A DNA stretch of 64,000 nt from Nemertoderma westbladi (lineage: Eukaryota > Animalia > Xenacoelomorpha). The stretch covers positions 1 to 64,000 of the forward strand of contig JAUCBJ010004655.1 of the NCBI GenBank assembly GCA_032718475.1, written 5' to 3'. The translations under genes and the position numbers were made by a program. Shown one piece after another: positions 1 to 64,000 of the stretch. Positions within the stretch are counted from its first letter, which is position 1; the number at the start of each line of letters is the position of its first letter. The notes under the pieces were generated by a model. It was not told where the DNA came from and made no database searches. It worked only from the letters and a program-made list of their open reading frames with translations.

Positions 1-3000
1 TACAGGGTTCCATTGGTTTGGAGGGGAAACGCACTCAGTATACAGGGTTCCATTGGTTTGGAGGGGAAACGCACTCAGTATACAGGGTTCCATTGGTTTG
101 GAGGGGAAACGCACTCAGTATACAGGGTTCCATTGGTTTGGAGGGGAAACGCACTCAGTATACAGGGTTCCATTGGTTTGGAGGGGAAACGCACTCAGTA
201 TACAGGGTTCCATTGGTTTGGAGGGGAAACGCACTCAGTATACAGGGTTCCATTGGTTTGGAGGGGAAACGCACTCAGTATACAGGGTTCCATTGGTTTG
301 GAGGGGAAACGCACTCAGTATACAGGGTTCCATTGGTTTGGAGGGGAAACGCACTCAGTATACAGGGTTCCATTGGTTTGGAGGGGAAACGCACTCAGTA
401 TACAGGGTTCCATTGGTTTGGAGGGGAAACGCACTCAGTATACAGGGTTCCATTGGTTTGGAGGGGAAACGCACTCAGTATACAGGGTTCCATTGGTTTG
501 GAGGGGAAACGCACTCAGTATACAGGGTTCCATTGGTTTGGAGGGGAAACGCACTCAGTATACAGGGTTCCATTGGTTTGGAGGGGAAACGCACTCAGTA
601 TACAGGGTTCCATTGGTTTGGAGGGGAAACGCACTCAGTATACAGGGTTCCATTGGTTTGGAGGGGAAACGCACTCAGTATACAGGGTTCCATTGGTTTT
701 GAGGGGAAACGCACTCAGTATACAGGGTTCCATTGGTTTGGAGGGGAAACGCACTCAGTATACAGGGTTCCATTGGTTTGGAGGGGAGACGCACTCAGTA
801 TACAGGGTTCCATTGGTTTGGAGGGGAAGACGCACTCAGTATACAGGGTTCCATTGGTTTGGAGGGGAAACGCACTCAGTATACAGGGTTCCATTGGTTT
901 GGAGGGGAAACGCACTCAGTATACAGGGTTCCATTGGTTTGGAGGGGAAACGCACTCAGTATACAGGGTTCCATTGGTTTGGAGGGGAAACGCACTCAGT
1001 ATACAGGGTTCCATTGGTTTGGAGGGGAAACGCACTCAGTATACAGGGTTCCATTGGTTTGGAGGGGAAACGCACTCAGTATACAGGGTTCCATTGGTTT
1101 GGAGGGGAAACGCACTCAGTATACAGGGTTCCATTGGTTTGGAGGGGAAACGCACTCAGTATACAGGGTTCCATTGGTTTGGAGGGGAAACGCACTCAGT
1201 ATACAGGGTTCCATTGGTTTGGAGGGGAAACGCACTCAGTATACAGGGTTCCATTGGTTTGGAGGGGAAACGCACTCAGTATACAGGGTTCCATTGGTTT
1301 GGAGGGGAAACGCACTCAGTATACAGGGTTCCATTGGTTTGGAGGGGAAACGCACTCAGTATACAGGGTTCCATTGGTTTGGAGGGGAAACGCACTCAGT
1401 ATACAGGGTTCCATTGGTTTGGAGGGGAAACGCACTCAGTGTACAGGGTTCCATTGGTTTGGAGGGGAGACGCACTCAGTATACAGGGTTCCATTGGTTT
1501 GGAGGGGAAACGCACTCAGTATACAGGGTTCCATTGGTTTGGAGGGGAAACGCACTCAGTATACAGGGTTCCATTGGTTTGGAGGGGAAACGCACTCAGT
1601 ATACAGGGTTCCATTGGTTTGGAGGGGAAACGCACTCAGTATACAGGGTTCCATTGGTTTGGAGGGGAAACGCACTCAGTATACAGGGTTCCATTGGTTT
1701 GGAGGGGAAACGCACTCAGTATACAGGGTTCCATTGGTTTGGAGGGGAAACGCACTCAGTATACAGGGTTCCATTGGTTTGGAGGGGAACGCACTCAGTG
1801 TACAGGGTTCCATTGGTTTGGAGGGGAGACGCACTCAGTATACAGGGTTCCATTGGTTTGGAGGGGAAACGCACTCAGTATACAGGGTTCCATTGGTTTG
1901 GAGGGGAAACGCACTCAGTATACAGGGTTCCATTGGTTTGGAGGGGAAACGCACTCAGTATACAGGGTTCCATTGGTTTGGAGGGGAAACGCACTCAGTA
2001 TACAGGGTTCCATTGGTTTGGAGGGGAAACGCACTCAGTATACAGGGTTCCATTGGTTTGGAGGGGAAACGCACTCAGTATACAGGGTTCCATTGGTTTG
2101 GAGGGGAGACGCACTCAGTATACAGGGTTCCATTGGTTTGGAGGGGAACGCACTCAGTATACAGGGTTCCATTGGTTTGGAGGGGAAACGCACTCAGTAT
2201 ACAGGGTTCCATTGGTTTGGAGGGGAAACGCACTCAGTATACAGGGTTCCATTGGTTTGGAGGGGAAACGCACTCAGTATACAGGGTTCCATTGGTTTGG
2301 AGGGGAAACGCACTCAGTGTACAGGGTTCCATTGGTTTGGAGGGGAAACGCACTCAGTATACAGGGTTCCATTGGTTTGGAGGGGAAACGCACTCAGTAT
2401 ACAGGGTTCCATTGGTTTGGAGGGGAAACGCACTCAGTATACAGGGTTCCATTGGTTTGGAGGGGAAACGCACTCAGTATACAGGGTTCCATTGGTTTGG
2501 AGGGGAAACGCACTCAGTATACAGGGTTCCATTGGTTTGGAGGGGAAACGCACTCAGTATACAGGGTTCCATTGGTTTGGAGGGGAAACGCACTCAGTAT
2601 ACAGGGTTCCATTGGTTTGGAGGGGAAACGCACTCAGTATACAGGGTTCCATTGGTTTGGAGGGGAAACGCACTCAGTATACAGGGTTCCATTGGTTTGG
2701 AGGGGAAACGCACTCAGTATACAGGGTTCCATTGGTGTGGAGGGGAAACGCACTCAGTATACAGGGTTCCATTGGTTTGGAGGGGAAACGCACTCAGTAT
2801 ACAGGGTTCCATTGGTTTGGAGGGGAAACGCACTCAGTATACAGGGTTCCATTGGTTTGGAGGGGAAACGCACTCAGTATACAGGGTTCCATTGGTTTGG
2901 AGGGGAAACGCACTCAGTATACAGGGTTCCATTGGTTTGGAGGGGAAACGCACTCAGTATACAGGGTTCCATTGGTTTGGAGGGGAAACGCACTCAGTAT

Positions 3001-6000
3001 ACAGGGTTCCATTGGTTTGGAGGGGAAACGCACTCAGTATACAGGGTTCCATTGGTTTGGAGGGGAAACGCACTCAGTATACAGGGTTCCATTGGTTTGG
3101 AGGGGAGACGCACTCAGTATACAGGGTTCCATTGGTTTGGAGGGGAAGCGCACTCAGTATACAGGGTTCCATTGGTTTGGAGGGGAAACGCACTCAGTAT
3201 ACAGGGTTCCATTGGTTTGGAGGGGAAACGCACTCAGTATACAGGGTTCCATTGGTTTGGAGGGGAAACGCACTCAGTATACAGGGTTCCATTGGTTTGG
3301 AGGGGAAACGCACTCAGTATACAGGGTTCCATTGGTTTGGAGGGGAAACGCACTCAGTATACAGGTTCCATTGGTTTGGAGGGGAAACGCACTCAGTATA
3401 CAGGGTTCCATTGGTTTGGAGGGGAGACGCACTCAGTATACAGGGTTCCATTGGTTTGGAGGGGAAACGCACTCAGTATACAGGGTTCCATTGGTTTGGA
3501 GGGGAGACGCACTCAGTATACAGGGTTCCATTGGTTTGGAGGGGAAACGCACTCAGTATACAGGGTTCCATTGGTTTGGAGGGGAAACGCACTCAGTATA
3601 CAGGGTTCCATTGGTTTGGAGGGGAAACGCATTCAGTATACAGGGTTCCATTGGTGTGGAGGGGAAACGCACTCAGTATACAGGGTTCCATTGGTTTGGA
3701 GGGGAAACGCACTCAGTATACAGGGTTCCATTGGTTTGGAGGGGAGACGCACTCAGTATACAGGGTTCCATTGGTTTGGAGGGGAGACGCACTCAGTATA
3801 CAGGGTTCCATTGGTTTGGAGGGGAGACGCACTCAGTATACAGGGTTCCATTGGTTTGGAGGGGAAACGCATTCAGTATACAGGGTTCCATTGGTTTGGA
3901 GGGGAGACGCACTCAGTATACAGGGTTCCATTGGTTTGGAGGGGAAACGCACTCAGTATACAGGGTTCCATTGGTTTGGAGGGGAGACGCACTCAGTATA
4001 CAGGGTTCCATTGGTTTGGAGGGGAGACGCACTCAGTATACAGGGTTCCATTGGTTTGGAGGGGAGACGCACTCAGTATACAGGGTTCCATTGGTTTGGA
4101 GGGGAGACGCACTCAGTATACAGGGTTCCATTGGTTTGGAGGGGAGACGCACTCAGTATACAGGGTTCCATTGGTTTGGAGGGGAGACGCACTCAGTATA
4201 CAGGGTTCCATTGGTTTGGAGGGGAGACGCACTCAGTATACAGGGTTCCATTGGTTTGGAGGGGAGACGCACTCAGTATACAGGGTTCCATTGGTTTGGA
4301 GGGGAGACGCACTCAGTATACAGGGTTCCATTGGTTTGGAGGTGAGACGCACTCAGTATACAGGGTTCCATTGGTTTGGAGGGGAGACGCACTCAGTATA
4401 CAGGGTTCCATTGGTTTGGAGGGGAGACGCACTCAGTATACAGGGTTCCATTGGTTTGGAGGGGAGACGCACTCAGTATACAGGGTTCCATTGGTTTGGA
4501 GGGGAGACGCACTCAGTATACAGGGTTCCATTGGTTTGGAGGGGAAACGCACTCAGTATACAGGGTTCCATTGGTTTGGAGGGGAAACGCACTCAGTGTA
4601 CAGGGTTCCATTGGTTTGGAGGGGAAGCGCACTCAGTGTACAGGGTTCCATTGGTTTGGAGGGGAGACGCACTCAGTATACAGGGTTCCATTGGTTTGGA
4701 GGGGAAGCGCACTCAGTATACAGGGTTCCATTGGTTTGGAGGGGAGACGCACTCAGTATACAGGGTTCCATTGGTTTGGAGGGGAAACGCACTCAGTATA
4801 CAGGGTTCCATTGGTTTGGAGGGGAAACGCACTCAGTATACAGGGTTCCATTGGTTTGGAGGGGAAACGCACTCAGTATACAGGGTTCCATTGGTTTGGA
4901 GGGGAAACGCACTCAGTATACAGGGTTCCATTGGTTTGGAGGGGAGACGCACTCAGTATACAGGGTTCCATTGGTTTGGAGGGGAGACGCACTCAGTATA
5001 CAGGGTTCCATTGGTTTGGAGGGGAAACGCACTCAGTATACAGGGTTCCATTGGTTTGGAGGGGAAACGCATTCAGTATACAGGGTTCCATTGGTGTGGA
5101 GGGGAAGCGCACTCAGTGTACAAGGTTCCATTGGTGTGGAGGGGAAACGCACTCAGTATACAGGGTTCCATTGGTTTGGAGGGGAAACGCACTCATTATA
5201 CAGGGTTCCATTGGTTTGGAGGGGAAACGCACTCAGTATACAGGGTTCCATTGGTTTGGAGGGGAGACGCACTCATTATACAGGGTTCCATTGGTTTGGA
5301 GGGGAAACGCACTCAGTATACAGGGTTCCATTGGTTTGGAGGGGAGACGCACTCAGTATACAGGGTTCCATTGGTTTGGAGGGGAAACGCACTCAGTATA
5401 CAGGGTTCCATTGGTTTGGAGGGGAGACGCACTCAGTGTACAGGGTTCCATTGGTTTGGAGGGGAAACGCACTCAGTATACAGGGTTCCATTGGTTTGGA
5501 GGGGAGACGCACTCATTATACAGGGTTCCATTGGTTTGGAGGGGAAACGCACTCAGTATACAGGGTTCCATTGGTTTGGAGGGGAGACGCACTCAGTATA
5601 CAGGGTTCCATTGGTTTGGAGGGGAAACGCACTCAGTATACAGGGTTCCATTGGTTTGGAGGGGAAACGCATTCAGTATACAGGGTTCCATTGGTGTGGA
5701 GGGGAAACGCACTCAGTATACAGGGTTCCATTGGTTTGGAGGGGAAACGCACTCAGTATACAGGGTTCCATTGGTTTGGAGGGGAAACGCACTCAGTATA
5801 CAGGGTTCCTTTGGTTTGGAGGGGAGACGCACTCAGTATACAGGGTTCCATTGGTTTGGAGGGGAGACGCACTCAGTATACAGGGTTCCATTGGTTTGGA
5901 GGGGAAACGCACTCAGTATACAGGGTTCCATTGGTTTGGAGGGGAAACGCATTCAGTATACAGGGTTCCATTGGTTTGGAGGGGAAACGCACTCAGTATA

Positions 6001-6410
6001 CAGTGTTCCATTGGTTTGGAGGGGAAACGCACTCAGTGTACAGGGTTCCATTGGTTTGGAGAGGAAACGCACTCAGTATACAGGGTTCCATTGGTTTGGA
6101 GGGGAAACGCATTCAGTATACAGGGCTCCATTGGTTTGGAGGGGAAACGCACTCAGTATACAGGGTTCCATTGGTTTGGAGGGGAAACGCACTCAGTATA
6201 CAGGGTTCCATTGGTTTGGAGGGGAAACGCATTCAGTATACAGGGTTCCATTGGTTTGGAGGGGAAACGCATTCAGTATACAGGGCTCCATTGGTCTGGA
6301 GGGGAAACGCACTCAGTATACAGGGTTCCATTGGTTTGGAGGGGAAACGCACTCAGTATACAAGGTTTCATTGGTTTGGAGGGGAAACGCACTCAGTATA
6401 CAGGGTTCCA
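1..6410 (+). repeat. 40-bp minisatellite (TACAGGGTTCCATTGGTTTGGAGGGGAAACGCACTCAGTA), about 160 copies, runs off the window start
   Basis: Direct reading; near-perfect at the 5' side, more variants toward the 3' end. Confidence 0.98.
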
Positions 6411-6904
6411 CATGGTTTATATACATGGTTTACTGTAAAATTGATTTTCTTATTTGTTTTTACAGTCGTTCTTGGGAATTCAGTATTTTAATGTTAATTC
6501 GATTTACCGATCTGTTAATAATTAAATATTGCTATATATGTAATAGTAAAATAAATTGGATGAGGGGCGCCATATTAAATAAAAACAACTACAATTAATC
6601 ATGAAATATTGGAAAATCTCAATCTATAGTAAACCTGAATGATTTACCTAAAAAAATTGAATGATTATTGATTGTAGACCTATGGAAAAACGTCAATTAA
6701 AATATATTTTTAAAAAGAAAAAAATTTTTAAAAAAATTTTTTTTTTTTCACCATTCCAACTATTCATTGTCCGACAAGATGTGCAGATACATCCTGTCGG
6801 ACAAGATCCAATATCAATTTGGGATCGTTCACGTGAACAGAGTGGAAAAGTCTGAGTATCTATTTTATATCTTCTGTATATATTTTAGTCGACATTTTTT
6901 TTAG

Positions 6905-7078
6905 ATTGTTTCATTTACAATGGGGGGTCTGTATGGAGGTCACCTTGAATATGACGGTGTGGCAGCAGTTGAACTCAATGTTGGCATGTTTTTTAACGGT
7001 CCACACCTTTGTGGACTCTGCGGCAACTGGGATTTCGAGCCATTTAATGACTTCTTGAATCCAAATGGAGAACCCGTA
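6905..7078 (+). CDS. Exon 1 in window: C-terminal part of VWD domain
   Basis: ttag|ATT...GTA|gtaagt; IVSFTMGG..HLEYDG..LCGLCGNWD..NDFLNPNG contains the VWD CGLCGN motif. Confidence 0.9.
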
Positions 7079-10000
7079 GTAAGTTATAATAGTGTTTATG
7101 TTTTTTTTCTCTACTGATATATTTTTATAATGTAGTAAATATTTATTTTGAACCACATTTCCATAGGTAACGTTGAACTAGTTGAAAAACAAGTGTTTCT
7201 GTATAATATATACATATGTTCCACGTTATGTCTAACTAATTATGATGTATGATCGGGGAGGTGTGCACATTATTATGAATTAGTGTCAACAATCAACACA
7301 ACACAACACAACACTTACTATAGGAGATATATATGTAGGAGATTGCCACAAACATTAATTATTTTAGTTAGATATATTTTTGTAAAACTCATACAGACCA
7401 GTAGGTTGAATGCAATCATCCTTCTCGTATGGTAAATCAAACTTATCAGAAACATGGTTATATCAGCTATATCAAACATTCGTATTTTATGCAAATAATA
7501 AATAATAATGAACTAATTATTTACATATACTGATTGAAATTTAGAATCACCAGGAATTTGTTGCTGCTTGGTCCCTCGGCGATTGCGATCCTGCTGATGT
7601 ACCAGGCGGTGTGTGTGATTCGCTCACATCCTCGGAAAGACACGCTGCTGCAGAACACGAGGTTAGAATCAAAAAATTTACTTTATTTGTTAATAATTTT
7701 GTTTAAGTACAATCAGAACATTTCTTTTATGAAGAAATTATGTTATAATCGGTGAAAGTCTAACGAGTTGCCTAATTAATTTATTTGTAATTTATTTTTG
7801 TGTTTTTAATCTTTGTTGGAGAGTTGAATTTAGATATGCTAACTGTGATAACAAAAGCACGATGTCTTGAGGTTAATGTCAAGCTACTAATTAATATATA
7901 AGCTTATCATGGTTGTGCTTCACTTACACATCCTAGTTTACAGGAGTGTCATTCCTATCCATATTTAAAACTAGCCCAGACGGGAGTTTAGCCACTGGAC
8001 TTCAATTCACAGATCACCATCTGGAAATATATAAAATTATTAAGAAGCTCTTAGCTTCTTTCCTGTCTCAATTCGATTCGATTTTTGGACAACATGGTGA
8101 TGGTGAAGTAAAAAAAACGTGTTCTGGTATTTAGCTCCCTGATTGGCTAGAGCTACAATAAGGCCTGGCCTGCTATACTACAATAATATACTATTAGTAG
8201 GCACACTGGGAAAGGCTATTCAGCTGGCGGGTTAATTAATACATTACAAACTTGTGTAAGCCTACTACAGTACAGTAATATAATATTAGTTGGCACACTG
8301 GGAAGAGCTATTCAGCTGGCGGCGGGATAATACATTACATTATAAACTACTACCATAACATATAACATAGGCCTACTATATTACAATAATATACTACTAG
8401 TTGGCACACTGGGAAGAGCTATTCAGCTGGCGGGATAATACATTACAAACTACTACAATAACATAGGCCTACTATATTACTGTACAATAATATACTATTA
8501 GTTGGCACACTGGGAAGAACTATTCAGCTGGCGGGATAATACATTACAAACATCAGATTTGTTGACCCCAAAAACCTTTTAATCCCAAAAAACTACTCAG
8601 CCATATGATAAACAATTGCGATTTTTCAACTAACAAATAAATTAATTACACCTAAATCCAATACAGCAATCCAAATTGTAATATGTGAAAAATTATCGCT
8701 AATATAACATTAGTGGAAAATTATTACATTACCCTGCAGTGGAATTATATTTTGCATTAGTTACATTAATTTATCGGTATTTTTTTATCTATTTAAATTT
8801 TTGATGCGATTTCTAGTTACCGATATATAGCAATTAATGTACAACACGCCAGTGTAAATATTACTCATTCCCCATTCAGTCACAGATAGACAGATCGGCT
8901 CGACTATAGTATTAATTCACTAATTTAAATTGCATCACCAACCAAATTGTATCAGTAAAAATTATTTTTTTGACAATTGATTTTTTTGTATTACTTCTCA
9001 GTGCCCCAGTTTTCTCATTGTAGGCCTATAATTCGATTGGTGCTGCTCCTGCATCTGTTGTCTGTTATGGACGCAACAACTTCCTCTCTTACGAAAATAC
9101 CAAACAGTACGTTCGTATCAAAATCGGTTTCATTTGTCTGTAGCCGCATGAAACTGTATCGCATCAATGATCGAACTGCTTTTGGAATCAAAGCACATAT
9201 TTGAAAATTGATAATTTTGTGTCCAAGCCGATTTGAAATCCTCATAAAGTTATGCTACAGATGAATAAAATCAATTAATGTGAGAAATTAACCCAAGGAG
9301 GGGGAGGGTTCCCCCTTAGCGGCCGTCCAAGTATGACGTCAGCACTTTAGGGGTGGAGGGGGGTTGGGAAAATCTGATGACGTGCTGATGAGGGGAGGGG
9401 AGGGGGTCAGCCAAAATCTGACGTCAGCATGTTCATTTATAGGTGCTAGAAGAGGTATAGCAGAAGAGTAAATAGCTTCGAAGGCCCGTAGCACGACCTT
9501 CTGTTTCAGTTACCAGTCACCATCTTTCAGTGATTAGGACGCAAAATTTTTTTTAATCTGATTTAGGGGAGGGGGGTGGGTCAACGCCTATCTGATGACA
9601 TCTGATTTAGGGGAGGGAGGGGGTCAACATTTTGGTGAAAAGTGCAGACGTCATACTTGGACGGCCCCTTAAATATACTTTGAGTAAAACTTAAGGTGGC
9701 GTAGTCCTAGATGATTTATTCTAAATGGTGTTCCTGTTGTGGTTTCACCACATTTTTGACTATTCAATGGTAACTACTGTTTAGTGGTTTGGCTCTGGTT
9801 GAATTTCCCCTGATTTGTGAATAATAAAGCAAAATCAATATCCAAGTCAGCCGCTAGGTCAATAAATATAAGTAAGTATTTCAATATTCAGAATTCAAAA
9901 GAAAAGTTTATCATAAAATATGATGAAATATGATGGTCAATAAATATAAGTAATAAAAAGTAATGTAAAGTTTAATAACAAACAAAAATCTAAAGGAAAA

Positions 10001-13000
10001 TAATTATTGTAGTATGGGACAGATAACAAAAGTTTTCATTTTTCGAGTGCTATATTTCAAATCGTAAAATATAATACACTTCTTAATTTACTTTATTTTA
10101 CGGCATATATATAACGACGACTTAAAAAAAAACATAAATACATTATATTGACATGCGTACTATTATATATCTAAAATTTAATATACACCACGATACATTA
10201 GTTAATACATTTTATTGTCGACAGTTTATATTATACTTTAGTGCCTAGGTATTCTAAATGTGGCGAGTCTTGCGGAATGTTCCAGTATGCCATTCGTTGA
10301 AAACATCTTAATTTCCTGCTTTGAAAATATGTGCGACGCCCTTCCCGATAACCCAAGAGCCAAATGTCAATACTTCGAGGCTTTAGTACGTCTGTGTCAG
10401 AATGCAGGTGTGGTCATGCAGGGAGACTGGAGACAACAGACTTCATGTGGTTAGTATCTAATAATTAAAATAATTTTGACTAGACAATAGGCTGCAGACA
10501 ACATACTGGATGTAACAGTCTGGTTGTGGTTGTGGGTTGTATCAAATAATTCAGACTCATAACGACTGGAGACTTCAATCTGGTTGTTGGTAGTATCAAA
10601 TAACTGGGGACAGTAGCAGTCTGGTTGTTGTTAGTATCAAATAATTCAGACTCATAAAGACTAGAGACTTCAATCTGGTTGTGGGGATAGTATCAAATAA
10701 CTGGGGACAGTAGCAGTCTGGTTGTTGTTAGTATCAAATAATTCAGACTCATAAAGACTGGAGACTTCAATCTGGTTGTGGGGGTAGTATCAAATACCTG
10801 GGGACAGTAGCAGTCTGGTTGTTGTTAGTATCAAATAATTCAGACTCATAAAGACTGGAGACTTCAATCTGGTTGTGGGGGTAGTATCAAATAATTCAGA
10901 CTCATAAAGACTGGAGACTTCAATCTGGTTGTTGGTAGTATCAAATAACTGGGGACAGTAGCAGTCTGGTTGTTGTTAGTATTAAATAATTCAGACTCAT
11001 AAAGACTGGAGACTTCAATCTGGTTGTTGGTAGTATCAAATAACTGGGGACAGTAAGTAGCAGTCTGGTCGTGGGTAGTATCAAATAATTCAGACTCATA
11101 AAGACTGGAGACTTCAATCTGGTTGTGGGGGTAGTATCAAATAACTGGGGACAGTAGCAGTCTGGTTGTTGTTAGTATCAAATAATTCAGACTCCTAAAG
11201 ACTGGAGACTTCAATCTGGTTGTGGGGGTAGTATCAAATAACTGGGGACAGTAGCAGTCTGGTTGTTGTTAGTATCAAATAATTCAGACTCATCAACACT
11301 GGAGACTTCAATCTGGTTGTGGGGGTAGTATCAAATAACTGGAGACAGTAGCAGTCTGGTCGTGGGTTGTATCAAATAATTCAGACTCATAAAGACTGGA
11401 GACTTCAATCTGGTTGTTGGTAGTATATAATACTGTAACTGGGGACAGTAGCAGTCTGGTTGTTGTTAGTATCAAATAATTCAGACTCATAAAGACTGGA
11501 GACTTCAATCTGGTTGTTGGTAGTATCAAATAACTGGGGACAGTTGTAGCAGTCTGGTTGTTGTTAGTATCAAATAATTCAGACTCATAAAGACTGGAGA
11601 CTTCAATCTGGTTGTTGGTAGTATCAAATAACTGGGGACAGTAAGTAGCAGTCTGGTCGTGGGTAGTATCAAATAATTCAGACTCATAAAGACTGGAGAC
11701 TTCAATCTGGTTGTTGGTAGTATTAAATAACTGGGGACAGTAGCAGTCTGGTAGTTGTTAGTATCAAATAATTCAGACTCATAAAGACTGGAGACTTCAA
11801 TCTGGTTGTTGGTAGTATCAAATAACTGGGGACAGTTGTAGCAGTCTGGTTGTTGTTAGTATCAAATAATTCAGACTCATAAAGACTGGAGACTTCAATC
11901 TGGTTGTTGGTAGTATCAAATAACTGGGGACAGTAAGTAGCAGTCTGGTCGTGGGTAGTATCAAATAATTCAGACTCATAAAGACTGGAGACTTCAATCT
12001 GGTTGTTGGTAGTATTAAATAACTGGGGACAGTAGCAGTCTGGTTGTTGTTAGTATTAAATAATTCAGACTCATAAAGACTGGAGACTTCAATATGATTG
12101 TTGGTAGTATAAAATAACTGGGAACAGTAAGTAGCAGTCTGGTCGTGGGTAGTATCAAATAATTCAGACTCATAAAGACTGGAGACTTCAATCTGGTTGT
12201 TGGTAGTATATAATACTGTAACTGGGGACAGTAGCAGTCTGGTTGTTGTTAGTATCAAATAATTCAGACTCATAAAGACTGGAGACTTCAATCTGGTTGT
12301 TGGTAGTATCAAATAACTGGGGACAGTAGCAGTCTGGCCGTGGGTTGTATCAAATAATTCAGACTCATAAAGACTGTAGACTTCAATCTGGTTGTTGGTA
12401 GTATCAATTACCTGGGGACAGTAGCAGTCTGGTTGTTGTTAGTATCAAATAATTCAGACTCATAATGACTGGAGACTTCAATCTGGTTGTTGGTAGTATC
12501 AAATAACTGGGGACAGTTGTAGCAGTCTGGTTGATGTTAGTATCAAATAATTCAGACTCATAAAGACTGGAGACTTCAATCTGGTTGTTGGTAGTATCAA
12601 ATAACTGGGGACAGTAGCAGTCTGGTTGTTGTTAGTATTAAATAATTCAGACTCATAAAGACTGGAGACTTCAATCTGGTTGTTGGTAGTATCAAATAAC
12701 TGGGGACATTAGCAGTCTGGTTGTTGTTAGTATCAAATAATTCATACTGATAAAGACTGGAGACTTCAATCTGGTTGTGGGGGTAGTATCAAATAACTGG
12801 GGACAGTAGCAGTCTGGTTGTGGGTTGTATCAAATAACTGGGGACAATACTGTAGCAGTCTGGTTGTTGTTAGTATCAAATAATTCAGACTCAAAAAGAC
12901 TGGAGACTTCAATCTGGTTGTTGGTAGTATCAAATAACTGGGGACAGTAGCAGTCTGGTTGTTGTTAGTATTAAATAATTCAGACTCATAAAGACTGGAG

Positions 13001-16000
13001 ACTTCAATCTGGTTGTTGGTAGTATCAAATAACTGGGGACAGTTGTAGCAGTCTGGTTGATGTTAGTATCAAATAATTCAGACTCATAAAGACTGGAGAC
13101 TTCAATCTGGTTGTTGGTAGTATCAAATAACTGGGGACAGTAGCAGTCTGGTTGTTGTTAGTATTAAATAATTCAGACTCATAAAGACTGGAGACTTCAA
13201 TCTGGTTGTTGGTAGTATCAAATAACTGGGGACATTAGCAGTCTGGTTGTTGTTAGTATCAAATAATTTATACTGATAAAGACTGGAGACTTCAATCTGG
13301 TTGTGGGGGTAGTATCAAATAACTGGGGACAGTAGCAGTCTGGTTGTGGGTTGTATCAAATAACTGGGGACAATACTGTAGCAGTCTGGTTGTTGTTAGT
13401 ATCAAATAATTCAGACTCATAAAGACTAGAGACTTCAATCTGGTTGTGGGGGTAGTATCAAATAACTGGGGACAGTAGCAGTCTGGTTGTGGGTTGTATC
13501 AAATAATTCAGACTCATAAAGACTGGAGACTTCAATCTGGTTGTTGGTAGTATAAAATAACTGGGGACAGTTGTAGCAGTCTGGTTGTTGTTAGTATCAA
13601 ATAATTCAGACTCATAAAGACTGGAGACTTCAATCTGGTTGTTGGTAGTATAAAATAACTGGGGACAGTAGCAGTCTGGTTGTTGTTAGTATCAAATAAT
13701 TCAGACTCATAAAGACTGGAGACTTCAATCTGGTTGTTGGTAGTATAAAATAACTGGGGACAGTAGCAGTCTGGTTGTTGTTAGTATCAAATAATTCAGA
13801 CTCATAAAGACTAGAGACTTCAATATGGTTTATTGGTAGGCTCAAATAATTCAAACGCAAAACTACTGGAGACAGCAAGGTCTGGTTGTGGGTTGAATCA
13901 AATTATTCAGACTCACTGGAGGTAGCATATTGGTTGTGGGAGTAGCAGTCTGCAAAATTTCTGTCGTAGTTCTGACTATGTCCTCTAGTTCTACAAGATG
14001 TATCGCGCTTGAAACATAATTCAGGGTTTAAGTCAACCAAACCGTTTATTATTTTGTACACAAATGAAATTGCAGTCGTTCAATATAAGATAGACTTTGG
14101 TCTAAATTGCTTCGAAGTAATCGACGTGTAAAAATCTTTGCACCGATTCTAGGCGGTCACTTTGCCCTAAATAAGGTCTGCTGTTGGAGTGGGGGTTCCA
14201 AACGCAACGGTCTCGGTCTTGCATAAACTTTATATGCAGTTACCAAAGGGATAGGTCTAATTAAGGACAATACTGTTGTATTGATGCCCGTTTAACTATA
14301 GTTTTAATATATTCGCCAAAATTCAATTTGTTATTAATAATTACACCGAGGTCCCTATGATTAATAACGTTACTACTGCATTAATTGTATTTTCTGCGAC
14401 AAGTGTCGGTCGACCGATACTTAGTACTTTACATTTCTTTTTAGCATCTCTCAACTGCCACCCTTTGGACCACTTGACGAATATATCAATAGTTTCCTGC
14501 AGTAGAAAACGTTCAGTAATGTTTGAAAATTTAAAAATATTTTCGCATCACTGGAAATATTATCTGTTAGGTCTCCTACATACATTCCAAAGTGTCCGGT
14601 CCGGTCCGGTCCGGTCCGGTCCGGTCCGGTCCGGTCCGGTCCGGTCCGGTCCGGTCCGGTCCGGTCCGGTCCGGTCCGGTCCGGTCCGGTCCGGTCCGGT
14701 CCGGTCCGGTCCGGTCCGGTCCGGTCCGGTCCGGTCCGGTCCGGTCCGGTCCGGTCCGGTCCGGTCCGGTCCGGTCCGGTGGTCCGGATAATGTTCCTTG
14801 GGCTATTCCCGATTATACTATTTGATATTTTGAAAAAGAGTTGCCCACCTTTACCCGTTGCACCCTATCATTGAAAAATTTCGTGTACCGATTAATGACA
14901 CCGGCACAGCACGCGCCACACGGTACGTACCGATAACGGCTTATGCAGCTTGTGTTGTCTGCATCTGTGATGAATGACTTACTGTTAGGCCTACCTAACT
15001 TAATCATACTGAAAGTATAGTTACTTTATTTCACGCCGTGAGATATACAGTAGGCCCCTAGCCCATATCATATCATTGAGTTTACTTGTTATCGCGGCGT
15101 ATTTTACGCCGACTTGAAAATAAAGATTTATATATTTTTCAGAGATTGAATGTGGGGAAAATATGGAATACGAGGTTTGTCACCTTCCCTGTCAATCGTC
15201 GTGCACTAACATTGAACCGAGTTGTAGTGAGGAGAGTTGCGTAGAAGGTTGTTTTTGCGCCGCCGGTAAGACCTACGACCAAGGTGAATGTGTAGATGCC
15301 CAGCAATGCGGTTGTCGCCATACCAACGGTAATTACTACTCGGTGAGTCTATCATAAAACAAATCAAGAAGATATTGTGTACGGGAAATTTTTGTTTCTC
15401 TTACAGTAGCTTTTATATGCAAATTAGTATATTAGACCTCTACTACCACAGAATATGATTCAAATATTATATTATAATACTGAATTTCAATGGTGTCAGG
15501 CGGCAGAGGTTTATCTGTTCACCAATTTTGTTCTGTATTATTCTAAATTAAAGCCCGATGAAATATGTAAAGGCAAATGTACGCACAATTGATTCTACTG
15601 TAGGCCTACCACACGTACCTACACCTATACACACTTCCTTCCGAACAGCCAAGTAAACTTAGAATCATGGATAATGATACCAATTCCGATAGATAGGGGA
15701 ATGCTAATTAAAAACAAGGATTCACGGTTCATATACTAATCGATAGATTGGGGCGGCAATAATGTGAACGATACCTCTAGGAACGCAGGCAAAAATATCC
15801 CTGATGATAAAGAACTTAAATCACACTTTGAAGGTTTACTAAACCCGGCGGCTGATGCAGTGAAGATTTCGAATCTTCTCACCACATACTTCATTTGGAT
15901 GACCAGTTCAGTGCGAAGGAACTTGCAGAATCTATGGCGAATATAGAGAACTCTAAATCATATTGATACAGTTTGGGGTAGGGCGGGTTGACCTCGGTGT

Positions 16001-19000
16001 GACTAATGAAATGAACAACTCGAAATCATATTGATACAGTTTGGGGTAGGGCGGGTTGACCTCGGTGTCACTAATGAAATGAACAACTCGAAATCATATT
16101 GATACAGTTTGGGGTAGGGCGGGTTGACCTCGGTGTCACTAATGAAATGAACAACTCGAAATCATATTGATACAGTTTGGGGTAGGGCGGGTTGACCTCG
16201 GTGTCACTAATGAAATGAACAACTCGAAATCATATTGATACAGTTTGGGGTCGGGCGGGTTGACCTCGGTGTCACTAATGAAATGAACAACTCGAAATCA
16301 TATTGATACAGTTTGGGGTAGGGCGGGTTGACCTCGGTGTAACTAATGAAATGAACAACTCGAAATCATATTGATACAGTTTGGGGTAGGGCGGGTTGAC
16401 CTCGGTGTCACTAATGAAATGAACAACTCGAAATCATATTGATACAGTTTGGGGTAGGGCGGGTTGACCTCGGTGTGACTAATGAAATGAACAACTCGAA
16501 ATCATATTGATACAGTTTGGGGTAGGGCGGGTTGACCTCGGTGTCACTAATGAAATGAACAACTCGAAATCATAGGAATCTCTCCTGGTGTATTTAAATC
16601 TCTTCCTGGCTGTTGACTAATATTTTTCCTTTTTCTTTTTAATTGTTGTATATTAAAATCTGGTAATGGACTCGATTGTAATAACTTCCGAGGTATCTAT
16701 AAAGTCGACCTTAGGTATATGATATTATAGTCAGTAAAAGTTAGTTGCTTCGGGTGATTTGGATAGGTGTTAGGCTGGTGGGCAAAAAGGTCGTAAATGT
16801 TTGGAGCAAATTACACCACACGATTAAAATATTGATTTTTCCATATATAAGAAACTGAAAGTATATGTCCGCGTCCCACGCAAGAAACCACCTTAGTATC
16901 TAAAAAGTCTCGTGGTGTGGGAAGGTTATGTTGCTAGCCCTAGCCCTACGTGCACTTTATAGTAATATTTAATACAAAATATATAAACCATCTACTCGAT
17001 ATAGTGACGTTATTCTGCTACATGCCCCTCTCCCTTTTTTGGACACCTTCTTCAAACTCTTTTAGCTATAGAGACTGAAAGCAAAAAAATTATGGCTCAC
17101 CCACGAAAGAGGAGAGTGGGGAAACTATCTCTATTTCAAATTTCATGCTAGTGAACCAATTTGACCTGTTCCATTACAGTAAGAATGTTTGAAGCAATAT
17201 ATTAACTACTGTAGAACTGAACGATTTGAACCGTGCTCCACTCGGTACATTAAAGTCGGTAAGACATTAAGTCCTTTGTTAAAAAATATAAGAATTTATT
17301 TGGACTAAAGGTATATCCGTAGGACTATCTAAGTCCAAAACCCTGAACCTATCAAGCACACAATCAATAAACTGAAAATAGAATATCGAATTTTGTAAGG
17401 AGAACGGCGTGATACCTATAGTATTGATTGGTGATTAATATAGGACCATGATTAATATTAAATAATTAAAATGTGAATCTTCTAGGTGGGTGAAACCGTA
17501 ATCAATGCTGATTGCAGCCAGAAATGTAGCTGTACTATGGACCACACAATGGAATGCATCTCTGTGAATTGTCAAGACAATTCCGTGTGCTCCAATGTAG
17601 ACGGAATATATGGTTGTCAGTGCGAGGAGGACTACGAAATGGCTCCGGGTTCGTACTCAAATAATAATTGATTGTTTTCATCAGAGCCGTCACTCGGCCG
17701 TCACTCAACCGTCACTCGGCCGTCACTCGGCCGTCACTCGGCCGTCACTCGGCCGTCACTCGGCCGTCACTCGGCCGTCACTCGGCCGTCACTCGGCCGT
17801 CACTCGGCCGTCACTCGGCTGTCACTCGGCCGTCACTCGGCCGTCACTCGGCCGTTACTCGGCCGTCACTCGGCCGTCACTCGGTCGTCACTCGGCCGTC
17901 ACTCGGCCGTCATTCAGCCGTCACTCAGCCGTCACTCGACCGTCACTCGGCCGTCACTCGGCCGTCACTCAGCCGTCACTTGGCCGTCACTCAGCCGTCA
18001 CTCGGCCGTCACTCAGCCGTCACTCAGCCGCCACTCAGCCGTCACTTGGCCGTCGCTCAGCCGTCACTCGGCCGTCACTTGGCCGTCACTCAGCCGTCAC
18101 TCGGCTCAACCGTCACTCGGCCGTCACTCAGCCGTCACTCGGCCGTCACTCAGCCGTCAATCAGCCGCCACTCAGCCGTCACTTGGCCGTCACTCAGCCG
18201 TCACTCAGCCGTCACTCGGTAGTCACTCAGCCGTCACTCGGCCGTCACTCAGCCGTCACTCAGCCGCCACTCAGCCGTCACTTGGCCGTCACTCAGCCGT
18301 CACTCAGCCGTCACTCGGCCGTCACTCAGCCGTCACTCGGTCGTCACTCACCCGTCACTCGGCCGTCACTCAGCCGTCACTCGGCACTCGACTTTGGCCA
18401 TTAAATGATTATCGCAGCTGAAAAATATTTACAATAATTATTTCTTGTTTTATTTTTCAATATTCAGATATAGTCGTAGTATAGTAGATATAGTAGCTCA
18501 CGGTAGTAGTATAGTAGATACAGTAGCTCACGGTAGTAGTATAGTAGATATAGTGGCTCTCGGTAGTAGTATAGTAGATATAGTAGCTCACGGTAGTAGT
18601 ATAGTAGATATAGTAGCTCACGGTAGTAGTATAGTAGATATAGTGGCTCACGGTAGTAGTATAGTAGATATAGTATCTCACGGTAGTAGTATAGTAGATA
18701 TAGTGGCTCACGGCAGTAGTATAGTAGATATAGTAGCTCACGGTAGTAGTATAGTAGATATAGTAGCTCACGGTAGTAGTATAGTAGATTTAGTAGCTCA
18801 CGGTAGTAGTATAGTACATATAGTAGCTCACGGTAGTAGTATAGTAGATATAGTGGCTCACGGTAGTAGTATAGTAGATATAGTGGCTCACGGTAGTAGT
18901 ATAGTAGATATAGTAGCTCACGGTAGTAGTATAGTAGATATAGTGGCTCACGGTAGTAGTATAGTAGATATAGTAGCTCACGGTAGTAGTATAGTAGATA

Positions 19001-22000
19001 TAGTGGCTCACGGTAGTAGTATAGTAGATATAGTGGCTCACGGTAGTAGTATAGTAGATATAGTGGCTCACGGTAGTAGTATAGTAGATATAGTAGCTCA
19101 CGGTAGTAGTATAGTAGATATAGTGGCTCACGGTAGTAGTATAGTAGATATAGTAGCTCACGGTAGTAGTATAGTAGATATAGTGGCTCACGGTAGTAGT
19201 ATAGTAGATATAGTGGCTCACGGTAGTAGTATAGTAGATATAGTAGCTCACGGTAGTAGTATAGTAGATATAGTGGCTCACGGTAGTAGTATAGTAGATA
19301 TAGTGGCTCACGGTAGTAGTATAGTAGATATAGTAGCTCACGGTAGTAGTATAGTAGATATAGTGGCTCACGGCAGTAGTATAGTAGATATAGTAGCTCA
19401 CGGTAGTAATATAGTAGATATAGTGGCTCACGGCAGTAGTATAGTAGATATAGTAGCTCACGGTAGTAGTATAGTAGATATAGTGGCTCACGGTAGTAGT
19501 ATAGTAGATATAGTGGCGCACGGTAGTAGTATAGTAGATATAGTGGCTCACGGTAGTAGTATAGTAGATATAGTAGCTCACGGTAGTAATATACTGTACG
19601 TAATTGATGTACATAATAATATATATGTACATACAATATACAGCACCGGTAATAAAGTTATACTGTATGAATTATCATTGATTAAATGCTTATAAAGAGA
19701 TACAATACTAATGTTTCAATAAATATTAGGAAACAATCCTTTATAACGGCTGAACTATTGTAATGGGTTACTTCTGAAATTAATGATGACTTCTTTCTAA
19801 TCTTTCTTGCTTCTAATAATATTTAAATATATTTCAGACGGTTCCAACCAATGTATAAAAATTGTGACCGAAGAGGATTTGTGTAACGAGCGCGAGGTAA
19901 GTATGTGCGACTTTACACAACGTACTGTAGCCTATGTACGATCTGTTATTGCATACACTACAGTACTATTTTATTATCCATTATAGGGTTATAGATACGA
20001 AGGTACTGACTGCAACCAAATCAACGAGTGTTTGGAAGGCATTGACGAATGTGACGCCGATGTTAGTGAGTGTGTTGATGAGGATCCGTTATACAGATGC
20101 GACTGTAAAGAAGGATTCACTGAAGTTGATGGTGTTTGTGTTGGTAAGTAAAGCTAATGAACTACTCAGATAACAACATTGAATATCATTTGGTCCTTTC
20201 ATAGATTGTAAATTTAGATGCGTATAAGATGTCGCTAAATTAAGATTCCTTTTATTCACATAAAACACTGTTGTACTGCTTTTACCAGAAGGCCTACCGG
20301 TATCAGGTTTCTGGGTGTATAGATAGCAGTATTTTGCGTGCCGGTAGTGTTCAATGTATCAATGACAGAAGGTACCAGCAGAGGCTTAGCGAGCCCTTCT
20401 AGCGCCCAGGAGAATGAAGCTGAGATAGCCCCCCTCCCCCCCTCCCCCTTCAATAATTTTAACTTTTCATTTATGGTGTTTTTTTTTAAATATTATATAA
20501 CAGAATATAATATTTAAAAAAACATCTATAAAACAGTTTACTAAAAGTATATAACTATATCAAATCTACAATATTATACACAAGTTTGATATAGTGGAAT
20601 TCTAATAATGTATATTGAATGGAGAGCGAAGCGAGCGGAGAAAATTTTTACATTTTTCGCTTATGACACATGTCCTGTATATACTGTATCACAATCCCTG
20701 AATTTTCACTGATTTGTCTTATTTTTACAAGAATACCCTGACATTTGCCTGGCATTTCAGCGCCCCCGGGTGAGTGCGCACGGGGGAACATTCCCCCCCC
20801 CCCCCCCCCCTCGCTACGCCTCTGGGTACCAGCTGACCGGAAGCCGGAGTAAAGTAGTATAGCAGCCTACTGTATGTAACAAATGCAGAAATGTAACTCA
20901 ATAAAAAGATACCGGTACGGGGCTTAATAGTGCAATCATACCTAAGTAGGCATACCTTATAATAATGTTAACTTGTCTGTATGTTCTGACGCGTAGTCTA
21001 CCAGTTCGGTACGTATATCAGTATATTGCAGTATTGTAGGTCTATCTGCCATTGAAAACAACCACTGAACTTGCGGTACACAAATACTGCAATCTATACA
21101 CATGCAGACTTGTGACCGGTACTGGTAAAAGCAGCGGAGCAGAGTGTTAGTCGAACGTGTTCTTAATTTGGCGATATTTTAAACGCAACTTACTTTACAA
21201 TGTATGAAATGACCATATTAAGTGCAATATTAATTTTCACCTGTCTGCATGGATGGTTGTTTATAGATTATCTTTCATCTGGCGGTCCAGTTCGCCACAC
21301 TTTCGATCAAGTTTTGTCTAGAATCGTGTAGTGTACTATCCTAATGCACGAAATCATATCAATGCCGTAATGTACGATTTATACAGGCAAGCGTGTTGGG
21401 CCGCATTTAATTATATCTCAAATTTATAAAATGTTAATTGTCAAGTGACGTCAACACTCAAAGTAAAGATTTTCTAAATTCCCTAAAATACCAAGGTCCC
21501 GTCGTGAAACTCTGTTCTTATAAATTTTCCAATGTAGACGTGGATGAATGCCAGTTGAACAGGGATGAGTGCGACCAATCAACTACCACGTGCGTCAATG
21601 AGGATGGGGGATATACCTGCACGTGTAGAAATGGTTTCAGACCTTCCCAGAACAACCTGCAGTGCGTTAATATCAATGAATGCGAAGAGGGTGGTGATGA
21701 CTGTGACGATAATGCTGAATGTATCGATAACTTTGGAGATTATTCATGTGAATGCGACAACGGTAAGTTCTGAAACCGTTTATGCACCCGTTCATCAGTG
21801 ATTATATATACATAATTATATATATATATATAGTGATAGATTACATGGTAGATTAGTGGTAACAACGTGTTGTTATATTGGACATTACAACACTAGATGG
21901 CAAACATATCACGAATTACGGTACATCCATATATTCAATAGAGAAGTCATTTCGACTTTACAAAACTTGACTTTACTTAACTACTAAGCAGTACTTTACA

Positions 22001-25000
22001 GTTGACATTGAAAATAAATAAATATTGAAATATATATAGGGTATAAAGTTAATTTTCGCCACTGACAGGGATTGAACCCGCGCCAAATACTATTAGGATA
22101 CACTTTGAAAAAATATAACAAACCAATTGGTTACCTAAGTATTTAAACACTTTTTATAGTACGGTAATACAGGCGAGCACTCAGTTGAGTTTCTCAACTA
22201 TAATATAATCTTATAAAAAAGTTGGTAAACGACAACCAATTTACCAGGGGCGGCCGTATTCTTAGTTCTCACTAGCCACAGGTAGTTAGAGATAGCAATC
22301 TAGTCTGACTACCTGTATGGCTAGTGATGACTAAGAATAAGGTCCCAGGTTATTCTGGTGATGTTACCAAGTTCCAATTGTTACAGGTTATTCCGGTAAT
22401 GGTGTTAATTGCGCGGATGTAAACGAATGTGACATTGGTGATGATAATTGCCACGAAAACGCCAATTGTAATAACAACGACGGCGGGTTTGAGTGCGTTT
22501 GTAAAGAAAGTTTCCACGGCGACGGAGTTGCAATATGCGACAGTTAGTATAATAATTAATATTCCATATTAAGTAAAGTAAAGTAAAGAGGTTTAACAAC
22601 CTTTCTGTTGGATTGGAGAGTTGCACAAGAAATGAAAACAAATAAGTTGGTGCCAGTTCCCAAGAAGGGCAACCTAACACTCTATGGTTCTTTTCGGTAA
22701 ATCTCATTGATCTCGATTGCTGCAAAGCTATACAATAGGATTCTATTAAATCGCATCAGGGATCCCATTGAGAGACTGCTCCGTGGAAATCAGAATGGGT
22801 TCCGTAAAGGTCGTGGGACCATGGAGCCCATTTTGGCACTTAGAAGGATAATTGAAGAATTATCAAAAAAGAAAGACATGCATCTGGCTGTTATCTTTGT
22901 TGACTTCTTCAAGGCCTTTGATTCAGTCTCTCGCTCACGTATGTTCAGCATACTTTCATTATATGGGATTCCTGATGAAATTATTGCAGCAATCAGATCA
23001 GTATACGATGGTTCAACAACATTTGTGTCTACTGTTGACGGTGACACAGAACCATTTGAAGTGTTATGGGGCGTCCTCCAAGGAGACACACTTGCACCAT
23101 TCTTGTTCATTATTGTGGTTGACTATGTTCTACGCATGTCCTTAGATCATCATAATGATGATGGGGTGATGATAACTCCACCTACTGGCTCCCGAAGTCG
23201 AGGAAATCCTGCCAAGTACCTAACTGATCTAGACTTTGCTGATGACTTAGGAGTACTCTCAGAATCATTAGAGGGAGCCCAACGGCTCCTCAGCTCATTA
23301 GAACATGCTGCTTCTAGTGTTGGTCTTTTTATTAACTCCAGAAGGACCAAAATTCTGACAGTTAACTTTGAAAGTCCTCAGCAAGTCTCTGATCGGATGA
23401 GCATAAGCTCAAAGGATGGTATGCTTGAGCATGTGGACGACTTCTGTTACCTGAGATCATGGATCCGGAAGTCAGGTGAGGACCTTCGAATACGTAAGGG
23501 AAAGGCATGGGCAGCCTTGAATAGGCTTTCCAGGATTTGGAAGTCACCGAGAATTAATCGGAAACTTAAGGTCCGATTATTTAGAGCAGCAGTAGTTCCA
23601 GTACTCCTCTACGGGAGTCCATGATGGGCTCTAACTGCTGAGGACACCAAATCTCTGGATCGCACATTCACAAGAATGCTACGCCGGGTTCATTGTGTCA
23701 AGTACAATGCACACATCTCCAACCAGACACTATATAACATTGGAGGTGTCTCATTGGTTCCCCCAAGCTTGACACTAGAACAAATTCGCCTCCGCTTTGC
23801 AGGGCATTGCTTTCGCCGTGAGGACCAGCCAGTGCATAATCTTGTACTTTGGCAGCCTCATGGAGTGAATAAGCATGGTGGACAGCCCATGACTTTCTTA
23901 AGACGCATCTTAAAGGACACTGGCCTTAAAGATGCGGATGATCTAGCAAATGTCATGGGTGATAGGGAGTTGTGGCGGTGCAATTTTGTTGACAAGCCGG
24001 CACAGCATTCTTAAAAATGCAGCTGCAATGCAGCATGCCGATCATAGTAGTAGTAGTAGTAGTTGGATTGGAAGACCGGCACTTTAACCGCCACCGCCAC
24101 ATTGACAATAGCATCATATCGATAGATAAGGATAATTTAGTTAAACTTGGCCCATCGCGATTTCTCCAAAAATATTAACATTTCATCTTCAAGGAAGCGT
24201 TTAAACCAAGCATCCAGTGATGGCTTGCTTGAGTATGTGGATGACTACTGCTACTTGGGATCACAGATCCGGAAGTCATGTGAAGCTTAATGACTTTCGG
24301 ATACTTAGGGAAAAGCATGGGCAGCCTCGACATTGGACAGATAGTCCAGGATTTGAAAGTCCCATAGAATAAAACGGAATTTCATGATTCGATTATTTAT
24401 GGCTGTAGTATAGTACCAGTACTCTTATATCGGAGTCCATGCTGGGCTCTAACTGCAGAGGATACTAAATCTCTGGATTGTGTACAATGAACACATCTCT
24501 AATCAGACTCTATACAACATTGGAAGTGTTCCATTAATCTCCCCTAGCTTGATACTTGAACGGAGCCGCCTCCGCTTTGTAGGACATTGCTTTCACCGTG
24601 AGGACCAGCCAGTGCATAATCTTAAGCTTTGGCGGCCTCATGGAGTGAATAAGCATGGTGGGCAGCCCATGACTTTCTTGAGACGCATCTTAAAGGACAC
24701 TGGCCTTTAAGATGCGGATGATCTAACAAATGTCATTGGTGATAGGGAGTTGTGGCGGTGTAATATTGTCGACAAGTCGGCACAGCATTCTTAACATATT
24801 TGTAAGATATATAATGCAGCATGCCGATGGTGGTAGTAGTAGTATAATGAATTCGATATCAGTGCTCGACCGTGGTACTACAATCCGATTGGTGGATTAC
24901 AAAACTACCCACCTCCGAATGATCCCCAGATTAGTCATTACCTATACTGTTTGTGTGTGGTGTAGTTCTCGTTCGATACGCAAATGGTTCCGCTATTGAC

Positions 25001-28000
25001 GTTTCACGTCCCCCACATTTGCGCTGTAGCCTACTGTTGTAATCTCTTCTCATTTACCAAAAGAACGCTTTGGTAAACATCAGATCTCCTCGATAGTATA
25101 GTGGTTAGTATCTGCGTCTGTCACATGCAAGACCCGGGTTCAATTCCCGGTCGGGGAGTTTCAACTTTTTGCTTAATTTATCCATCCCTAATTAATATCT
25201 TTAGTCCCCGACCAACAATGTCTTATATAAATAATAATTAGGCCTAATGTATAATGCTATTTATTTAATATTATTAAACTGTTTCCAGCGTATTAAGTTT
25301 ATCCCCTTTCAGCTACCGATTGCGATCCTGGTTACGGTCCCGGGACCAACCCGGACGGATCCCACCGTTGCGACGACGTGGATGAATGCGCCGCCAACGC
25401 GGACCAGTGCGACGCCAAAGCGGATTGCAGCAACAACGACGGCTCCTACGACTGTACATGTCGTTCCGGATACCAAGGCAACGGGAGGGATTGCGATGGT
25501 AAGATTAACGACCCAAATATTTTATGTAAAAAAAATATAAAGCTACTATATTGTTGTTTGAATATATTAATCTTCAATTTCCTCTTATATTTATTATATC
25601 TAATTAATTAATCTTTATCAGATGTGGATGAATGCACTCGAGGTTTAGACAATTGCCATGCTAAGGCAGATTGTATCAATAACAACGGGGGTTTCGATTG
25701 CGAGTGCAAATATGGTTACCAAGGTGACGGACAGAACTGCGAAAGTAAGTTATGTACTATAAACTGTTATTGGCTAACTACTGTATTTACTTGAAGACTT
25801 AGGCCTACTGTATAATCTATGTAGCACATAAGATTACAGTGCGAGGCGCGAGGCGCGTTGAAGTTTTAATAACGACGAGAACTGTAACCCCGAAGTGGTA
25901 TACCGACCTGGAGTCCTATCCAATTTTATTGGAAAATGTTAATATTTATTTATTTAAAATCTATTTCTTATAGCTAAAAGCAAAAGGACATAAAAGGACA
26001 TACAGTAATCTCCTTAGTAGGATTTGCCTCTCCTCGGGATAATTAGCCTTCCCATTTGCCATCGCATCACTATCGCGGTTTCAGGATTTCTATCTACGAA
26101 TTACCCCAAAAAACACAAAATTACCGAGAAATGTACAAAAAATATAAAAAACACAAAAAATTATCAAAAAAAAAACACAATATTACCAAAAAAATGTACC
26201 CAAAAACGGCAAAAATCATTTATATATTCCTTTGTATTTCGGTAGTGCTGCAGTGTGTCTTAGTATTTTGATTAGGTTTGAATGGGACATAAATTCCTAG
26301 TATATTTTGAATATATATATACATATATATTTAGAATTCCTAATATATTTGACTGGGTTGGTAAGTTTTTATAAATTTTTATAAGTATTTTTGAATAATG
26401 TTAATTTTCCGCGTTCCCTTCTAGACATTAACGAGTGCGACGATGGTTTGGACGACTGTGACGAGAAGGCTGATTGTCTGGACACGGATGGCGGGTTTGA
26501 CTGCCGATGTAGAGTCGGGTATGTCGGCCATTGCGATTACTGCGCTGATATTGACGAGTGTGCCACCGGCGTCGCTAACTGCCATAAACTCGCGCTGTGT
26601 TCAAATTCCGAAGGTTAGCAACCTTAAATACATTAATTCGTACAGATTCTGAATCCTTGCTGCAATCATCTACACCAATATCATCAAACAAACTCCAGGC
26701 CCACCCATTCCCATGACACCAGGGAGATACAGTTTCACAAACAAACATACTGTACTTTAATCCACAGGTATACTTGTTGGGTCCACACGTATCTTGGTAG
26801 CGTAGGTTATCTATAGACATACTATCTGGCAATTTGCTAATTATATTGTATTTTCAATTGTTACTGTTGTAACTAAAAAAAGATTCTGAATTCTAAAAAT
26901 ATTATTTGGGGGAAAAAAATTGATATGGAATAATATCATGATATTATTTTTTCCATTCATCTCAAATCATCTCGAGTTTGAATCTGAACTCCCCGTTACG
27001 CATTGCCGGAGACCCGTCGACAACTTAACGCAATGCATTATAGGACCGTAACGCCCCCTACCGGCCCAGCTATACTGTAAGTTGCATCACATAAAGTGCT
27101 ACATTATTACACACCTTTCCTTTATTTCAGGTTCGTATGATTGTACTTGCCCCGAAGGCTACTATGGTTCTGGGCACCACTGCTGGGACCTCAATGAATG
27201 CCTCAGTGTCGACTGTCAAGACAACAGCCGTTGTCTCAACGATATGCCCGGCTACCGTTGTGAGTGCTACCCTGGGTTCATAGACGTCGGCGGGCAATGT
27301 GATGACATCAACGAGTGTGAAGGTCACTCAGATGATTGCCAGTGAGTGTAAATAAAAGCACGATTGAGCTTGTATAGAATCAATCAATGTATGATTACTG
27401 TAGGCTTGTATAGAAATAGTAATAATTGCGAATTGTTGTAGCTCTTGTAGGACGTACTGTACAGTTTAGTACTGCAGTATATTTAGTGTAGTGGGAATAC
27501 TCAATCTTTTTATATTAGTGTATACATAAACTACAGTACGTAAATAGCCGTAGGCCTATAGATACAGTCCGTATAATAGCCGTATACAGTAGGACATACG
27601 GTAGGCCTACACAAATTCATGAGTGTCCATTCTCATTGTTACATACACTACATCCGCAGTTGTAGTGGTGGCGTTAGCTAAATAGTTTGTAATGTTGTTG
27701 GTTGGCGTCATAATACAGTACACCAAAATTAATAAGAATGCGTGTGTGTGGTGGTTAACAAGTTTACATTGTGGTTCGGTTCAGTGCAATTTATTTCATG
27801 TATTTATGGCCTACGCCTCTACGCAGACTACCTTGCTCATCCACCACACACTGAGTTTTTGGTACGGTATGTGCAATACACTCCACCCACCTTGGTGTAG
27901 TGGTTGCATTGGATTCGCATCTCCTGCATGTCGTGGGTTCGATACTCACACGGGGCAGGGCAGTTTTCGTTTCGGCACGAATGCTTTAAAGGGACCAGCC

Positions 28001-31000
28001 AGGGCGGATCCTTTAGGCGGATCCTAAAGGGCCTTGCATCCTAAATGAGTACTGGAGTTTCCTCTGGGGAGTAAAGTTCTGGGCGAACCGCACTGGAAAT
28101 AGGTCGTCAGACTTCGTGCGTAATCCCTGGCCTAACGGCCGAAGAAAATTTACTTTACTTTACTTTTATGTATGTAGTATAAATCTCATTGTAAACTACC
28201 TGATTGGGATATTCTTATCCTTTCATGCAGCCCTGATGCGGAGTGCGCCAATGTAGATGGATCCTACTCTTGTACGTGCAACGAAGGTTACCGTGGAAAC
28301 GGCCGACAGTGTGTGGACATTGACGAGTGTGTGGAGCGAATTCACGACTGCGATCCACATGCTGACTGTACCAACACCCCCGGCGATCATTATTGTGAAT
28401 GTCATGATGGTTACCAAGGCAATGGTGAAAATTGCATATGTTAGTATTGGAGAAATAACACCATCACACACAGCGGGACGTCGTCGTAAAAATTTTGCGG
28501 CTTGAAATTTTTTTAACAACCAAACAGTTGCTGTGGCAAGCCAGGTGTTCAGCAGTTTTAATTAATTTATTGTAATTAACGTTTACAATAATTTATGTTT
28601 GCAGTGGAGAGTACATGTAACCCTGGCGACTGCAACCAAGCTGCCCGATGTGATCTCGTAAACGACGAACCGCAATGTGTTTGTCTTCCCGGCTATACCG
28701 GAGATGGCAATGACTGTGATGGTAAGTAAACGGCCCACGCAATGACTGTGATGGTAAGTAAACGGCCCACACAATGACTGTGATGGTAAGTAAACAGCCC
28801 CCGCAATGACTGTGATGGTAAGTAAACAGCCCCCGCAATGACTGTGATGGTAAGTAAACGGCCCACGCAATGACTGTGATGGTAGGTAAACGGCCCACGC
28901 AATGACTGTGATGGTAAGTAAATGGCCCACGCAATGACTTACGGAAAGAGATGGCAATGACTGTGATGGTAAGTAAACGGCCCACGCAATGACTGTGATG
29001 GTAAGTAAACGGCCCACGCAATGACTGTGATGGTAAGTAAACGGCCCCCGCAATGACTTACGGAAAGAGATGGCAATGACTGTGATGGTAACTAAACCGC
29101 CCACGCAATGACTTACGGAAAGAGATGGCAATGACTGTGATGGTAAGTAAACGGCCCACGCAATGACTTACGGAAAGAGATGGCAATGACTGCGATGGTA
29201 AGTAAACGGCCCACGCAATGACTTACGGAAAGAGATGGCAATGACTGTGATGGTAAGTAAACGGCCCACGCAATGACTGTGATGGTAAGTAAACGGCCCC
29301 CGCAATGACTTACGGAAAGAGATGGCAATGACTGTGATGGTAAGTAAACGGCCCACGCAATGACTGTGATGGTAAGTAAACGGCCCCCGCAATGACTTAC
29401 GGAAAGAGATGGCAATGACTGTGATGGTAAGTAAACGGCCCACGCAATGACTGTGATGGTAAGTAAACGGCCCCCGCAATGACTTACGGAAAGAGATGGC
29501 AATGACTGTGATGGTAAGTAAACGGCCCACGCAATGACTGTGATGGTAAGTAAACCGCCCACGCAATGACTTACGGAAAGAGATGGCAATGACTGTGATG
29601 GTAAGTAAACGGCCCACGCAATGACTGTGATGGTAAGTAAACGGCCCCCGCAATGACTTACGGAAAGAGATGGCAATGACTGTGATGGTAAGTAAACGGC
29701 CCACGCAATGACTGTGATGGTAAGTAAACGGCCCACACAATGACTGTGATGGTAAGTAAACGGCCCACGCAATGACTGTGATGGTAAGTAAACGGCCCAC
29801 ACAATGACTTACGGAAAGAGATGGCAATGACTGTGATGGTAAGTAAACGGCCCACGCAATGACTGTGATGGTAAGTAAACGGCCCACACAATGACTGTGA
29901 TGGTAAGTAAACGGCCCCCGCAATGACTGTGATGGTAAGTAAACGGCCCACGCAATGACTGATGGTAAGTAAACGGCCCACGCAATGACTGTGATGGTAA
30001 GTAAACGGCCCACACAATGACTTACGGAAAGAGATGGCAATGACTGTGATGGTAAGTAAACGGCCCACGCAATGACTGTGATGGTAAGTAAACGGCCCAC
30101 ACAATGACTGTGATGGTAAGTAAACGGCCCCCGCAATGACTGTGATGGTAAGTAAACGGCCCACGCAATGACTGTGATGGTAAGTAAACGGCCCACACAA
30201 TGACTGTGATGGTAAGTAAACGGCCCACACAATGACTTACGGAAAGAGATGGCAATGATTGTGATGGTAAGTAAATGGCCCACACAATGACTTACGGAAA
30301 GAGATGGCAATGACTGTGATGGTAAGTAAACGGCCCACACAATGACTGATGGTAAGTAAACGGCCCACGCAATGACTGATGGTAAGTAAACGGCCCACGC
30401 AATGACTGTGATGGTAAGTAAACGGCCCACACAATGACTTACGGAAAGAGATGGCAATGACTGTGATGGTAAGTAAACAGCCCCCGCAATGACTGTGATG
30501 GTAAGTAAACGGCCCACGCAATGACTGTGATGGTAGGTAAACGGCCCACGCAATGACTGTGATGGTAAGTAAATGGCCCACGCAATGACTTACGGAAAGA
30601 GATGGCAATGACTGTGATGGTAAGTAAACAGCCCCCGCAATGACTGTGATGGTAAGTAAACGGCCCACGCAATGACTGTGATGGTAGGTAAACGGCCCAC
30701 GCAATGACTGTGATGGTAAGTAAATGGCCCACGCAATGACTTACGGAAAGAGATGGCAATGACTGTGATGGTAAGTAAACGGCCCACGCAATGACTGTGA
30801 TGGTAAGTAAACGGCCCACGCAATGACTGTGATGGTAAGTAAACGGCCCCCGCAATGACTTACGGAAAGAGATGGCAATGACTGTGATGGTAACTAAACC
30901 GCCCACGCAATGACTTACGGAAAGAGATGGCAATGACTGTGATGGTAAGTAAACGGCCCACGCAATGACTTACGGAAAGAGATGGCAATGACTGCGATGG

Positions 31001-34000
31001 TAAGTAAACGGCCCACGCAATGACTTACGGAAAGAGATGGCAATGACTGTGATGGTAAGTAAACGGCCCACGCAATGACTGTGATGGTAAGTAAACGGCC
31101 CCCGCAATGACTTACGGAAAGAGATGGCAATGACTGTGATGGTAAGTAAACGGCCCACGCAATGACTGTGATGGTAAGTAAACGGCCCCCGCAATGACTT
31201 ACGGAAAGAGATGGCAATGACTGTGATGGTAAGTAAACGGCCCACGCAATGACTGTGATGGTAAGTAAACGGCCCCCGCAATGACTTACGGAAAGAGATG
31301 GCAATGACTGTGATGGTAAGTAAACGGCCCACGCAATGACTGTGATGGTAAGTAAACCGCCCACGCAATGACTTACGGAAAGAGATGGCAATGACTGTGA
31401 TGGTAAGTAAACGGCCCACGCAATGACTGTGATGGTAAGTAAACGGCCCCCGCAATGACTTACGGAAAGAGATGGCAATGACTGTGATGGTAAGTAAACG
31501 GCCCACGCAATGACTGTGATGGTAAGTAAACGGCCCACACAATGACTGTGATGGTAAGTAAACGGCCCACGCAATGACTGTGATGGTAAGTAAACGGCCC
31601 ACACAATGACTTACGGAAAGAGATGGCAATGACTGTGATGGTAAGTAAACGGCCCACGCAATGACTGTGATGGTAAGTAAACGGCCCACACAATGACTGT
31701 GATGGTAAGTAAACGGCCCCCGCAATGACTGTGATGGTAAGTAAACGGCCCACGCAATGACTGATGGTAAGTAAACGGCCCACGCAATGACTGTGATGGT
31801 AAGTAAACGGCCCACACAATGACTTACGGAAAGAGATGGCAATGACTGTGATGGTAAGTAAACGGCCCACGCAATGACTGTGATGGTAAGTAAACGGCCC
31901 ACACAATGACTGTGATGGTAAGTAAACGGCCCCCGCAATGACTGTGATGGTAAGTAAACGGCCCACGCAATGACTGTGATGGTAAGTAAACGGCCCACAC
32001 AATGACTGTGATGGTAAGTAAACGGCCCACACAATGACTTACGGAAAGAGATGGCAATGATTGTGATGGTAAGTAAATGGCCCACACAATGACTTACGGA
32101 AAGAGATGGCAATGACTGTGATGGTAAGTAAACGGCCCACACAATGACTGATGGTAAGTAAACGGCCCACGCAATGACTGTGATGGTAAGTAAATGGCCC
32201 AAGCAATGACTGTGATGGTAAGTAAACGGCCCACACAATGACTTACGGAAAGAGATGGCAATGACTGTGATGGTAAGTAAACGGCCCACACAATGACTTA
32301 CGGAAAGAGATGGCAATGACTGTGATGGTAAGTAAACGGCCCACACAATGACTGATGGTAAGTAAACGGCCCACGCAATGACTGTGATGGTAAGTAAATG
32401 GCCCAAGCAATGACTGTGATGGTAAGTAAACGGCCCACACAATGACTTACGGAAAGAGATGGCAATGACTGTGATGGTAAGTAAACGGCCCACACAATGA
32501 CTTACGGAAAGAGATGGCAATGACTGTGATGGTAAGTAAACGGCCCACACAATGACTGATGGTAAGTAAACGGCGCACGCAATGACTGTGATGGTAAGTA
32601 AATGGCCCAAGCAATGACTGTGATGGTAAGTAAACGGCCCACACAATGACTTACGGAAAGAGATGGCAATGACTGTGATGGTAAGTAAACCGCCCACACA
32701 ATGACTGATGGTAAGTAAACGGCCCACGCAATGACTTACGGAAAGAGATGGCAATGACTGTGATGGTAAGTAAACCGCCCACGCAATGACTTACGGAAAG
32801 AGATGGCAATGACTGTGATGGTAAGTAAACGGCCCACGCAATGACTGTGATGGTAAGTAAACGGCCCCCGCAATGACTTACGGAAAGAGATGAATGACTG
32901 TGATGGTAAGTAAACGGCCCACGCAATGACTGTGATGGTAAGTAAACGGCCCACACAATGACTGTGATGGTAAGTAAACGGCCCACGCAATGACTGTGAT
33001 GGTAAGTAAACGGCCCACACAATGACTTACGGAAAGAGATGGCAATGACTGTGATGGTAAGTAAACGGCCCACGCAATGACTGTGATGGTAAGTAAACGG
33101 CCCACACAATGACTGTGATGGTAAGTAAACGGCCCCCGCAATGACTGTGATGGTAAGTAAACGGCCCACGCAATGACTGATGGTAAGTAAACGGCCCACG
33201 CAATGACTGTGATGGTAAGTAAACGGCCCACACAATGACTTACGGAAAGAGATGGCAATGACTGTGATGGTAAGTAAACGGCCCACGCAATGACTGTGAT
33301 GGTAAGTAAACGGCCCACACAATGACTGTGATGGTAAGTAAACGGCCCCCGCAATGACTGTGATGGTAAGTAAACGGCCCACGCAATGACTGTGATGGTA
33401 AGTAAACGGCCCACACAATGACTGTGATGGTAAGTAAACGGCCCACACAATGACTTACGGAAAGAGATTGCAATGATTGTGATGGTAAGTAAATGGCCCA
33501 CACAATGACTTACGGAAAGAGATGGCAATGACTGTGATGGTAAGTAAACGGCCCACACAATGACTGATGGTAAGTAAACGGCCCACGCAATGACTGTGAT
33601 GGTAAGTAAATGGCCCAAGCAATGACTGTGATGGTAAGTAAACGGCCCACACAATGACTTACGGAAAGAGATGGCAATGACTGTGATGGTAAGTAAACGG
33701 CCCACACAATGACTTACGGAAAGAGATGGCAATGACTGTGATGGTAAGTAAACGGCCCACACAATGACTGATGGTAAGTAAACGGCCCACGCAATGACTG
33801 TGATGGTAAGTAAATGGCCCAAGCAATGACTGTGATGGTAAGTAAACGGCCCACACAATGACTTACGGAAAGAGATGGCAATGACTGTGATGGTAAGTAA
33901 ACGGCCCACACAATGACTGATGGTAAGTAAACGGCCCACGCAATGACTGTGATGGTAAGTAAATGGCCCAAGCAATGACTGTGATGGTAAGTAAACGGCC

Positions 34001-37000
34001 CACACAATGACTTACGGAAAGAGATGGCAATGACTGTGATGGTAAGTAAACCGCCCACACAATGACTGATGGTAAGTAAACGGCCCACGCAATGACTGTG
34101 ATGGTAAGTAAATGGCCCAAGCAATGACTGTGATGGTAAGTAAACGGCCCACACAATGACTTACGGAAAGAGATGGCAATGACTGTGATGTTAAGTAAAC
34201 GGCCCACACAATGACTTACGGAAAGAGATGGCAATGACTGTGATGGTAAGTAAACGGCCCACACAATGACTTACGGAAAGAGATGGCAATGACTGTGATG
34301 GTAAGTAAACGGCCCACACAATGACTTACGGAAAGAGATGGCAATGACTGTGATGGTAAGTAAACGGCCCACACAATGACTTACGGAAAGAGATGGCAAT
34401 GACTGTGATGGTAAGTAAACGGCCCACACAATGACTGTGATGGTAAGTAAACGGCCCACACAATGACTTACGGAAAGAGATGGCAATGACTGTGATGGTA
34501 AGTAAACGGCCCACACAATGACTTACGGAAAGAGATGGCAATGACTGTGATGGTAAGTAAACGGCCCACACAATGACTGTGATGGTAAGTAAACGGCCCA
34601 CACAATGACTTACGGAAAGATATGGCAATGACTGTGATGGTAAGTAAACGGCCCACACAATGACTTACGGAAAGAGATGGCAATGACTGTGATGGTAAGT
34701 AAACGGCCCACACCTTGACTTACGGAAAGAGATGGCAATGACTGTGATGGTAAGTAAACGGCCCACACAATGACTTACGGAAAGAGATGGCAATGACTGT
34801 GATGGTAAGTAAACGGCCCACGCAATGACTGTGATGGTAAGTAAACGGCCCACGCAATGACTGTGATGGTAAGTAAACGGCCCACACAATGACTTACGGA
34901 AAGAGATGGCAATGACTGTGATGGTAAGTAAACGGCCCACACAATGACTTACGGAAAGAGATGGCAATGACTGTGATGGTAAGTAAACGGCCCACACAAT
35001 GACTTACGGAAAGAGATGGCAATGACTGTGATGGTAAGTAAACGGCCCACGCAATGACTGTGATGGTAAGTAAACGGCCCACGCAATGACTTACGGAAAG
35101 AGATGGCAATGACTGATGGTAAGAAAACGGCCCACACAATGACTGATGGTAAGTAAACGGCCCACGCAATGACTTACGGAAAGAGATGGCAATGACTGTG
35201 ATGGTAAGTAAACGGCCCACGCAATGACTGTGATGGTAAGTAAACCGCCCACGCAATGACTGTGATGGTAAGTAAACGGCCCACACAATGACTTACGGAA
35301 AGAGATGGCAATGACTGTGATGGTAAGTAAACGGCCCACACAATGACTGTGATGGTAAGTAAACGGCCCACGCAATGACTTACGGAAAGAGATGGCAATG
35401 ACTGTGATGGTAAGTAAACGGCCCACACAATGACTGTGATGGTAAGTAAACGGCCCACACAATGACTGTGATGGTAAGTAAACGGCCCACACAATGACTT
35501 ACGGAAAGAGATGGCAATGACTGTGATGGTAAGTAAACGGCCCACACAATGACTTACGGAAAGAGATGGCAATGACTGTGATGGTAAGTAAACGGCCCAC
35601 ACAATGACTTACGGAAAGAGATGGCAATGACTGTGATGGTAAGTAAACGGCCCACACAATGACTTACGGAAAGAGATGGCAATGACTGTGATGGTAAGTA
35701 AACGGCCCACGCAATGACTGTGATGGTAAGTAAACGGCCCACGCAATGACTTACGGAAAGAGATGGCAATGACTGTGATGGTAAGTAAACGGCCCACACA
35801 ATGACTGTGATGGTAAGTAAACGGCCCACACAATGACTTACGGAAAGAGATGGCAATGACTGTGATGGTAAGTAAACGGCCCACACAATGACTTACGGAA
35901 AGAGATGGCAATGACTGTGATGGTAAGTAAACGGCCCACGCAATGACTGTGATGGTAAGTAAACGGCCCACACAATGACTTACGGAAAGAGATGGCAATG
36001 ACTGTGATGGTAAGTAAACGGCCCACACAATGACTTACGGAAAGAGATGGCAATGACTGTGATGGTAAGTAAACGGCCCACACAATGACTTACGGAAAGA
36101 GATGGCAATGACTGTGATGGTAAGTAAACGGCCCACGCAATGACTGTGATGGTAAGTAAACGGCCCACGCAATGACTTACGGAAAGAGTTGGCAATGACT
36201 GTGATGGTAAGTAAACGGCCCACACAATGACTTACGGAAAACGGCTGAAACTGAAAATTTGGGATTTCGTAGTTTCGTAATTAGGGTTATTTCATGTTCC
36301 ATTCCGCTCACCATTCCAATAAACAGTTCACATAAAATGTGAACATGGAAATACCTCCTGATGATGTGTTGTATGTCTGGAATTAACTTACTTACCGCCG
36401 TAAAAATACAAAAATTATATCTTAATGTCAATTAGTAGTAATTAGTTTATTACTCATTACAACTAATTACTTTTTTCCTAATTTAACCAGACGTCGACGA
36501 ATGTGAGGAGCTGGGGGACTCTGCGTGCCACGCTAGGGCCACCTGCAGCAACAAGCCGGGTGGGCACGATTGCGAATGCAACGACGGTCTCCTAGGCGAC
36601 GGGGTCAACAACTGCGACGAGCCGGACGCGTGCGCGACGCACTCAGGTTGCGATGCCAACGCCCACTGTGTAAACGGCGCTAACGGAGCACGTTGCGAGT
36701 GTAACACTGGTTATATTGGTGACGGGACAGAATGCGAGGACATTAACGAGTGTCTTGAGGAGGATTGTGGAGACAATGCCATTTGTATCAATAAACCCGG
36801 ATTTTATATCTGTGTGTGCGAAGAAGGGTCTACTAGGAATGGTAAGTAAAAGTAGGCAGGGGACTGAATGGTTTCCATAAGGTGAGCAGGGGCTATTACT
36901 GTAGGGCCCATGATCGTCGTGTGTTCAGATAATACAATATTAGTGCTGTACTAACGTGTACTTTCGTAAACATTCACAAATATTAAGTACTAGTTTCTAA

Positions 37001-40000
37001 CTTGAGGTTAATGAGGGTTCTCTATAGTTGTACATGGTTCTAAATCGATGTTGTTTACTTAAATTAAGCATATGGTTTATCACTCTATACTCTTACTCGA
37101 TTTATATGGTTTCTCACACGATGTCCAATGCATGGTTCCCGTTTTTAGATCTACATGATTTCACTTGATGTACCCTTGATTTTTTTAAATTTAGTTTTCA
37201 ATCTTCAAATATGATCCCCATTGTGGTATATTATGTGTTATTTTAAAATATTATCTTATGTTCAGGGTTACAGGTTACAACTGTTATTGTAAAGTTTGGA
37301 AATAGTAAAAAAAATTAAATTAAATAATATTATAATATTAATATTATACAGACGAATTTTGCTATATCCATCTTAGGACCACTGATATGTTAAATATCGG
37401 TTTGACACAATCCAGATACAGTAAGCGGATATAAACTGACTACTAAAACCCCAATCTAAAAGAAAGGTGACCAATCGATCCGACAAACTATCGCCTCGTC
37501 GACATTTCCAGTACACATCCAAACCCAATTACAGTTGAGAAACTCTTGTGTAACAATTTGAACTGAATCTAAAATCAAACAATTTTTTAGCATCACATTA
37601 ATTCAGTTTGGTTTCACGATATTAGTTGTAAGGAAACTAACTACATACGTGTTCAGCCGGTCCCAAGTGTTAATATTTACACGAACGAGCGGAGCGAGTG
37701 AGTGAAATATTGAAACGAGGCACCGAATGTTTATCACCCGGGTGAAAAATACAAAAAAATAGAAATAATTGCCGCAATAATAAGTCACCGTAGGAATATC
37801 CTTATAATTAATTAAATATACCTGCTAATTGCTGTTTTTACAAACAACATTCATTGAGTAATAAATTACTCATTACGACGCTTATTCCCATTGATTATCA
37901 GATGGGGCCTCATTGAATTCCTTGACATTGGATTTCTAGGAGAGTTGTGTGTGGACGATGATGAATGCTCCAACGGATCCAACGATTGCTCACCCAATGC
38001 TATCTGCTCCAACCTAGACGGGGGCGGCTACACATGTAACTGTAAACCTGGCTTCGAAGGCAATGGAAGAATTTGTGAAGGTAATATTATTTAATTATAT
38101 AAACTTTACATTACATAAAAATTATAGATAAAGGAAAGACATTATTGAGTTAGACCACATGAAGAATACCTTCATTTACTACAGTAACTTAATCTAAAAT
38201 CACAATTTCAGAACTTTGAACATGAGAAAACCAAAACAGGAAATGTAAGCTGCACGATATTAAACATCTACAAGTTTTTCTAAGTTCACCCTCTCATTAC
38301 ATTTTTTAATTTAAATGTCTTGTTTTTATATTGTAATAATACGATAAAGCTATCTAATCAATAAATGCTTACAGACATTGACGAATGTTCCCCTAGCAAC
38401 GGGTCGCCAAATTCATGCGGTTCCCTAGGGCCGGGAGGGAAATGCTCGAACACCGCTGGTTCGTTTGTTTGTGAGTGCGAACCACCGCTGGTACTGAAAG
38501 ATGGTTCGTGTTCGCCACCAGATGGGCCGAACTCAGTGGTACCATGTGAGGTTAGTTTGTGAGTGCGAACCACCGCTGGTACTGAAAGATGGTTCGTGTT
38601 CGCCACCAGCTGGGCCGAACTCAGTGGTACCATGTGAGGTTAGTTTGTGAGTGCGAACCACCGCTGGTACTGAAAGATGGTTCGTGTTCGCCACCAGCTG
38701 GGCCGAACTCAGTGGTACCATGTGAGGTTAGTTTGTGAGTGCGAACCACCGCTGGTACTGAAAGATGGTTCGTGTTCGCCACCAGATGGGCCGAACTCAG
38801 TGGTACCATGTGAGGTTAGTTTGTGAGTGCGAACCACCGCTGGTACTGAAAGATGGTTCGTGTTCGCCACCAGCTGGGCCGAACTCAGTGGTACCATGTG
38901 AGGTTAGTTTGTGAGTGCGAACCACCGCTGGTACTGAAAGATGGTTCATGTTCGCCACCAGCTGGGCCGAACTCAGTGGTACCATGTGAGGTTAGTTTGT
39001 GAGTGCGAACCACCGCTGGTACTGAAAGATGGTTCGTGTTCGCCACCAGCTGGGCCGAACTCAGTGGTACCATGTGAGGTTAGTTTGTGAGTGCGAACCA
39101 CCGCTGGTACTGAAAGATGGTTCGTGTTCGCCACCAGCTGGGCCGAACTCAGTGGTACCATGTGAGGTTAGTTTGTGAGTGCAACCACCGCTGGTACTGA
39201 AAGATGGTTCGTGTTCGCCACCAGCTGGGCCGAACTCAGTGGTACCATGTGAGGTTAGTTTGTGAGTGCGAACCACCGCTGGTACTGAAAGATGGTTCGT
39301 GTTCGCCAACAGCTGGGCCGAACTCAGTGGTACCATGTGAGGTTAGTTTGTGAGTGCGAACCACCGCTGGTACTGAAAGATGGTTCGTGTTCGCCACCAG
39401 CTGGGCCGAACTCAGTGGTACCATGTGAGGTTAGTTTGTGAGTGTGAACCACCGCTGGTACTGAAAGATGGTTCGTGTTCGCGTTCGTGGTGCCATGTCA
39501 GTTAGTTGGATGAACGCTGTGGTACCATATGGATTTAGGTGGGTGGACACTGCGTTACCATGTGGATTTAGTTGGGTGAATGCTGTGGTACCATGTGGAT
39601 TTAGTTGGGTGAACGCCGTGGTACCCTGTGGATTTAGTTGGGTGAACGCTGTGGTACCATGTGGATTTAGTTGGGTGAACGCCGTGGTACCCTGTGGATT
39701 TAGTTGGGTGAATGCTGTGGTACCATGTGGATTTAGTTGGGTGAACGCCGTGGTACCCTGTGGATTTAGTTGGGTGAACGCTGTGGTACCATGTGGATTT
39801 AGTTGGATGAACACTGTGGTACCATGTGGATTTAGTTGGGTGAACACTATGGTACCATGTGGATTTAGTTGGGTGAACACTGTGGTACCATGTGGATTTA
39901 GTTGGATGAACGCTGTGGTACCATGTGGATTTAGTTGGGTGAATACTGTGGTGCCATGTCAGTTAGTTAGATGAACGCTGTAGTACCATGTGGATTTAGT

Positions 40001-43000
40001 TGGATGAACGCTGTGGTACCATGTGGATTTAGTTGGGTGAATAATGTGGTGCCATGTCAGTTAGTTGGATGAACGCTGTGGTACCATATGGATTTAGTTG
40101 GGTGAACACTGTGTTACCATGTGGATTTAGTTGGGTGAATGCTGTGGTACCATGTGGATTTAGTTGGGTGAACGCCGTGGTACCCTGTGGATTTAGTTGG
40201 GTGAATGCTGTGGTACCATGTGTATTTAGTTGGGTGAACACTATGGTACCATGTGGATTTAGTTGGGTGAACACTGTGGTACCATGTGGATTTAGTTGGA
40301 TGAACGCTGTTGTACCATGTGGATTTAGTTGGGTGAATACTGTGGTGCCATGTCAGTTAGTTGGAGACCGCTGTGGTACCATGTGGATTTAGTTGGGTGA
40401 ACACTGTGGTACCTTGTGGATTTAGTTGGATGAACGCTGTGGTACCATGTCAGTTAGTTGGATGAACGCTGTGGTACCATATGGATTTAGTTGGGTGAAC
40501 ACTGTGTTACCATGTGGATTTAGTTGGGTGAATGCTGTGGTACCATGTGGATTTAGTTGGATCAACGCTGTGGTACCATGTGGATTTAGTTGGGTGAACA
40601 CTGTGGTACCATGTGGATTTAGTTGGATGAACGCTGTGGTACCATATGGATTTAGTTGGGTGAACACTGTGGTACCATGTGGATTTAGTTGGATGAACGC
40701 TTTGGTACCATGTGGATTTAGTTGGGTGAACACTATGGTACCATGTCGATTTAGTTGGGTGAATACTGTGGTGCCAGTCAATTAGTTGGATGAACGCTGT
40801 GGTACCATATGGATTTAGTTGGGTGAACACTGTGTTACCATGTGGATTTAGTTGGGTGAATGCTGTGGTACCATGTGGATTTAGTTGGATCAACGCTGTG
40901 GTACCATGTGGATTTAGTTGGGTGAACACTATGGTACCATGTGGATTTAGTTGGGTGAATACTGTGGTGCCATGTCAGTTAGTTGGATGAACGCTGTGGT
41001 ACCATATGGATTTAGTTGGGTGAACACTGTGTTACCATGTGGATTTAGTTGGGTGAATGCTGTGGTACCATGTGGATTTAGTTGGATCAACGCTGTGGTA
41101 CCATGTGGATTTAGTTGGGTGAACACTATGGTACCATGTGGATTTAGTTGGGTGAACACTGTGGTACCATGTGGATTTAGTTGCGTGAACACTATGGTAC
41201 CATGTGGATTTAGTTGGGTGAACACTGTGGTACCATGTGGATTTAGTTGGATGAATGCTGTGGTACCATGTGGATTTAGTTGGGTGAACACTATGGTACC
41301 TTGTGGAGTTAGTTGGGTGAACACTATGGTACCATGGGGATTTAGTTGGGTGAACACTGTGGTACCATGTGGATTTAGTTGGATGAACGCTGTGGTACCA
41401 TGTGGATTTAGTTGGGTGAACACTATGGTACCTTGTGGAGTTAGTTGGGTGAACACTATGGTACCATGGGGATTTAGTTGGATGAACGCTGTGGTACCAT
41501 GTGGATTTAGTTGGGTGAATAATGTGGTGCCATGTCAGTTAGTTGGATGAACGCTGTGGTACCATATGGATTTAGTTGGGTGAACACTGTGGTACCATGT
41601 GGATTTAGTTGGATGAACGCTTTGGTACCATGTGGATTTAGTTGGGTGAACACTATGGTACCATGTGAATTTAGTTCGGTGAACACTGTGTTACCATGTT
41701 GATTTAGTTGGGTGAATGCTGTGGTACCATGTGGTTTTAGTTGGGTGAACACTATGGTACCATGTGGATTTAGTTGGGTGAAAACTGTGGTACCATGTGG
41801 AATTAGTTTGGTGAACGCCGTGGTACCCTGTGGATTTAATTGGGTGAACGGCGAACGCCGTGGTACCCTGTGGATTTAGTTGGGTGAACGCCGTGGTACC
41901 CTGTGGATTTAGTTGGGTGAAAGCTGTGGAACCATGTCAGTTAGTTGGGTGAACGCCGTGGTACCCTGTGGATTTAGTTGGGTGAACACTGTGTTACCAT
42001 GTGGATTTAGTTGGATGAACGCTGTGGTACCATTTGGATTTAGTTGGGTGAATACTGTGGTGCCATGTCAGTTAGTTGGATGAACGCTGTGGTACCATAT
42101 GGATTTAGTTGGGCGAACACTGTGTTACCATGTGGATTTAGTTGGGTGAATGCTGTGGTACCATGTGGATTTAGTTGGATCAACGCTGTGGTACCATGTG
42201 GATTTAGTTGGGTGAACACTATGGTACCATGTGGATTTAGTTGGGTGAACACTGTGGTACCATGGGGATTTAGTTGGATGAACGTTGTGGTACCATGTGG
42301 ATTTAGTTGGGTGAACACTATGGTACCTTGTGGAGTTAGTTGGGTGAACACTATGGTACCATGGGGATTTAGTTGGGTGAACACTGTGGTACCATGTGGA
42401 TTTAGTTGGATGAACGCTGTGGTACCATATGGATTTAGTTGGGTGAACACTGTGGTACCATGTGGATTTAGTTGGATGAACGCTTTGGTACCATGTGGAT
42501 TTAGTTGGGTGAACACTATGGTACCATGTGGATTTAGTTCGGTGAGCACTGTGTTACCATGTTGATTTAGTTGGGTGAATGCTGTGGTACCATGTGGTTT
42601 TAGTTGGGTGAACACTATGGTACCATGTGGATTTAGTTGGGTGAAAGCTGTGGTACCATGTGGATTTAGTTTGGTGAACGCCGTGGTACCATGTCAGTTA
42701 GTTGGATGAACGCTGTGGTACCATGTGGATTTAGTTGAGTGAACACTGTGGTGCCATGTGGATTTAGTTGGGTGAACGCCGTGGTACCCTGTGGATTTAA
42801 TTGGGTGAACGACGAACGCCGTGGTACCCTGTGGATTTAGTTGGGTGAACGCCGTGGTACCCTGTGGATTTAGTTGGGTGAAAGCTGTGGAACCATGTCA
42901 GTTAGTTGGGTGAACGCCGTGGTACCATTTCAGTTAGTTGGATGAAAGCTGTGGTACCCTGTGGATTTAGTTGGGTGAACGCCGTGGTACCCTGTGGATT

Positions 43001-46000
43001 TAGTTGGGTGAAAGCTGTGGAACCATGTCAGTTAGTTGGGTGAACGCCGTGGTACCATGTCAGTTAGTTGGATGAACGCTGTGGTACCCTGTGGATTTAG
43101 TTGGGTGAACGCCGTGGTACCCTGTGGATTTAGTTGGGTGAACGCTGTGGAACCATGTCAATTAGTTGGATGAACGCCGTGGTACCATGTCAGTTAGTTA
43201 GATGAACGCCGTGGTACCGTGTGGATTTAGTTGGGTGAACACTGTGTTACCATGTGGATTTAGTTGGGTGAACGCTGTGGTACCATGTGGATTTAGTTGG
43301 GTGAACACTGTGGTACTATGTGGATTTAGTTGGGTGAACACCGTGTTACCATGTTGATTTAGTTGGGTGAATGCTGTGGTACCATGTGGTTTTAGTTGGG
43401 TGAACACTGTGGTACCATGTGGATTTAGTTGGGTGAATGCTGTGGTACCATGTGGATTTAGTTAGGTGAACGCTGTGGTACCCTGTGAATTTAGTTGGGT
43501 GAAAGCTGTGGAACCATGACAGTTAGTTGGGTGAACGCCGTGGTACCCTGTGGATTTAGTTGGGTGAACACTGTAGTACCATGTGGATTTAGTTGAGTGA
43601 ATGCTGTGGTACCATGCGGATTTAGTTGGGTGAACGCTTTGGTACCATGTGGATTTAGTTCAGTGAACGCTATGGTACCTTGTGGATTTAGTTGGGTGAA
43701 AGCTTTGGTACCATGTGGATTTAATTGAGTGAACACTGTGGTACCATGTGGATTTAGTTGGGTGAAAGCTGTGGTACCATGTGAATTTAGTTGGGTGAAC
43801 GCTGTGGTACCATGTGGATTTAGTTGGGTGAACGCTGTTACCATGTGGATTTAGTTGGGTGAACGCTGTGGTACCATGTGGATTTAGTTGGGTGAAGACT
43901 GTTACCATGTGGATTTAGTTGGGTGAACGCTGTTGTACCTTGTGGATTTAGTTGGGTGAAAGCTGTGGTACCATGTCAGTTAGTTGGGTGAAAGCCGTGG
44001 TACCCTGTGGATTTAGTTGGGTGAACTCTGTGTTACCATGTGGATTTAGTTGGGTGAACGCTGTGGTACCATGTGGATTTAGTTGGGTGAACGCTGTTAC
44101 CATGTGGATTTAGTTGGGTGAACGCTGTGGTACCATGTGGATTTAGTTGGGTGAACGCTGTTACCATGTGGATTTAGTTGGGTGAACGCTGTGATACCTT
44201 GTGGATTTAGTTGGGTGAAAGCTGTGGTACCATGTCAGTTAGTTGGGTGAAAGCCGTGGTACCCTGTGGATTTAGTTGGGTGAACACTGTGTTACCATGT
44301 GGATTTAGTTGGGTGAACGCTGTGGTACCCTGTGGATTTAGTTGGGTGAACACTGTGTTACCATGTGGATTTAGTTGGGTGAAAGCTTTGGTACCATGTG
44401 GATTTAGATGGGTGAACGCCGTGGTACCATGTGGATTTAGTTGAGTGAACACTGTGGTACCATGTGGATTTAGTTGGGGGAAAGCTTTGGTACCATGTGG
44501 ATTTAGTTGGGTGAAAGCTTTGGTACCATGTGGATTTAGTTGGGTGAACACTGTGTTACCATGTGGATTTAGTTGGGTGAACACCATGGTACCATGTGGA
44601 TTTAGTTGGGTGAACACTGTGGTACCTTGTGGATTTAGTTGGGTGAACACTGTGGTACCATGTGGATTTAGTTGGGTGAACACTGTGGTACCTTGTGGAT
44701 TTAGTTGGGTGAACACTGTGGTACCATATGGATTTAGTTGGGTGAACACTGTGGTAACTTGTGGATTTAGTTGGGTGAACACTATGGTACCATGTGGATT
44801 TAGTTGGGTGAACAATGTGATACCTTGTGGATTTAGTTGGGTGAACACTGTGGTACCATATGGATTTAGTTGGGTGAACACTGTGGTACCTTGTGGATTT
44901 AATTGGGTGAACACTGTGGTACCATGTGGATTTAGTTGGGTGAAAGCTTTGGTACCATGTGGATTTAGTTGGGTGAACACTGTGGTACCATGTGGATTTA
45001 GTTGGGTGATCACTGTGGTACCTTGTGGATTTAGTTGGGTGAACACTGTGGTACCTTGTGGATTTAGTTGGGTGAACACTATGGTACCATGTGGATTTAG
45101 TTGGGTGAACACTGTGCTACCTTGTGGATTTAGTTGGGTGAACACTGTGGTACCATATGGATTTAGTTGGGTGAACACTGTGTTACCATGTGGATTTAGT
45201 TGGGTGAAAGCTTTGGTACCATGTGGATTTAGATGGGTGAACGCCGTGGTACCATGTGGATTTAGTTGAGTGAACACTGTGGTACCATGTGGATTTAGTT
45301 GGGTGAAAGCTTTGGTACCATGCGGATTTAGTTGGGTGAACACTGTGGTACCTTGTGGATTTAGTTGGGTGAACACTGTGGTGCCATGTGGATTTAGTTG
45401 GGTGAACACTATGGTACCTTGTGGAGTTAGTTGGGTGAATACTGTGGTACCATGTCAGTTAGTTGGATGAACGCTGTGGTACCATATGGATTTAGTTGGG
45501 TAAACACTGTGTTACCATTTGGATTTAGTTGGGTAAACACTGTGGTACCATGTGGATTTAGTTGGGTGAACACTATGGTACCTTGTGGAGTTAGTTGGGT
45601 GAATACTGTGGTACCATGTCAGTTAGTTGGATGAACGCTGTGGTACCATATGGATTTAGTTGGGTAAACACTGTGTTACCATTTGGATTTAGTTGGGTAA
45701 ACACTGTGGTACCATGTGGATTTAGTTGGGTGAACACTATGGTACCTTGTGGAGTTAGTTGGGTGAATACTGTGGTACCATGTCAGTTAGTTGGATGAAC
45801 GCTGTGGTACCATATGGATTTAGTTGGGTAAACACTGTGTTACCATGTGGATTTAGTTGGGCGAACACTGTGTTACCATGTGGATTTAGTTGGGTGAATG
45901 CTGTGGTACCATGTGGATTTAGTTGGATCAACGCTGTGGTACCATGTGGATTTAGTTGGGTGAACACTATGGTACCATGTGGATTTAGTTGGGTGAACAC

Positions 46001-49000
46001 TGTGGTACCATGGGGATTTAGTTGGATGAACGTTGTGGTACCATGTGGATTTAGTTGGGTGAACACTATGGTACCTTGTGGAGTTAGTTGGGTGAACACT
46101 ATGGTACCATGGGGATTTAGTTGGGTGAACACTGTGGTACCATGTGGATTTAGTTGGATGAACGCTGTGGTACCATATGGATTTAGTTGGGTGAACACTG
46201 TGGTACCATGTGGATTTAGTTGGATGAACGCTTTGGTACCATGTGGATTTAGTTGGGTGAACACTATGGTACCATGTGGATTTAGTTCGGTGAGCACTGT
46301 GTTACCATGTTGATTTAGTTGGGTGAATGCTGTGGTACCATGTGGTTTTAGTTGGGTGAACACTATGGTACCATGTGGATTTAGTTGGGTGAAAGCTGTG
46401 GTACCATGTGGATTTAGTTTGGTGAACGCCGTGGTACCATGTCAGTTAGTTGGATGAACGCTGTGGTACCATGTGGATTTAGTTGAGTGAACACTGTGGT
46501 GCCATGTGGATTTAGTTGGGTGAACGCCGTGGTACCCTGTGGATTTAATTGGGTGAACGACGAACGCCGTGGTACCCTGTGGATTTAGTTGGGTGAACGC
46601 CGTGGTACCCTGTGGATTTAGTTGGGTGAAAGCTGTGGAACCATGTCAGTTAGTTGGGTGAACGCCGTGGTACCATTTCAGTTAGTTGGATGAAAGCTGT
46701 GGTACCCTGTGGATTTAGTTGGGTGAACGCCGTGGTACCCTGTGGATTTAGTTGGGTGAAAGCTGTGGAACCATGTCAGTTAGTTGGGTGAACGCCGTGG
46801 TACCATGTCAGTTAGTTGGATGAACGCTGTGGTACCCTGTGGATTTAGTTGGGTGAACGCCGTGGTACCCTGTGGATTTAGTTGGGTGAACGCTGTGGAA
46901 CCATGTCAATTAGTTGGATGAACGCCGTGGTACCATGTCAGTTAGTTAGATGAACGCCGTGGTACCGTGTGGATTTAGTTGGGTGAACACTGTGTTACCA
47001 TGTGGATTTAGTTGGGTGAACGCTGTGGTACCATGTGGATTTAGTTGGGTGAACACTGTGGTACTATGTGGATTTAGTTGGGTGAACACCGTGTTACCAT
47101 GTTGATTTAGTTGGGTGAATGCTGTGGTACCATGTGGTTTTAGTTGGGTGAACACTGTGGTACCATGTGGATTTAGTTGGGTGAATGCTGTGGTACCATG
47201 TGGATTTAGTTAGGTGAACGCTGTGGTACCCTGTGAATTTAGTTGGGTGAAAGCTGTGGAACCATGACAGTTAGTTGGGTGAACGCCGTGGTACCCTGTG
47301 GATTTAGTTGGGTGAACACTGTAGTACCATGTGGATTTAGTTGAGTGAATGCTGTGGTACCATGTGGATTTAGTTGGGTGAACGCTTTGGTACCATGTGG
47401 ATTTAGTTCAGTGAACGCTATGGTACCTTGTGGATTTAGTTGGGTGAAAGCTTTGGTACCATGTGGATTTAATTGAGTGAACACTGTGGTACCATGTGGA
47501 TTTAGTTGGGTGAAAGCTGTGGTACCATGTGAATTTAGTTGGGTGAACGCTGTGGTACCATGTGGATTTAGTTGGGTGAACGCTGTTACCATGTGGATTT
47601 AGTTGGGTGAACGCTGTGGTACCATGTGGATTTAGTTGGGTGAAGACTGTTACCATGTGGATTTAGTTGGGTGAACGCTGTTGTACCTTGTGGATTTAGT
47701 TGGGTGAAAGCTGTGGTACCATGTCAGTTAGTTGGGTGAAAGCCGTGGTACCCTGTGGATTTAGTTGGGTGAACTCTGTGTTACCATGTGGATTTAGTTG
47801 GGTGAACGCTGTGGTACCATGTGGATTTAGTTGGGTGAACGCTGTGGTACCATGTGGATTTAGTTGGGTGAACGCTGTTACCATGTGGATTTAGTTGGGT
47901 GAACGCTGTGGTACCATGTGGATTTAGTTGGGTGAACGCTGTGGTACCATATGGATTTAGTTGGGTGAACGCTGTGGTACCATGTGGATTTAGTTGGGTG
48001 AACGCTGTTACCATGTGGATTTAGTTGGGTGAACGCTGTGGTACCATGTGGATTTAGTTGGGTGAACGCTGTTACCATGTGGATTTAGTTGGGTGAACGC
48101 TGTGATACCTTGTGGATTTAGTTGGGTGAAAGCTGTGGTACCATGTCAGTTAGTTGGGTGAAAGCCGTGGTACCCTGTGGATTTAGTTGGGTGAACACTG
48201 TGTTACCATGTGGATTTAGTTGGGTGAACGCTGTGGTACCCTGTGGATTTAGTTGGGTGAACACTGTGTTACCATGTGGATTTAGTTGGGTGAAAGCTTT
48301 GGTACCATGTGGATTTAGATGGGTGAACGCCGTGGTACCATGTGGATTTAGTTGAGTGAACACTGTGGTACCATGTGGATTTAGTTGGGGGAAAGCTTTG
48401 GTACCATGTGGATTTAGTTGGGTGAAAGCTTTGGTACCATGTGGATTTAGTTGGGTGAACACTGTGTTACCATGTGGATTTAGTTGGGTGAACACCATGG
48501 TACCATGTGGATTTAGTTGGGTGAACACTGTGGTACCTTGTGGATTTAGTTGGGTGAACACTGTGGTACCATGTGGATTTAGTTGGGTGAACACTGTGGT
48601 ACCTTGTGGATTTAGTTGGGTGAACACTGTGGTACCATATGGATTTAGTTGGGTGAACACTGTGGTAACTTGTGGATTTAGTTGGGTGAACACTATGGTA
48701 CCATGTGGATTTAGTTGGGTGAACAATGTGATACCTTGTGGATTTAGTTGGGTGAACACTGTGGTACCATATGGATTTAGTTGGGTGAACACTGTGGTAC
48801 CTTGTGGATTTAATTGGGTGAACACTGTGGTACCATGTGGATTTAGTTGGGTGAAAGCTTTGGTACCATGTGGATTTAGTTGGGTGAACACTGTGGTACC
48901 ATGTGGATTTAGTTGGGTGATCACTGTGGTACCTTGTGGATTTAGTTGGGTGAACACTGTGGTACCTTGTGGATTTAGTTGGGTGAACACTATGGTACCA

Positions 49001-52000
49001 TGTGGATTTAGTTGGGTGAACACTGTGCTACCTTGTGGATTTAGTTGGGTGAACACTGTGGTACCATATGGATTTAGTTGGGTGAACACTGTGTTACCAT
49101 GTGGATTTAGTTGGGTGAAAGCTTTGGTACCATGTGGATTTAGATGGGTGAACGCCGTGGTACCATGTGGATTTAGTTGAGTGAACACTGTGGTACCATG
49201 TGGATTTAGTTGGGTGAAAGCTTTGGTACCATGCGGATTTAGTTGGGTGAACACTGTGGTACCTTGTGGATTTAGTTGGGTGAACACTGTGGTGCCATGT
49301 GGATTTAGTTGGGTGAACACTATGGTACCTTGTGGAGTTAGTTGGGTGAATACTGTGGTACCATGTCAGTTAGTTGGATGAACGCTGTGGTACCATATGG
49401 ATTTAGTTGGGTAAACACTGTGTTACCATTTGGATTTAGTTGGGTAAACACTGTGGTACCATGTGGATTTAGTTGGGTGAACACTATGGTACCTTGTGGA
49501 GTTAGTTGGGTGAATACTGTGGTACCATGTCAGTTAGTTGGATGAACGCTGTGGTACCATATGGATTTAGTTGGGTAAACACTGTGTTACCATTTGGATT
49601 TAGTTGGGTAAACACTGTGGTACCATGTGGATTTAGTTGGGTGAACACTATGGTACCTTGTGGAGTTAGTTGGGTGAATACTGTGGTACCATGTCAGTTA
49701 GTTGGATGAACGCTGTGGTACCATATGGATTTAGTTGGGTAAACACTGTGTTACCATGTGGATTTAGTTGGGTAAACACTGTGATACCATGTGGATTTAG
49801 TTGGGTGAACACTGTGGTACCATGTGGATTTAGTTGGGTGAACACTATGGTACCTTGTGGAGTTAGTTGGGTGAATACTGTGGTACCATGTCAGTTAGTT
49901 GGATGAACGCTGTGGTACCATATGGATTTAGTTGGGTAAACACTGTGTTACCATTTGGATTTAGTTGGGTAAACACTGTGGTACCATGTGGATTTAGTTG
50001 GGTGAACACTATGGTACCTTGTGAAGTTAGTTGGGTGAATACTGTGGTACCGTGTCAGTTAGTTGGATGAACGCTGTGGTACCATATGGATTTAGTTGGG
50101 TGAACACTGTGTTACCATGTGGATTTAGTTGGGTAAACACTATGGTACCTTGTGGAGTTAGTTGGGTGAATACTGTGGTACCATGTCAGTTAGTTGGATG
50201 AACGCTGTGGTACCATATGGATTTAGTTGGGTAAACACTGTGTTACCATTTGGATTTAGTTGGGTAAACACTGTGGTGCCATGTGGATTTAGTTGGGTAA
50301 ACACTATGGTACCTTGTGGAGTTAGTTGGGTGAATACTGTGGTACCATGTCAGTTAGTTGGATGAACGCAATGGTACCATATGGATTTAGTTGGGTAACC
50401 ACTATGGTACCATGTGTATTTAGTTGGGTGAACGCTGTGGTAGCATGCGTGAGGTTATTTGGGTGAACAATAGGTGGCATATCTTTCGCGGGTAGGACTA
50501 CATAATTGTTTTGCATTGCATTTTTGTAGCCTGAAGATGAATGCGCTGATGATGCTGAGTGCCGACTAACCGGGAGCGGCGGAAGAGTTTGTCGATGTTT
50601 GTCGGGATTCAGTGGAAATGGAAAGAGCTGTACAAGTTAGTCTTAGGAATTTATCAAGAAATTAAACTCAATATAAAATTTGTCTTATTTTATTACCAAC
50701 TTATCTCAATCCAACTGTAATTTAATTTAATTCACTATTCTAATTGTCCTACTTATTTAATCTCTGCTTATCTTGCAGACATCAATGAATGTTTGGATGG
50801 CTCAGCGAGATGCGATGAGTCAAATGGTAATTGTATCGATACAGACGGGAGTTACGAATGCGAATGTCGGGAAGGTTACACTGGTAGTGGGTTTAATTGC
50901 GAACGTAAGTAATACTGTAATTGTTCGAAATATTAAAAGCTTGTGGATTGTTTGTGAGACATTAAACCGAACCGAATCAATTAGTTACATTATTAATGTA
51001 TTTACGTTCCCTTTAACTTGCGACCGTCGGTATTGTTACATTGATTATGAGGAAGGGTGTGTTTGATTCAGATATTATGTGATGTAAATTGTGTAGGATT
51101 TAGACTCTAAGGTATGAAGAATGTCTCACTTTGTCCTTTTATGACGCCACAATCTTGTATATATTATATTATATTATAGCGATGTGCCGACCTGGAGTTT
51201 GTCGTCATAAACAGACATGCTCTGTCGTAAACAACGCGGCAGTTTGTGAGTGTGTCTGTCAGGACCCGCATTGTGAACCTCTACCAGGGGAAGTCTGTGG
51301 GTCTGACGGTAACACGTATCCTAGCAACGCAGACCTCTTCGAAACATCGTGTCGATTGCCCTCGGAGGAACCAAGATTGACAGTCAGTTACTTCGGAGCC
51401 TGCGAAGGTGAGTGACTCATTAATTATGTTTCTGTAATCATAATTGAACAGTCTGATCCTCTTTGTCTGTCAACAGCCTTTCTAAACACCATCCCCATGG
51501 CTCCCCTGTCACCAGCCAACCAAATACTATCCTTGATCTTTGACTGCCCATCACCAGACTACCAAATACCATTTTTTGCTGTGACACCTCTAGATGGCTC
51601 CCGTATATATTACTGTAAGCATATGCCTACAATTTACTAAACAATACATTCGTTAATTAACAACAGATGAGTGTGATGGAGTTACGTGCCGAGATGGGAC
51701 TAGCTGTGAGGTTGTGGATGGATTAGCGAACTGCGTATGCGATCCTTGTACACCCGAGTCGTACGACAGCGGACTTGTATGCGCGCAGCACCATCAGTTC
51801 GAATCGGAATGCGGTCTACATATATACAACTGTGCGAGCAGTAGTCAGCTCGTTGTCACTAATCCAGGGCCTTGCCCGCAACGTTAGTCATAATTTATAT
51901 ATAAACTTTTTTTCACTAATTTAATTTCATTGTCTCAGATATAAACTAAAAAAATTATAAATTGTAATATTACCACTAATCTTTATTGTAAAGTAAAAGT

Positions 52001-55000
52001 AACTGTTGATGACTGTTGTGTTGTAGATGATCTCCATATACAATACATTGAAAAATATATCGTAGTAAGTAGATGCTCTTTATTCATACTGTACCATGAC
52101 CACGGTAGACTCCAACTCGATACATTCCTATAGATTGTAGATACTCCGCGTACACTGAGTGGTTGCCATGCAGTGTAACCTGTGGGGTAGGCGAAGAGAT
52201 CCGCACGAGAGCCATAAAGGCGCATCATGTTGGAGGAGGGACACCCTGCGATCTGGATAGTCTAGTCGAATCCCGTCCATGCGTTCAACCGGTCTGTCCA
52301 GAATGTAAGTTGTTTGGTTTATGTTATGAACAGTTTACGTCCCTATACAACAATACTATACAGTATGTTATTTATATAGCACAATATATTAATTTTATCC
52401 CCGTACCCTTAATAATAATTTGAACAACTTCTAAGTACAGTTTCATTATCGAAAGTTTTTTTTGTAAATTACGATTTGATTACAATAATTATTATAAATA
52501 TATTTAAAACAATAATTTATTAAGTTTAAGATATAAAATAAATAACAATTACTGTAGGCCAAGTTCAAGCAAACAATCAACAGATCCGACGAAATACTGT
52601 ATTGTCAGTTAGAAGGCGCTATATACGGTACACTATACGGTACCCCCCGGGATATAGTGTGTATCAGTGATATGGATGTGAACGAAGAACACAACACCCC
52701 CCCCCCCCTTATCCCCAAATTTGTTAGCAATTTGGAAACAGATAGTTTCACCTCTCTCCACCTTATAGTAGGGTGAGCAGAATCTTTATTTTTGCTTTCA
52801 ATCTTTAGCTACAAATGTTTGAAAAGGTGTCTCGATATTGTGCACCGATATTGCATCAGTTACACCGCAGTTCGATTATTCTTTGTTGATACAGATGGAA
52901 AACAGGCCCCATGCGGAGGCGCGATGATTCCAAATATGTAGAATTTGGTAGGGAAATAGGCCAAACAGTACGGTAGCTTGTTATGGGGCGTTCTAATGTA
53001 ATGTTGGACATTTTGCACCCCCTGGAAACGGTTTATTTGAGTTAATAATTTATCCACATTCTGTTTCTCTTACCTGGGCAACAGGTGCCATACCTAGGCC
53101 ATGTACTGTATACTAATACTAGTACTGTACGTAGCTGTTTTCACACAATTAACTAGAATTATTATGTGTATATATTTATTAGAATAAACTAGCCTCGCAC
53201 AGATGAGAAACCATGTAATTTTTGAACGCTCATATCTCAGATATTTCGCAACGAAATTCAGGATCCATATTTGGAATCCATGGCACGATTTGCAACGTCA
53301 TCTTTCCATCGGTACCAGCGAATCAATATACGATTAAAGGGTGGATGCACCTGCAGTTTCACTGAAGCAATATCGACTTCGACGGTGACGGATACACCTT
53401 TTTCAAACGTTTGTAATCAAAGATTAAAACCAAAATAACAATTCTGACTCGCCCAGGATGGAGGTCAAACTAACTCCGTTCAAAATCAATGCAATTTAAT
53501 TAGATTTTAAGGGAAATTGGGAGGGGGGGGGGGGGGGGGGGGGGGGTGGATGGGTGGTATGGTGGTGTGTGTCCATCTCACTGAATTATGATACAGAGAT
53601 ATGATTCATGATAATTAATTAACAAGGTAGGACTGGTAAGTCATTTGATAAAATTATCAATTTGTGAACTCATTTTAACTAAAATATCTATATTTGTAGG
53701 GCCTACTGTACTAACTATTTAAAACCCATTTATTTTCCCAGCCGTTTGCGCCGATGAAGTTTGTGGAGTGGGTGAGGAGTGCGTCGTTGGGGCGGGTGGA
53801 GTAGCGAGCTGTGAGTGTCTGTCTTGCGGCGGCGTTCCAAACGAAACCAGTGTGCGGAACCGATGGGAACAATTACCCCAATCAGTGCCATCTATGGCGT
53901 CACGCCTGTCGGTCGAACAACGTCGATATCAAAGTACTGAAGGATGGCAACTGCGATGATGGTTCGTAGTAATGAATTACTAACTTAATTACGTTACTAC
54001 TTACTAGTTGATTACAATTACGGCGTTCTAGAACTACTATTAGTTCTAGAACGCCTTGATTACAATGATATACAGTAAAGTGGTGGTGTTCCTGTAGGTG
54101 TACATGAATTTCGATTGGTAACTTCCAGGTGGGAGATTCATTGCGTTGTACGAATCGCCAAGGAGAATCTATATTTTATCTGTTTAGGTCAGAAAAGTGT
54201 TTTATCTTCACACTATACAGTTAATTATACAGTATACAGTGATACGGTATAATACATAATAATATAAAAAAACAGCCAATTTCTCGTAAAACCTCCAGTG
54301 CATCTCGTGACAAATTAACCAGAAATTAATTTGAGAATCTACAGAACTGGCAGTTTTCTGTCATTAATTAACTGGCGGTTATATATCCTTTGATGAAGGG
54401 TATACAATATTTTAGTTAATTTATACTGGTGGACCAATTTGAAAAAGGGCACTTTTTATATATATGGATATTTTATTTAGAAATTAAAATATAGCCAATT
54501 AAAAAATTAACAGTTAATTAATATATTAACTGCCGGTAATTAAAATAGTAAAATAGATTAGCCGCAAAACTATACTATTGTAAGGAATATTATTAACAAC
54601 ACAGTTACAATACTAATTAATACAATTGAGTAATACGGCCATAACGCAAACCACAGAAAAATAATAATATATTGCATTGTTGTGTAATCATTATTAGAAG
54701 GAAGTATGCGCTCCCTGGGAGGATTGGGTGTCGTTAGTTCTAAACCGGATACGTCATTAGTTATAATCAAAGCATCAGTAGTTCTAATTGTGAAAGTCTT
54801 TGTTCCAATTGATTAGCACACAAAATTTAAATATTAATCCCCCCTCCCCCTCCTCCGCCTGTTCCTTCTTAATTCCCAATTAAAAATCACTTCCCAAGAC
54901 ATTTAAGGTGTGTGTACCCCCACCCCCCCCCCCCCCCCCCCCCCATGAACACTATTTTCAATGAAACAAATTTTCTTCGAATTACGGGGTGAGCTCCACA

Positions 55001-58000
55001 AAAGTCTGTGGTCTGGTTGGTTAATCATTTCTGGCACGAAAGAAGCACATCACATCACTTATAATAAGTTTTAAGTGTATCCCACCCAACTGCTGCGAAG
55101 ATGCGAAGACGGTTGTAGGAGTTGCGACCACAAGCGGTTTACTCTCGCAACTGAAAGATATGAGTATGAGAACCCTCCAGGAGAAATACCGGTTTGGTCG
55201 TCGCCCGGGTCAACAAGGACCGCGTCCCTCAGTGGTACACAAGGCTGGGGTCGATAAATTGGCTACTGGAACAGAAGACAGAAGAACCAACCTGTTGAAA
55301 TGTAAAAAGACACTAAAGATTGCTACAATGAACGCACGCACGCTGAAAGCACATAGCAAACAGGGTAACATGGTCGCTCTGGCAATGGAATATAACATCG
55401 ACATCATCTGCATCCAAGAACATCGGATTTGCCATGAAGACACTGCCATGAAGTACAATGACATTGGAAATGGACGGACGTTAGTAAAAAGCTCAGCAGT
55501 AAGAAACTCGACCAATGCATCAATTGGTGGAGTAGGAATTCTGCTAAGTCCATTTGCACTTAAGACCCTATACAACAACGAATCTATAAATTCAGGGTTA
55601 TGATCGCAACATTTGATGGGAATCCCAAGACAACAGTTATATGTTGCTACAGTCCAACTAATGCCTCAGAGCCAGAACAAGCAGCAAGTTTTATGAAGAT
55701 CTGGCTGAACTTATAAAAGACATTCCGAAACACAATGTTAAAGTCATTGCTGGTGACCTGAATGCGCAAATTGGCCCAGAAGACATAAAGGGTTACACCT
55801 ATAACACCAGTTCTAACAGAAATGGGTACTTACTTTTATACCTAATGGAAGAATGTGAATTGATACCAAGAAACAACACATTCGAAAAGAGTAAGGGGAA
55901 GCTATGGACCTTTCAATACCCTAATGGAAACAAAGCACAACTGGATTACATCCTTATAAACAAAAAGTGGAGAAACAGCATGATCAACTGCGAGGCATAC
56001 AGCTCGTTCAACCTAATTGGTTCGGACCACAGAATTGTGACTGCAGATACCAGACTCAGATTGAGAGCCAGCAATCCCAGGACAAAATGACTGGGAGAAA
56101 CTCAGAACTGACAATGCAGTAAAGGATGCTTACACAGTAGAAGTTAAAAACCGCTTTGAAGCACTTCAGTCAATGGATGAAGACCAGTCCACCGATTCAA
56201 TATACCAGAATATAATAACAGCCCACAAGGAATCAGCTAAGAGGCATATCCCCCAGAAACCCAAACGAAAACAGTATGTGCCATGGCAAAACTCTGAGGT
56301 TACTTGTAAGACAGAAGATCTCAAGATAGCCTACAAAGTAAAAACCGAACAACCAACAACCGAAAACATTAACAAGGTTGAGAAAGCTAAGGACGATCTT
56401 AAATTGTCCTACAACATCAACCAGGAAAAGTACATACAGGATAAAATTGAAGCAATTACAACTGCTCACATACAGCAACAATCAAGACTTATCTGGCACA
56501 CTGTAAATTAGGTATCTGGTCGGAAAAGTTGTGCAAAGGGGCGCCTCAAAGCCGATAGTCCTGAAGAACGTGTTGGGAAGTGGAAAAATCACTTCAGCAA
56601 CTTGCTTTGGCAGACACCAAACATCGAGGTCAGCCCTACAAGGAAAATATATGACAAGACACTACCTATAGAAACAGGGGACTTCACAAATGCCGAACTC
56701 CAAAGAAACATTAAAAGCATGTCCAATAATAAAGCAAGTGGATTAGATGATATCCCAGCGGAGGTATGGAAAACCGGAGTGCTAAACAGACCATTATTGA
56801 ATGTGATGTGGTCATGGATAGAGAGTAGCAAAAAGGACAAAGAAGTTAGGAAAGCAAAGGCTTGGATAGCTCTATCAAAAATGTATACCATCTGGAAATC
56901 AGATCTCTCCAGGCACCTGAAGACTAAGTTCTTTCGAGCCACAGTGGAAAGTGTATTTTTATTTGGGGGTGAGACCTGCACACTGACTAAATCACTTGAA
57001 CAACGAATTGATGGTTGCTACACAAGACTACAAAGGGCAGCCCTAAACATCAGCTGGAGACAACACATGACAAACGCCGAGCTTCATGGTACAAGCCACC
57101 TGTATCAACCACCCTCCGTGAACGCAGATTAAGATTCAGTGGGCACTGCTGGCGAAGTAAAGACGAGGTCATACCAGATCTACTTTTCTGGCAACCAACT
57201 CATGGAAAGCGTAGTCGTGGACGACCGGCATTAACATATATAGATCAACTTGAAAGGGATACTGAACTTGGGAGAAACGAAATTGCGACAACTATGGAGA
57301 ATCGGGAAGCCTGGAAGGATATCATTTCCACTGTCCGAGTTCGCTCGACCTAGTAGTAGTTGGAGAATCGGGAAGTTTGGAAGGATCTCATTTCCACTGT
57401 CCGAGTTCGCTCGACCTAGTAGTAGTAGTAGTAGTACAGTAGTATCCCATCCACGTATACAGTAACCACAATAAATTACCTCTTGCTATAATTTTTAGAC
57501 ATAAAAACTTAGCGATTTCTGGCATTGTCTTTAGAACGACTGACGCCCTGATTAGAACAACTGACGTTTGCTTTAGAACTAAAATACCTTTTCAGTTAGA
57601 ACTAAAGTCAATTGGAACTAATGACGTTTGCTATTAGACCAAGTGACGTTTGGGTTTAGTACTAAAGTCCATTGGAACTAAAGTACGTAGAACTAATAAC
57701 GGGATACCACTAGGATACGCAAGTCGTCGAGTCAGACAAACCAATAGAATCAATCATGGGATATAATGGTAGATAATACTGTAGTTCCAAGCCCCAGGTG
57801 ATTCGGGCGATGTGGTTGTAAAATTTGTAGTCATTTCGCTTCTTACAGGGCTCTACTGGAGTACCTGAAAGGTCTCAATTCTCCAAATGTGTTATTGTAT
57901 TATTCCAGGGGATGGAGGCTCTGAGCCAATCGAATGCGTCCGATTACGTCACGTTGGGCACCATAGTAACGAGGCAGGATGCAGGACATCGAACACTCGT

Positions 58001-61000
58001 GATTGGGGAGTTTGTAGAGGAGGATGTGGCGATATGCAGGATGAGTGCTGTCTACCGTCTGAAGTAGAAACTGTTACAGTACAGTTAGCCTGCCCAGATG
58101 GGTCGACTCAATCAACAGATATCGATGTAAGTTAACTTTTATTTTATTAATTACAATGACTTATAACGAACCTGTCTTTAGACTGGGTAGTTTTTGTCTA
58201 AAGCTGAGGCCGGCAAAAACACGATGGATATATTTACCTATATCACTATATATGTCACTATATCACTCACTATGTATGTTCACCAAATGGCTTGAAACCA
58301 CTTGCATGCATTGTAAAATTGTAAACGCAAGTATTTATCAATTGTTGTCTAGTTGTTGAATAAAAAAGTTGGGAACGATTCGAAGTGCGATATTCGAAAT
58401 ATTTGCATATTTTCAACATTATTGAACGCGAAATTAAATACCCACAACTCCCTTGCTTGAAATGTTTTTCAGGTGATTGATATTTAGCAATTATTATGAG
58501 GTTACTTACTACTGAAATCTGACAGAATGCCAAACGTATTATTATAGTTCTATCTCTATTCAGCCAGTTAGTGTAATGTCAAGCAGTACATAATTTATAT
58601 ATCGTATGTATCTATAGGGCCTAATTGTCATCGTTATAATACTGTCATCAACTTAGGCTAAGCTCAATTGTAATGCAAAGGCTTAGTAGGTTTTGTATAT
58701 CTGGGACGTTTACAACAGCTGTCGATTAAACTAACAAAACCATAAAACTGAACCAGGGTGGCTGCCAGCCGGGTACCAACGGCTGTTGGGTAGACTTAAG
58801 GGAACATTTCACAAACTTTCATAGGATGCTTGTACATGTACATTATATTGGTTGCTCCGATGTTTTTATTAGGCTAACTGAGAATGTATCAGGTATAAAT
58901 ACTGTAATTATAGTGTTCTTTATTTTATTTATCTAATACAGAAAGACCCCTCCTCAGAATAAACTGCTCTTTGGGACCGTTTCCCAGGTTACGGATATGG
59001 ATATCATTTCATACATCGCAGTAATTGTGATTATGATTTGTTTGCCTAGGCGAATGTGTATTACATTAGATGGGAGGCAGTTTTTTGGTTGATGCAAGTC
59101 ATTCTTGGTTTGCATCTTCCAATCCCATCTGTTTCTTGGAGTCTGTGTAAGACAGGTTCGTTTAAAGCCATCTTGATGGCGTTCTAGTTTACTGATGTAC
59201 TATAGTAAGCCCTAGCCTACCAGAGGTATATGACATTATGTATATGGCCATGTGTTTAAATGTTCCTATTAAATAGGGAAATATGCTGCAATTTTGGCAG
59301 AGATTGACAGGCTGATTATTAAGGTTATAAACTATATATTAAGGTTAAATATCGCTTATTGAAGATTGAGGTAACAGTGGTTCCAGTTGGAAATCTTAAT
59401 TTAAAATCAAGAAAAGCAATATTAACGAAAAATAAATAAACCCATGGTAAGTTTCGATATATTACAAAATAATCACCTTCAGCCAATTTAAAGTTTAAAA
59501 CTCAAAATTTAAAACATCAGTATAAAATACACATAAGCCTAACGTGTTTTATTTCTGATGTTTTCAATTTTGAGTTTGTGTTTTAAACTTTAACTTGGCT
59601 GAAGATGATTATTTTGTAATATATCGAAACGTACAGTACCATGGGTTTATTTATTTTTTCGTCAATATTGATTTTCTTGATTAAAATAAGATTAAAGTAA
59701 TATGTTAAATAAAATAAATGAAAAAAAAAAATCAATTAAGTATTAAAATTATTACTTTATTACATATTATTATTTCTTTAAGAACTAAAGGGACGTTAAG
59801 CACCATATTTTGGAGGAATTGTGCATTTTGTGATAAAAGCACCAAAACTTACCCAAAGATAGTCCATATATGGTGCTGATGTCTTGATAGAGAACCACCT
59901 CTGAATACCATTGGTACCCTTTTATCATGGTAACAAAGTCCACTTACCTTAGTAACGGGTGATTGGCTGAATTAATGTTCCCCGAAATTGGTCAAGTTAC
60001 TCTTTGATATGGATCTAGGACACTTCCCCCCCAGTTAAAGTGTTAAAATTAATCTGGGTGCACCAAAGCAACTAACAAAAGTTAAAAATGGTTACAGGAC
60101 AAGTTGTATCTAGTCAAGTTTTTTCAAAATTATAAAAGAAACATTTTTATAGTCAAATTTTGTTTGTTTTTCTTTTAATTAGGGGCTGCCGCCCCCAAAC
60201 CCCCGCTCCTTTGGTTGGGGGCTGCCGTCCCCAAATCCCGGCATTCCCTGTGTGCCCGTGGTGGAAAACTTTGAAACCATTTTGAAATAAATCAATTCAT
60301 GTTTGTATCATCAGATAATAAATTGACTAAGCCTAAAGTAGGAGCCGTATTGAATGTTAACCAAATTAATATATAAATTACTACAATATTATATAATTCG
60401 ACAAAATCCTATTAAAAATATTGCAAGTAACCAGGAAATTTAATTAATTTATCAATATGTAATGCTGAACACAGAATACAGGTCGACGCATGTCGATTTT
60501 ACCCTGGAGAAGTATAATTTTGATTGCAACAATAATATTCATCCCCATCTGCTACAATTTGAAGAAGACTATTACATAATAATACCTATAATTAAAACAA
60601 TTAATTATTATTATTATATATTTAATAAAAACTGTATATCATTCGGGGGATGGAATTTATAGGTCATCTAATTAATTGTTTAAAGATTAGCAAACAATAC
60701 AATGTAAATTACATTGATAAAATCCATAAATAAAACTTGGATATAAAATGTAAAATCGGGATGCAAAAGATCACTTTCTGAGCTAAGAAAGGAAAATTGG
60801 ATACAACTTGTCTGGATACAAGCGGTCCGTTTACCTTACAAAATGAAAAATAAGAATGTGCGAAGTCGGGGGGAAGTGTCCGGGGGGGGGAAGTGTCTGG
60901 GGGGGAAGTGTCCGGACACCTTTGATATACTGTATAGCGAAGTATTTAATCTCAAAGTGACCGAATATTCAAAGAATAGCCATAATAACCTCTACCTCTA

Positions 61001-62368
61001 TAAATGTCATGAAAATCTTCATTAAATATGGGATACAATTATTCTTAGCTTTAAAAAAGCTTTAGTTCAATATAAATTATAGGTAGGGGTAAAGAAAGGT
61101 AGGCATAGGCATACATTAAGTTAATATCCGGACGGACATTGTGGCTAGGGATGGCCGAATGGGAGTAAGGAAATATTAGGAAATTTCCTTCTCATTTTCC
61201 AGAAATTTCCTATTTTAATAACTTATTATCTAAGACTTACTTTTAATATTAAATGTTCCAGAAAACCTCATAATTATTGCATAAAATAGTAATACAGTAA
61301 GATATAGCATGTACTACAGTACTTTAGGTAGACTGATCTACAGTAGGCCCAATGATCTATGTATTATTGTAAGTCATTCTGGTAATTAAATATTATTACG
61401 CATACACTTTTTATTACATTATTTTCACAGTTTTTCATTTCAAGTATACTTTTCCTGAAATTTCAGGAAAATTCTGGAAATTTCCTTGAGAAACGTATTT
61501 CCGGAAAACTCACATCGACTAATTGACAATTAATTATAGCAGGTGATAAACTCACTATTACTATTACCGGAATGCTGTATTATATACATTACCTATATAT
61601 TAAGAACGCTGTGCCGGCTTATCGACAAAATTTCGCCGCCACAACTCCCGATCACCCATGTCATTTGCGCTAGATCATCCTATATTCAAGGCCAGTGTCC
61701 TTTAAGATGCGTCTCAAGAAAGTCATGGGCTGTCCACCATTATTATTCATTCCATGAGGCCGCCAAAGCACAAGATTATACGCTGACTCTGACTGGTCCT
61801 CACGGCGAAAGGAATGTGCTTCAAAGCGGAGGCGGTTCCGTTCAAGTGTCAAGCTACAGGAGACTAATGAAACAACTCCAATTTTGTATAGAGTCTGTTT
61901 GGAGATGTATTCATTGTACTTGACACAGTGAACTCGGCGCAGCATTCTTGTGAAAGTGCCACCCAGAGATTTGGTATAGTCTGCAGTTAGAGCCCAGCAA
62001 TGACTCCCATATAAGAGTAGGCCTACTGGTACTATTACTGTCATAAATAATCGAATTTTGAAATTCATTTTTATTCAATGGGACTTCCTAATTCTGGACA
62101 GAATATTCAATGCTGCCCATGCCTTCCCCTAAGTATCCGAAAGTCATCGAGCTTCACCTGACTTCCGGATCCGTGATCCCAAGTAGCTGAAGTCATCCAC
62201 ATACTCAAGCAAGCCATCACTGGAGCGTATTCACTTACGATCAGAACTCACACTGACCTACAATACTAACTGTACTCACCACTCATAGCCTCTTTTAATA
62301 TTTAGGTTATCACAGGATGCGAGTGCGGCCCAACTCCGGATGCTGTCGAGAACTTAGATGACAAATAA
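6905..62368 (+). CDS. Multi-exon gene, 5' part upstream of window: secreted VWD-C8-TIL-EGF(n)-Kazal-TSP1-CTCK mosaic protein (mucin/FCGBP/zonadhesin-like N-part, fibrillin-like EGF array)
   Basis: 26 AG/GT-bounded exons. Exon lengths and phases chain correctly by manual translation except exon 24 (220 nt, one extra base). Stop TAA ends at 62368. No signal peptide is visible in the window; secretion is inferred from the domains. Confidence 0.9.
7545..7661 (+). CDS. Exon 2: VWD-C8 linker
   Basis: ttag|AAT..GAG|gttaga; NHQEFVAAWSLGDCDP...AAEHE, with the F..W motif typical after VWD. Confidence 0.85.
8170..8550 (+). repeat. About 100-bp imperfect tandem repeat, 4 copies
   Basis: Core GGCACACTGGGAAGAGCTATTCAGCTGGCGG recurs near 8201, 8292, 8403 and 8504. 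Confidence 0.9.
9319..9668. mobile_element. PIF/Harbinger (Tourist-like) MITE
   Basis: About 30-bp TIRs G(C/G)GGCCGTCCAAGTATGACGTC(A/T)GCACTTT; TTA duplicated at 9316-9318 and 9669-9671. Confidence 0.85.
10242..10449 (+). CDS. Exon 3: C8 domain
   Basis: ttag|TGC..G|gttagt; CLGIL..ECSS..SCFENMC..KCQYFEALVRLCQNAGVVMQGDWRQQTSC. Confidence 0.9.
10515..13920 (+). repeat. About 95-bp dimeric (41+54 bp) minisatellite related to the exon 3 end and donor
   Basis: Both subunits share ACTGG(G/A)GAC...TCTGGTTGTTG(T/G)TAGTATCAAATAA. Confidence 0.95.
14595..14788. repeat. (CCGGT)n pentanucleotide microsatellite
   Basis: About 37 perfect copies. Confidence 0.98.
15143..15342 (+). CDS. Exon 4: TIL domain
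   Basis: ttcag|AG..TCG|gtgagt; ECGENMEYEVCHLPCQSSC..CVEGCFCAAG..ECVDAQQCGC. Confidence 0.92.
15955..16573 (+). repeat. 68-bp minisatellite, about 9 copies
   Basis: AAATCATATTGATACAGTTTGGGGTAGGGCGGGTTGACCTCGGTGTCACTAATGAAATGAACAACTCG. Confidence 0.97.
17486..17648 (+). CDS. Exon 5: TILa/VWC-like module
   Basis: ctag|GTG..G|gttcgt; VGETVINADCSQKCSC..MECISVNCQDNSVCSNVDGIYGCQC. Confidence 0.88.
17686..18390 (+). repeat. 11-bp minisatellite (GCCGTCACTC[G/A])
   Basis: Direct reading; G variant dominates the 5' side, A variant is more frequent 3'. Confidence 0.97.
18467..19593 (+). repeat. 30-bp minisatellite (ATAGTAGATATAGT[A/G]GCTCACGGTAGTAGT), about 37 copies
   Basis: Direct reading. Confidence 0.98.
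19838..19896 (+). CDS. Exon 6: linker
   Basis: ttcag|AC..GAG|gtaagt; DGSNQCIKIVTEEDLCNERE; phases match both neighbours. Confidence 0.82.
19987..20143 (+). CDS. Exon 7: Ca-binding EGF
   Basis: GYRYEGTDCNQINECLEGIDECD..CVDEDPLYRCDCKEGF; ag/gtaagt. Confidence 0.9.
20379..20824. mobile_element. hAT-type MITE
   Basis: TIR CAGAGGC(T/G)TAGCGAG; perfect 8-bp TSD GGTACCAG at 20371-20378 and 20825-20832. Confidence 0.9.
21538..21762 (+). CDS. Exon 8: two cbEGF
   Basis: DVDECQLNRDECD..CVNEDGGYTCTC..NINECEEGGDDCD..CECDN; ag/gtaagt. Confidence 0.92.
22387..22542 (+). CDS. Exon 9: cbEGF
   Basis: GYSGNGVNCADVNECDIGDDNCHENANCNNNDGGFECVC; acag/gttagt. Confidence 0.9.
22618..24061 (+). mobile_element. 5'-truncated RTE-like non-LTR retrotransposon (RT domain, with in-frame stop)
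   Basis: NQNGFRKGR, FVDFFKAFDSV, GVLQGDTLAPFLF, LDFADD; (AGT)n tail; 11-bp TSD GTTGGATTGGA at 22607-22617 and 24062-24072. Confidence 0.93.
24213..24844 (+). mobile_element. Degenerate 3' fragment of the same RTE-like family
   Basis: Clear similarity to about 23410-24060 (HCFHREDQPVHNL..HGGQPMTFLRRILKDTGL); GTAGTAGTA tail. Confidence 0.9.
25087..25158 (+). tRNA. tRNA-Asp (GTC), intronic
   Basis: 72 nt; acceptor TCCTCGA/TCGGGGA, anticodon stem TGCGT/ATGCA with loop CTGTCAC, T-stem CCGGG/CCCGG; T-run terminator follows. Confidence 0.92.
25313..25498 (+). CDS. Exon 10: cbEGF
   Basis: TDCDPGY..CDDVDECAANADQCDAKADCSNNDGSYDCTCRSGYQGNGRDC; ttcag/gtaaga. Confidence 0.9.
25622..25744 (+). CDS. Exon 11: cbEGF
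   Basis: DVDECTRGLDNCHAKADCINNNGGFDCECKYGYQGDGQNCE; cag/gtaagt. Confidence 0.92.
26425..26613 (+). CDS. Exon 12: cbEGF modules
   Basis: INECDDGLDDCDEKADCLDTDGGFDCRC..DIDECATGVANCHKLALCSNSE; ctag/gttagc. Confidence 0.92.
27131..27341 (+). CDS. Exon 13: cbEGF modules
   Basis: GSYDCTCPEGYYG..DLNECLSVDC..DINECEGHSDDC; ttcag/gtgagt. Confidence 0.92.
27884..28167 (+). mobile_element. tRNA-derived SINE
   Basis: A-box TGGTGTAGTGG, B-box GGTTCGATAC, about 200-bp body, (TTTAC)n tail. Confidence 0.75.
28231..28439 (+). CDS. Exon 14: cbEGF modules
   Basis: PDAECANVDGSYSCTCNEGY..DIDECVERIHDC..GYQGNGENC; gcag/gttagt. Confidence 0.92.
28605..28721 (+). CDS. Exon 15: EGF; its 3' end seeds the 32/55-bp array
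   Basis: ESTCNPGDCNQAARCDLVNDEPQCVCLPGYTGDGNDCD; gcag/gtaagt. Confidence 0.92.
28701..36240 (+). repeat. Mixed 32/55-bp (and 30-bp) minisatellite built from the exon 15 end + GTAAGT donor; includes a 1802-bp higher-order duplication
   Basis: Unit GCAATGACTGTGATG|GTAAGTAAACGGCCCAC, optionally with GCAATGACTTACGGAAAGAGATG; identical ORFs at 29113 and 30915. Confidence 0.98.
36491..36841 (+). CDS. Exon 16: three EGF
   Basis: DVDECEELGDSACHARATC..DACATHSGCDANAHC..DINECLEEDCGDNAIC; ccag/gtaagt. Confidence 0.92.
37940..38080 (+). CDS. Exon 17: cbEGF
   Basis: GELCVDDDECSNGSNDCSPNAICSNLDGGGYTCNCKPGFEGNGRICE; ctag/gtaata. Confidence 0.92.
38375..38550 (+). CDS. Exon 18: cbEGF; its 3' end seeds the 88-bp and 33-bp arrays
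   Basis: DIDECSPSNGSPNSCGSLGPGGKCSNTAGSFVCECEPPLVLKDGSCSPPDGPNSVVPCE; acag/gttagt. Confidence 0.92.
38468..39482 (+). repeat. 88-bp tandem repeat (about 11 copies) = last 83 nt of exon 18 + GTTAG
   Basis: The first copy is the exon itself; 88-bp period visible in the ORF track (38533, 38621, 38709...). Confidence 0.98.
39486..50468 (+). repeat. 33-bp minisatellite (GAACACTGTGGTACCATGTGGATTTAGTTGGGT), over 300 copies, with a 3.7-3.9-kb higher-order duplication
   Basis: Direct reading; identical ORFs at 43198/46946 and 44207/48118. Confidence 0.98.
50530..50635 (+). CDS. Exon 19: EGF
   Basis: PEDECADDAECRLTGSGGRVCRCLSGFSGNGKSCT; phase 0 joins exon 18 (VPCE|PEDEC). Confidence 0.9.
50779..50904 (+). 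CDS. Exon 20: cbEGF
   Basis: INECLDGSARCDESNGNCIDTDGSYECECREGYTGSGFNCE; gcag/gtaagt. Confidence 0.92.
51180..51407 (+). CDS. Exon 21: follistatin-N + Kazal
   Basis: CRPGVCRHKQTC..CEC..EVCGSDGNTYPSN..YFGAC; tag/gtgagt. Confidence 0.9.
51667..51882 (+). CDS. Exon 22: follistatin-N + Kazal-like
   Basis: DECDGVTCRDGTSC..CVCDPC..LVCAQHHQFESECGLHIYNC..NPGPC; acag/gttagt. Confidence 0.88.
52134..52304 (+). CDS. Exon 23: thrombospondin type 1 repeat (5' boundary uncertain)
   Basis: CRYSAYTEWLPCSVTCGVGEEIRTR..GGTPC..ESRPCVQPVC; the acceptor ending 52133 was chosen on phase; donor gtaagt. Confidence 0.8.
53742..53961 (+). CDS. Exon 24: follistatin-N + Kazal with apparent +1 frameshift near 53839-53846
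   Basis: VCADEVCGVGEECVV..CECLSC in one frame, then PVCGTDGNNYPNQCHL..AC..GNC in the next frame; length 220 where 219 is needed. Confidence 0.85.
54727..57708. mobile_element. Probable non-autonomous DNA transposon with inverted subterminal repeats, interrupted by an RTE-like insertion
   Basis: Left motifs CGTCATTAGTTATAAT and CATCAGTAGTTCTAAT (54727-54810) are reverse complements of right motifs ATTGGAACTAATGACG and ATTAGAACAACTGACG (57530-57708); exact ends and TSD not resolved. Confidence 0.5.
54985..57436 (+). mobile_element. Degenerate RTE-like LINE: APE endonuclease, internally deleted RT, duplicated 3' end (5' boundary approximate)
   Basis: IATMNARTL, ICIQEHR, GGVGILL, CYSPT, AGDLNA, LDYILI, GSDH; KASGLDDIPAEVWK joined directly to post-RT WSWIES..KAW; stops and frameshifts; (TAG)n tail. 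Confidence 0.9.
57909..58126 (+). CDS. Exon 25: C-terminal cystine knot (CTCK-like)
   Basis: GCRTS..GVCRGGC..ECCLPSEVETVTVQLACPDGS; CxGxC and CC.P..V.L.CPDG pattern; ccag/gtaagt. Confidence 0.88.
59392..59693. mobile_element. About 300-bp AT-rich foldback (palindromic) element
   Basis: Arms of about 140 bp (..AATAAATAAACCCATGGTA..TTTCGATATATTACAAAATAATCA..CAGCCAA.. and its reverse complement) around a short loop near 59533-59541. Confidence 0.8.
60012..60920. mobile_element. Possible MITE bounded by GGACACTTCCCCCC / GGGGGAAGTGTCC inverted motifs
   Basis: GGACACTTCCCCCC near 60018; three GGGGGAAGTGTC copies at 60868-60915; no TSD identified. Confidence 0.45.
61554..62224 (-). mobile_element. 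Degenerate 3' fragment of the RTE-like family, antisense
   Basis: Minus-strand ORF LLYGSHCWALT..FTRMLRRVHCVKYN..GGQPMTFLRRILKDTGL; same 5' end as 24213-24844. Confidence 0.9.
62306..62368 (+). CDS. Terminal coding exon: end of cystine knot and stop
   Basis: tttag|VITGCECGPTPDAVENLDDK*; supplies the CxC that closes a CTCK; phase 0 matches exon 25. Confidence 0.85.
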   Translation, partial: VITGCECGPTPDAVENLDDK

Positions 62369-64000
62369 CTCGTAAAGGAACTTCAGTAGATAAAAAGGTC
62401 CTTTATGTGGTGATATCATGAAGTAAAGCTTATAATATTTTTGGTGATTTTAGACTGGAATTTGAACAATATTTCGAAACAAATACATTTGGAATGCGGG
62501 GTAAACAAAACATTATTTGTTTCTCTTTATTCATTAATTACATTCTGGTGATGGCAATAATTATGTATAATATTATAATATAGATGTGTAGTTAATGGTA
62601 AACTGAAACAATTTATTAATTACGTACAGTGTAATATAAAAAGGTGAAAAAAGTTTATATATAGCCATTCAATTACTTATAATTTATATTACTACAGTAA
62701 TTGCACACTCAGGTAAACTGTTCGCTCTACGATGCACGGAGCTATAGGCTATTTACAGAGTAATTCAATTGATTTTTGTCTTTTATTCCTGAAATTTGCG
62801 AATATTTACATATTTTATACACCCTGTTCTAGAACCGATGTGCGTGCACCGCACCTGCATTTATCAAACTGTACAGAACATCGGTGAATAATTTATACAT
62901 TGATTATGCTGACTCAAAAAGAGAAGGCATGACATGACATTCAATCTTTTTAGAGATCAATTTCAAGAATTACATACAAACAAAGAAATAAAATCTATAG
63001 ATGTAGGCGGCAGTAATGATGAGATCTCAGACAATAGCATGGCTAGTATAACCTGTATCATGAAAGGAAATTGGTGGGGGCGAGGGCATCTGTTCTTCAA
63101 CATTAGAGTGAAAACATGAATTATGGAACTGGAATTGAAAACATTAACTGTCTGTTTTCATCTAGACTAGGACCTACCAATACATTTCAAGTGTTTGCAT
63201 ATTGAGTTTGTGAACAGTTTGGTTACTGTAGGAAGTAAGACAAAGAAGCCCTACTGGAAAAGAGGATTCGAGTGTGTACCTAAATTTCTAAAAAAAAATT
63301 AGGAATTGGTGAGAACCAAGGTTCTGTCAACTTCAAATATGAGCGTGATGTTTGCAAATGCTGAGGTGCCACAAAGCAAGTCATCGGGGATCACGCCATT
63401 TTAAACAACGTTCAATCGAATCAGCAGCACCCTTGAAAACCTATATACCCAACAAATATCGTTTTAGTTCAAGTTTTAGTATTATTTATATATACTTTTA
63501 TTATTATTTAACATATTTTTCCCATGAATATTCTACGTCAACTGTACTTCACTCTGATCCACCCCTATTTATCCTATGGACTAATTTTATTGGGGGGAGT
63601 GCGTACACAAATCACTTTCTATCGTACCTCTTCATCTATTATACAATGATCAACTAGCCCTCTTCATGTATGACATAACAATTAACAGCTACTTTACCCG
63701 AACTTACAAAAAATTACTGTTTCCATAACTAATTCCATATACCGGTATTTATCTCAAAACGTCCTTTACTACAGTATATTCTTCACTCACTTTATCTTAT
63801 TGTATTCAAATTGAAAAATAATAAAAAATAAGTCTACATTACTACTCTCTGTTTCGCTAAATCCTAACATGTCTAACAGACTAGACGGAATCCAAAGGAA
63901 AAAATTTAAATTCTAAAATACTGTAATCTAAAATATCATTAGTAAATTTTACAACTCTGAAGTATTGTCTTTTTAAAAAAACAATTATAGAGACCAAACA

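What the first reader, a model, noticed from the sequence alone, without database searches (positions are those of the whole stretch)
1..50529. Recurrent splice-donor-seeded satellites: introns inflated by tandem amplification of the exon 3' end plus 5' splice site
Seen: three independent introns of one gene (after exons ending 10449, 28721 and 38550) begin with kb-scale arrays. The arrays are unrelated to each other, but each unit is a copy of its own exon's last 15-83 nt plus the first intron bases, including the GT donor. The window-start array probably fits too. All lie at the donor end, and the residual unique intron follows the array. After all three true donors the reading frame hits a stop within 1-4 codons (GGT TAG; GGT AAG TAA; GTT AGT TTG TGA), so use of any downstream decoy would give a premature stop. 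Such stops are common after donors anyway. Established: minisatellites arise by microhomology-mediated duplication, and duplication across splice sites is a proposed route to intron change. Inference: repeated targeting of donors suggests a mechanism tied to the exon-intron junction (a transcription or splicing-linked R-loop or break, or rolling-circle or RT template-switch copying), together with a rule that selects the first of hundreds of identical donors. I do not recognise this as a named system.
Basis: partly seen in the sequence, partly recalled or inferred. Interest (0 to 1): 0.9.

Follow-up and report, generated by a model that had tools for sequence, protein, structure and literature searches.

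The report
Giant splice-donor "mirage" repeats in introns
In one animal gene, three introns are swollen by kilobases of tandem copies of the preceding exon's end and splice signal, and the one spliced transcript seen (covering two of the three) uses only the original signal, so these are likely tolerated, runaway repeats of a kind already described in lancelets and humans, unusual mainly for their size.

Summary
Mostly real, but a known kind. The window holds 25 exons of an animal vWD-C8-TIL-EGF-Kazal-TSP1 gene. Introns 3, 15 and 18 carry arrays of 3.3, 7.5 and 11.9 kb derived from their own exon end plus donor (44% of the gene span). A spliced contig joins the authentic (first) donors of exons 15 and 18 to the next exons. 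The 88-mer is repeated in a second sample too. A flanking 8-nt microhomology explains the 32-mer. These are 'mirage' or boundary-spanning minisatellites (amphioxus Adh3, globins; human F7, CBS, 6-16); first-donor choice was shown experimentally for F7. This scan noted the same kind in at least 12 other genomes, and acceptor-side cases too. What remains is scale (174 identical donors) and a post-hoc excess of donor-spanning arrays (3 of 6; 0.17-0.48 expected), untestable here without the genome.

The parts
6905..58126 (+). 25 coding exons of a secreted-type vWD-C8-TIL-TILa-(EGF)n-Kazal-TSP1 gene; both ends lie outside the modelled span
   Evidence: AG/GT ends, phases; Pfam: 11 of 13 exon pieces hit; two introns skipped at GT..AG in a contig
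10242..10449 (+). exon 3 (C8 domain); its 3' end and donor seeded the intron-3 array
10519..13849 (+). old, degenerate junction-derived array, units of 41 and 54-56 nt; no exact donor copy
28605..28721 (+). exon 15 (EGF); authentic donor at 28721, used in the spliced contig
28722..36232 (+). young junction-derived array, 32-nt (15 exon + 17 intron) and 55-nt units; 174 exact donor copies, last at 36206
36207..36490 (+). inferred pre-expansion intron 15 (284 nt), holding at 36225 the 8-nt word shared with exon 15 at 28708
38375..38550 (+). exon 18 (EGF); authentic donor at 38550, used in the spliced contig
38551..39482 (+). young 88-nt array (83 exon + 5 intron nt), 98% matches between units, 10 exact donor copies
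39487..50469 (+). older 33-nt array from the same donor (15 exon + 18 intron nt); 274 of 333 units lack the donor G; holds exact 1.5 and 1.8 kb block duplications
50454..50529 (+). inferred pre-expansion intron 18 (76 nt), beginning at the last junction-like unit
1..6418 (.). 40-nt array cut by the window start; origin not determined, no donor-like site in the unit
15949..16574 (.). 68-nt intronic array, not junction-derived (control)
17686..18385 (.). 11-nt intronic array, not junction-derived (control)
18476..19593 (.). 30-nt intronic array, not junction-derived (control)

Best explanation
Three introns of this gene carry tandem arrays built from their own exon end plus donor; these likely began as microhomology-guided tandem duplications and then grew by slippage and unequal exchange, and they are likely tolerated because the spliceosome takes the first donor, as the spliced contig shows for two of them. 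Steps: (1) shown: each unit derives from its own junction. (2) Shown for the 32-mer, inferred for the rest: short direct repeats one unit apart flanked the donor. (3) Inferred: once a copy exists, its likeness to the exon end invites new, longer duplications at the same donor (32 then 55 nt; 33 then 88 nt). (4) Inferred: block duplications of 1-4 kb took the arrays to 3-12 kb, inflating intron 15 about 27-fold and intron 18 about 160-fold. (5) Shown as presence only: mRNA made with the first donor; known from F7: 5'-to-3' choice of the most upstream donor. (6) Inferred: rare decoy use would hit a stop and be degraded, and with age the copies lose or weaken the donor. No function of the arrays is needed.
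For: Own-junction origin. Microhomology: exact 8-nt word at 28708 and 36225, 32 nt apart once the array is collapsed, equal to the unit length; only 1 of the 22 other donors has such a word of 8 or more. Two unit types at each of the three donors. Exact blocks at offsets 3748 and 3911 (33-mer), 1802 and 1416 (32-mer). Run X4 contig 25 skips introns 16 and 17 at GT..AG; its loose ends are the 30 nt ending at the authentic exon-15 end and the first 30 nt of exon 19, each unique in the window. The 88-mer stands as a separate deeper contig in X1 (224 against 19.5-23.4) and in a second sample (X2 50.4 against 21.8; X3 41.2 against 20.3) and carries the copy-type letter at 38522. Known class and rule: PMC1557585, PMC3087553, PMC3902484; general MTD origin of repeats: PMC13167724. 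Three arrays in the same gene are purely intronic, so the region makes minisatellites readily.
Against: Neutral birth plus tolerance does not predict an excess over purely intronic seeds, yet 3 of 6 arrays over 500 nt with a known start span a donor, against 0.17 expected (P 0.0004), or 0.37-0.48 when matched for GC and G skew (P 0.003-0.007); they are also the 3 longest of the 6 (1 in 20 by chance). These figures are post hoc for a window picked for this pattern. Microhomology is clear for one unit type only. One contig cannot show that decoys are unused. The lengths of the 32-, 33- and 41/56-mer arrays were not checked against reads.
Confidence: 0.7

Rival explanations
1. Junction-biased mutation: transcription- or splicing-coupled damage (R-loops at G-skewed exon ends, pausing at U1-bound donors) makes donor-containing units arise or, more likely, expand more than other seeds.
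For: 3 of 6 against 0.17-0.48 expected, 0 acceptor-spanning; the three are the longest; 7 of 8 arrays have sense-strand G skew of +0.15 or more while unique intron has -0.003 and exons +0.16; repeated seeding at one donor.
Against: Single, selected window; the longest array grew or persisted with 82% of units lacking the donor G; two non-junction arrays are also G-skewed; none of the small two-copy duplications in unique sequence spans a donor (11 rows, too few to weigh); acceptor-side arrays exist in amphioxus and in unchecked notes; nothing points to RT or rolling-circle copying (all units are unspliced exon-intron DNA, head to tail, in place).
Confidence: 0.2
2. Functional decoys: the donor ladders tune expression, by U1 binding, by a fraction of decoy-spliced, decay-bound transcripts, or by transcription delay.
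For: 180 donor-like sites in 7.5 kb of intron 15 (24 per kb against 2.35 per kb in unique intron); every decoy lies behind a stop; proximal pseudo-donors are used in human 6-16 and CBS (PMC1557585 Introduction).
Against: Stops after donors are the norm here (17 of 25); older arrays have lost or weakened their donors; the 88-mer appears at lower relative depth in the second sample, a hint of free length change; the only spliced contig uses first donors.
Confidence: 0.05
3. Assembly artefact: short repeats over-expanded by the assembler.
For: Exact 1517 and 1821 nt block duplicates in the 33-mer array; a frameshift in exon 24 may be a consensus error.
Against: Units carry structured variants; the 88-mer depth ratio in X1 (about 10) fits the 11.6 assembled copies (X1 may be the source sample, and contig depth is only a rough guide); a second sample also holds it repeated. 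An artefact could affect length only, not origin.
Confidence: 0.05

Closest known systems
Amphioxus 'mirage' minisatellites (Adh3, globins BflGb6/BflGb9, troponin C, PGBD5); PMC3087553 and PMC3902484, passages read. The original Adh3 paper (PMC117041) is not held; that most Adh3 minisatellites in one gene are mirages is recalled, not read.
   Same: Tandem units span an exon-intron boundary and copy the splice signal; many but not all units keep it; normal splicing persists; copy number differs between haplotypes; more than one such repeat can occur in a gene (PGBD5: 60 and 108 bp).
   Different: Here all three resolved cases are donor-side and reach 3-12 kb and hundreds of units, against 3 and 6 units for BflGb6; two generations of array sit at one donor; the organism is another, unidentified animal.
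Human F7 intron 7 37-bp VNTR, with 6-16, CBS intron 13, LMNB2 and PDGF intron 4 minisatellites; PMC1557585, abstract, synopsis, Introduction and passages of Results and Discussion read
   Same: First unit spans the exon-intron boundary; identical pseudo-donors follow; the most upstream site is used.
   Different: 5-25 copies there, 174 identical donors in intron 15 here; scanning was tested in mammalian cells, not in this organism; each human gene has one such array as described.
Microhomology-mediated tandem duplication (Haber-Louis model); PMC13167724, abstract and passages read
   Same: Single-copy segment flanked by short direct repeats is duplicated and may expand; the 32-mer fits exactly.
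   Different: The paper's main text has no occurrence of 'splice' or 'intron'; it does not address junctions.

Membership tests
Mirage / boundary-spanning minisatellite | Head-to-tail tandem array of minisatellite-size units | tested here: met
   periods 32/55, 88, 33, 41/56
Mirage / boundary-spanning minisatellite | Unit spans an exon-intron boundary of the host gene | tested here: met
   own junction is the best match for the arrays of introns 3, 15 and 18
Mirage / boundary-spanning minisatellite | Splice signal reiterated in many, not necessarily all, units | tested here: met
   174 exact (intron 15), 10 exact (88-mer), 51 of 333 weaker (33-mer), 0 exact but 29 donor-like (intron 3)
Mirage / boundary-spanning minisatellite | Authentic site still used in mRNA | tested here: met
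   for introns 15 and 18 (one contig, presence only); intron 3 not tested
Mirage / boundary-spanning minisatellite | Length instability between alleles or cells | tested here: inconclusive
   88-mer contig depth about 10 times flank in X1, about 2 times in X2 and X3; contig depth is not a copy number
Mirage / boundary-spanning minisatellite (window-start 40-mer) | Unit spans an exon-intron boundary | tested here: inconclusive
   no donor-like site; upstream exon outside the window; no homolog found
F7-type oriented-scanning donor choice | Knocking out the first donor activates only the next one | not testable with these tools
   needs minigenes
Microhomology-mediated tandem duplication | Direct repeat arms one unit apart in the pre-duplication sequence | tested here: met
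   exact 8 nt at 32-nt spacing for the 32-mer; only short or imperfect arms for the 55-, 88- and 33-mers; not resolvable for intron 3
RNA-mediated (RT or circle) amplification | Units show spliced joints, poly(A) or target-site duplications, or dispersed copies | tested here: not met
   units are unspliced exon-intron DNA in place; no second match elsewhere in the window; the rest of the genome could not be searched

The most novel reading that the evidence does not exclude
Donor-containing repeat units are not just tolerated but preferentially amplified by a transcription- or splicing-coupled process, so that in this lineage 5' splice sites act as genome-wide nucleation points for satellite growth and drive intron inflation by up to two orders of magnitude, while the spliceosome still picks the first of 174 identical donors.
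Probability: 0.2. Interest if true: 0.7.

Novelty: new member of a known kind. Interest (0 to 1): 0.3.

Why it matters
As it stands it is an unusually large example of a known repeat class: an intron of about 76 nt inferred to have grown to 12 kb, and a natural ladder of 174 identical strong donors, about seven times the largest published case read here (25 pseudo-sites in 6-16). That makes intron 15 a good natural substrate to measure how decoy use falls off with distance. If a genome-wide test showed a true donor bias in array growth, it would link splicing or transcription to satellite birth and intron-size evolution; the literature searches run here listed no such test.

Tried and rejected
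No whole genome is held, so the genome-wide test could not be run. No RNA holder listed; X4 is guessed as DNA there but its contig is spliced and covers no unique intron, so I treat it as transcript-derived; a retrocopy is not excluded. Homolog searches with exon 3 found nothing useful (0 of 5 candidates scored; 1 weak hit, not used), so the taxon and the exon upstream of the window-start array stay unknown. The 40-mer is open in all three sense frames, which a 50% GC 40-mer gives about one time in seven (my estimate); not taken as evidence of exon origin. The 68-mer's score of 25 against the exon-22 donor was rejected: it is not its own exon and lies within background (max 27). The 11-mer starts 37 nt after a donor but does not align to it. 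GC matching alone and a microhomology filter alone did not change the chance expectation; adding G skew doubled to tripled it. Stop codons after donors rejected as special. One print had an index error and was redone. No notes on this genome or look-alikes; word look-ups were empty. Paper searches listed no genome-wide donor-versus-acceptor test by title or abstract start; PMC10078293 and PMC9940879 (passages) did not bear on junction-derived units; searches gave only the papers cited. Supplements were not read; the mirage alignments of PMC3087553 are in them.
Full report
Setting. The window is animal DNA. Stop-free, cysteine-rich frames and AG/GT ends give 25 exons between 6905 and 58126 on the + strand, with consistent phases except a frameshift inside exon 24. 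Pfam names 11 of 13 exon pieces: VWD, C8, TIL, TILa, EGF and calcium-binding EGF, Kazal_2 and TSP1. Exons are 51% GC, unique intron 36%. No genome is held and no homolog was found, so the taxon is not determined.

The arrays. TRF lists 27 rows. Seven independent arrays exceed 500 nt: the window-start 40-mer, the intron-3 array, a 68-mer, an 11-mer, a 30-mer, the intron-15 array and the intron-18 pair (88-mer then 33-mer). A probe from each was scored against all 25 donors, all 25 acceptors and about 2300 background windows. The intron-15 array (54), the 88-mer (122) and the 33-mer (27) match their own donor above every background window. The intron-3 array also prefers its own donor (22; 1.6% of background reach that), and in an ungapped scan its own junction is the top hit of 59,946 windows for 3 of 3 probes, with 22 units at 30-31 of 41 identity. 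The 68-, 11- and 30-mers match neither flanking junction. The 40-mer matches nothing in the window. Junction-derived arrays total 22,761 nt, 44% of the gene span.

Donor content. With a weight matrix from the gene's own donors: intron 15 has 180 donor-like sites, 174 of them identical to the true 9-mer; the 88-mer has 10 exact copies; the intron-3 array has 0 exact and 29 weaker sites; the 40-mer has 1 site in 6418 nt; unique intron has 2.35 per kb. In the 33-mer, 274 of 333 units have lost the G of the GT, 51 keep a weaker GT and 8 are other. Its majority unit differs from the exon-18 junction at positions -2, -1 and +1 and nowhere else in the 15 exon and first 7 intron positions. So the young arrays keep the donor and the old ones have lost or weakened it. 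That fits weak selection against decoys or one chance change spread by homogenisation; two arrays cannot tell these apart.

How they arose. Collapsing the intron-15 array leaves a 284-nt intron that holds, 32 nt from its twin in the exon, an exact 8-nt word; 1 of the 22 other donors has a shared word that long. This is the signature of microhomology-mediated tandem duplication (PMC13167724). Each of the three loci has two unit types, the longer one reaching further into the exon; at exon 18 the 98%-identical 88-mer sits between the true donor and the 94%-identical 33-mer, so it is likely the younger. I infer that a first duplication creates homology to the exon end and invites the next; these second events are therefore not independent. 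Exact blocks at offsets of 1.4-3.9 kb point to later growth by unequal exchange, though assembly error could add to them. The last junction-like unit of intron 18 leaves 76 nt before the acceptor, against 11,979 now.

Are they real, and which donor is used? Four runs of one organism, three samples, hold the region. On 36240-38560 the 88-mer forms its own contig at depth 224 against 19.5-23.4 for flanks in X1 (possibly the source sample), 50.4 against 21.8 in X2 and 41.2 against 20.3 in X3 (one second sample, with different intronic alleles). All three carry the letter found at the 38522-equivalent position in 9 of the 10 copies but not in the exon. The repeat thus exists in two samples and may be shorter in the second; contig depth is a rough guide only. 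Run X4, guessed as DNA, gave a 2606-nt contig that skips introns 16 and 17 at GT..AG and covers no unique intron. Its loose end before exon 16 is the 30-mer 28691-28720 and its loose end after 38550 is the 30-mer 50530-50559; each occurs once in the window. So the authentic, first donors of exons 15 and 18 are used. This shows presence, not the absence of rare decoy use. Intron 3 and the window-start array have no read evidence. Any decoy use would include a stop at 10452, 28727 or 38560, but 17 of 25 donors here have a stop within four codons.

Is there targeting? In the array-collapsed gene, a random unit of the observed lengths spans a donor with probability 0.003-0.06; 0.17 of 6 are expected and 3 are seen (P 0.0004). 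Matching GC changes nothing; matching sense-strand G skew as well raises the expectation to 0.37-0.48 (P 0.003-0.007), because exon ends are G-skewed (exons +0.16, unique intron -0.003) and 7 of 8 arrays are too. The three are also the longest of the six. This is the strongest result against a purely neutral reading, but it comes from one window chosen for this very pattern out of some 250,000, so it is a lead, not a result. Acceptor-side arrays occur in amphioxus and in several unchecked notes of this scan, which argues against a donor-only process. Nothing indicates RNA-templated copying.

Comparison. PMC1557585 describes human minisatellites whose first unit spans an exon-intron boundary (F7, 6-16, CBS, LMNB2, PDGF) and shows with 50 constructs that the most upstream donor is chosen by 5'-to-3' scanning. 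PMC3087553 and PMC3902484 describe amphioxus 'mirages' at both boundary types, with normal splicing and unstable length, and call their mechanism of origin unclear. The three arrays meet the defining features that could be tested. Earlier notes of this scan report the donor-side kind in at least 12 other genomes; they are unchecked and not counted as support. Searches listed no genome-wide test of donor bias.

Verdict. Observation partly confirmed; interpretation partly supported; a new, very large member of a known kind. Best explanation (0.7): microhomology-born, freely expanding mirage minisatellites tolerated by first-donor choice. Junction-biased expansion (0.2) is the open, testable alternative. 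Interest 0.3.

Noticed in passing
window 53742-53961 (exon 24, near 53840-53850): One-base frameshift inside the EGF/Kazal-like exon: the reading continues in another frame. Assembly error or a broken allele.
   Followed up: partly
window 22701-23624 and 55025-57353: Two decayed LINE-type retroelement copies in introns 9 and 24: RVT_1 hit (E 1e-23) and endonuclease hits below cut-off; a second partial copy of the first one's 3' part follows at about 24220-24840; the second ends in a 66-nt tandem duplication at 57295-57426.
   Followed up: partly
window 25086-25159: tRNA-Asp gene or pseudogene inside intron 9.
   Followed up: no
window 37656-37727: Short high-copy interspersed element in intron 16; contig depth in the thousands in three DNA runs.
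   Followed up: no
window 14594-14780: Perfect pentanucleotide microsatellite, 37 copies, in intron 3.
   Followed up: no
window 18440-18476: The 30-mer array is preceded directly by a pyrimidine-rich, acceptor-like site; it does not match the next true acceptor.
   Followed up: partly
window arrays overall: 7 of 8 arrays are G-rich on the sense strand (skew +0.15 to +0.46), unlike unique intron.
   Followed up: partly
25 donors of the gene: 8 of 25 donors have T at +3 followed by AG and 2 more have T at +3, an unusually high share of non-purine +3 (the comparison with other animals is recalled).
   Followed up: no

Follow-up and report, generated by a model that had tools for sequence, protein, structure and literature searches.

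An intronic minisatellite of 182 donor-site copies behind an EGF exon in a mucin-like gene of Nemertoderma westbladi

How is an exon spliced correctly when its donor site is followed, within the same intron, by a long series of copies of itself? This question is raised by a locus of Nemertoderma westbladi (GCA_032718475.1, contig JAUCBJ010004655.1, positions 1 to 64,000 of the forward strand; this whole stretch of 64,000 nucleotides is referred to below as the window). The array resides in a mucin-like gene with the domains VWD/C8/TIL-EGF-Kazal-TSP1-cystine-knot. A homologue search with the 116-aa EGF exon matched 28 of 74 candidates, with identities of up to 48%, and revealed no orthologue among them, nor an upstream exon from which the 40-bp array at 1-6418 might be derived. 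We consider it highly probable that the array is an intronic minisatellite of 182 donors, that the assembled transcript is spliced from the first copy and that the extra copies are likely to be neutral passengers.

Parsed at the donor-homologous position, the intron 28722-36490 contains 182 donor copies, with sites from 28722 to 36207 (Table 1). With the slash marking the exon-intron boundary, they read ATG/GTAAGT (175 copies), ATG/GTAGGT (three), ATG/GTAACT (two), ATG/GTAAGA and ATG/TTAAGT (one each), so that GT is kept in 181 of the 182. The 181 complete units are 32 bp (92 units), 55 bp (73), 30 bp (14) or 53 bp (2) long and form 28 distinct variants in ordered patterns; TRF reports the repeat at 28707-36232 with periods of 32/55/87. 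The exon end, the array and its end had been recognized in the initial annotation from the letters of the sequence, and our parse and TRF agree with it, as they do on the residual intron (36207-36490, 284 bp of the ancestral type with AG at its end) and on nearly all donors having retained GT. Its figure of about 200 donors was right in pointing to a large consensus array and too high as a count. The "true exonic context" that it ascribed to the copies is to be understood more narrowly: the exon-derived flank is present, but each copy consists of only the last 13-21 nt of the EGF exon together with the first 18-34 nt of the intron. Outside the array ATGGTAAGT occurs only twice within the window, which excludes an origin of the array by chance. 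The minus strand of the array contains a stop-free stretch of 606 codons (the longest on the plus strand has 28), treated here as a by-product of an array unit without stops.

Table 1. Features of the host gene and of its donor-seeded arrays in the window
Feature	Positions	Strand	Basis
Third array, diverged, with units of about 97/56/41 bp, traced to exon end and donor 10449	10527..13849	+	alignment
Coding exon, one EGF domain, 117 nt, phase 1-1	28605..28721	+	Pfam EGF_3, E 1.3e-7; within spliced X4 contig
Seed word CAATGACT, exon copy (-14..-7)	28708..28715	+	
Authentic 5' splice site ATG/GTAAGT, first copy, the one used	28719..28727	+	X4 contig leaves 28721 into 36491
Array of 181 units (32/30 bp x106, 55/53 bp x75), each closing with an exon-end copy, then the next donor	28722..36206	+	
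In-frame TAA (intron +6), kept whenever a later donor is used	28727..28729	+	
Higher-order exact duplication within the array, 1561 bp from 28818, again at 30620 (offset 1802)	28818..32180	+	
Last donor copy with the beginning of the ancestral-type intron; CAATGACT on the intron side at 36225-36232	36207..36240	+	
Unique remainder of the intron, pyrimidine tract, acceptor AG (36489-36490)	36241..36490	+	
Following coding exon with three EGF domains, continuing the frame of 28605-28721	36491..36841	+	
Second array seeded at an exon end, 11.6 copies of an 88-bp unit, GAG/GTTAGT intact in 11; first donor (38550) used	38463..39482	+	
Older 33-bp array, from donor 38550	39487..50469	+	

The first donor is used, as observed in one RNA-derived contig. 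This spliced contig of run X4, sample S3 (2606 nt, depth 398.8), joins 28721 directly to 36491 and contains four listed GT..AG joints over the two stretches compared; X4 is not recorded as RNA, its spliced joints show that it is RNA-derived, and the S3 individual may carry a short array. The main mRNA is therefore spliced at the authentic site, in accordance with the expectation of the initial annotation that 28721 is the exon end and that the first copy wins. At the loose ends of the contig, 30 nt at 36491 stand behind 28721, and the exon 30-mer 28691-28720, which occurs once in the window, stands before 36490. The depth of X4 is zero over 36150-36477, in the last bin (258.4) it matches the spliced contig alone (258.42), and over the exons at 25313-26613 its cover is near nil. 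Among the X4 contigs none lies on the first intron bases or on the array end and none shows the use of a nearby pseudo-site; since contigs drop rare forms and decay removes stop-carrying RNA, which the products of such use would be, leakage is invisible in contigs.

We suppose that the first donor prevails by being transcribed before the others and by pairing with the upstream acceptor across the 117-nt exon. Of the 182 donors only six are 300 nt or less away from the acceptor, and as only these would give an exon of at most 300 nt, further growth of the array would add little competition; the 300-nt exon limit is taken from vertebrates, one exon of the gene exceeds it with 351 nt, and the pairing mode in this animal may differ. 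Rare mis-spliced RNA would carry the stop at intron +6 and would be destroyed by nonsense-mediated decay. Recursive or nested splicing and cryptic exons within the array are ruled out by the lack of acceptor-type pyrimidine tracts: the longest pyrimidine run is 5 nt, and at least seven pyrimidines precede 3 of the 338 AG sites in the array, in contrast to all 24 of the 24 real acceptors.

As to the origin of the array, the 8-bp word CAATGACT lies at exon -14 and at +19 of the residual intron, 32 bp apart across the donor, which bears out the earlier derivation of the 32-bp unit from a word shared by both sides. The start may have been a short tandem duplication over the exon-intron boundary, aided by this word. 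An 8-bp word is shared across the donor also at one of 23 other donors (51882), which has no array, and such a word is therefore insufficient to seed one. The 55-bp unit exists, but the "second jump" by which it had been explained is not the only possible order of events: its junction is without exact microhomology, and once the 23 bp separating its pair of CAATGACT words are taken out, the unit is exactly a 32-mer that is present 19 times, so that an order with the 55-bp unit first fits equally well. Further growth probably proceeded by slippage and unequal exchange, with duplications of 0.2-1.8 kb blocks and recombinant units swapping at the 8-bp word. Concerted evolution with block turnover is evident from the exact repeats of 1561 bp and 563 bp (the latter present at 29688, 31490 and 32906) and from variants common to both unit types, such as the G/A variant at +18, mixed across both. 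Arrays of this kind are tolerated because the exon and its first donor stay intact when a duplication crosses the donor.

The exact internal duplication of 1561 bp, and the fact that no contig spans the array, could suggest an artefact of assembly that accounts for the whole array or for most of its length. Against this, the 55-bp junction and the branch points 28730 and 36211 (the latter being the start of unique contigs of X1 and X3) are found again in runs belonging to a second sample and another study; the presence of both array ends and the 55-bp junction in the second sample's DNA therefore makes an artefact extremely improbable. The array is thus, as the initial annotation assumed, present in read-derived contigs of two samples. 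The depth relative to the flank, being contig depth and hence no copy number, is about 90 (X1), 12 (X2) and 55 (X3) at the array start and 204, 22 and 33, respectively, at the array end; in X1 the 88-bp array amounts by depth to 9.6 copies as against 11.6 assembled, and the ordered patterns of unit variants also speak for a real array. Between samples the array depth differs 1.6- to 9-fold (four bin comparisons), which hints that the second sample carries a shorter allele. X3 also shows sequence differences at the exon positions 28366, 36754 and 37968.

This difference would also accord with a length-dependent leak, in which a real share of splicing events goes to copies 2-6, or these slow the splicing of the intron, the stop at +6 leads to decay and long alleles lower the output. 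Copies 2-5 do not differ from the real donor, the second donor being equal in strength to the first, and every read-through product stops at 28727; according to the accessible text of the sources, CBS and IFI6 also use two extra nearby pseudo-sites (PMC1557585), so that leakage at copies 2-3 has a precedent, though no such use appeared here as far as contigs can show it, and a transcript that has two strong donors is bound by two U1 snRNPs up to complex A (PMC3413131). However, the X4 contigs avoid the first intron bases and the array end, there is no sign in the array of selection for weaker donors, and competition should saturate after about six copies, so that 182 add little over six; we regard such a leak as rather unlikely. 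The suggestion of the initial annotation that the array dampens expression or sequesters U1 found no supporting evidence, contigs being unable to show leakage. It is very unlikely that the array is maintained by selection, whether as a sponge for U1 snRNP or in some regulatory role, as the 175 consensus sites might indicate. Substitutions hit the donor positions at the same rate as the remainder of the unit: 4 of the 18 distinct substitution alleles fall on the nine donor positions against 3.96 expected (p=1.0), so selection on GT is rejected and the retention of GT is neutral, with neither excess nor deficit of donor mutations. The homogeneity of the sites is due to recent block duplication, donor strength has been lost in the two older arrays of the gene, the depth in another sample points to a much shorter allele there, and the nascent sites, a few thousand at most, are few compared with a cellular U1 pool of about 10^5-10^6.

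Two further array systems of the mucin-like gene are seeded at exon ends, at donors 10449 and 38550. The X4 contig described above also runs from 38550 to 50530, over the second array. In the older 33-bp array, G at +1 is kept in 52 of 322 donor-homologous sites, and none scores as high as the real donor. The array at 10527 aligns to donor 10449 with a score of 45 (shuffle mean 20.8, maximum 40 of 2000; best other donor 30); the exon-only match (22, shuffle maximum 29) is not significant, significance being reached only with the donor flank. Among 24 modelled exon ends and starts, the arrays at 1-6418 (40-bp), 15949, 17686 and 18476 had no convincing match to their own upstream exon end. The 68-bp array among them scored 25 against a distant exon end (shuffle maximum 20), which, as the best of 48 targets, was treated as chance. 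The gene has three array systems seeded at donors and none at acceptors, a bias not significant alone (0.5^3 = 0.125). It could be imagined that in this animal the 3' ends of exons act as hot spots at which minisatellites of kilobase scale are seeded (three of the six minisatellite systems starting inside the gene), with a life cycle from intact to decayed donors; the nearest copies of a young array would leak into decay, and the output of this secreted mucin-like gene would vary heritably with array length, as though set by a dial. We give little credence to this scenario.

Correct splicing is compatible with a species in which as many as 181 additional consensus donors follow an exon, and we see in the array an extreme, likely harmless case of a known repeat type. 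Its importance would grow with a measurable drop of mRNA from long alleles, or with proof that seeding on the donor side is general in the genome. Since alleles seem to differ in length, and young intact and old decayed arrays occur in one gene, the locus could be a natural test of first-site choice far above the copy number of F7 (5-9). The literature covered, with most subscription papers outside its scope, held no genome-wide survey of such arrays and none of more than 100 copies, and we claim no record; the accessible text of PMC10078293 contains nothing on donor-spanning repeats.

The array belongs to a known class, that of the amphioxus "mirages" and the donor VNTRs of human F7, CBS, IFI6, LMNB2 and PDGF: it is a head-to-tail repeat whose first unit spans the real boundary at 28721 and whose later units repeat the splice signal with exon-derived flank in the intron, 175 of the 182 sites having the sequence of the real donor. 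In the accessible text of the amphioxus papers (PMC3087553, PMC3902484), mirages are described in Adh3, the globins BflGb6 and BflGb9, troponin C and PGBD5; they leave splicing undisturbed and vary in length between haplotypes, that of Adh3 with somatic instability. As here, the unit spans the exon-intron boundary, splice signals are kept and normal splicing is intact, and several arrays can occur in one gene, with mixed unit lengths (10-72 bp in Adh3). BflGb6, however, has 3 and 6 copies as against 182 here and duplicates the acceptor side, acceptor-side mirages being already published, whereas in each of our three systems it is the donor side that is repeated (PMC3087553, PMC3902484). The human cases are known to us from the accessible text of PMC1557585. 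In the 37-bp VNTR of F7 intron 7 the pseudo-sites, though able to function, are left unused in favour of the most upstream site; like our array, it has a first unit spanning the junction and later units repeating an identical donor, only the most upstream being used. First-site choice in F7 is proven by mutagenesis, while here it was observed in one contig, and experiments with tandem-donor globin genes were, according to the same paper, conflicting. F7 has 5-9 copies with 4 exon bases each, in contrast to 182 copies, 13-21 exon bases and two interleaved unit lengths here (PMC1557585). The same architecture is found in CBS intron 13 (15-20 copies), IFI6/6-16 intron 2 (25 pseudo-sites), LMNB2 (10-15 x 100 bp) and PDGF intron 4 (16-18 x 81 bp), and the sites of our array are about 7 times as many as those of IFI6, which with 25 extra sites is the largest of the human cases listed there (PMC1557585).

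Parsing of the intron 28722-36490 revealed 182 donor-homologous sites, spanning 28722 to 36207; ATG/GTAAGT is intact at 175 of them and GT is kept at 181. The 181 complete units (92 of 32 bp, 73 of 55 bp, 14 of 30 bp and two of 53 bp) represent 28 distinct sequences, and 284 bp of residual intron separate the last copy from the acceptor at 36490. The array-donor 9-mer has just two further occurrences in the 64 kb. The initial annotation, based on the sequence alone, had placed the array at coordinates that the sequence bears out, and the array is real and was well reconstructed there. In particular, it derived the 32-bp unit from a word common to exon and intron: CAATGACT is found at exon -14 and at residual intron +19, a spacing that equals the 32-bp unit exactly.

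In the 55-bp unit, intron +34 abuts exon -21 with no exact microhomology, and CAATGACT occurs twice, 23 bp apart. Removal of this 23-bp interval yields a 32-mer found 19 times in the array, so that either order of unit origin is possible. The base preceding the word is G, as in the exon, in 73 of the 92 32-mers and A, as in the intron, in 46 of the 73 55-mers; both combinations occur in both unit types, as would be expected from ongoing exchange at the word. Part of the growth of the array came from duplicated blocks, of 1561 bp and 563 bp. Among 23 other donors, one has an 8-bp word common to both sides and carries no array; the word thus permits expansion without forcing it.

Four of six sequencing runs, none of the six registered as RNA, were compared with both array flanks. 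A contig from run X4 (sample S3; 2606 nt, depth 398.8) has GT..AG joints at 27341-28231, 28439-28605, 36840-37939 and 38078-38373 and is, for this reason, RNA-derived. Past 28721 it continues with the first 30 letters of the exon at 36491, and the letters ahead of this joint are those of 28691-28720, which occur once in the window and include exon bases missing from all repeat units. Therefore, the first donor is the one used in this contig of one run, from a sample that may carry a shorter array, and the spliced product joins exon end 28721 directly to 36491, as the initial annotation had assumed. The same contig joins 38550, the first donor of a second array, to 50530. No other X4 contig was found at the beginning of the array intron (the 2606-nt contig alone would give a last-bin depth of 258.42, and 258.4 was observed) or over 36150-36477, although rare forms drop out of such contigs and minor donor use would not show. 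RNA spliced from any later donor would keep the TAA at 28727-28729 and would thus probably be degraded. The contig starts at 27129, at the exon starting at 27131, and the upstream exons have almost no cover in this run.

At the nine donor positions, 4 of 18 distinct substitution alleles were counted (two short deletion types being excluded), against 3.96 expected from exposure; the substitution pattern is thus neutral, in a comparison of low power. The retention of GT is due to the youth and homogenisation of the array, which is very likely a neutral minisatellite. We suppose that duplication across the donor would leave the exon and the first donor intact, and that the first site, being transcribed first, would be paired across the short exon, while distant copies would have no upstream acceptor to pair with; rare errors would be cleared by decay. 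Inside the array, neither an acceptor-like tract nor AATAAA was found, and for just six of the 182 donors would the resulting exon not exceed 300 nt.

As to the reality of the array, X1 is almost identical in sequence to the window, which probably derives from it, and hence cannot serve as independent evidence. The 55-bp unit junction was also seen in X2 and X3, both from one sample (S2) of another study, and X3 has contig breaks at 28730 and 36211, as does X1. Depth relative to flank in X1, X2 and X3 was 204, 22 and 33 at the array end, 90, 12 and 55 at its start, and 9.6, 2.3 and 2.0 at the 88-bp array (11.6 assembled copies); relative contig depth is not copy number, and X2 and X3 are mutually discordant, so these values hint at shorter alleles in S2 rather than measure them.

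The host is a plus-strand animal gene with 24 exons modelled of 25 attempted, one modelled donor having been moved to 27341 after comparison with the X4 contig. Pfam families (EGF, TIL, C8, Kazal_2, TSP1) were found for nine of ten tested exons; the tenth is cystine-knot-like (Atlas first hit 0.93, with recognition below the tool threshold) and serves as a lead only. A segment near 6920-7076 looks VWD-like by its motif. In architecture the gene resembles a mucin or von Willebrand factor. A homologue search over 74 candidates gave 28 hits, none of them close (identity of at most 48%). The junction of exon 28605-28721 with 36491 is in frame, and seven exons within 28231-50904 have a stop-free translation. 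Eight of the 24 modelled donors (7545-58126) start with GTTAG, six of them with GTTAGT, a share that is high relative to vertebrate donors. The EGF exon ending at 25498 and the exon ending at 28721 have like ends, and the intron starts 25499-25520 and 28722-28745 are similar; judging from sequence, this may perhaps reflect an old exon duplication. In modelled exon 53742-53961, two Cys-rich frames are present, with an apparent change at 53805-53850 between the EGF-like and Kazal-like halves, possibly a one-base error, an allele or an unmodelled small intron.

Nine arrays occupy about 55% of 1-58126 (other arrays and repeats are listed in the table).

Further arrays and dispersed repeats in the window
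Feature	Position	Donor	Remarks
88-bp array (second exon-end system)	38463-50469, with 33-bp array	38550	young; 11 intact donors
33-bp array	about 11 kb, 3' of 88-bp array	38550	older; G at +1 kept in 52/322 sites
Diverged array	10450-13860	exon end at 10449	keeps 29 weak donor-like sites, none equal to real donor
40-bp array	1-6418		160 copies; starts beyond window edge
Decayed LINE-like remnants (reverse transcriptase, endonuclease)	22600-24850, 55300-57430		in introns; (TAG)n tails; identified by eye
High-copy SINE-like element	27867-28160		depth in X1-X3 thousands of times flank

The 33-bp array has no site as strong as the real donor, and its commonest unit has changes in the core of the donor (-2 to +1), with flanks matching the exon end. 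Three of the six minisatellite systems starting in the window (leaving aside the 40-bp array, a 5-bp microsatellite and small TRF rows) derive from exon ends; a rough post hoc binomial estimate is 0.001-0.012, depending on the window assumed and with the studied array itself among the three. This points, for one gene, to exon ends as sites where arrays are seeded or tolerated. On the transcribed-sense strand, seven of nine arrays in 1-50469 are rich in G, with GC skews of 0.15-0.46, and one may speculate that this would suit R-loop formation.

Repeats spanning donors are known from other animals. PMC1557585 describes the F7 intron 7 repeat, whose downstream copies are functional yet unused, as established by mutagenesis, and further human cases in IFI6 (25 pseudo-sites), CBS (15-20), LMNB2 and PDGF; in IFI6 and CBS two nearby copies are used as well. 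The amphioxus 'mirages', as characterized in PMC3087553 and PMC3902484, lie on donor and acceptor sides, vary in length and do no harm to splicing, and a second donor, according to PMC3413131, brings extra U1 binding that is purged at complex A. With a first unit across a real exon-intron boundary, splice signals repeated together with exon-derived flanks, splicing at the authentic site in the X4 contig and block turnover of its units, the array shows defining features of mirages and donor VNTRs, length variation being hinted at by depth; it differs from them in scale only. It thus belongs to an already known kind of repeat, and its value lies in its size, in the presence of three such systems in one gene and in its use as a test case.

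Follow-up and report, generated by a model that had tools for sequence, protein, structure and literature searches.

Minisatellites at exon-intron boundaries

The closest described system is the 37-bp VNTR in intron 7 of human F7, the first unit of which spans the exon-intron boundary (Borensztajn et al. 2006, PMC1557585). The donor is repeated within the intron, with 5–9 copies, and only the most upstream one is used; the pseudo-sites function once the first donor is lost (PMC1557585). Boundary minisatellites of 10–25 copies are also described for 6-16, CBS intron 13, lamin B2 (100-bp units) and PDGF intron 4 (81-bp units), and in 6-16 and CBS two proximal pseudo-sites are used as well (PMC1557585). 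OVERMEGA megasatellites overlap exon-intron junctions; their units measure 90 bp or more and give rise to repeated exons (bioRxiv 10.1101/2021.07.19.452908). In our literature search, with subscription papers outside its coverage, F7 was the sole direct study, and neither stacked arrays nor donor decay in such arrays were found.

The locus described here lies in a window of 64,000 nucleotides, the whole stretch of Nemertoderma westbladi DNA that was analyzed (assembly GCA_032718475.1, contig JAUCBJ010004655.1, positions 1 to 64,000), within a gene for a large cysteine-rich protein. One 12-kb intron of this gene is filled by two adjoining tandem arrays, with units of 88 and 33 bp; all features given below are on the forward strand (+). 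As in F7 (PMC1557585), the first unit spans the boundary of a real spliced gene (the first 88-bp copy does so directly, and the 33-bp unit matches the junction at 23/28), the donor is reiterated in the intron (10 exact copies in the 88-bp array, with 50/332 weaker GT sites plus a terminal unit in the 33-bp array), and the most upstream donor is used (one contig from one sample, 38550 to 50530). Copy number varies from 5 to 9 in F7, while here there is only a hint from contig depth, which is no copy number. Unlike F7 as described there, the locus stacks arrays of two unit lengths that stem from one junction; it has about 340 copies over 12 kb, GT is gone from most copies of the longer array, and in this one invertebrate-type gene such arrays are present in three introns. 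The 88-bp unit resembles the lamin B2 and PDGF units with their first-donor-only use (PMC1557585). Donor decay, present in the 33-bp array, is described for none of 6-16, CBS, lamin B2 and PDGF in the Introduction of PMC1557585. As in the account of OVERMEGA (bioRxiv 10.1101/2021.07.19.452908), an exon-intron segment was amplified and its intronic part then decayed, but the units here have no acceptor and remain intronic.

As it stands, the locus is an extreme but ordinary case, and a large one, of a kind of repeat already described in human genes. With its 10 and 174 exact copies of the donor downstream of the first, this invertebrate-type gene takes first-donor choice among repeated donors beyond human F7, and its 12-kb intron illustrates one way in which a short intron can reach that size without transposons.

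Host gene and splicing of the intron

The coding exon at 38375..38550 encodes an EGF-like domain and a linker (translation; Pfam EGF_CA below cut-off), and the EGF domain that follows takes its first cysteine from the last 9 nt of this exon. The rest of that following domain is encoded in phase 0 by the downstream exon at 50530..50635 (Pfam EGF_3, E=1.3e-9; spliced contig). The intervening intron of 11,979 nt (38551..50529) is removed from the first donor: contig X4 record 25 matches the upstream exon without differences, exits at 38550 and resumes with the sequence of the exon at 50530, and the join was confirmed from the other side. Because it skips introns at GT..AG, we read this contig as RNA-derived, though it is filed as 'DNA?'. 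The splicing evidence is one contig from one sample, and contigs are blind to minor isoforms and rare use of distal donors. Transcripts from distal donors would also be masked by nonsense decay. The first donor is the one spliced at 28721 as well, at the head of a sister array in the same gene. If the first donor at 38550 is read through, translation ends at a stop at 38560, 10 nt beyond that donor. Duplicated units spliced as new exons or as a new intron were not encountered, the X4 contig skipping the whole array. A protein search with the exon gave 5 matches among 23 candidates, all of them to generic vertebrate LTBP EGF domains, with no orthologue among them.

Structure of the two arrays

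Both arrays were found where the original prediction had placed them. The 88-bp array (38463..39482; 11.6 copies, 98% matches) has 82 nt of exon and 6 nt of intron per unit. Its first copy is the real exon end (38463-38550), followed by 10 intronic copies and a 53-nt partial copy. Of 11 exact occurrences of the 9-nt donor, one is the real donor and the others lie in the 10 intronic copies, so that 10/10 intronic donors beside the exon are intact and the same as the real one. Diversity among the copies is about 1%. The array was also found in sample S2, at lower contig depth. Depth of the 88-bp unit against unique sequence was 224 vs 23 in X1, 50 vs 22 in X2 and 41 vs 20 in X3, varying by sample from about 10x to 2x unique, though depth is no copy number.

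The 33-bp array was listed as a tandem repeat at 39487..50469 (333.9 copies, 87% matches), and a unit-level count gave 332 complete units of 98 types at 39512..50429. Diversity is 11%. GT is absent from 282/332 interior units and retained in 50/332, the latter belonging to 16 types, and G at -1 occurs in none (0/332). The array is not frozen, because it contains a near-exact duplicate of 3.7 kb: positions 42115-45829 recur at 45863-49740 (higher-order duplication, 42115..49740) with 1 mismatch and 5 extra units. The 33-bp repeat was found nowhere else in the window. Drive by DNA hairpins was ruled out for these units, since the folding energy of unit trimers against copy number gave Spearman values of 0.03 and -0.05 across the 98 types.

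Between the arrays lies a scar (39471..39511) composed of a truncated 88-bp copy, a 7-nt local re-copy and a truncated unit of the 32-nt class. The 12th 88-bp copy ends after 53 nt and does not run cleanly into the 33-bp repeat; instead positions 39471-39477 are found again at 39483-39489 and join it to the truncated array unit. No exon-type donor survives in the scar. At the far end, a terminal unit of 35 nt (50430..50464), which two S2 contigs cover, still has the exon-type donor core, retaining the exon's -3..+4 donor letters with a GT start at 50454. Its private changes number three: one substitution, a 2-nt insertion and a change at +5. From that GT start to the used acceptor there are 76 nt (50454..50529), and this residual intron contains the 4-nt microhomology that bounds the 33-bp unit. 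The terminal unit predicts an ancestral intron length of 76 nt.

Origin from one exon/donor junction

Derivation of both units from the exon end and donor at 38550 is supported by sequence comparison. The unit predicted from the exon end and the residual intron start matches the 33-bp consensus at 28/33, with 5 differing columns; the derivation originally proposed stands, while the count given with it (27/33 with six changes) does not. Five nucleotides at the end of the predicted unit were taken from the last unit of the array itself, and the independent, non-circular match is 23/28. The best background match to any phase of the 33-bp consensus was 19/28, among 103,860 positions on both strands away from the locus. 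Among the 50 junctions of the gene, each array has its best match at its own donor, with scores of 100 and 42 where shuffle maxima were 28 and 26. The unit boundaries fall in homology between the exon and the intron start, of 4 nt for the 33-bp unit and 6/7 nt for the 88-bp unit. The original view that the two arrays share this junction as their source was likewise borne out, as both units match the exon end and donor.

The direction of copying appears to be from exon to array, because an EGF domain of six cysteines, finished by the next exon, has its first cysteine in the copied exon end. Exonisation of a pre-existing repeat was ruled out, as the exon end supplies this required EGF cysteine. 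It is very unlikely that the 33-bp repeat is a dispersed satellite, or the array largely an assembly artefact, with its likeness to the exon end secondary. Mis-assembly might account for the near-exact duplicate of 3.7 kb, but the exon-end match is far above background, unit length is microhomology-exact, and the 33-bp array with its terminal unit was recovered in a second sample. Summed contig depth of the 33-bp unit, a few hundred times unique, is also of the order of one locus, a weak indication given that depth is no copy number.

We consider the locus, with fair confidence, an exon-intron boundary minisatellite system that likely arose by separate microhomology-bounded tandem duplications, the 33-bp one probably first, and one in which GT was probably lost through a neutral change in a founder. 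The first step would have been slippage or unequal exchange at the homology of 4 nt, duplicating 22 exonic nt together with 11 nt from a short intron of about 76 nt. An early 33-bp unit would then have lost the -1 G, and one descendant would have gained a base and changed +1 G to T, its lineage reaching 84% of the array by duplication of single units and of blocks; the terminal unit would have been spared homogenisation. A later 88-nt duplication of the same exon end may have expanded beside the exon, and a small deletion with local re-copy would have erased the old junction between the layers. The spliceosome would take the most upstream donor, as it does in the one contig and as the rule from F7 suggests. 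Given first-donor choice, the downstream donor copies would be nearly free of selection, and their use would meet a stop.

Order of the two layers

With a diversity of about 1% against 11%, the 88-bp array probably arose after the 33-bp array had originated. The order rests on diversity, the junction able to show it having been deleted, and the exon-proximal place of the 88-bp array is forced by geometry since its unit is mostly exon. The younger layer of the original prediction thus probably holds. The layers are not strictly sequential, because the 3.7-kb block of the 33-bp array was duplicated again with 1 mismatch.

The reverse order would have an old 88-nt duplication first, the 33-bp array seeded from its last non-functional copy, and the 88-bp array later re-homogenised with the exon and re-expanded. 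The scar does not tell the order, and the depth of the 88-bp unit differs between samples (about 10x vs 2x unique), so copy-number bottlenecks could reset diversity. Against this, the last partial 88-bp copy differs from its neighbours at 1/53 nt, while the terminal 33-bp unit has 3 private changes in about 30 nt, and at the two exonic columns where the 33-bp repeat differs every 88-bp copy has the present exon state. We regard the reverse order as improbable.

Other arrays in the same gene

Donor-derived arrays are found in 3/24 introns of the gene and make up 41% of its span. A young control within the gene is the sister array of interspersed 32- and 55-bp units (28722..36232), derived from the donor of the exon ending at 28721; GT is kept in 180/181 copies and the first donor is used. 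An old control is the 95-bp two-subunit array at 10527..13849, likely derived from the donor at 10449, in which GT is kept at 25/68 sites and GT together with -1 G at 0/68. Three arrays of different ages in one gene would make selection on pseudo-donors testable with the whole genome. The 68-, 11- and 30-bp arrays showed no derivation from neighbouring junctions. A 40-bp array occupies 1-6418, its upstream exon being outside the window.

Loss of the donor in the 33-bp units

Most 33-bp units have lost GT, as originally predicted, and the loss (282/332) goes back for the most part to a single substitution at +1, which followed a founding loss of G at -1. It is probably one early mutation spread by repeat expansion rather than by selection. 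On spanning trees, which here treat 33-nt units that recombine, the +1 column has 4.1 changes (rank 14/33) against a mean of 3.4 per column, columns +2, +3 and +4 have none, and the nine donor columns average 2.1 changes vs 3.9 in the others. Within the array, GT loss is thus no more frequent than change elsewhere, the outcome that the original prediction had named as refuting it. Preferential amplification or retention of donor-dead units also failed to appear, with 3.1 copies per type for types with GT vs 3.5 for those without. In a distal, locally amplified block GT is present in 14/34 units vs 50/332 overall. Two minority classes had been thought to keep GT, but one, a class of 14 units, likely regained it, because it has two derived markers and joins GT-less types in the spanning trees.

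A selective filter on arrays of the same origin would have only those with weakened or dead donor units grow large and persist, intact pseudo-donors leaking to a premature stop; it would work on the founding unit rather than on each later copy. Splicing from a distal donor always gives a nonsense product, stops lying 10, 6 and 3 nt beyond the three donors, and two pseudo-sites are used in 6-16 and CBS (PMC1557585). Assuming that the two exonic differences arose in the exon, as the terminal unit would allow by sharing the array state at those columns, all array-specific high-frequency changes are at -2, -1 and +1. Their clustering at the donor has a nominal p of 0.015 as three events or 0.068 as two; on the five-difference count it is 0.027 or 0.17, by window. 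An intact -1/+1/+2 core is found in no copy of either older array of the gene, the terminal unit excepted. However, the chance of a lesion in this 3-nt core at this divergence is 0.38-0.46, and the other old array (10527-13849) is 27% diverged. Donor columns show no excess of change, GT-less types have no copy-number advantage, and one class likely regained its GT. The copies nearest the exon, expected to be the strongest competitors, are all intact, and 174 perfect strong donors are tolerated across 7.5 kb in the sister array, though the intact control arrays are young and selection may have lacked time. Such a filter seems to us unlikely; if it did act, splicing fidelity would be linked to minisatellite survival.

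A wider claim is similarly doubtful: that in the genes of this animal splice donors have repeatedly become minisatellites of kilobase size, whose arrays form an age series, young ones with up to 180 intact donors and old ones descended only from founders damaged in the -1/+1/+2 core, with selection against cryptic donors deciding which units survive. If true, the genome would be a natural test of pseudo-donor cost and of first-donor scanning outside mammals.

The surviving GT units score 7.2-9.8 on a matrix built from the gene's own donors, for which the leave-one-out range is 2.7-11.8, and 4/25 real donors of the gene share these +1..+5 letters without G at -1.

Two arrays at one splice junction

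Two adjoining tandem arrays match the exon end and donor at 38550, where the exon 38375..38550 meets an 11,979-nt intron (38551..50529) that ends at the exon 50530..50635. Both were present where the original prediction had placed them and its anatomy is correct. The first (38463-39482, + strand) has an 88-bp unit made of 82 nt of exon and 6 nt of intron, while the second (39487-50469, + strand) has a 33-bp unit. There are 11 exact occurrences of the 9-nt donor, 10 in the intron, and the intronic 88-mer copies differ from one another by about 1%. At position 38522 the exon carries A and nine of ten full intronic 88-mer copies carry C; sample S2 has the C form too, and the two samples thus share this one-site difference between exon and amplified unit.

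In the 33-mer array, the complete interior units number 332 and fall into 98 types; their mean pairwise difference is 11.4%. Compared with the exon end and the six intron bases that follow, the consensus agrees at 23/28 positions; the best background match (103,860 positions) reaches 19/28. The match to the junction, given in the original prediction as 27 of 33, is corrected to 28/33, of which five positions are circular. The terminal unit at 50430 retains an exon-type donor core (last exon base, -1, and GT, +1/+2). After the unit comes the 4-nt homology bounding the 33-mer, and from the unit's GT to the acceptor there are 76 nt.

Among 50 junctions of the gene compared, each array best matches its own donor, and the junction at 38550 likely seeded arrays twice, as had been proposed. 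The order of the layers is the part of that proposal that we only infer. At two exonic columns the 88-mer reads as the exon does now and the 33-mer does not, and the 88-mer copies are also ten times less diverse; the 88-mer is therefore probably younger than the origin of the 33-mer. The exon-proximal place of the 88-mer is forced by its content. Where the arrays meet, a 53-nt partial copy is followed by a 7-nt local re-copy and then a truncated unit, and such a scar gives no direct reading of layer order. Within the 33-mer, 45863-49740 duplicates 42115-45829, with a single mismatch and five additional units; unless this large repeat is a mis-assembly, the 33-mer went on growing.

Splicing of the intron and known systems

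A 2,606-nt contig from run X4 (sample S3) leaves the exon at 38550 and resumes at the exon 50530, which shows that the 11,979-nt intron exists and that splicing uses its first donor. X4 is filed as ‘DNA?’, yet over the two stretches compared the contig skips six GT..AG introns. In the same contig the exon ending at 28721, which carries the first donor of a sister array, is joined to 36491. This use of first donors is seen in one contig of one sample, and contigs drop rare forms. Read-through beyond the real donor meets a stop 10 nt on, and any distal donor would thus yield a nonsense message.

The locus belongs to a known class, showing the tested defining features of the F7 intron 7 VNTR as described in PMC1557585. 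There the first unit spans the boundary and identical downstream donors are unused via 5'-to-3' scanning; 6-16, CBS, lamin B2 and PDGF are named beside F7 as like cases (PMC1557585). Compared with that account, our locus differs in scale, in its two stacked unit lengths and in donor decay. Nothing on stacked arrays or donor decay in such arrays was found in a literature search that covered few subscription papers.

Sister arrays in the same gene

The array at 28722-36232 (+ strand), seeded by the donor at 28721, contains interspersed 32- and 55-bp units, each unit length bounded by its own microhomology. It is 3.6% diverged from its junction and keeps GT in 180/181 copies, 174 of them with the real 9-mer; collapsed, it would leave an intron of about 284 nt. 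An old 95-bp two-subunit array at 10527-13849 (+ strand) best matches its own donor at 10449 (26/38, score 36, shuffle maximum 29), from which it likely derives. This array is 27% diverged, with GT in 25/68 sites and never with G at -1. Together the three intron systems cover 22.7 kb, or 41% of the gene span.

Tandem repeats are unusually abundant in the gene. A 40-bp array at 1-6418 (160 copies, 98% alike) runs off the window start and ends in a 9-nt echo of its unit; an exon upstream of the window may have given rise to it, which would make it a fourth array of junction origin. Further intronic arrays lie at 14594-14780 (5 bp), 15949-16574 (68 bp), 17686-18385 (11 bp) and 18476-19593 (30 bp), and comparison of the 68-, 11- and 30-bp arrays with neighbouring junctions gave no match.

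Loss of the donor in the 33-mer

GT is absent from 282/332 units of the 33-mer and G at -1 from all 332, figures that count copies and not events. Changes were counted on 200 spanning trees of 96 types (331 units). The +1 column underwent 4-5 changes: the majority class goes back to one G-to-T, there is a single G-to-A and a single T-to-A, and another step links to a 14-unit GT class; a further G-to-A may come from the unit left out of the trees. Columns average 3.4 changes, with +1 ranking 14 of 33 and +2 to +4 having zero. The nine donor columns average 2.1 changes vs 3.9 elsewhere, which is fewer (p 0.068). Both derived markers of the 14-unit class recur among GT-less units, of which 28 and 25 have one marker alone and 2 have both, and no marker-free form of the class exists among the 33-mer units, which makes a regain or recombinant a more likely reading of these sequences than a survivor.

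The idea that donor-dead units were preferentially amplified is unsupported at unit level: +1 lies near the mean, GT-bearing types have 3.1 copies each vs 3.5 for the others, and 14/34 units have GT in a distal block that was amplified five units at a time. Surviving 33-mer GT sites score inside the range of the gene's real donors. Such favouring is possible only as a filter against an intact donor acting on the founding unit, which we consider unlikely, if not remotely so. In favour of such a filter, the high-frequency 33-mer changes cluster at -2, -1 and +1. Depending on the null, p is 0.17 when three of the five changes are scored within the nine-base donor, 0.027 for -3..+2, and 0.015 (three events) or 0.068 (two) for array-specific changes only; the core is also damaged in both old arrays and intact in both young ones. 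However, at 33-mer divergence the core would be hit by chance with a probability of 0.38-0.46, neighbouring changes are not independent, and the old arrays number two.

Other samples and the host gene

Both arrays and the terminal unit are present in sample S2 (runs X2 and X3). An X3 contig covers 50364-50957 and shows 13 differences, with none listed for the donor core. Relative to unique depth, the 88-mer contig reaches ~10x in X1, which may be the source, and ~2x in X2 and X3, a faint hint that copy number varies. Summed depths on the 33-mer unit (8,066, 4,788 and 2,899, vs unique depths near 20, or 4.7 on this flank in X1) weakly suggest the order of one locus and not a large dispersed satellite, depth being no copy number. 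The segment 37656-37727 is a short dispersed repeat, where all four runs show high depth and many contigs from other loci.

The window contains most of a single animal gene on the + strand. Joined, 23 exons (6905 to 52304; placed by mechanical scan and coordinates) give a stop-free 4,009 nt that encodes 1,336 aa with 176 Cys. Eight of nine exons scanned have Pfam matches (VWD, C8, EGF, Kazal_2, TSP1) and the ninth gave a lead to a cystine knot (score 0.93; 43% of cluster members carry the family); a protein search found no orthologue. A Kazal-like exon at 53742-53961 (220 nt) does not keep frame into the next exon, which an assembly error of one base, a broken allele or an overlooked exon would explain. 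Introns at 22600-24800 and 55100-57400 contain fragments with stops and frame breaks, whose frames we take to resemble the reverse transcriptase and endonuclease of a non-LTR retroelement. An intronic tRNA-like sequence was noted by eye at 25090-25165.
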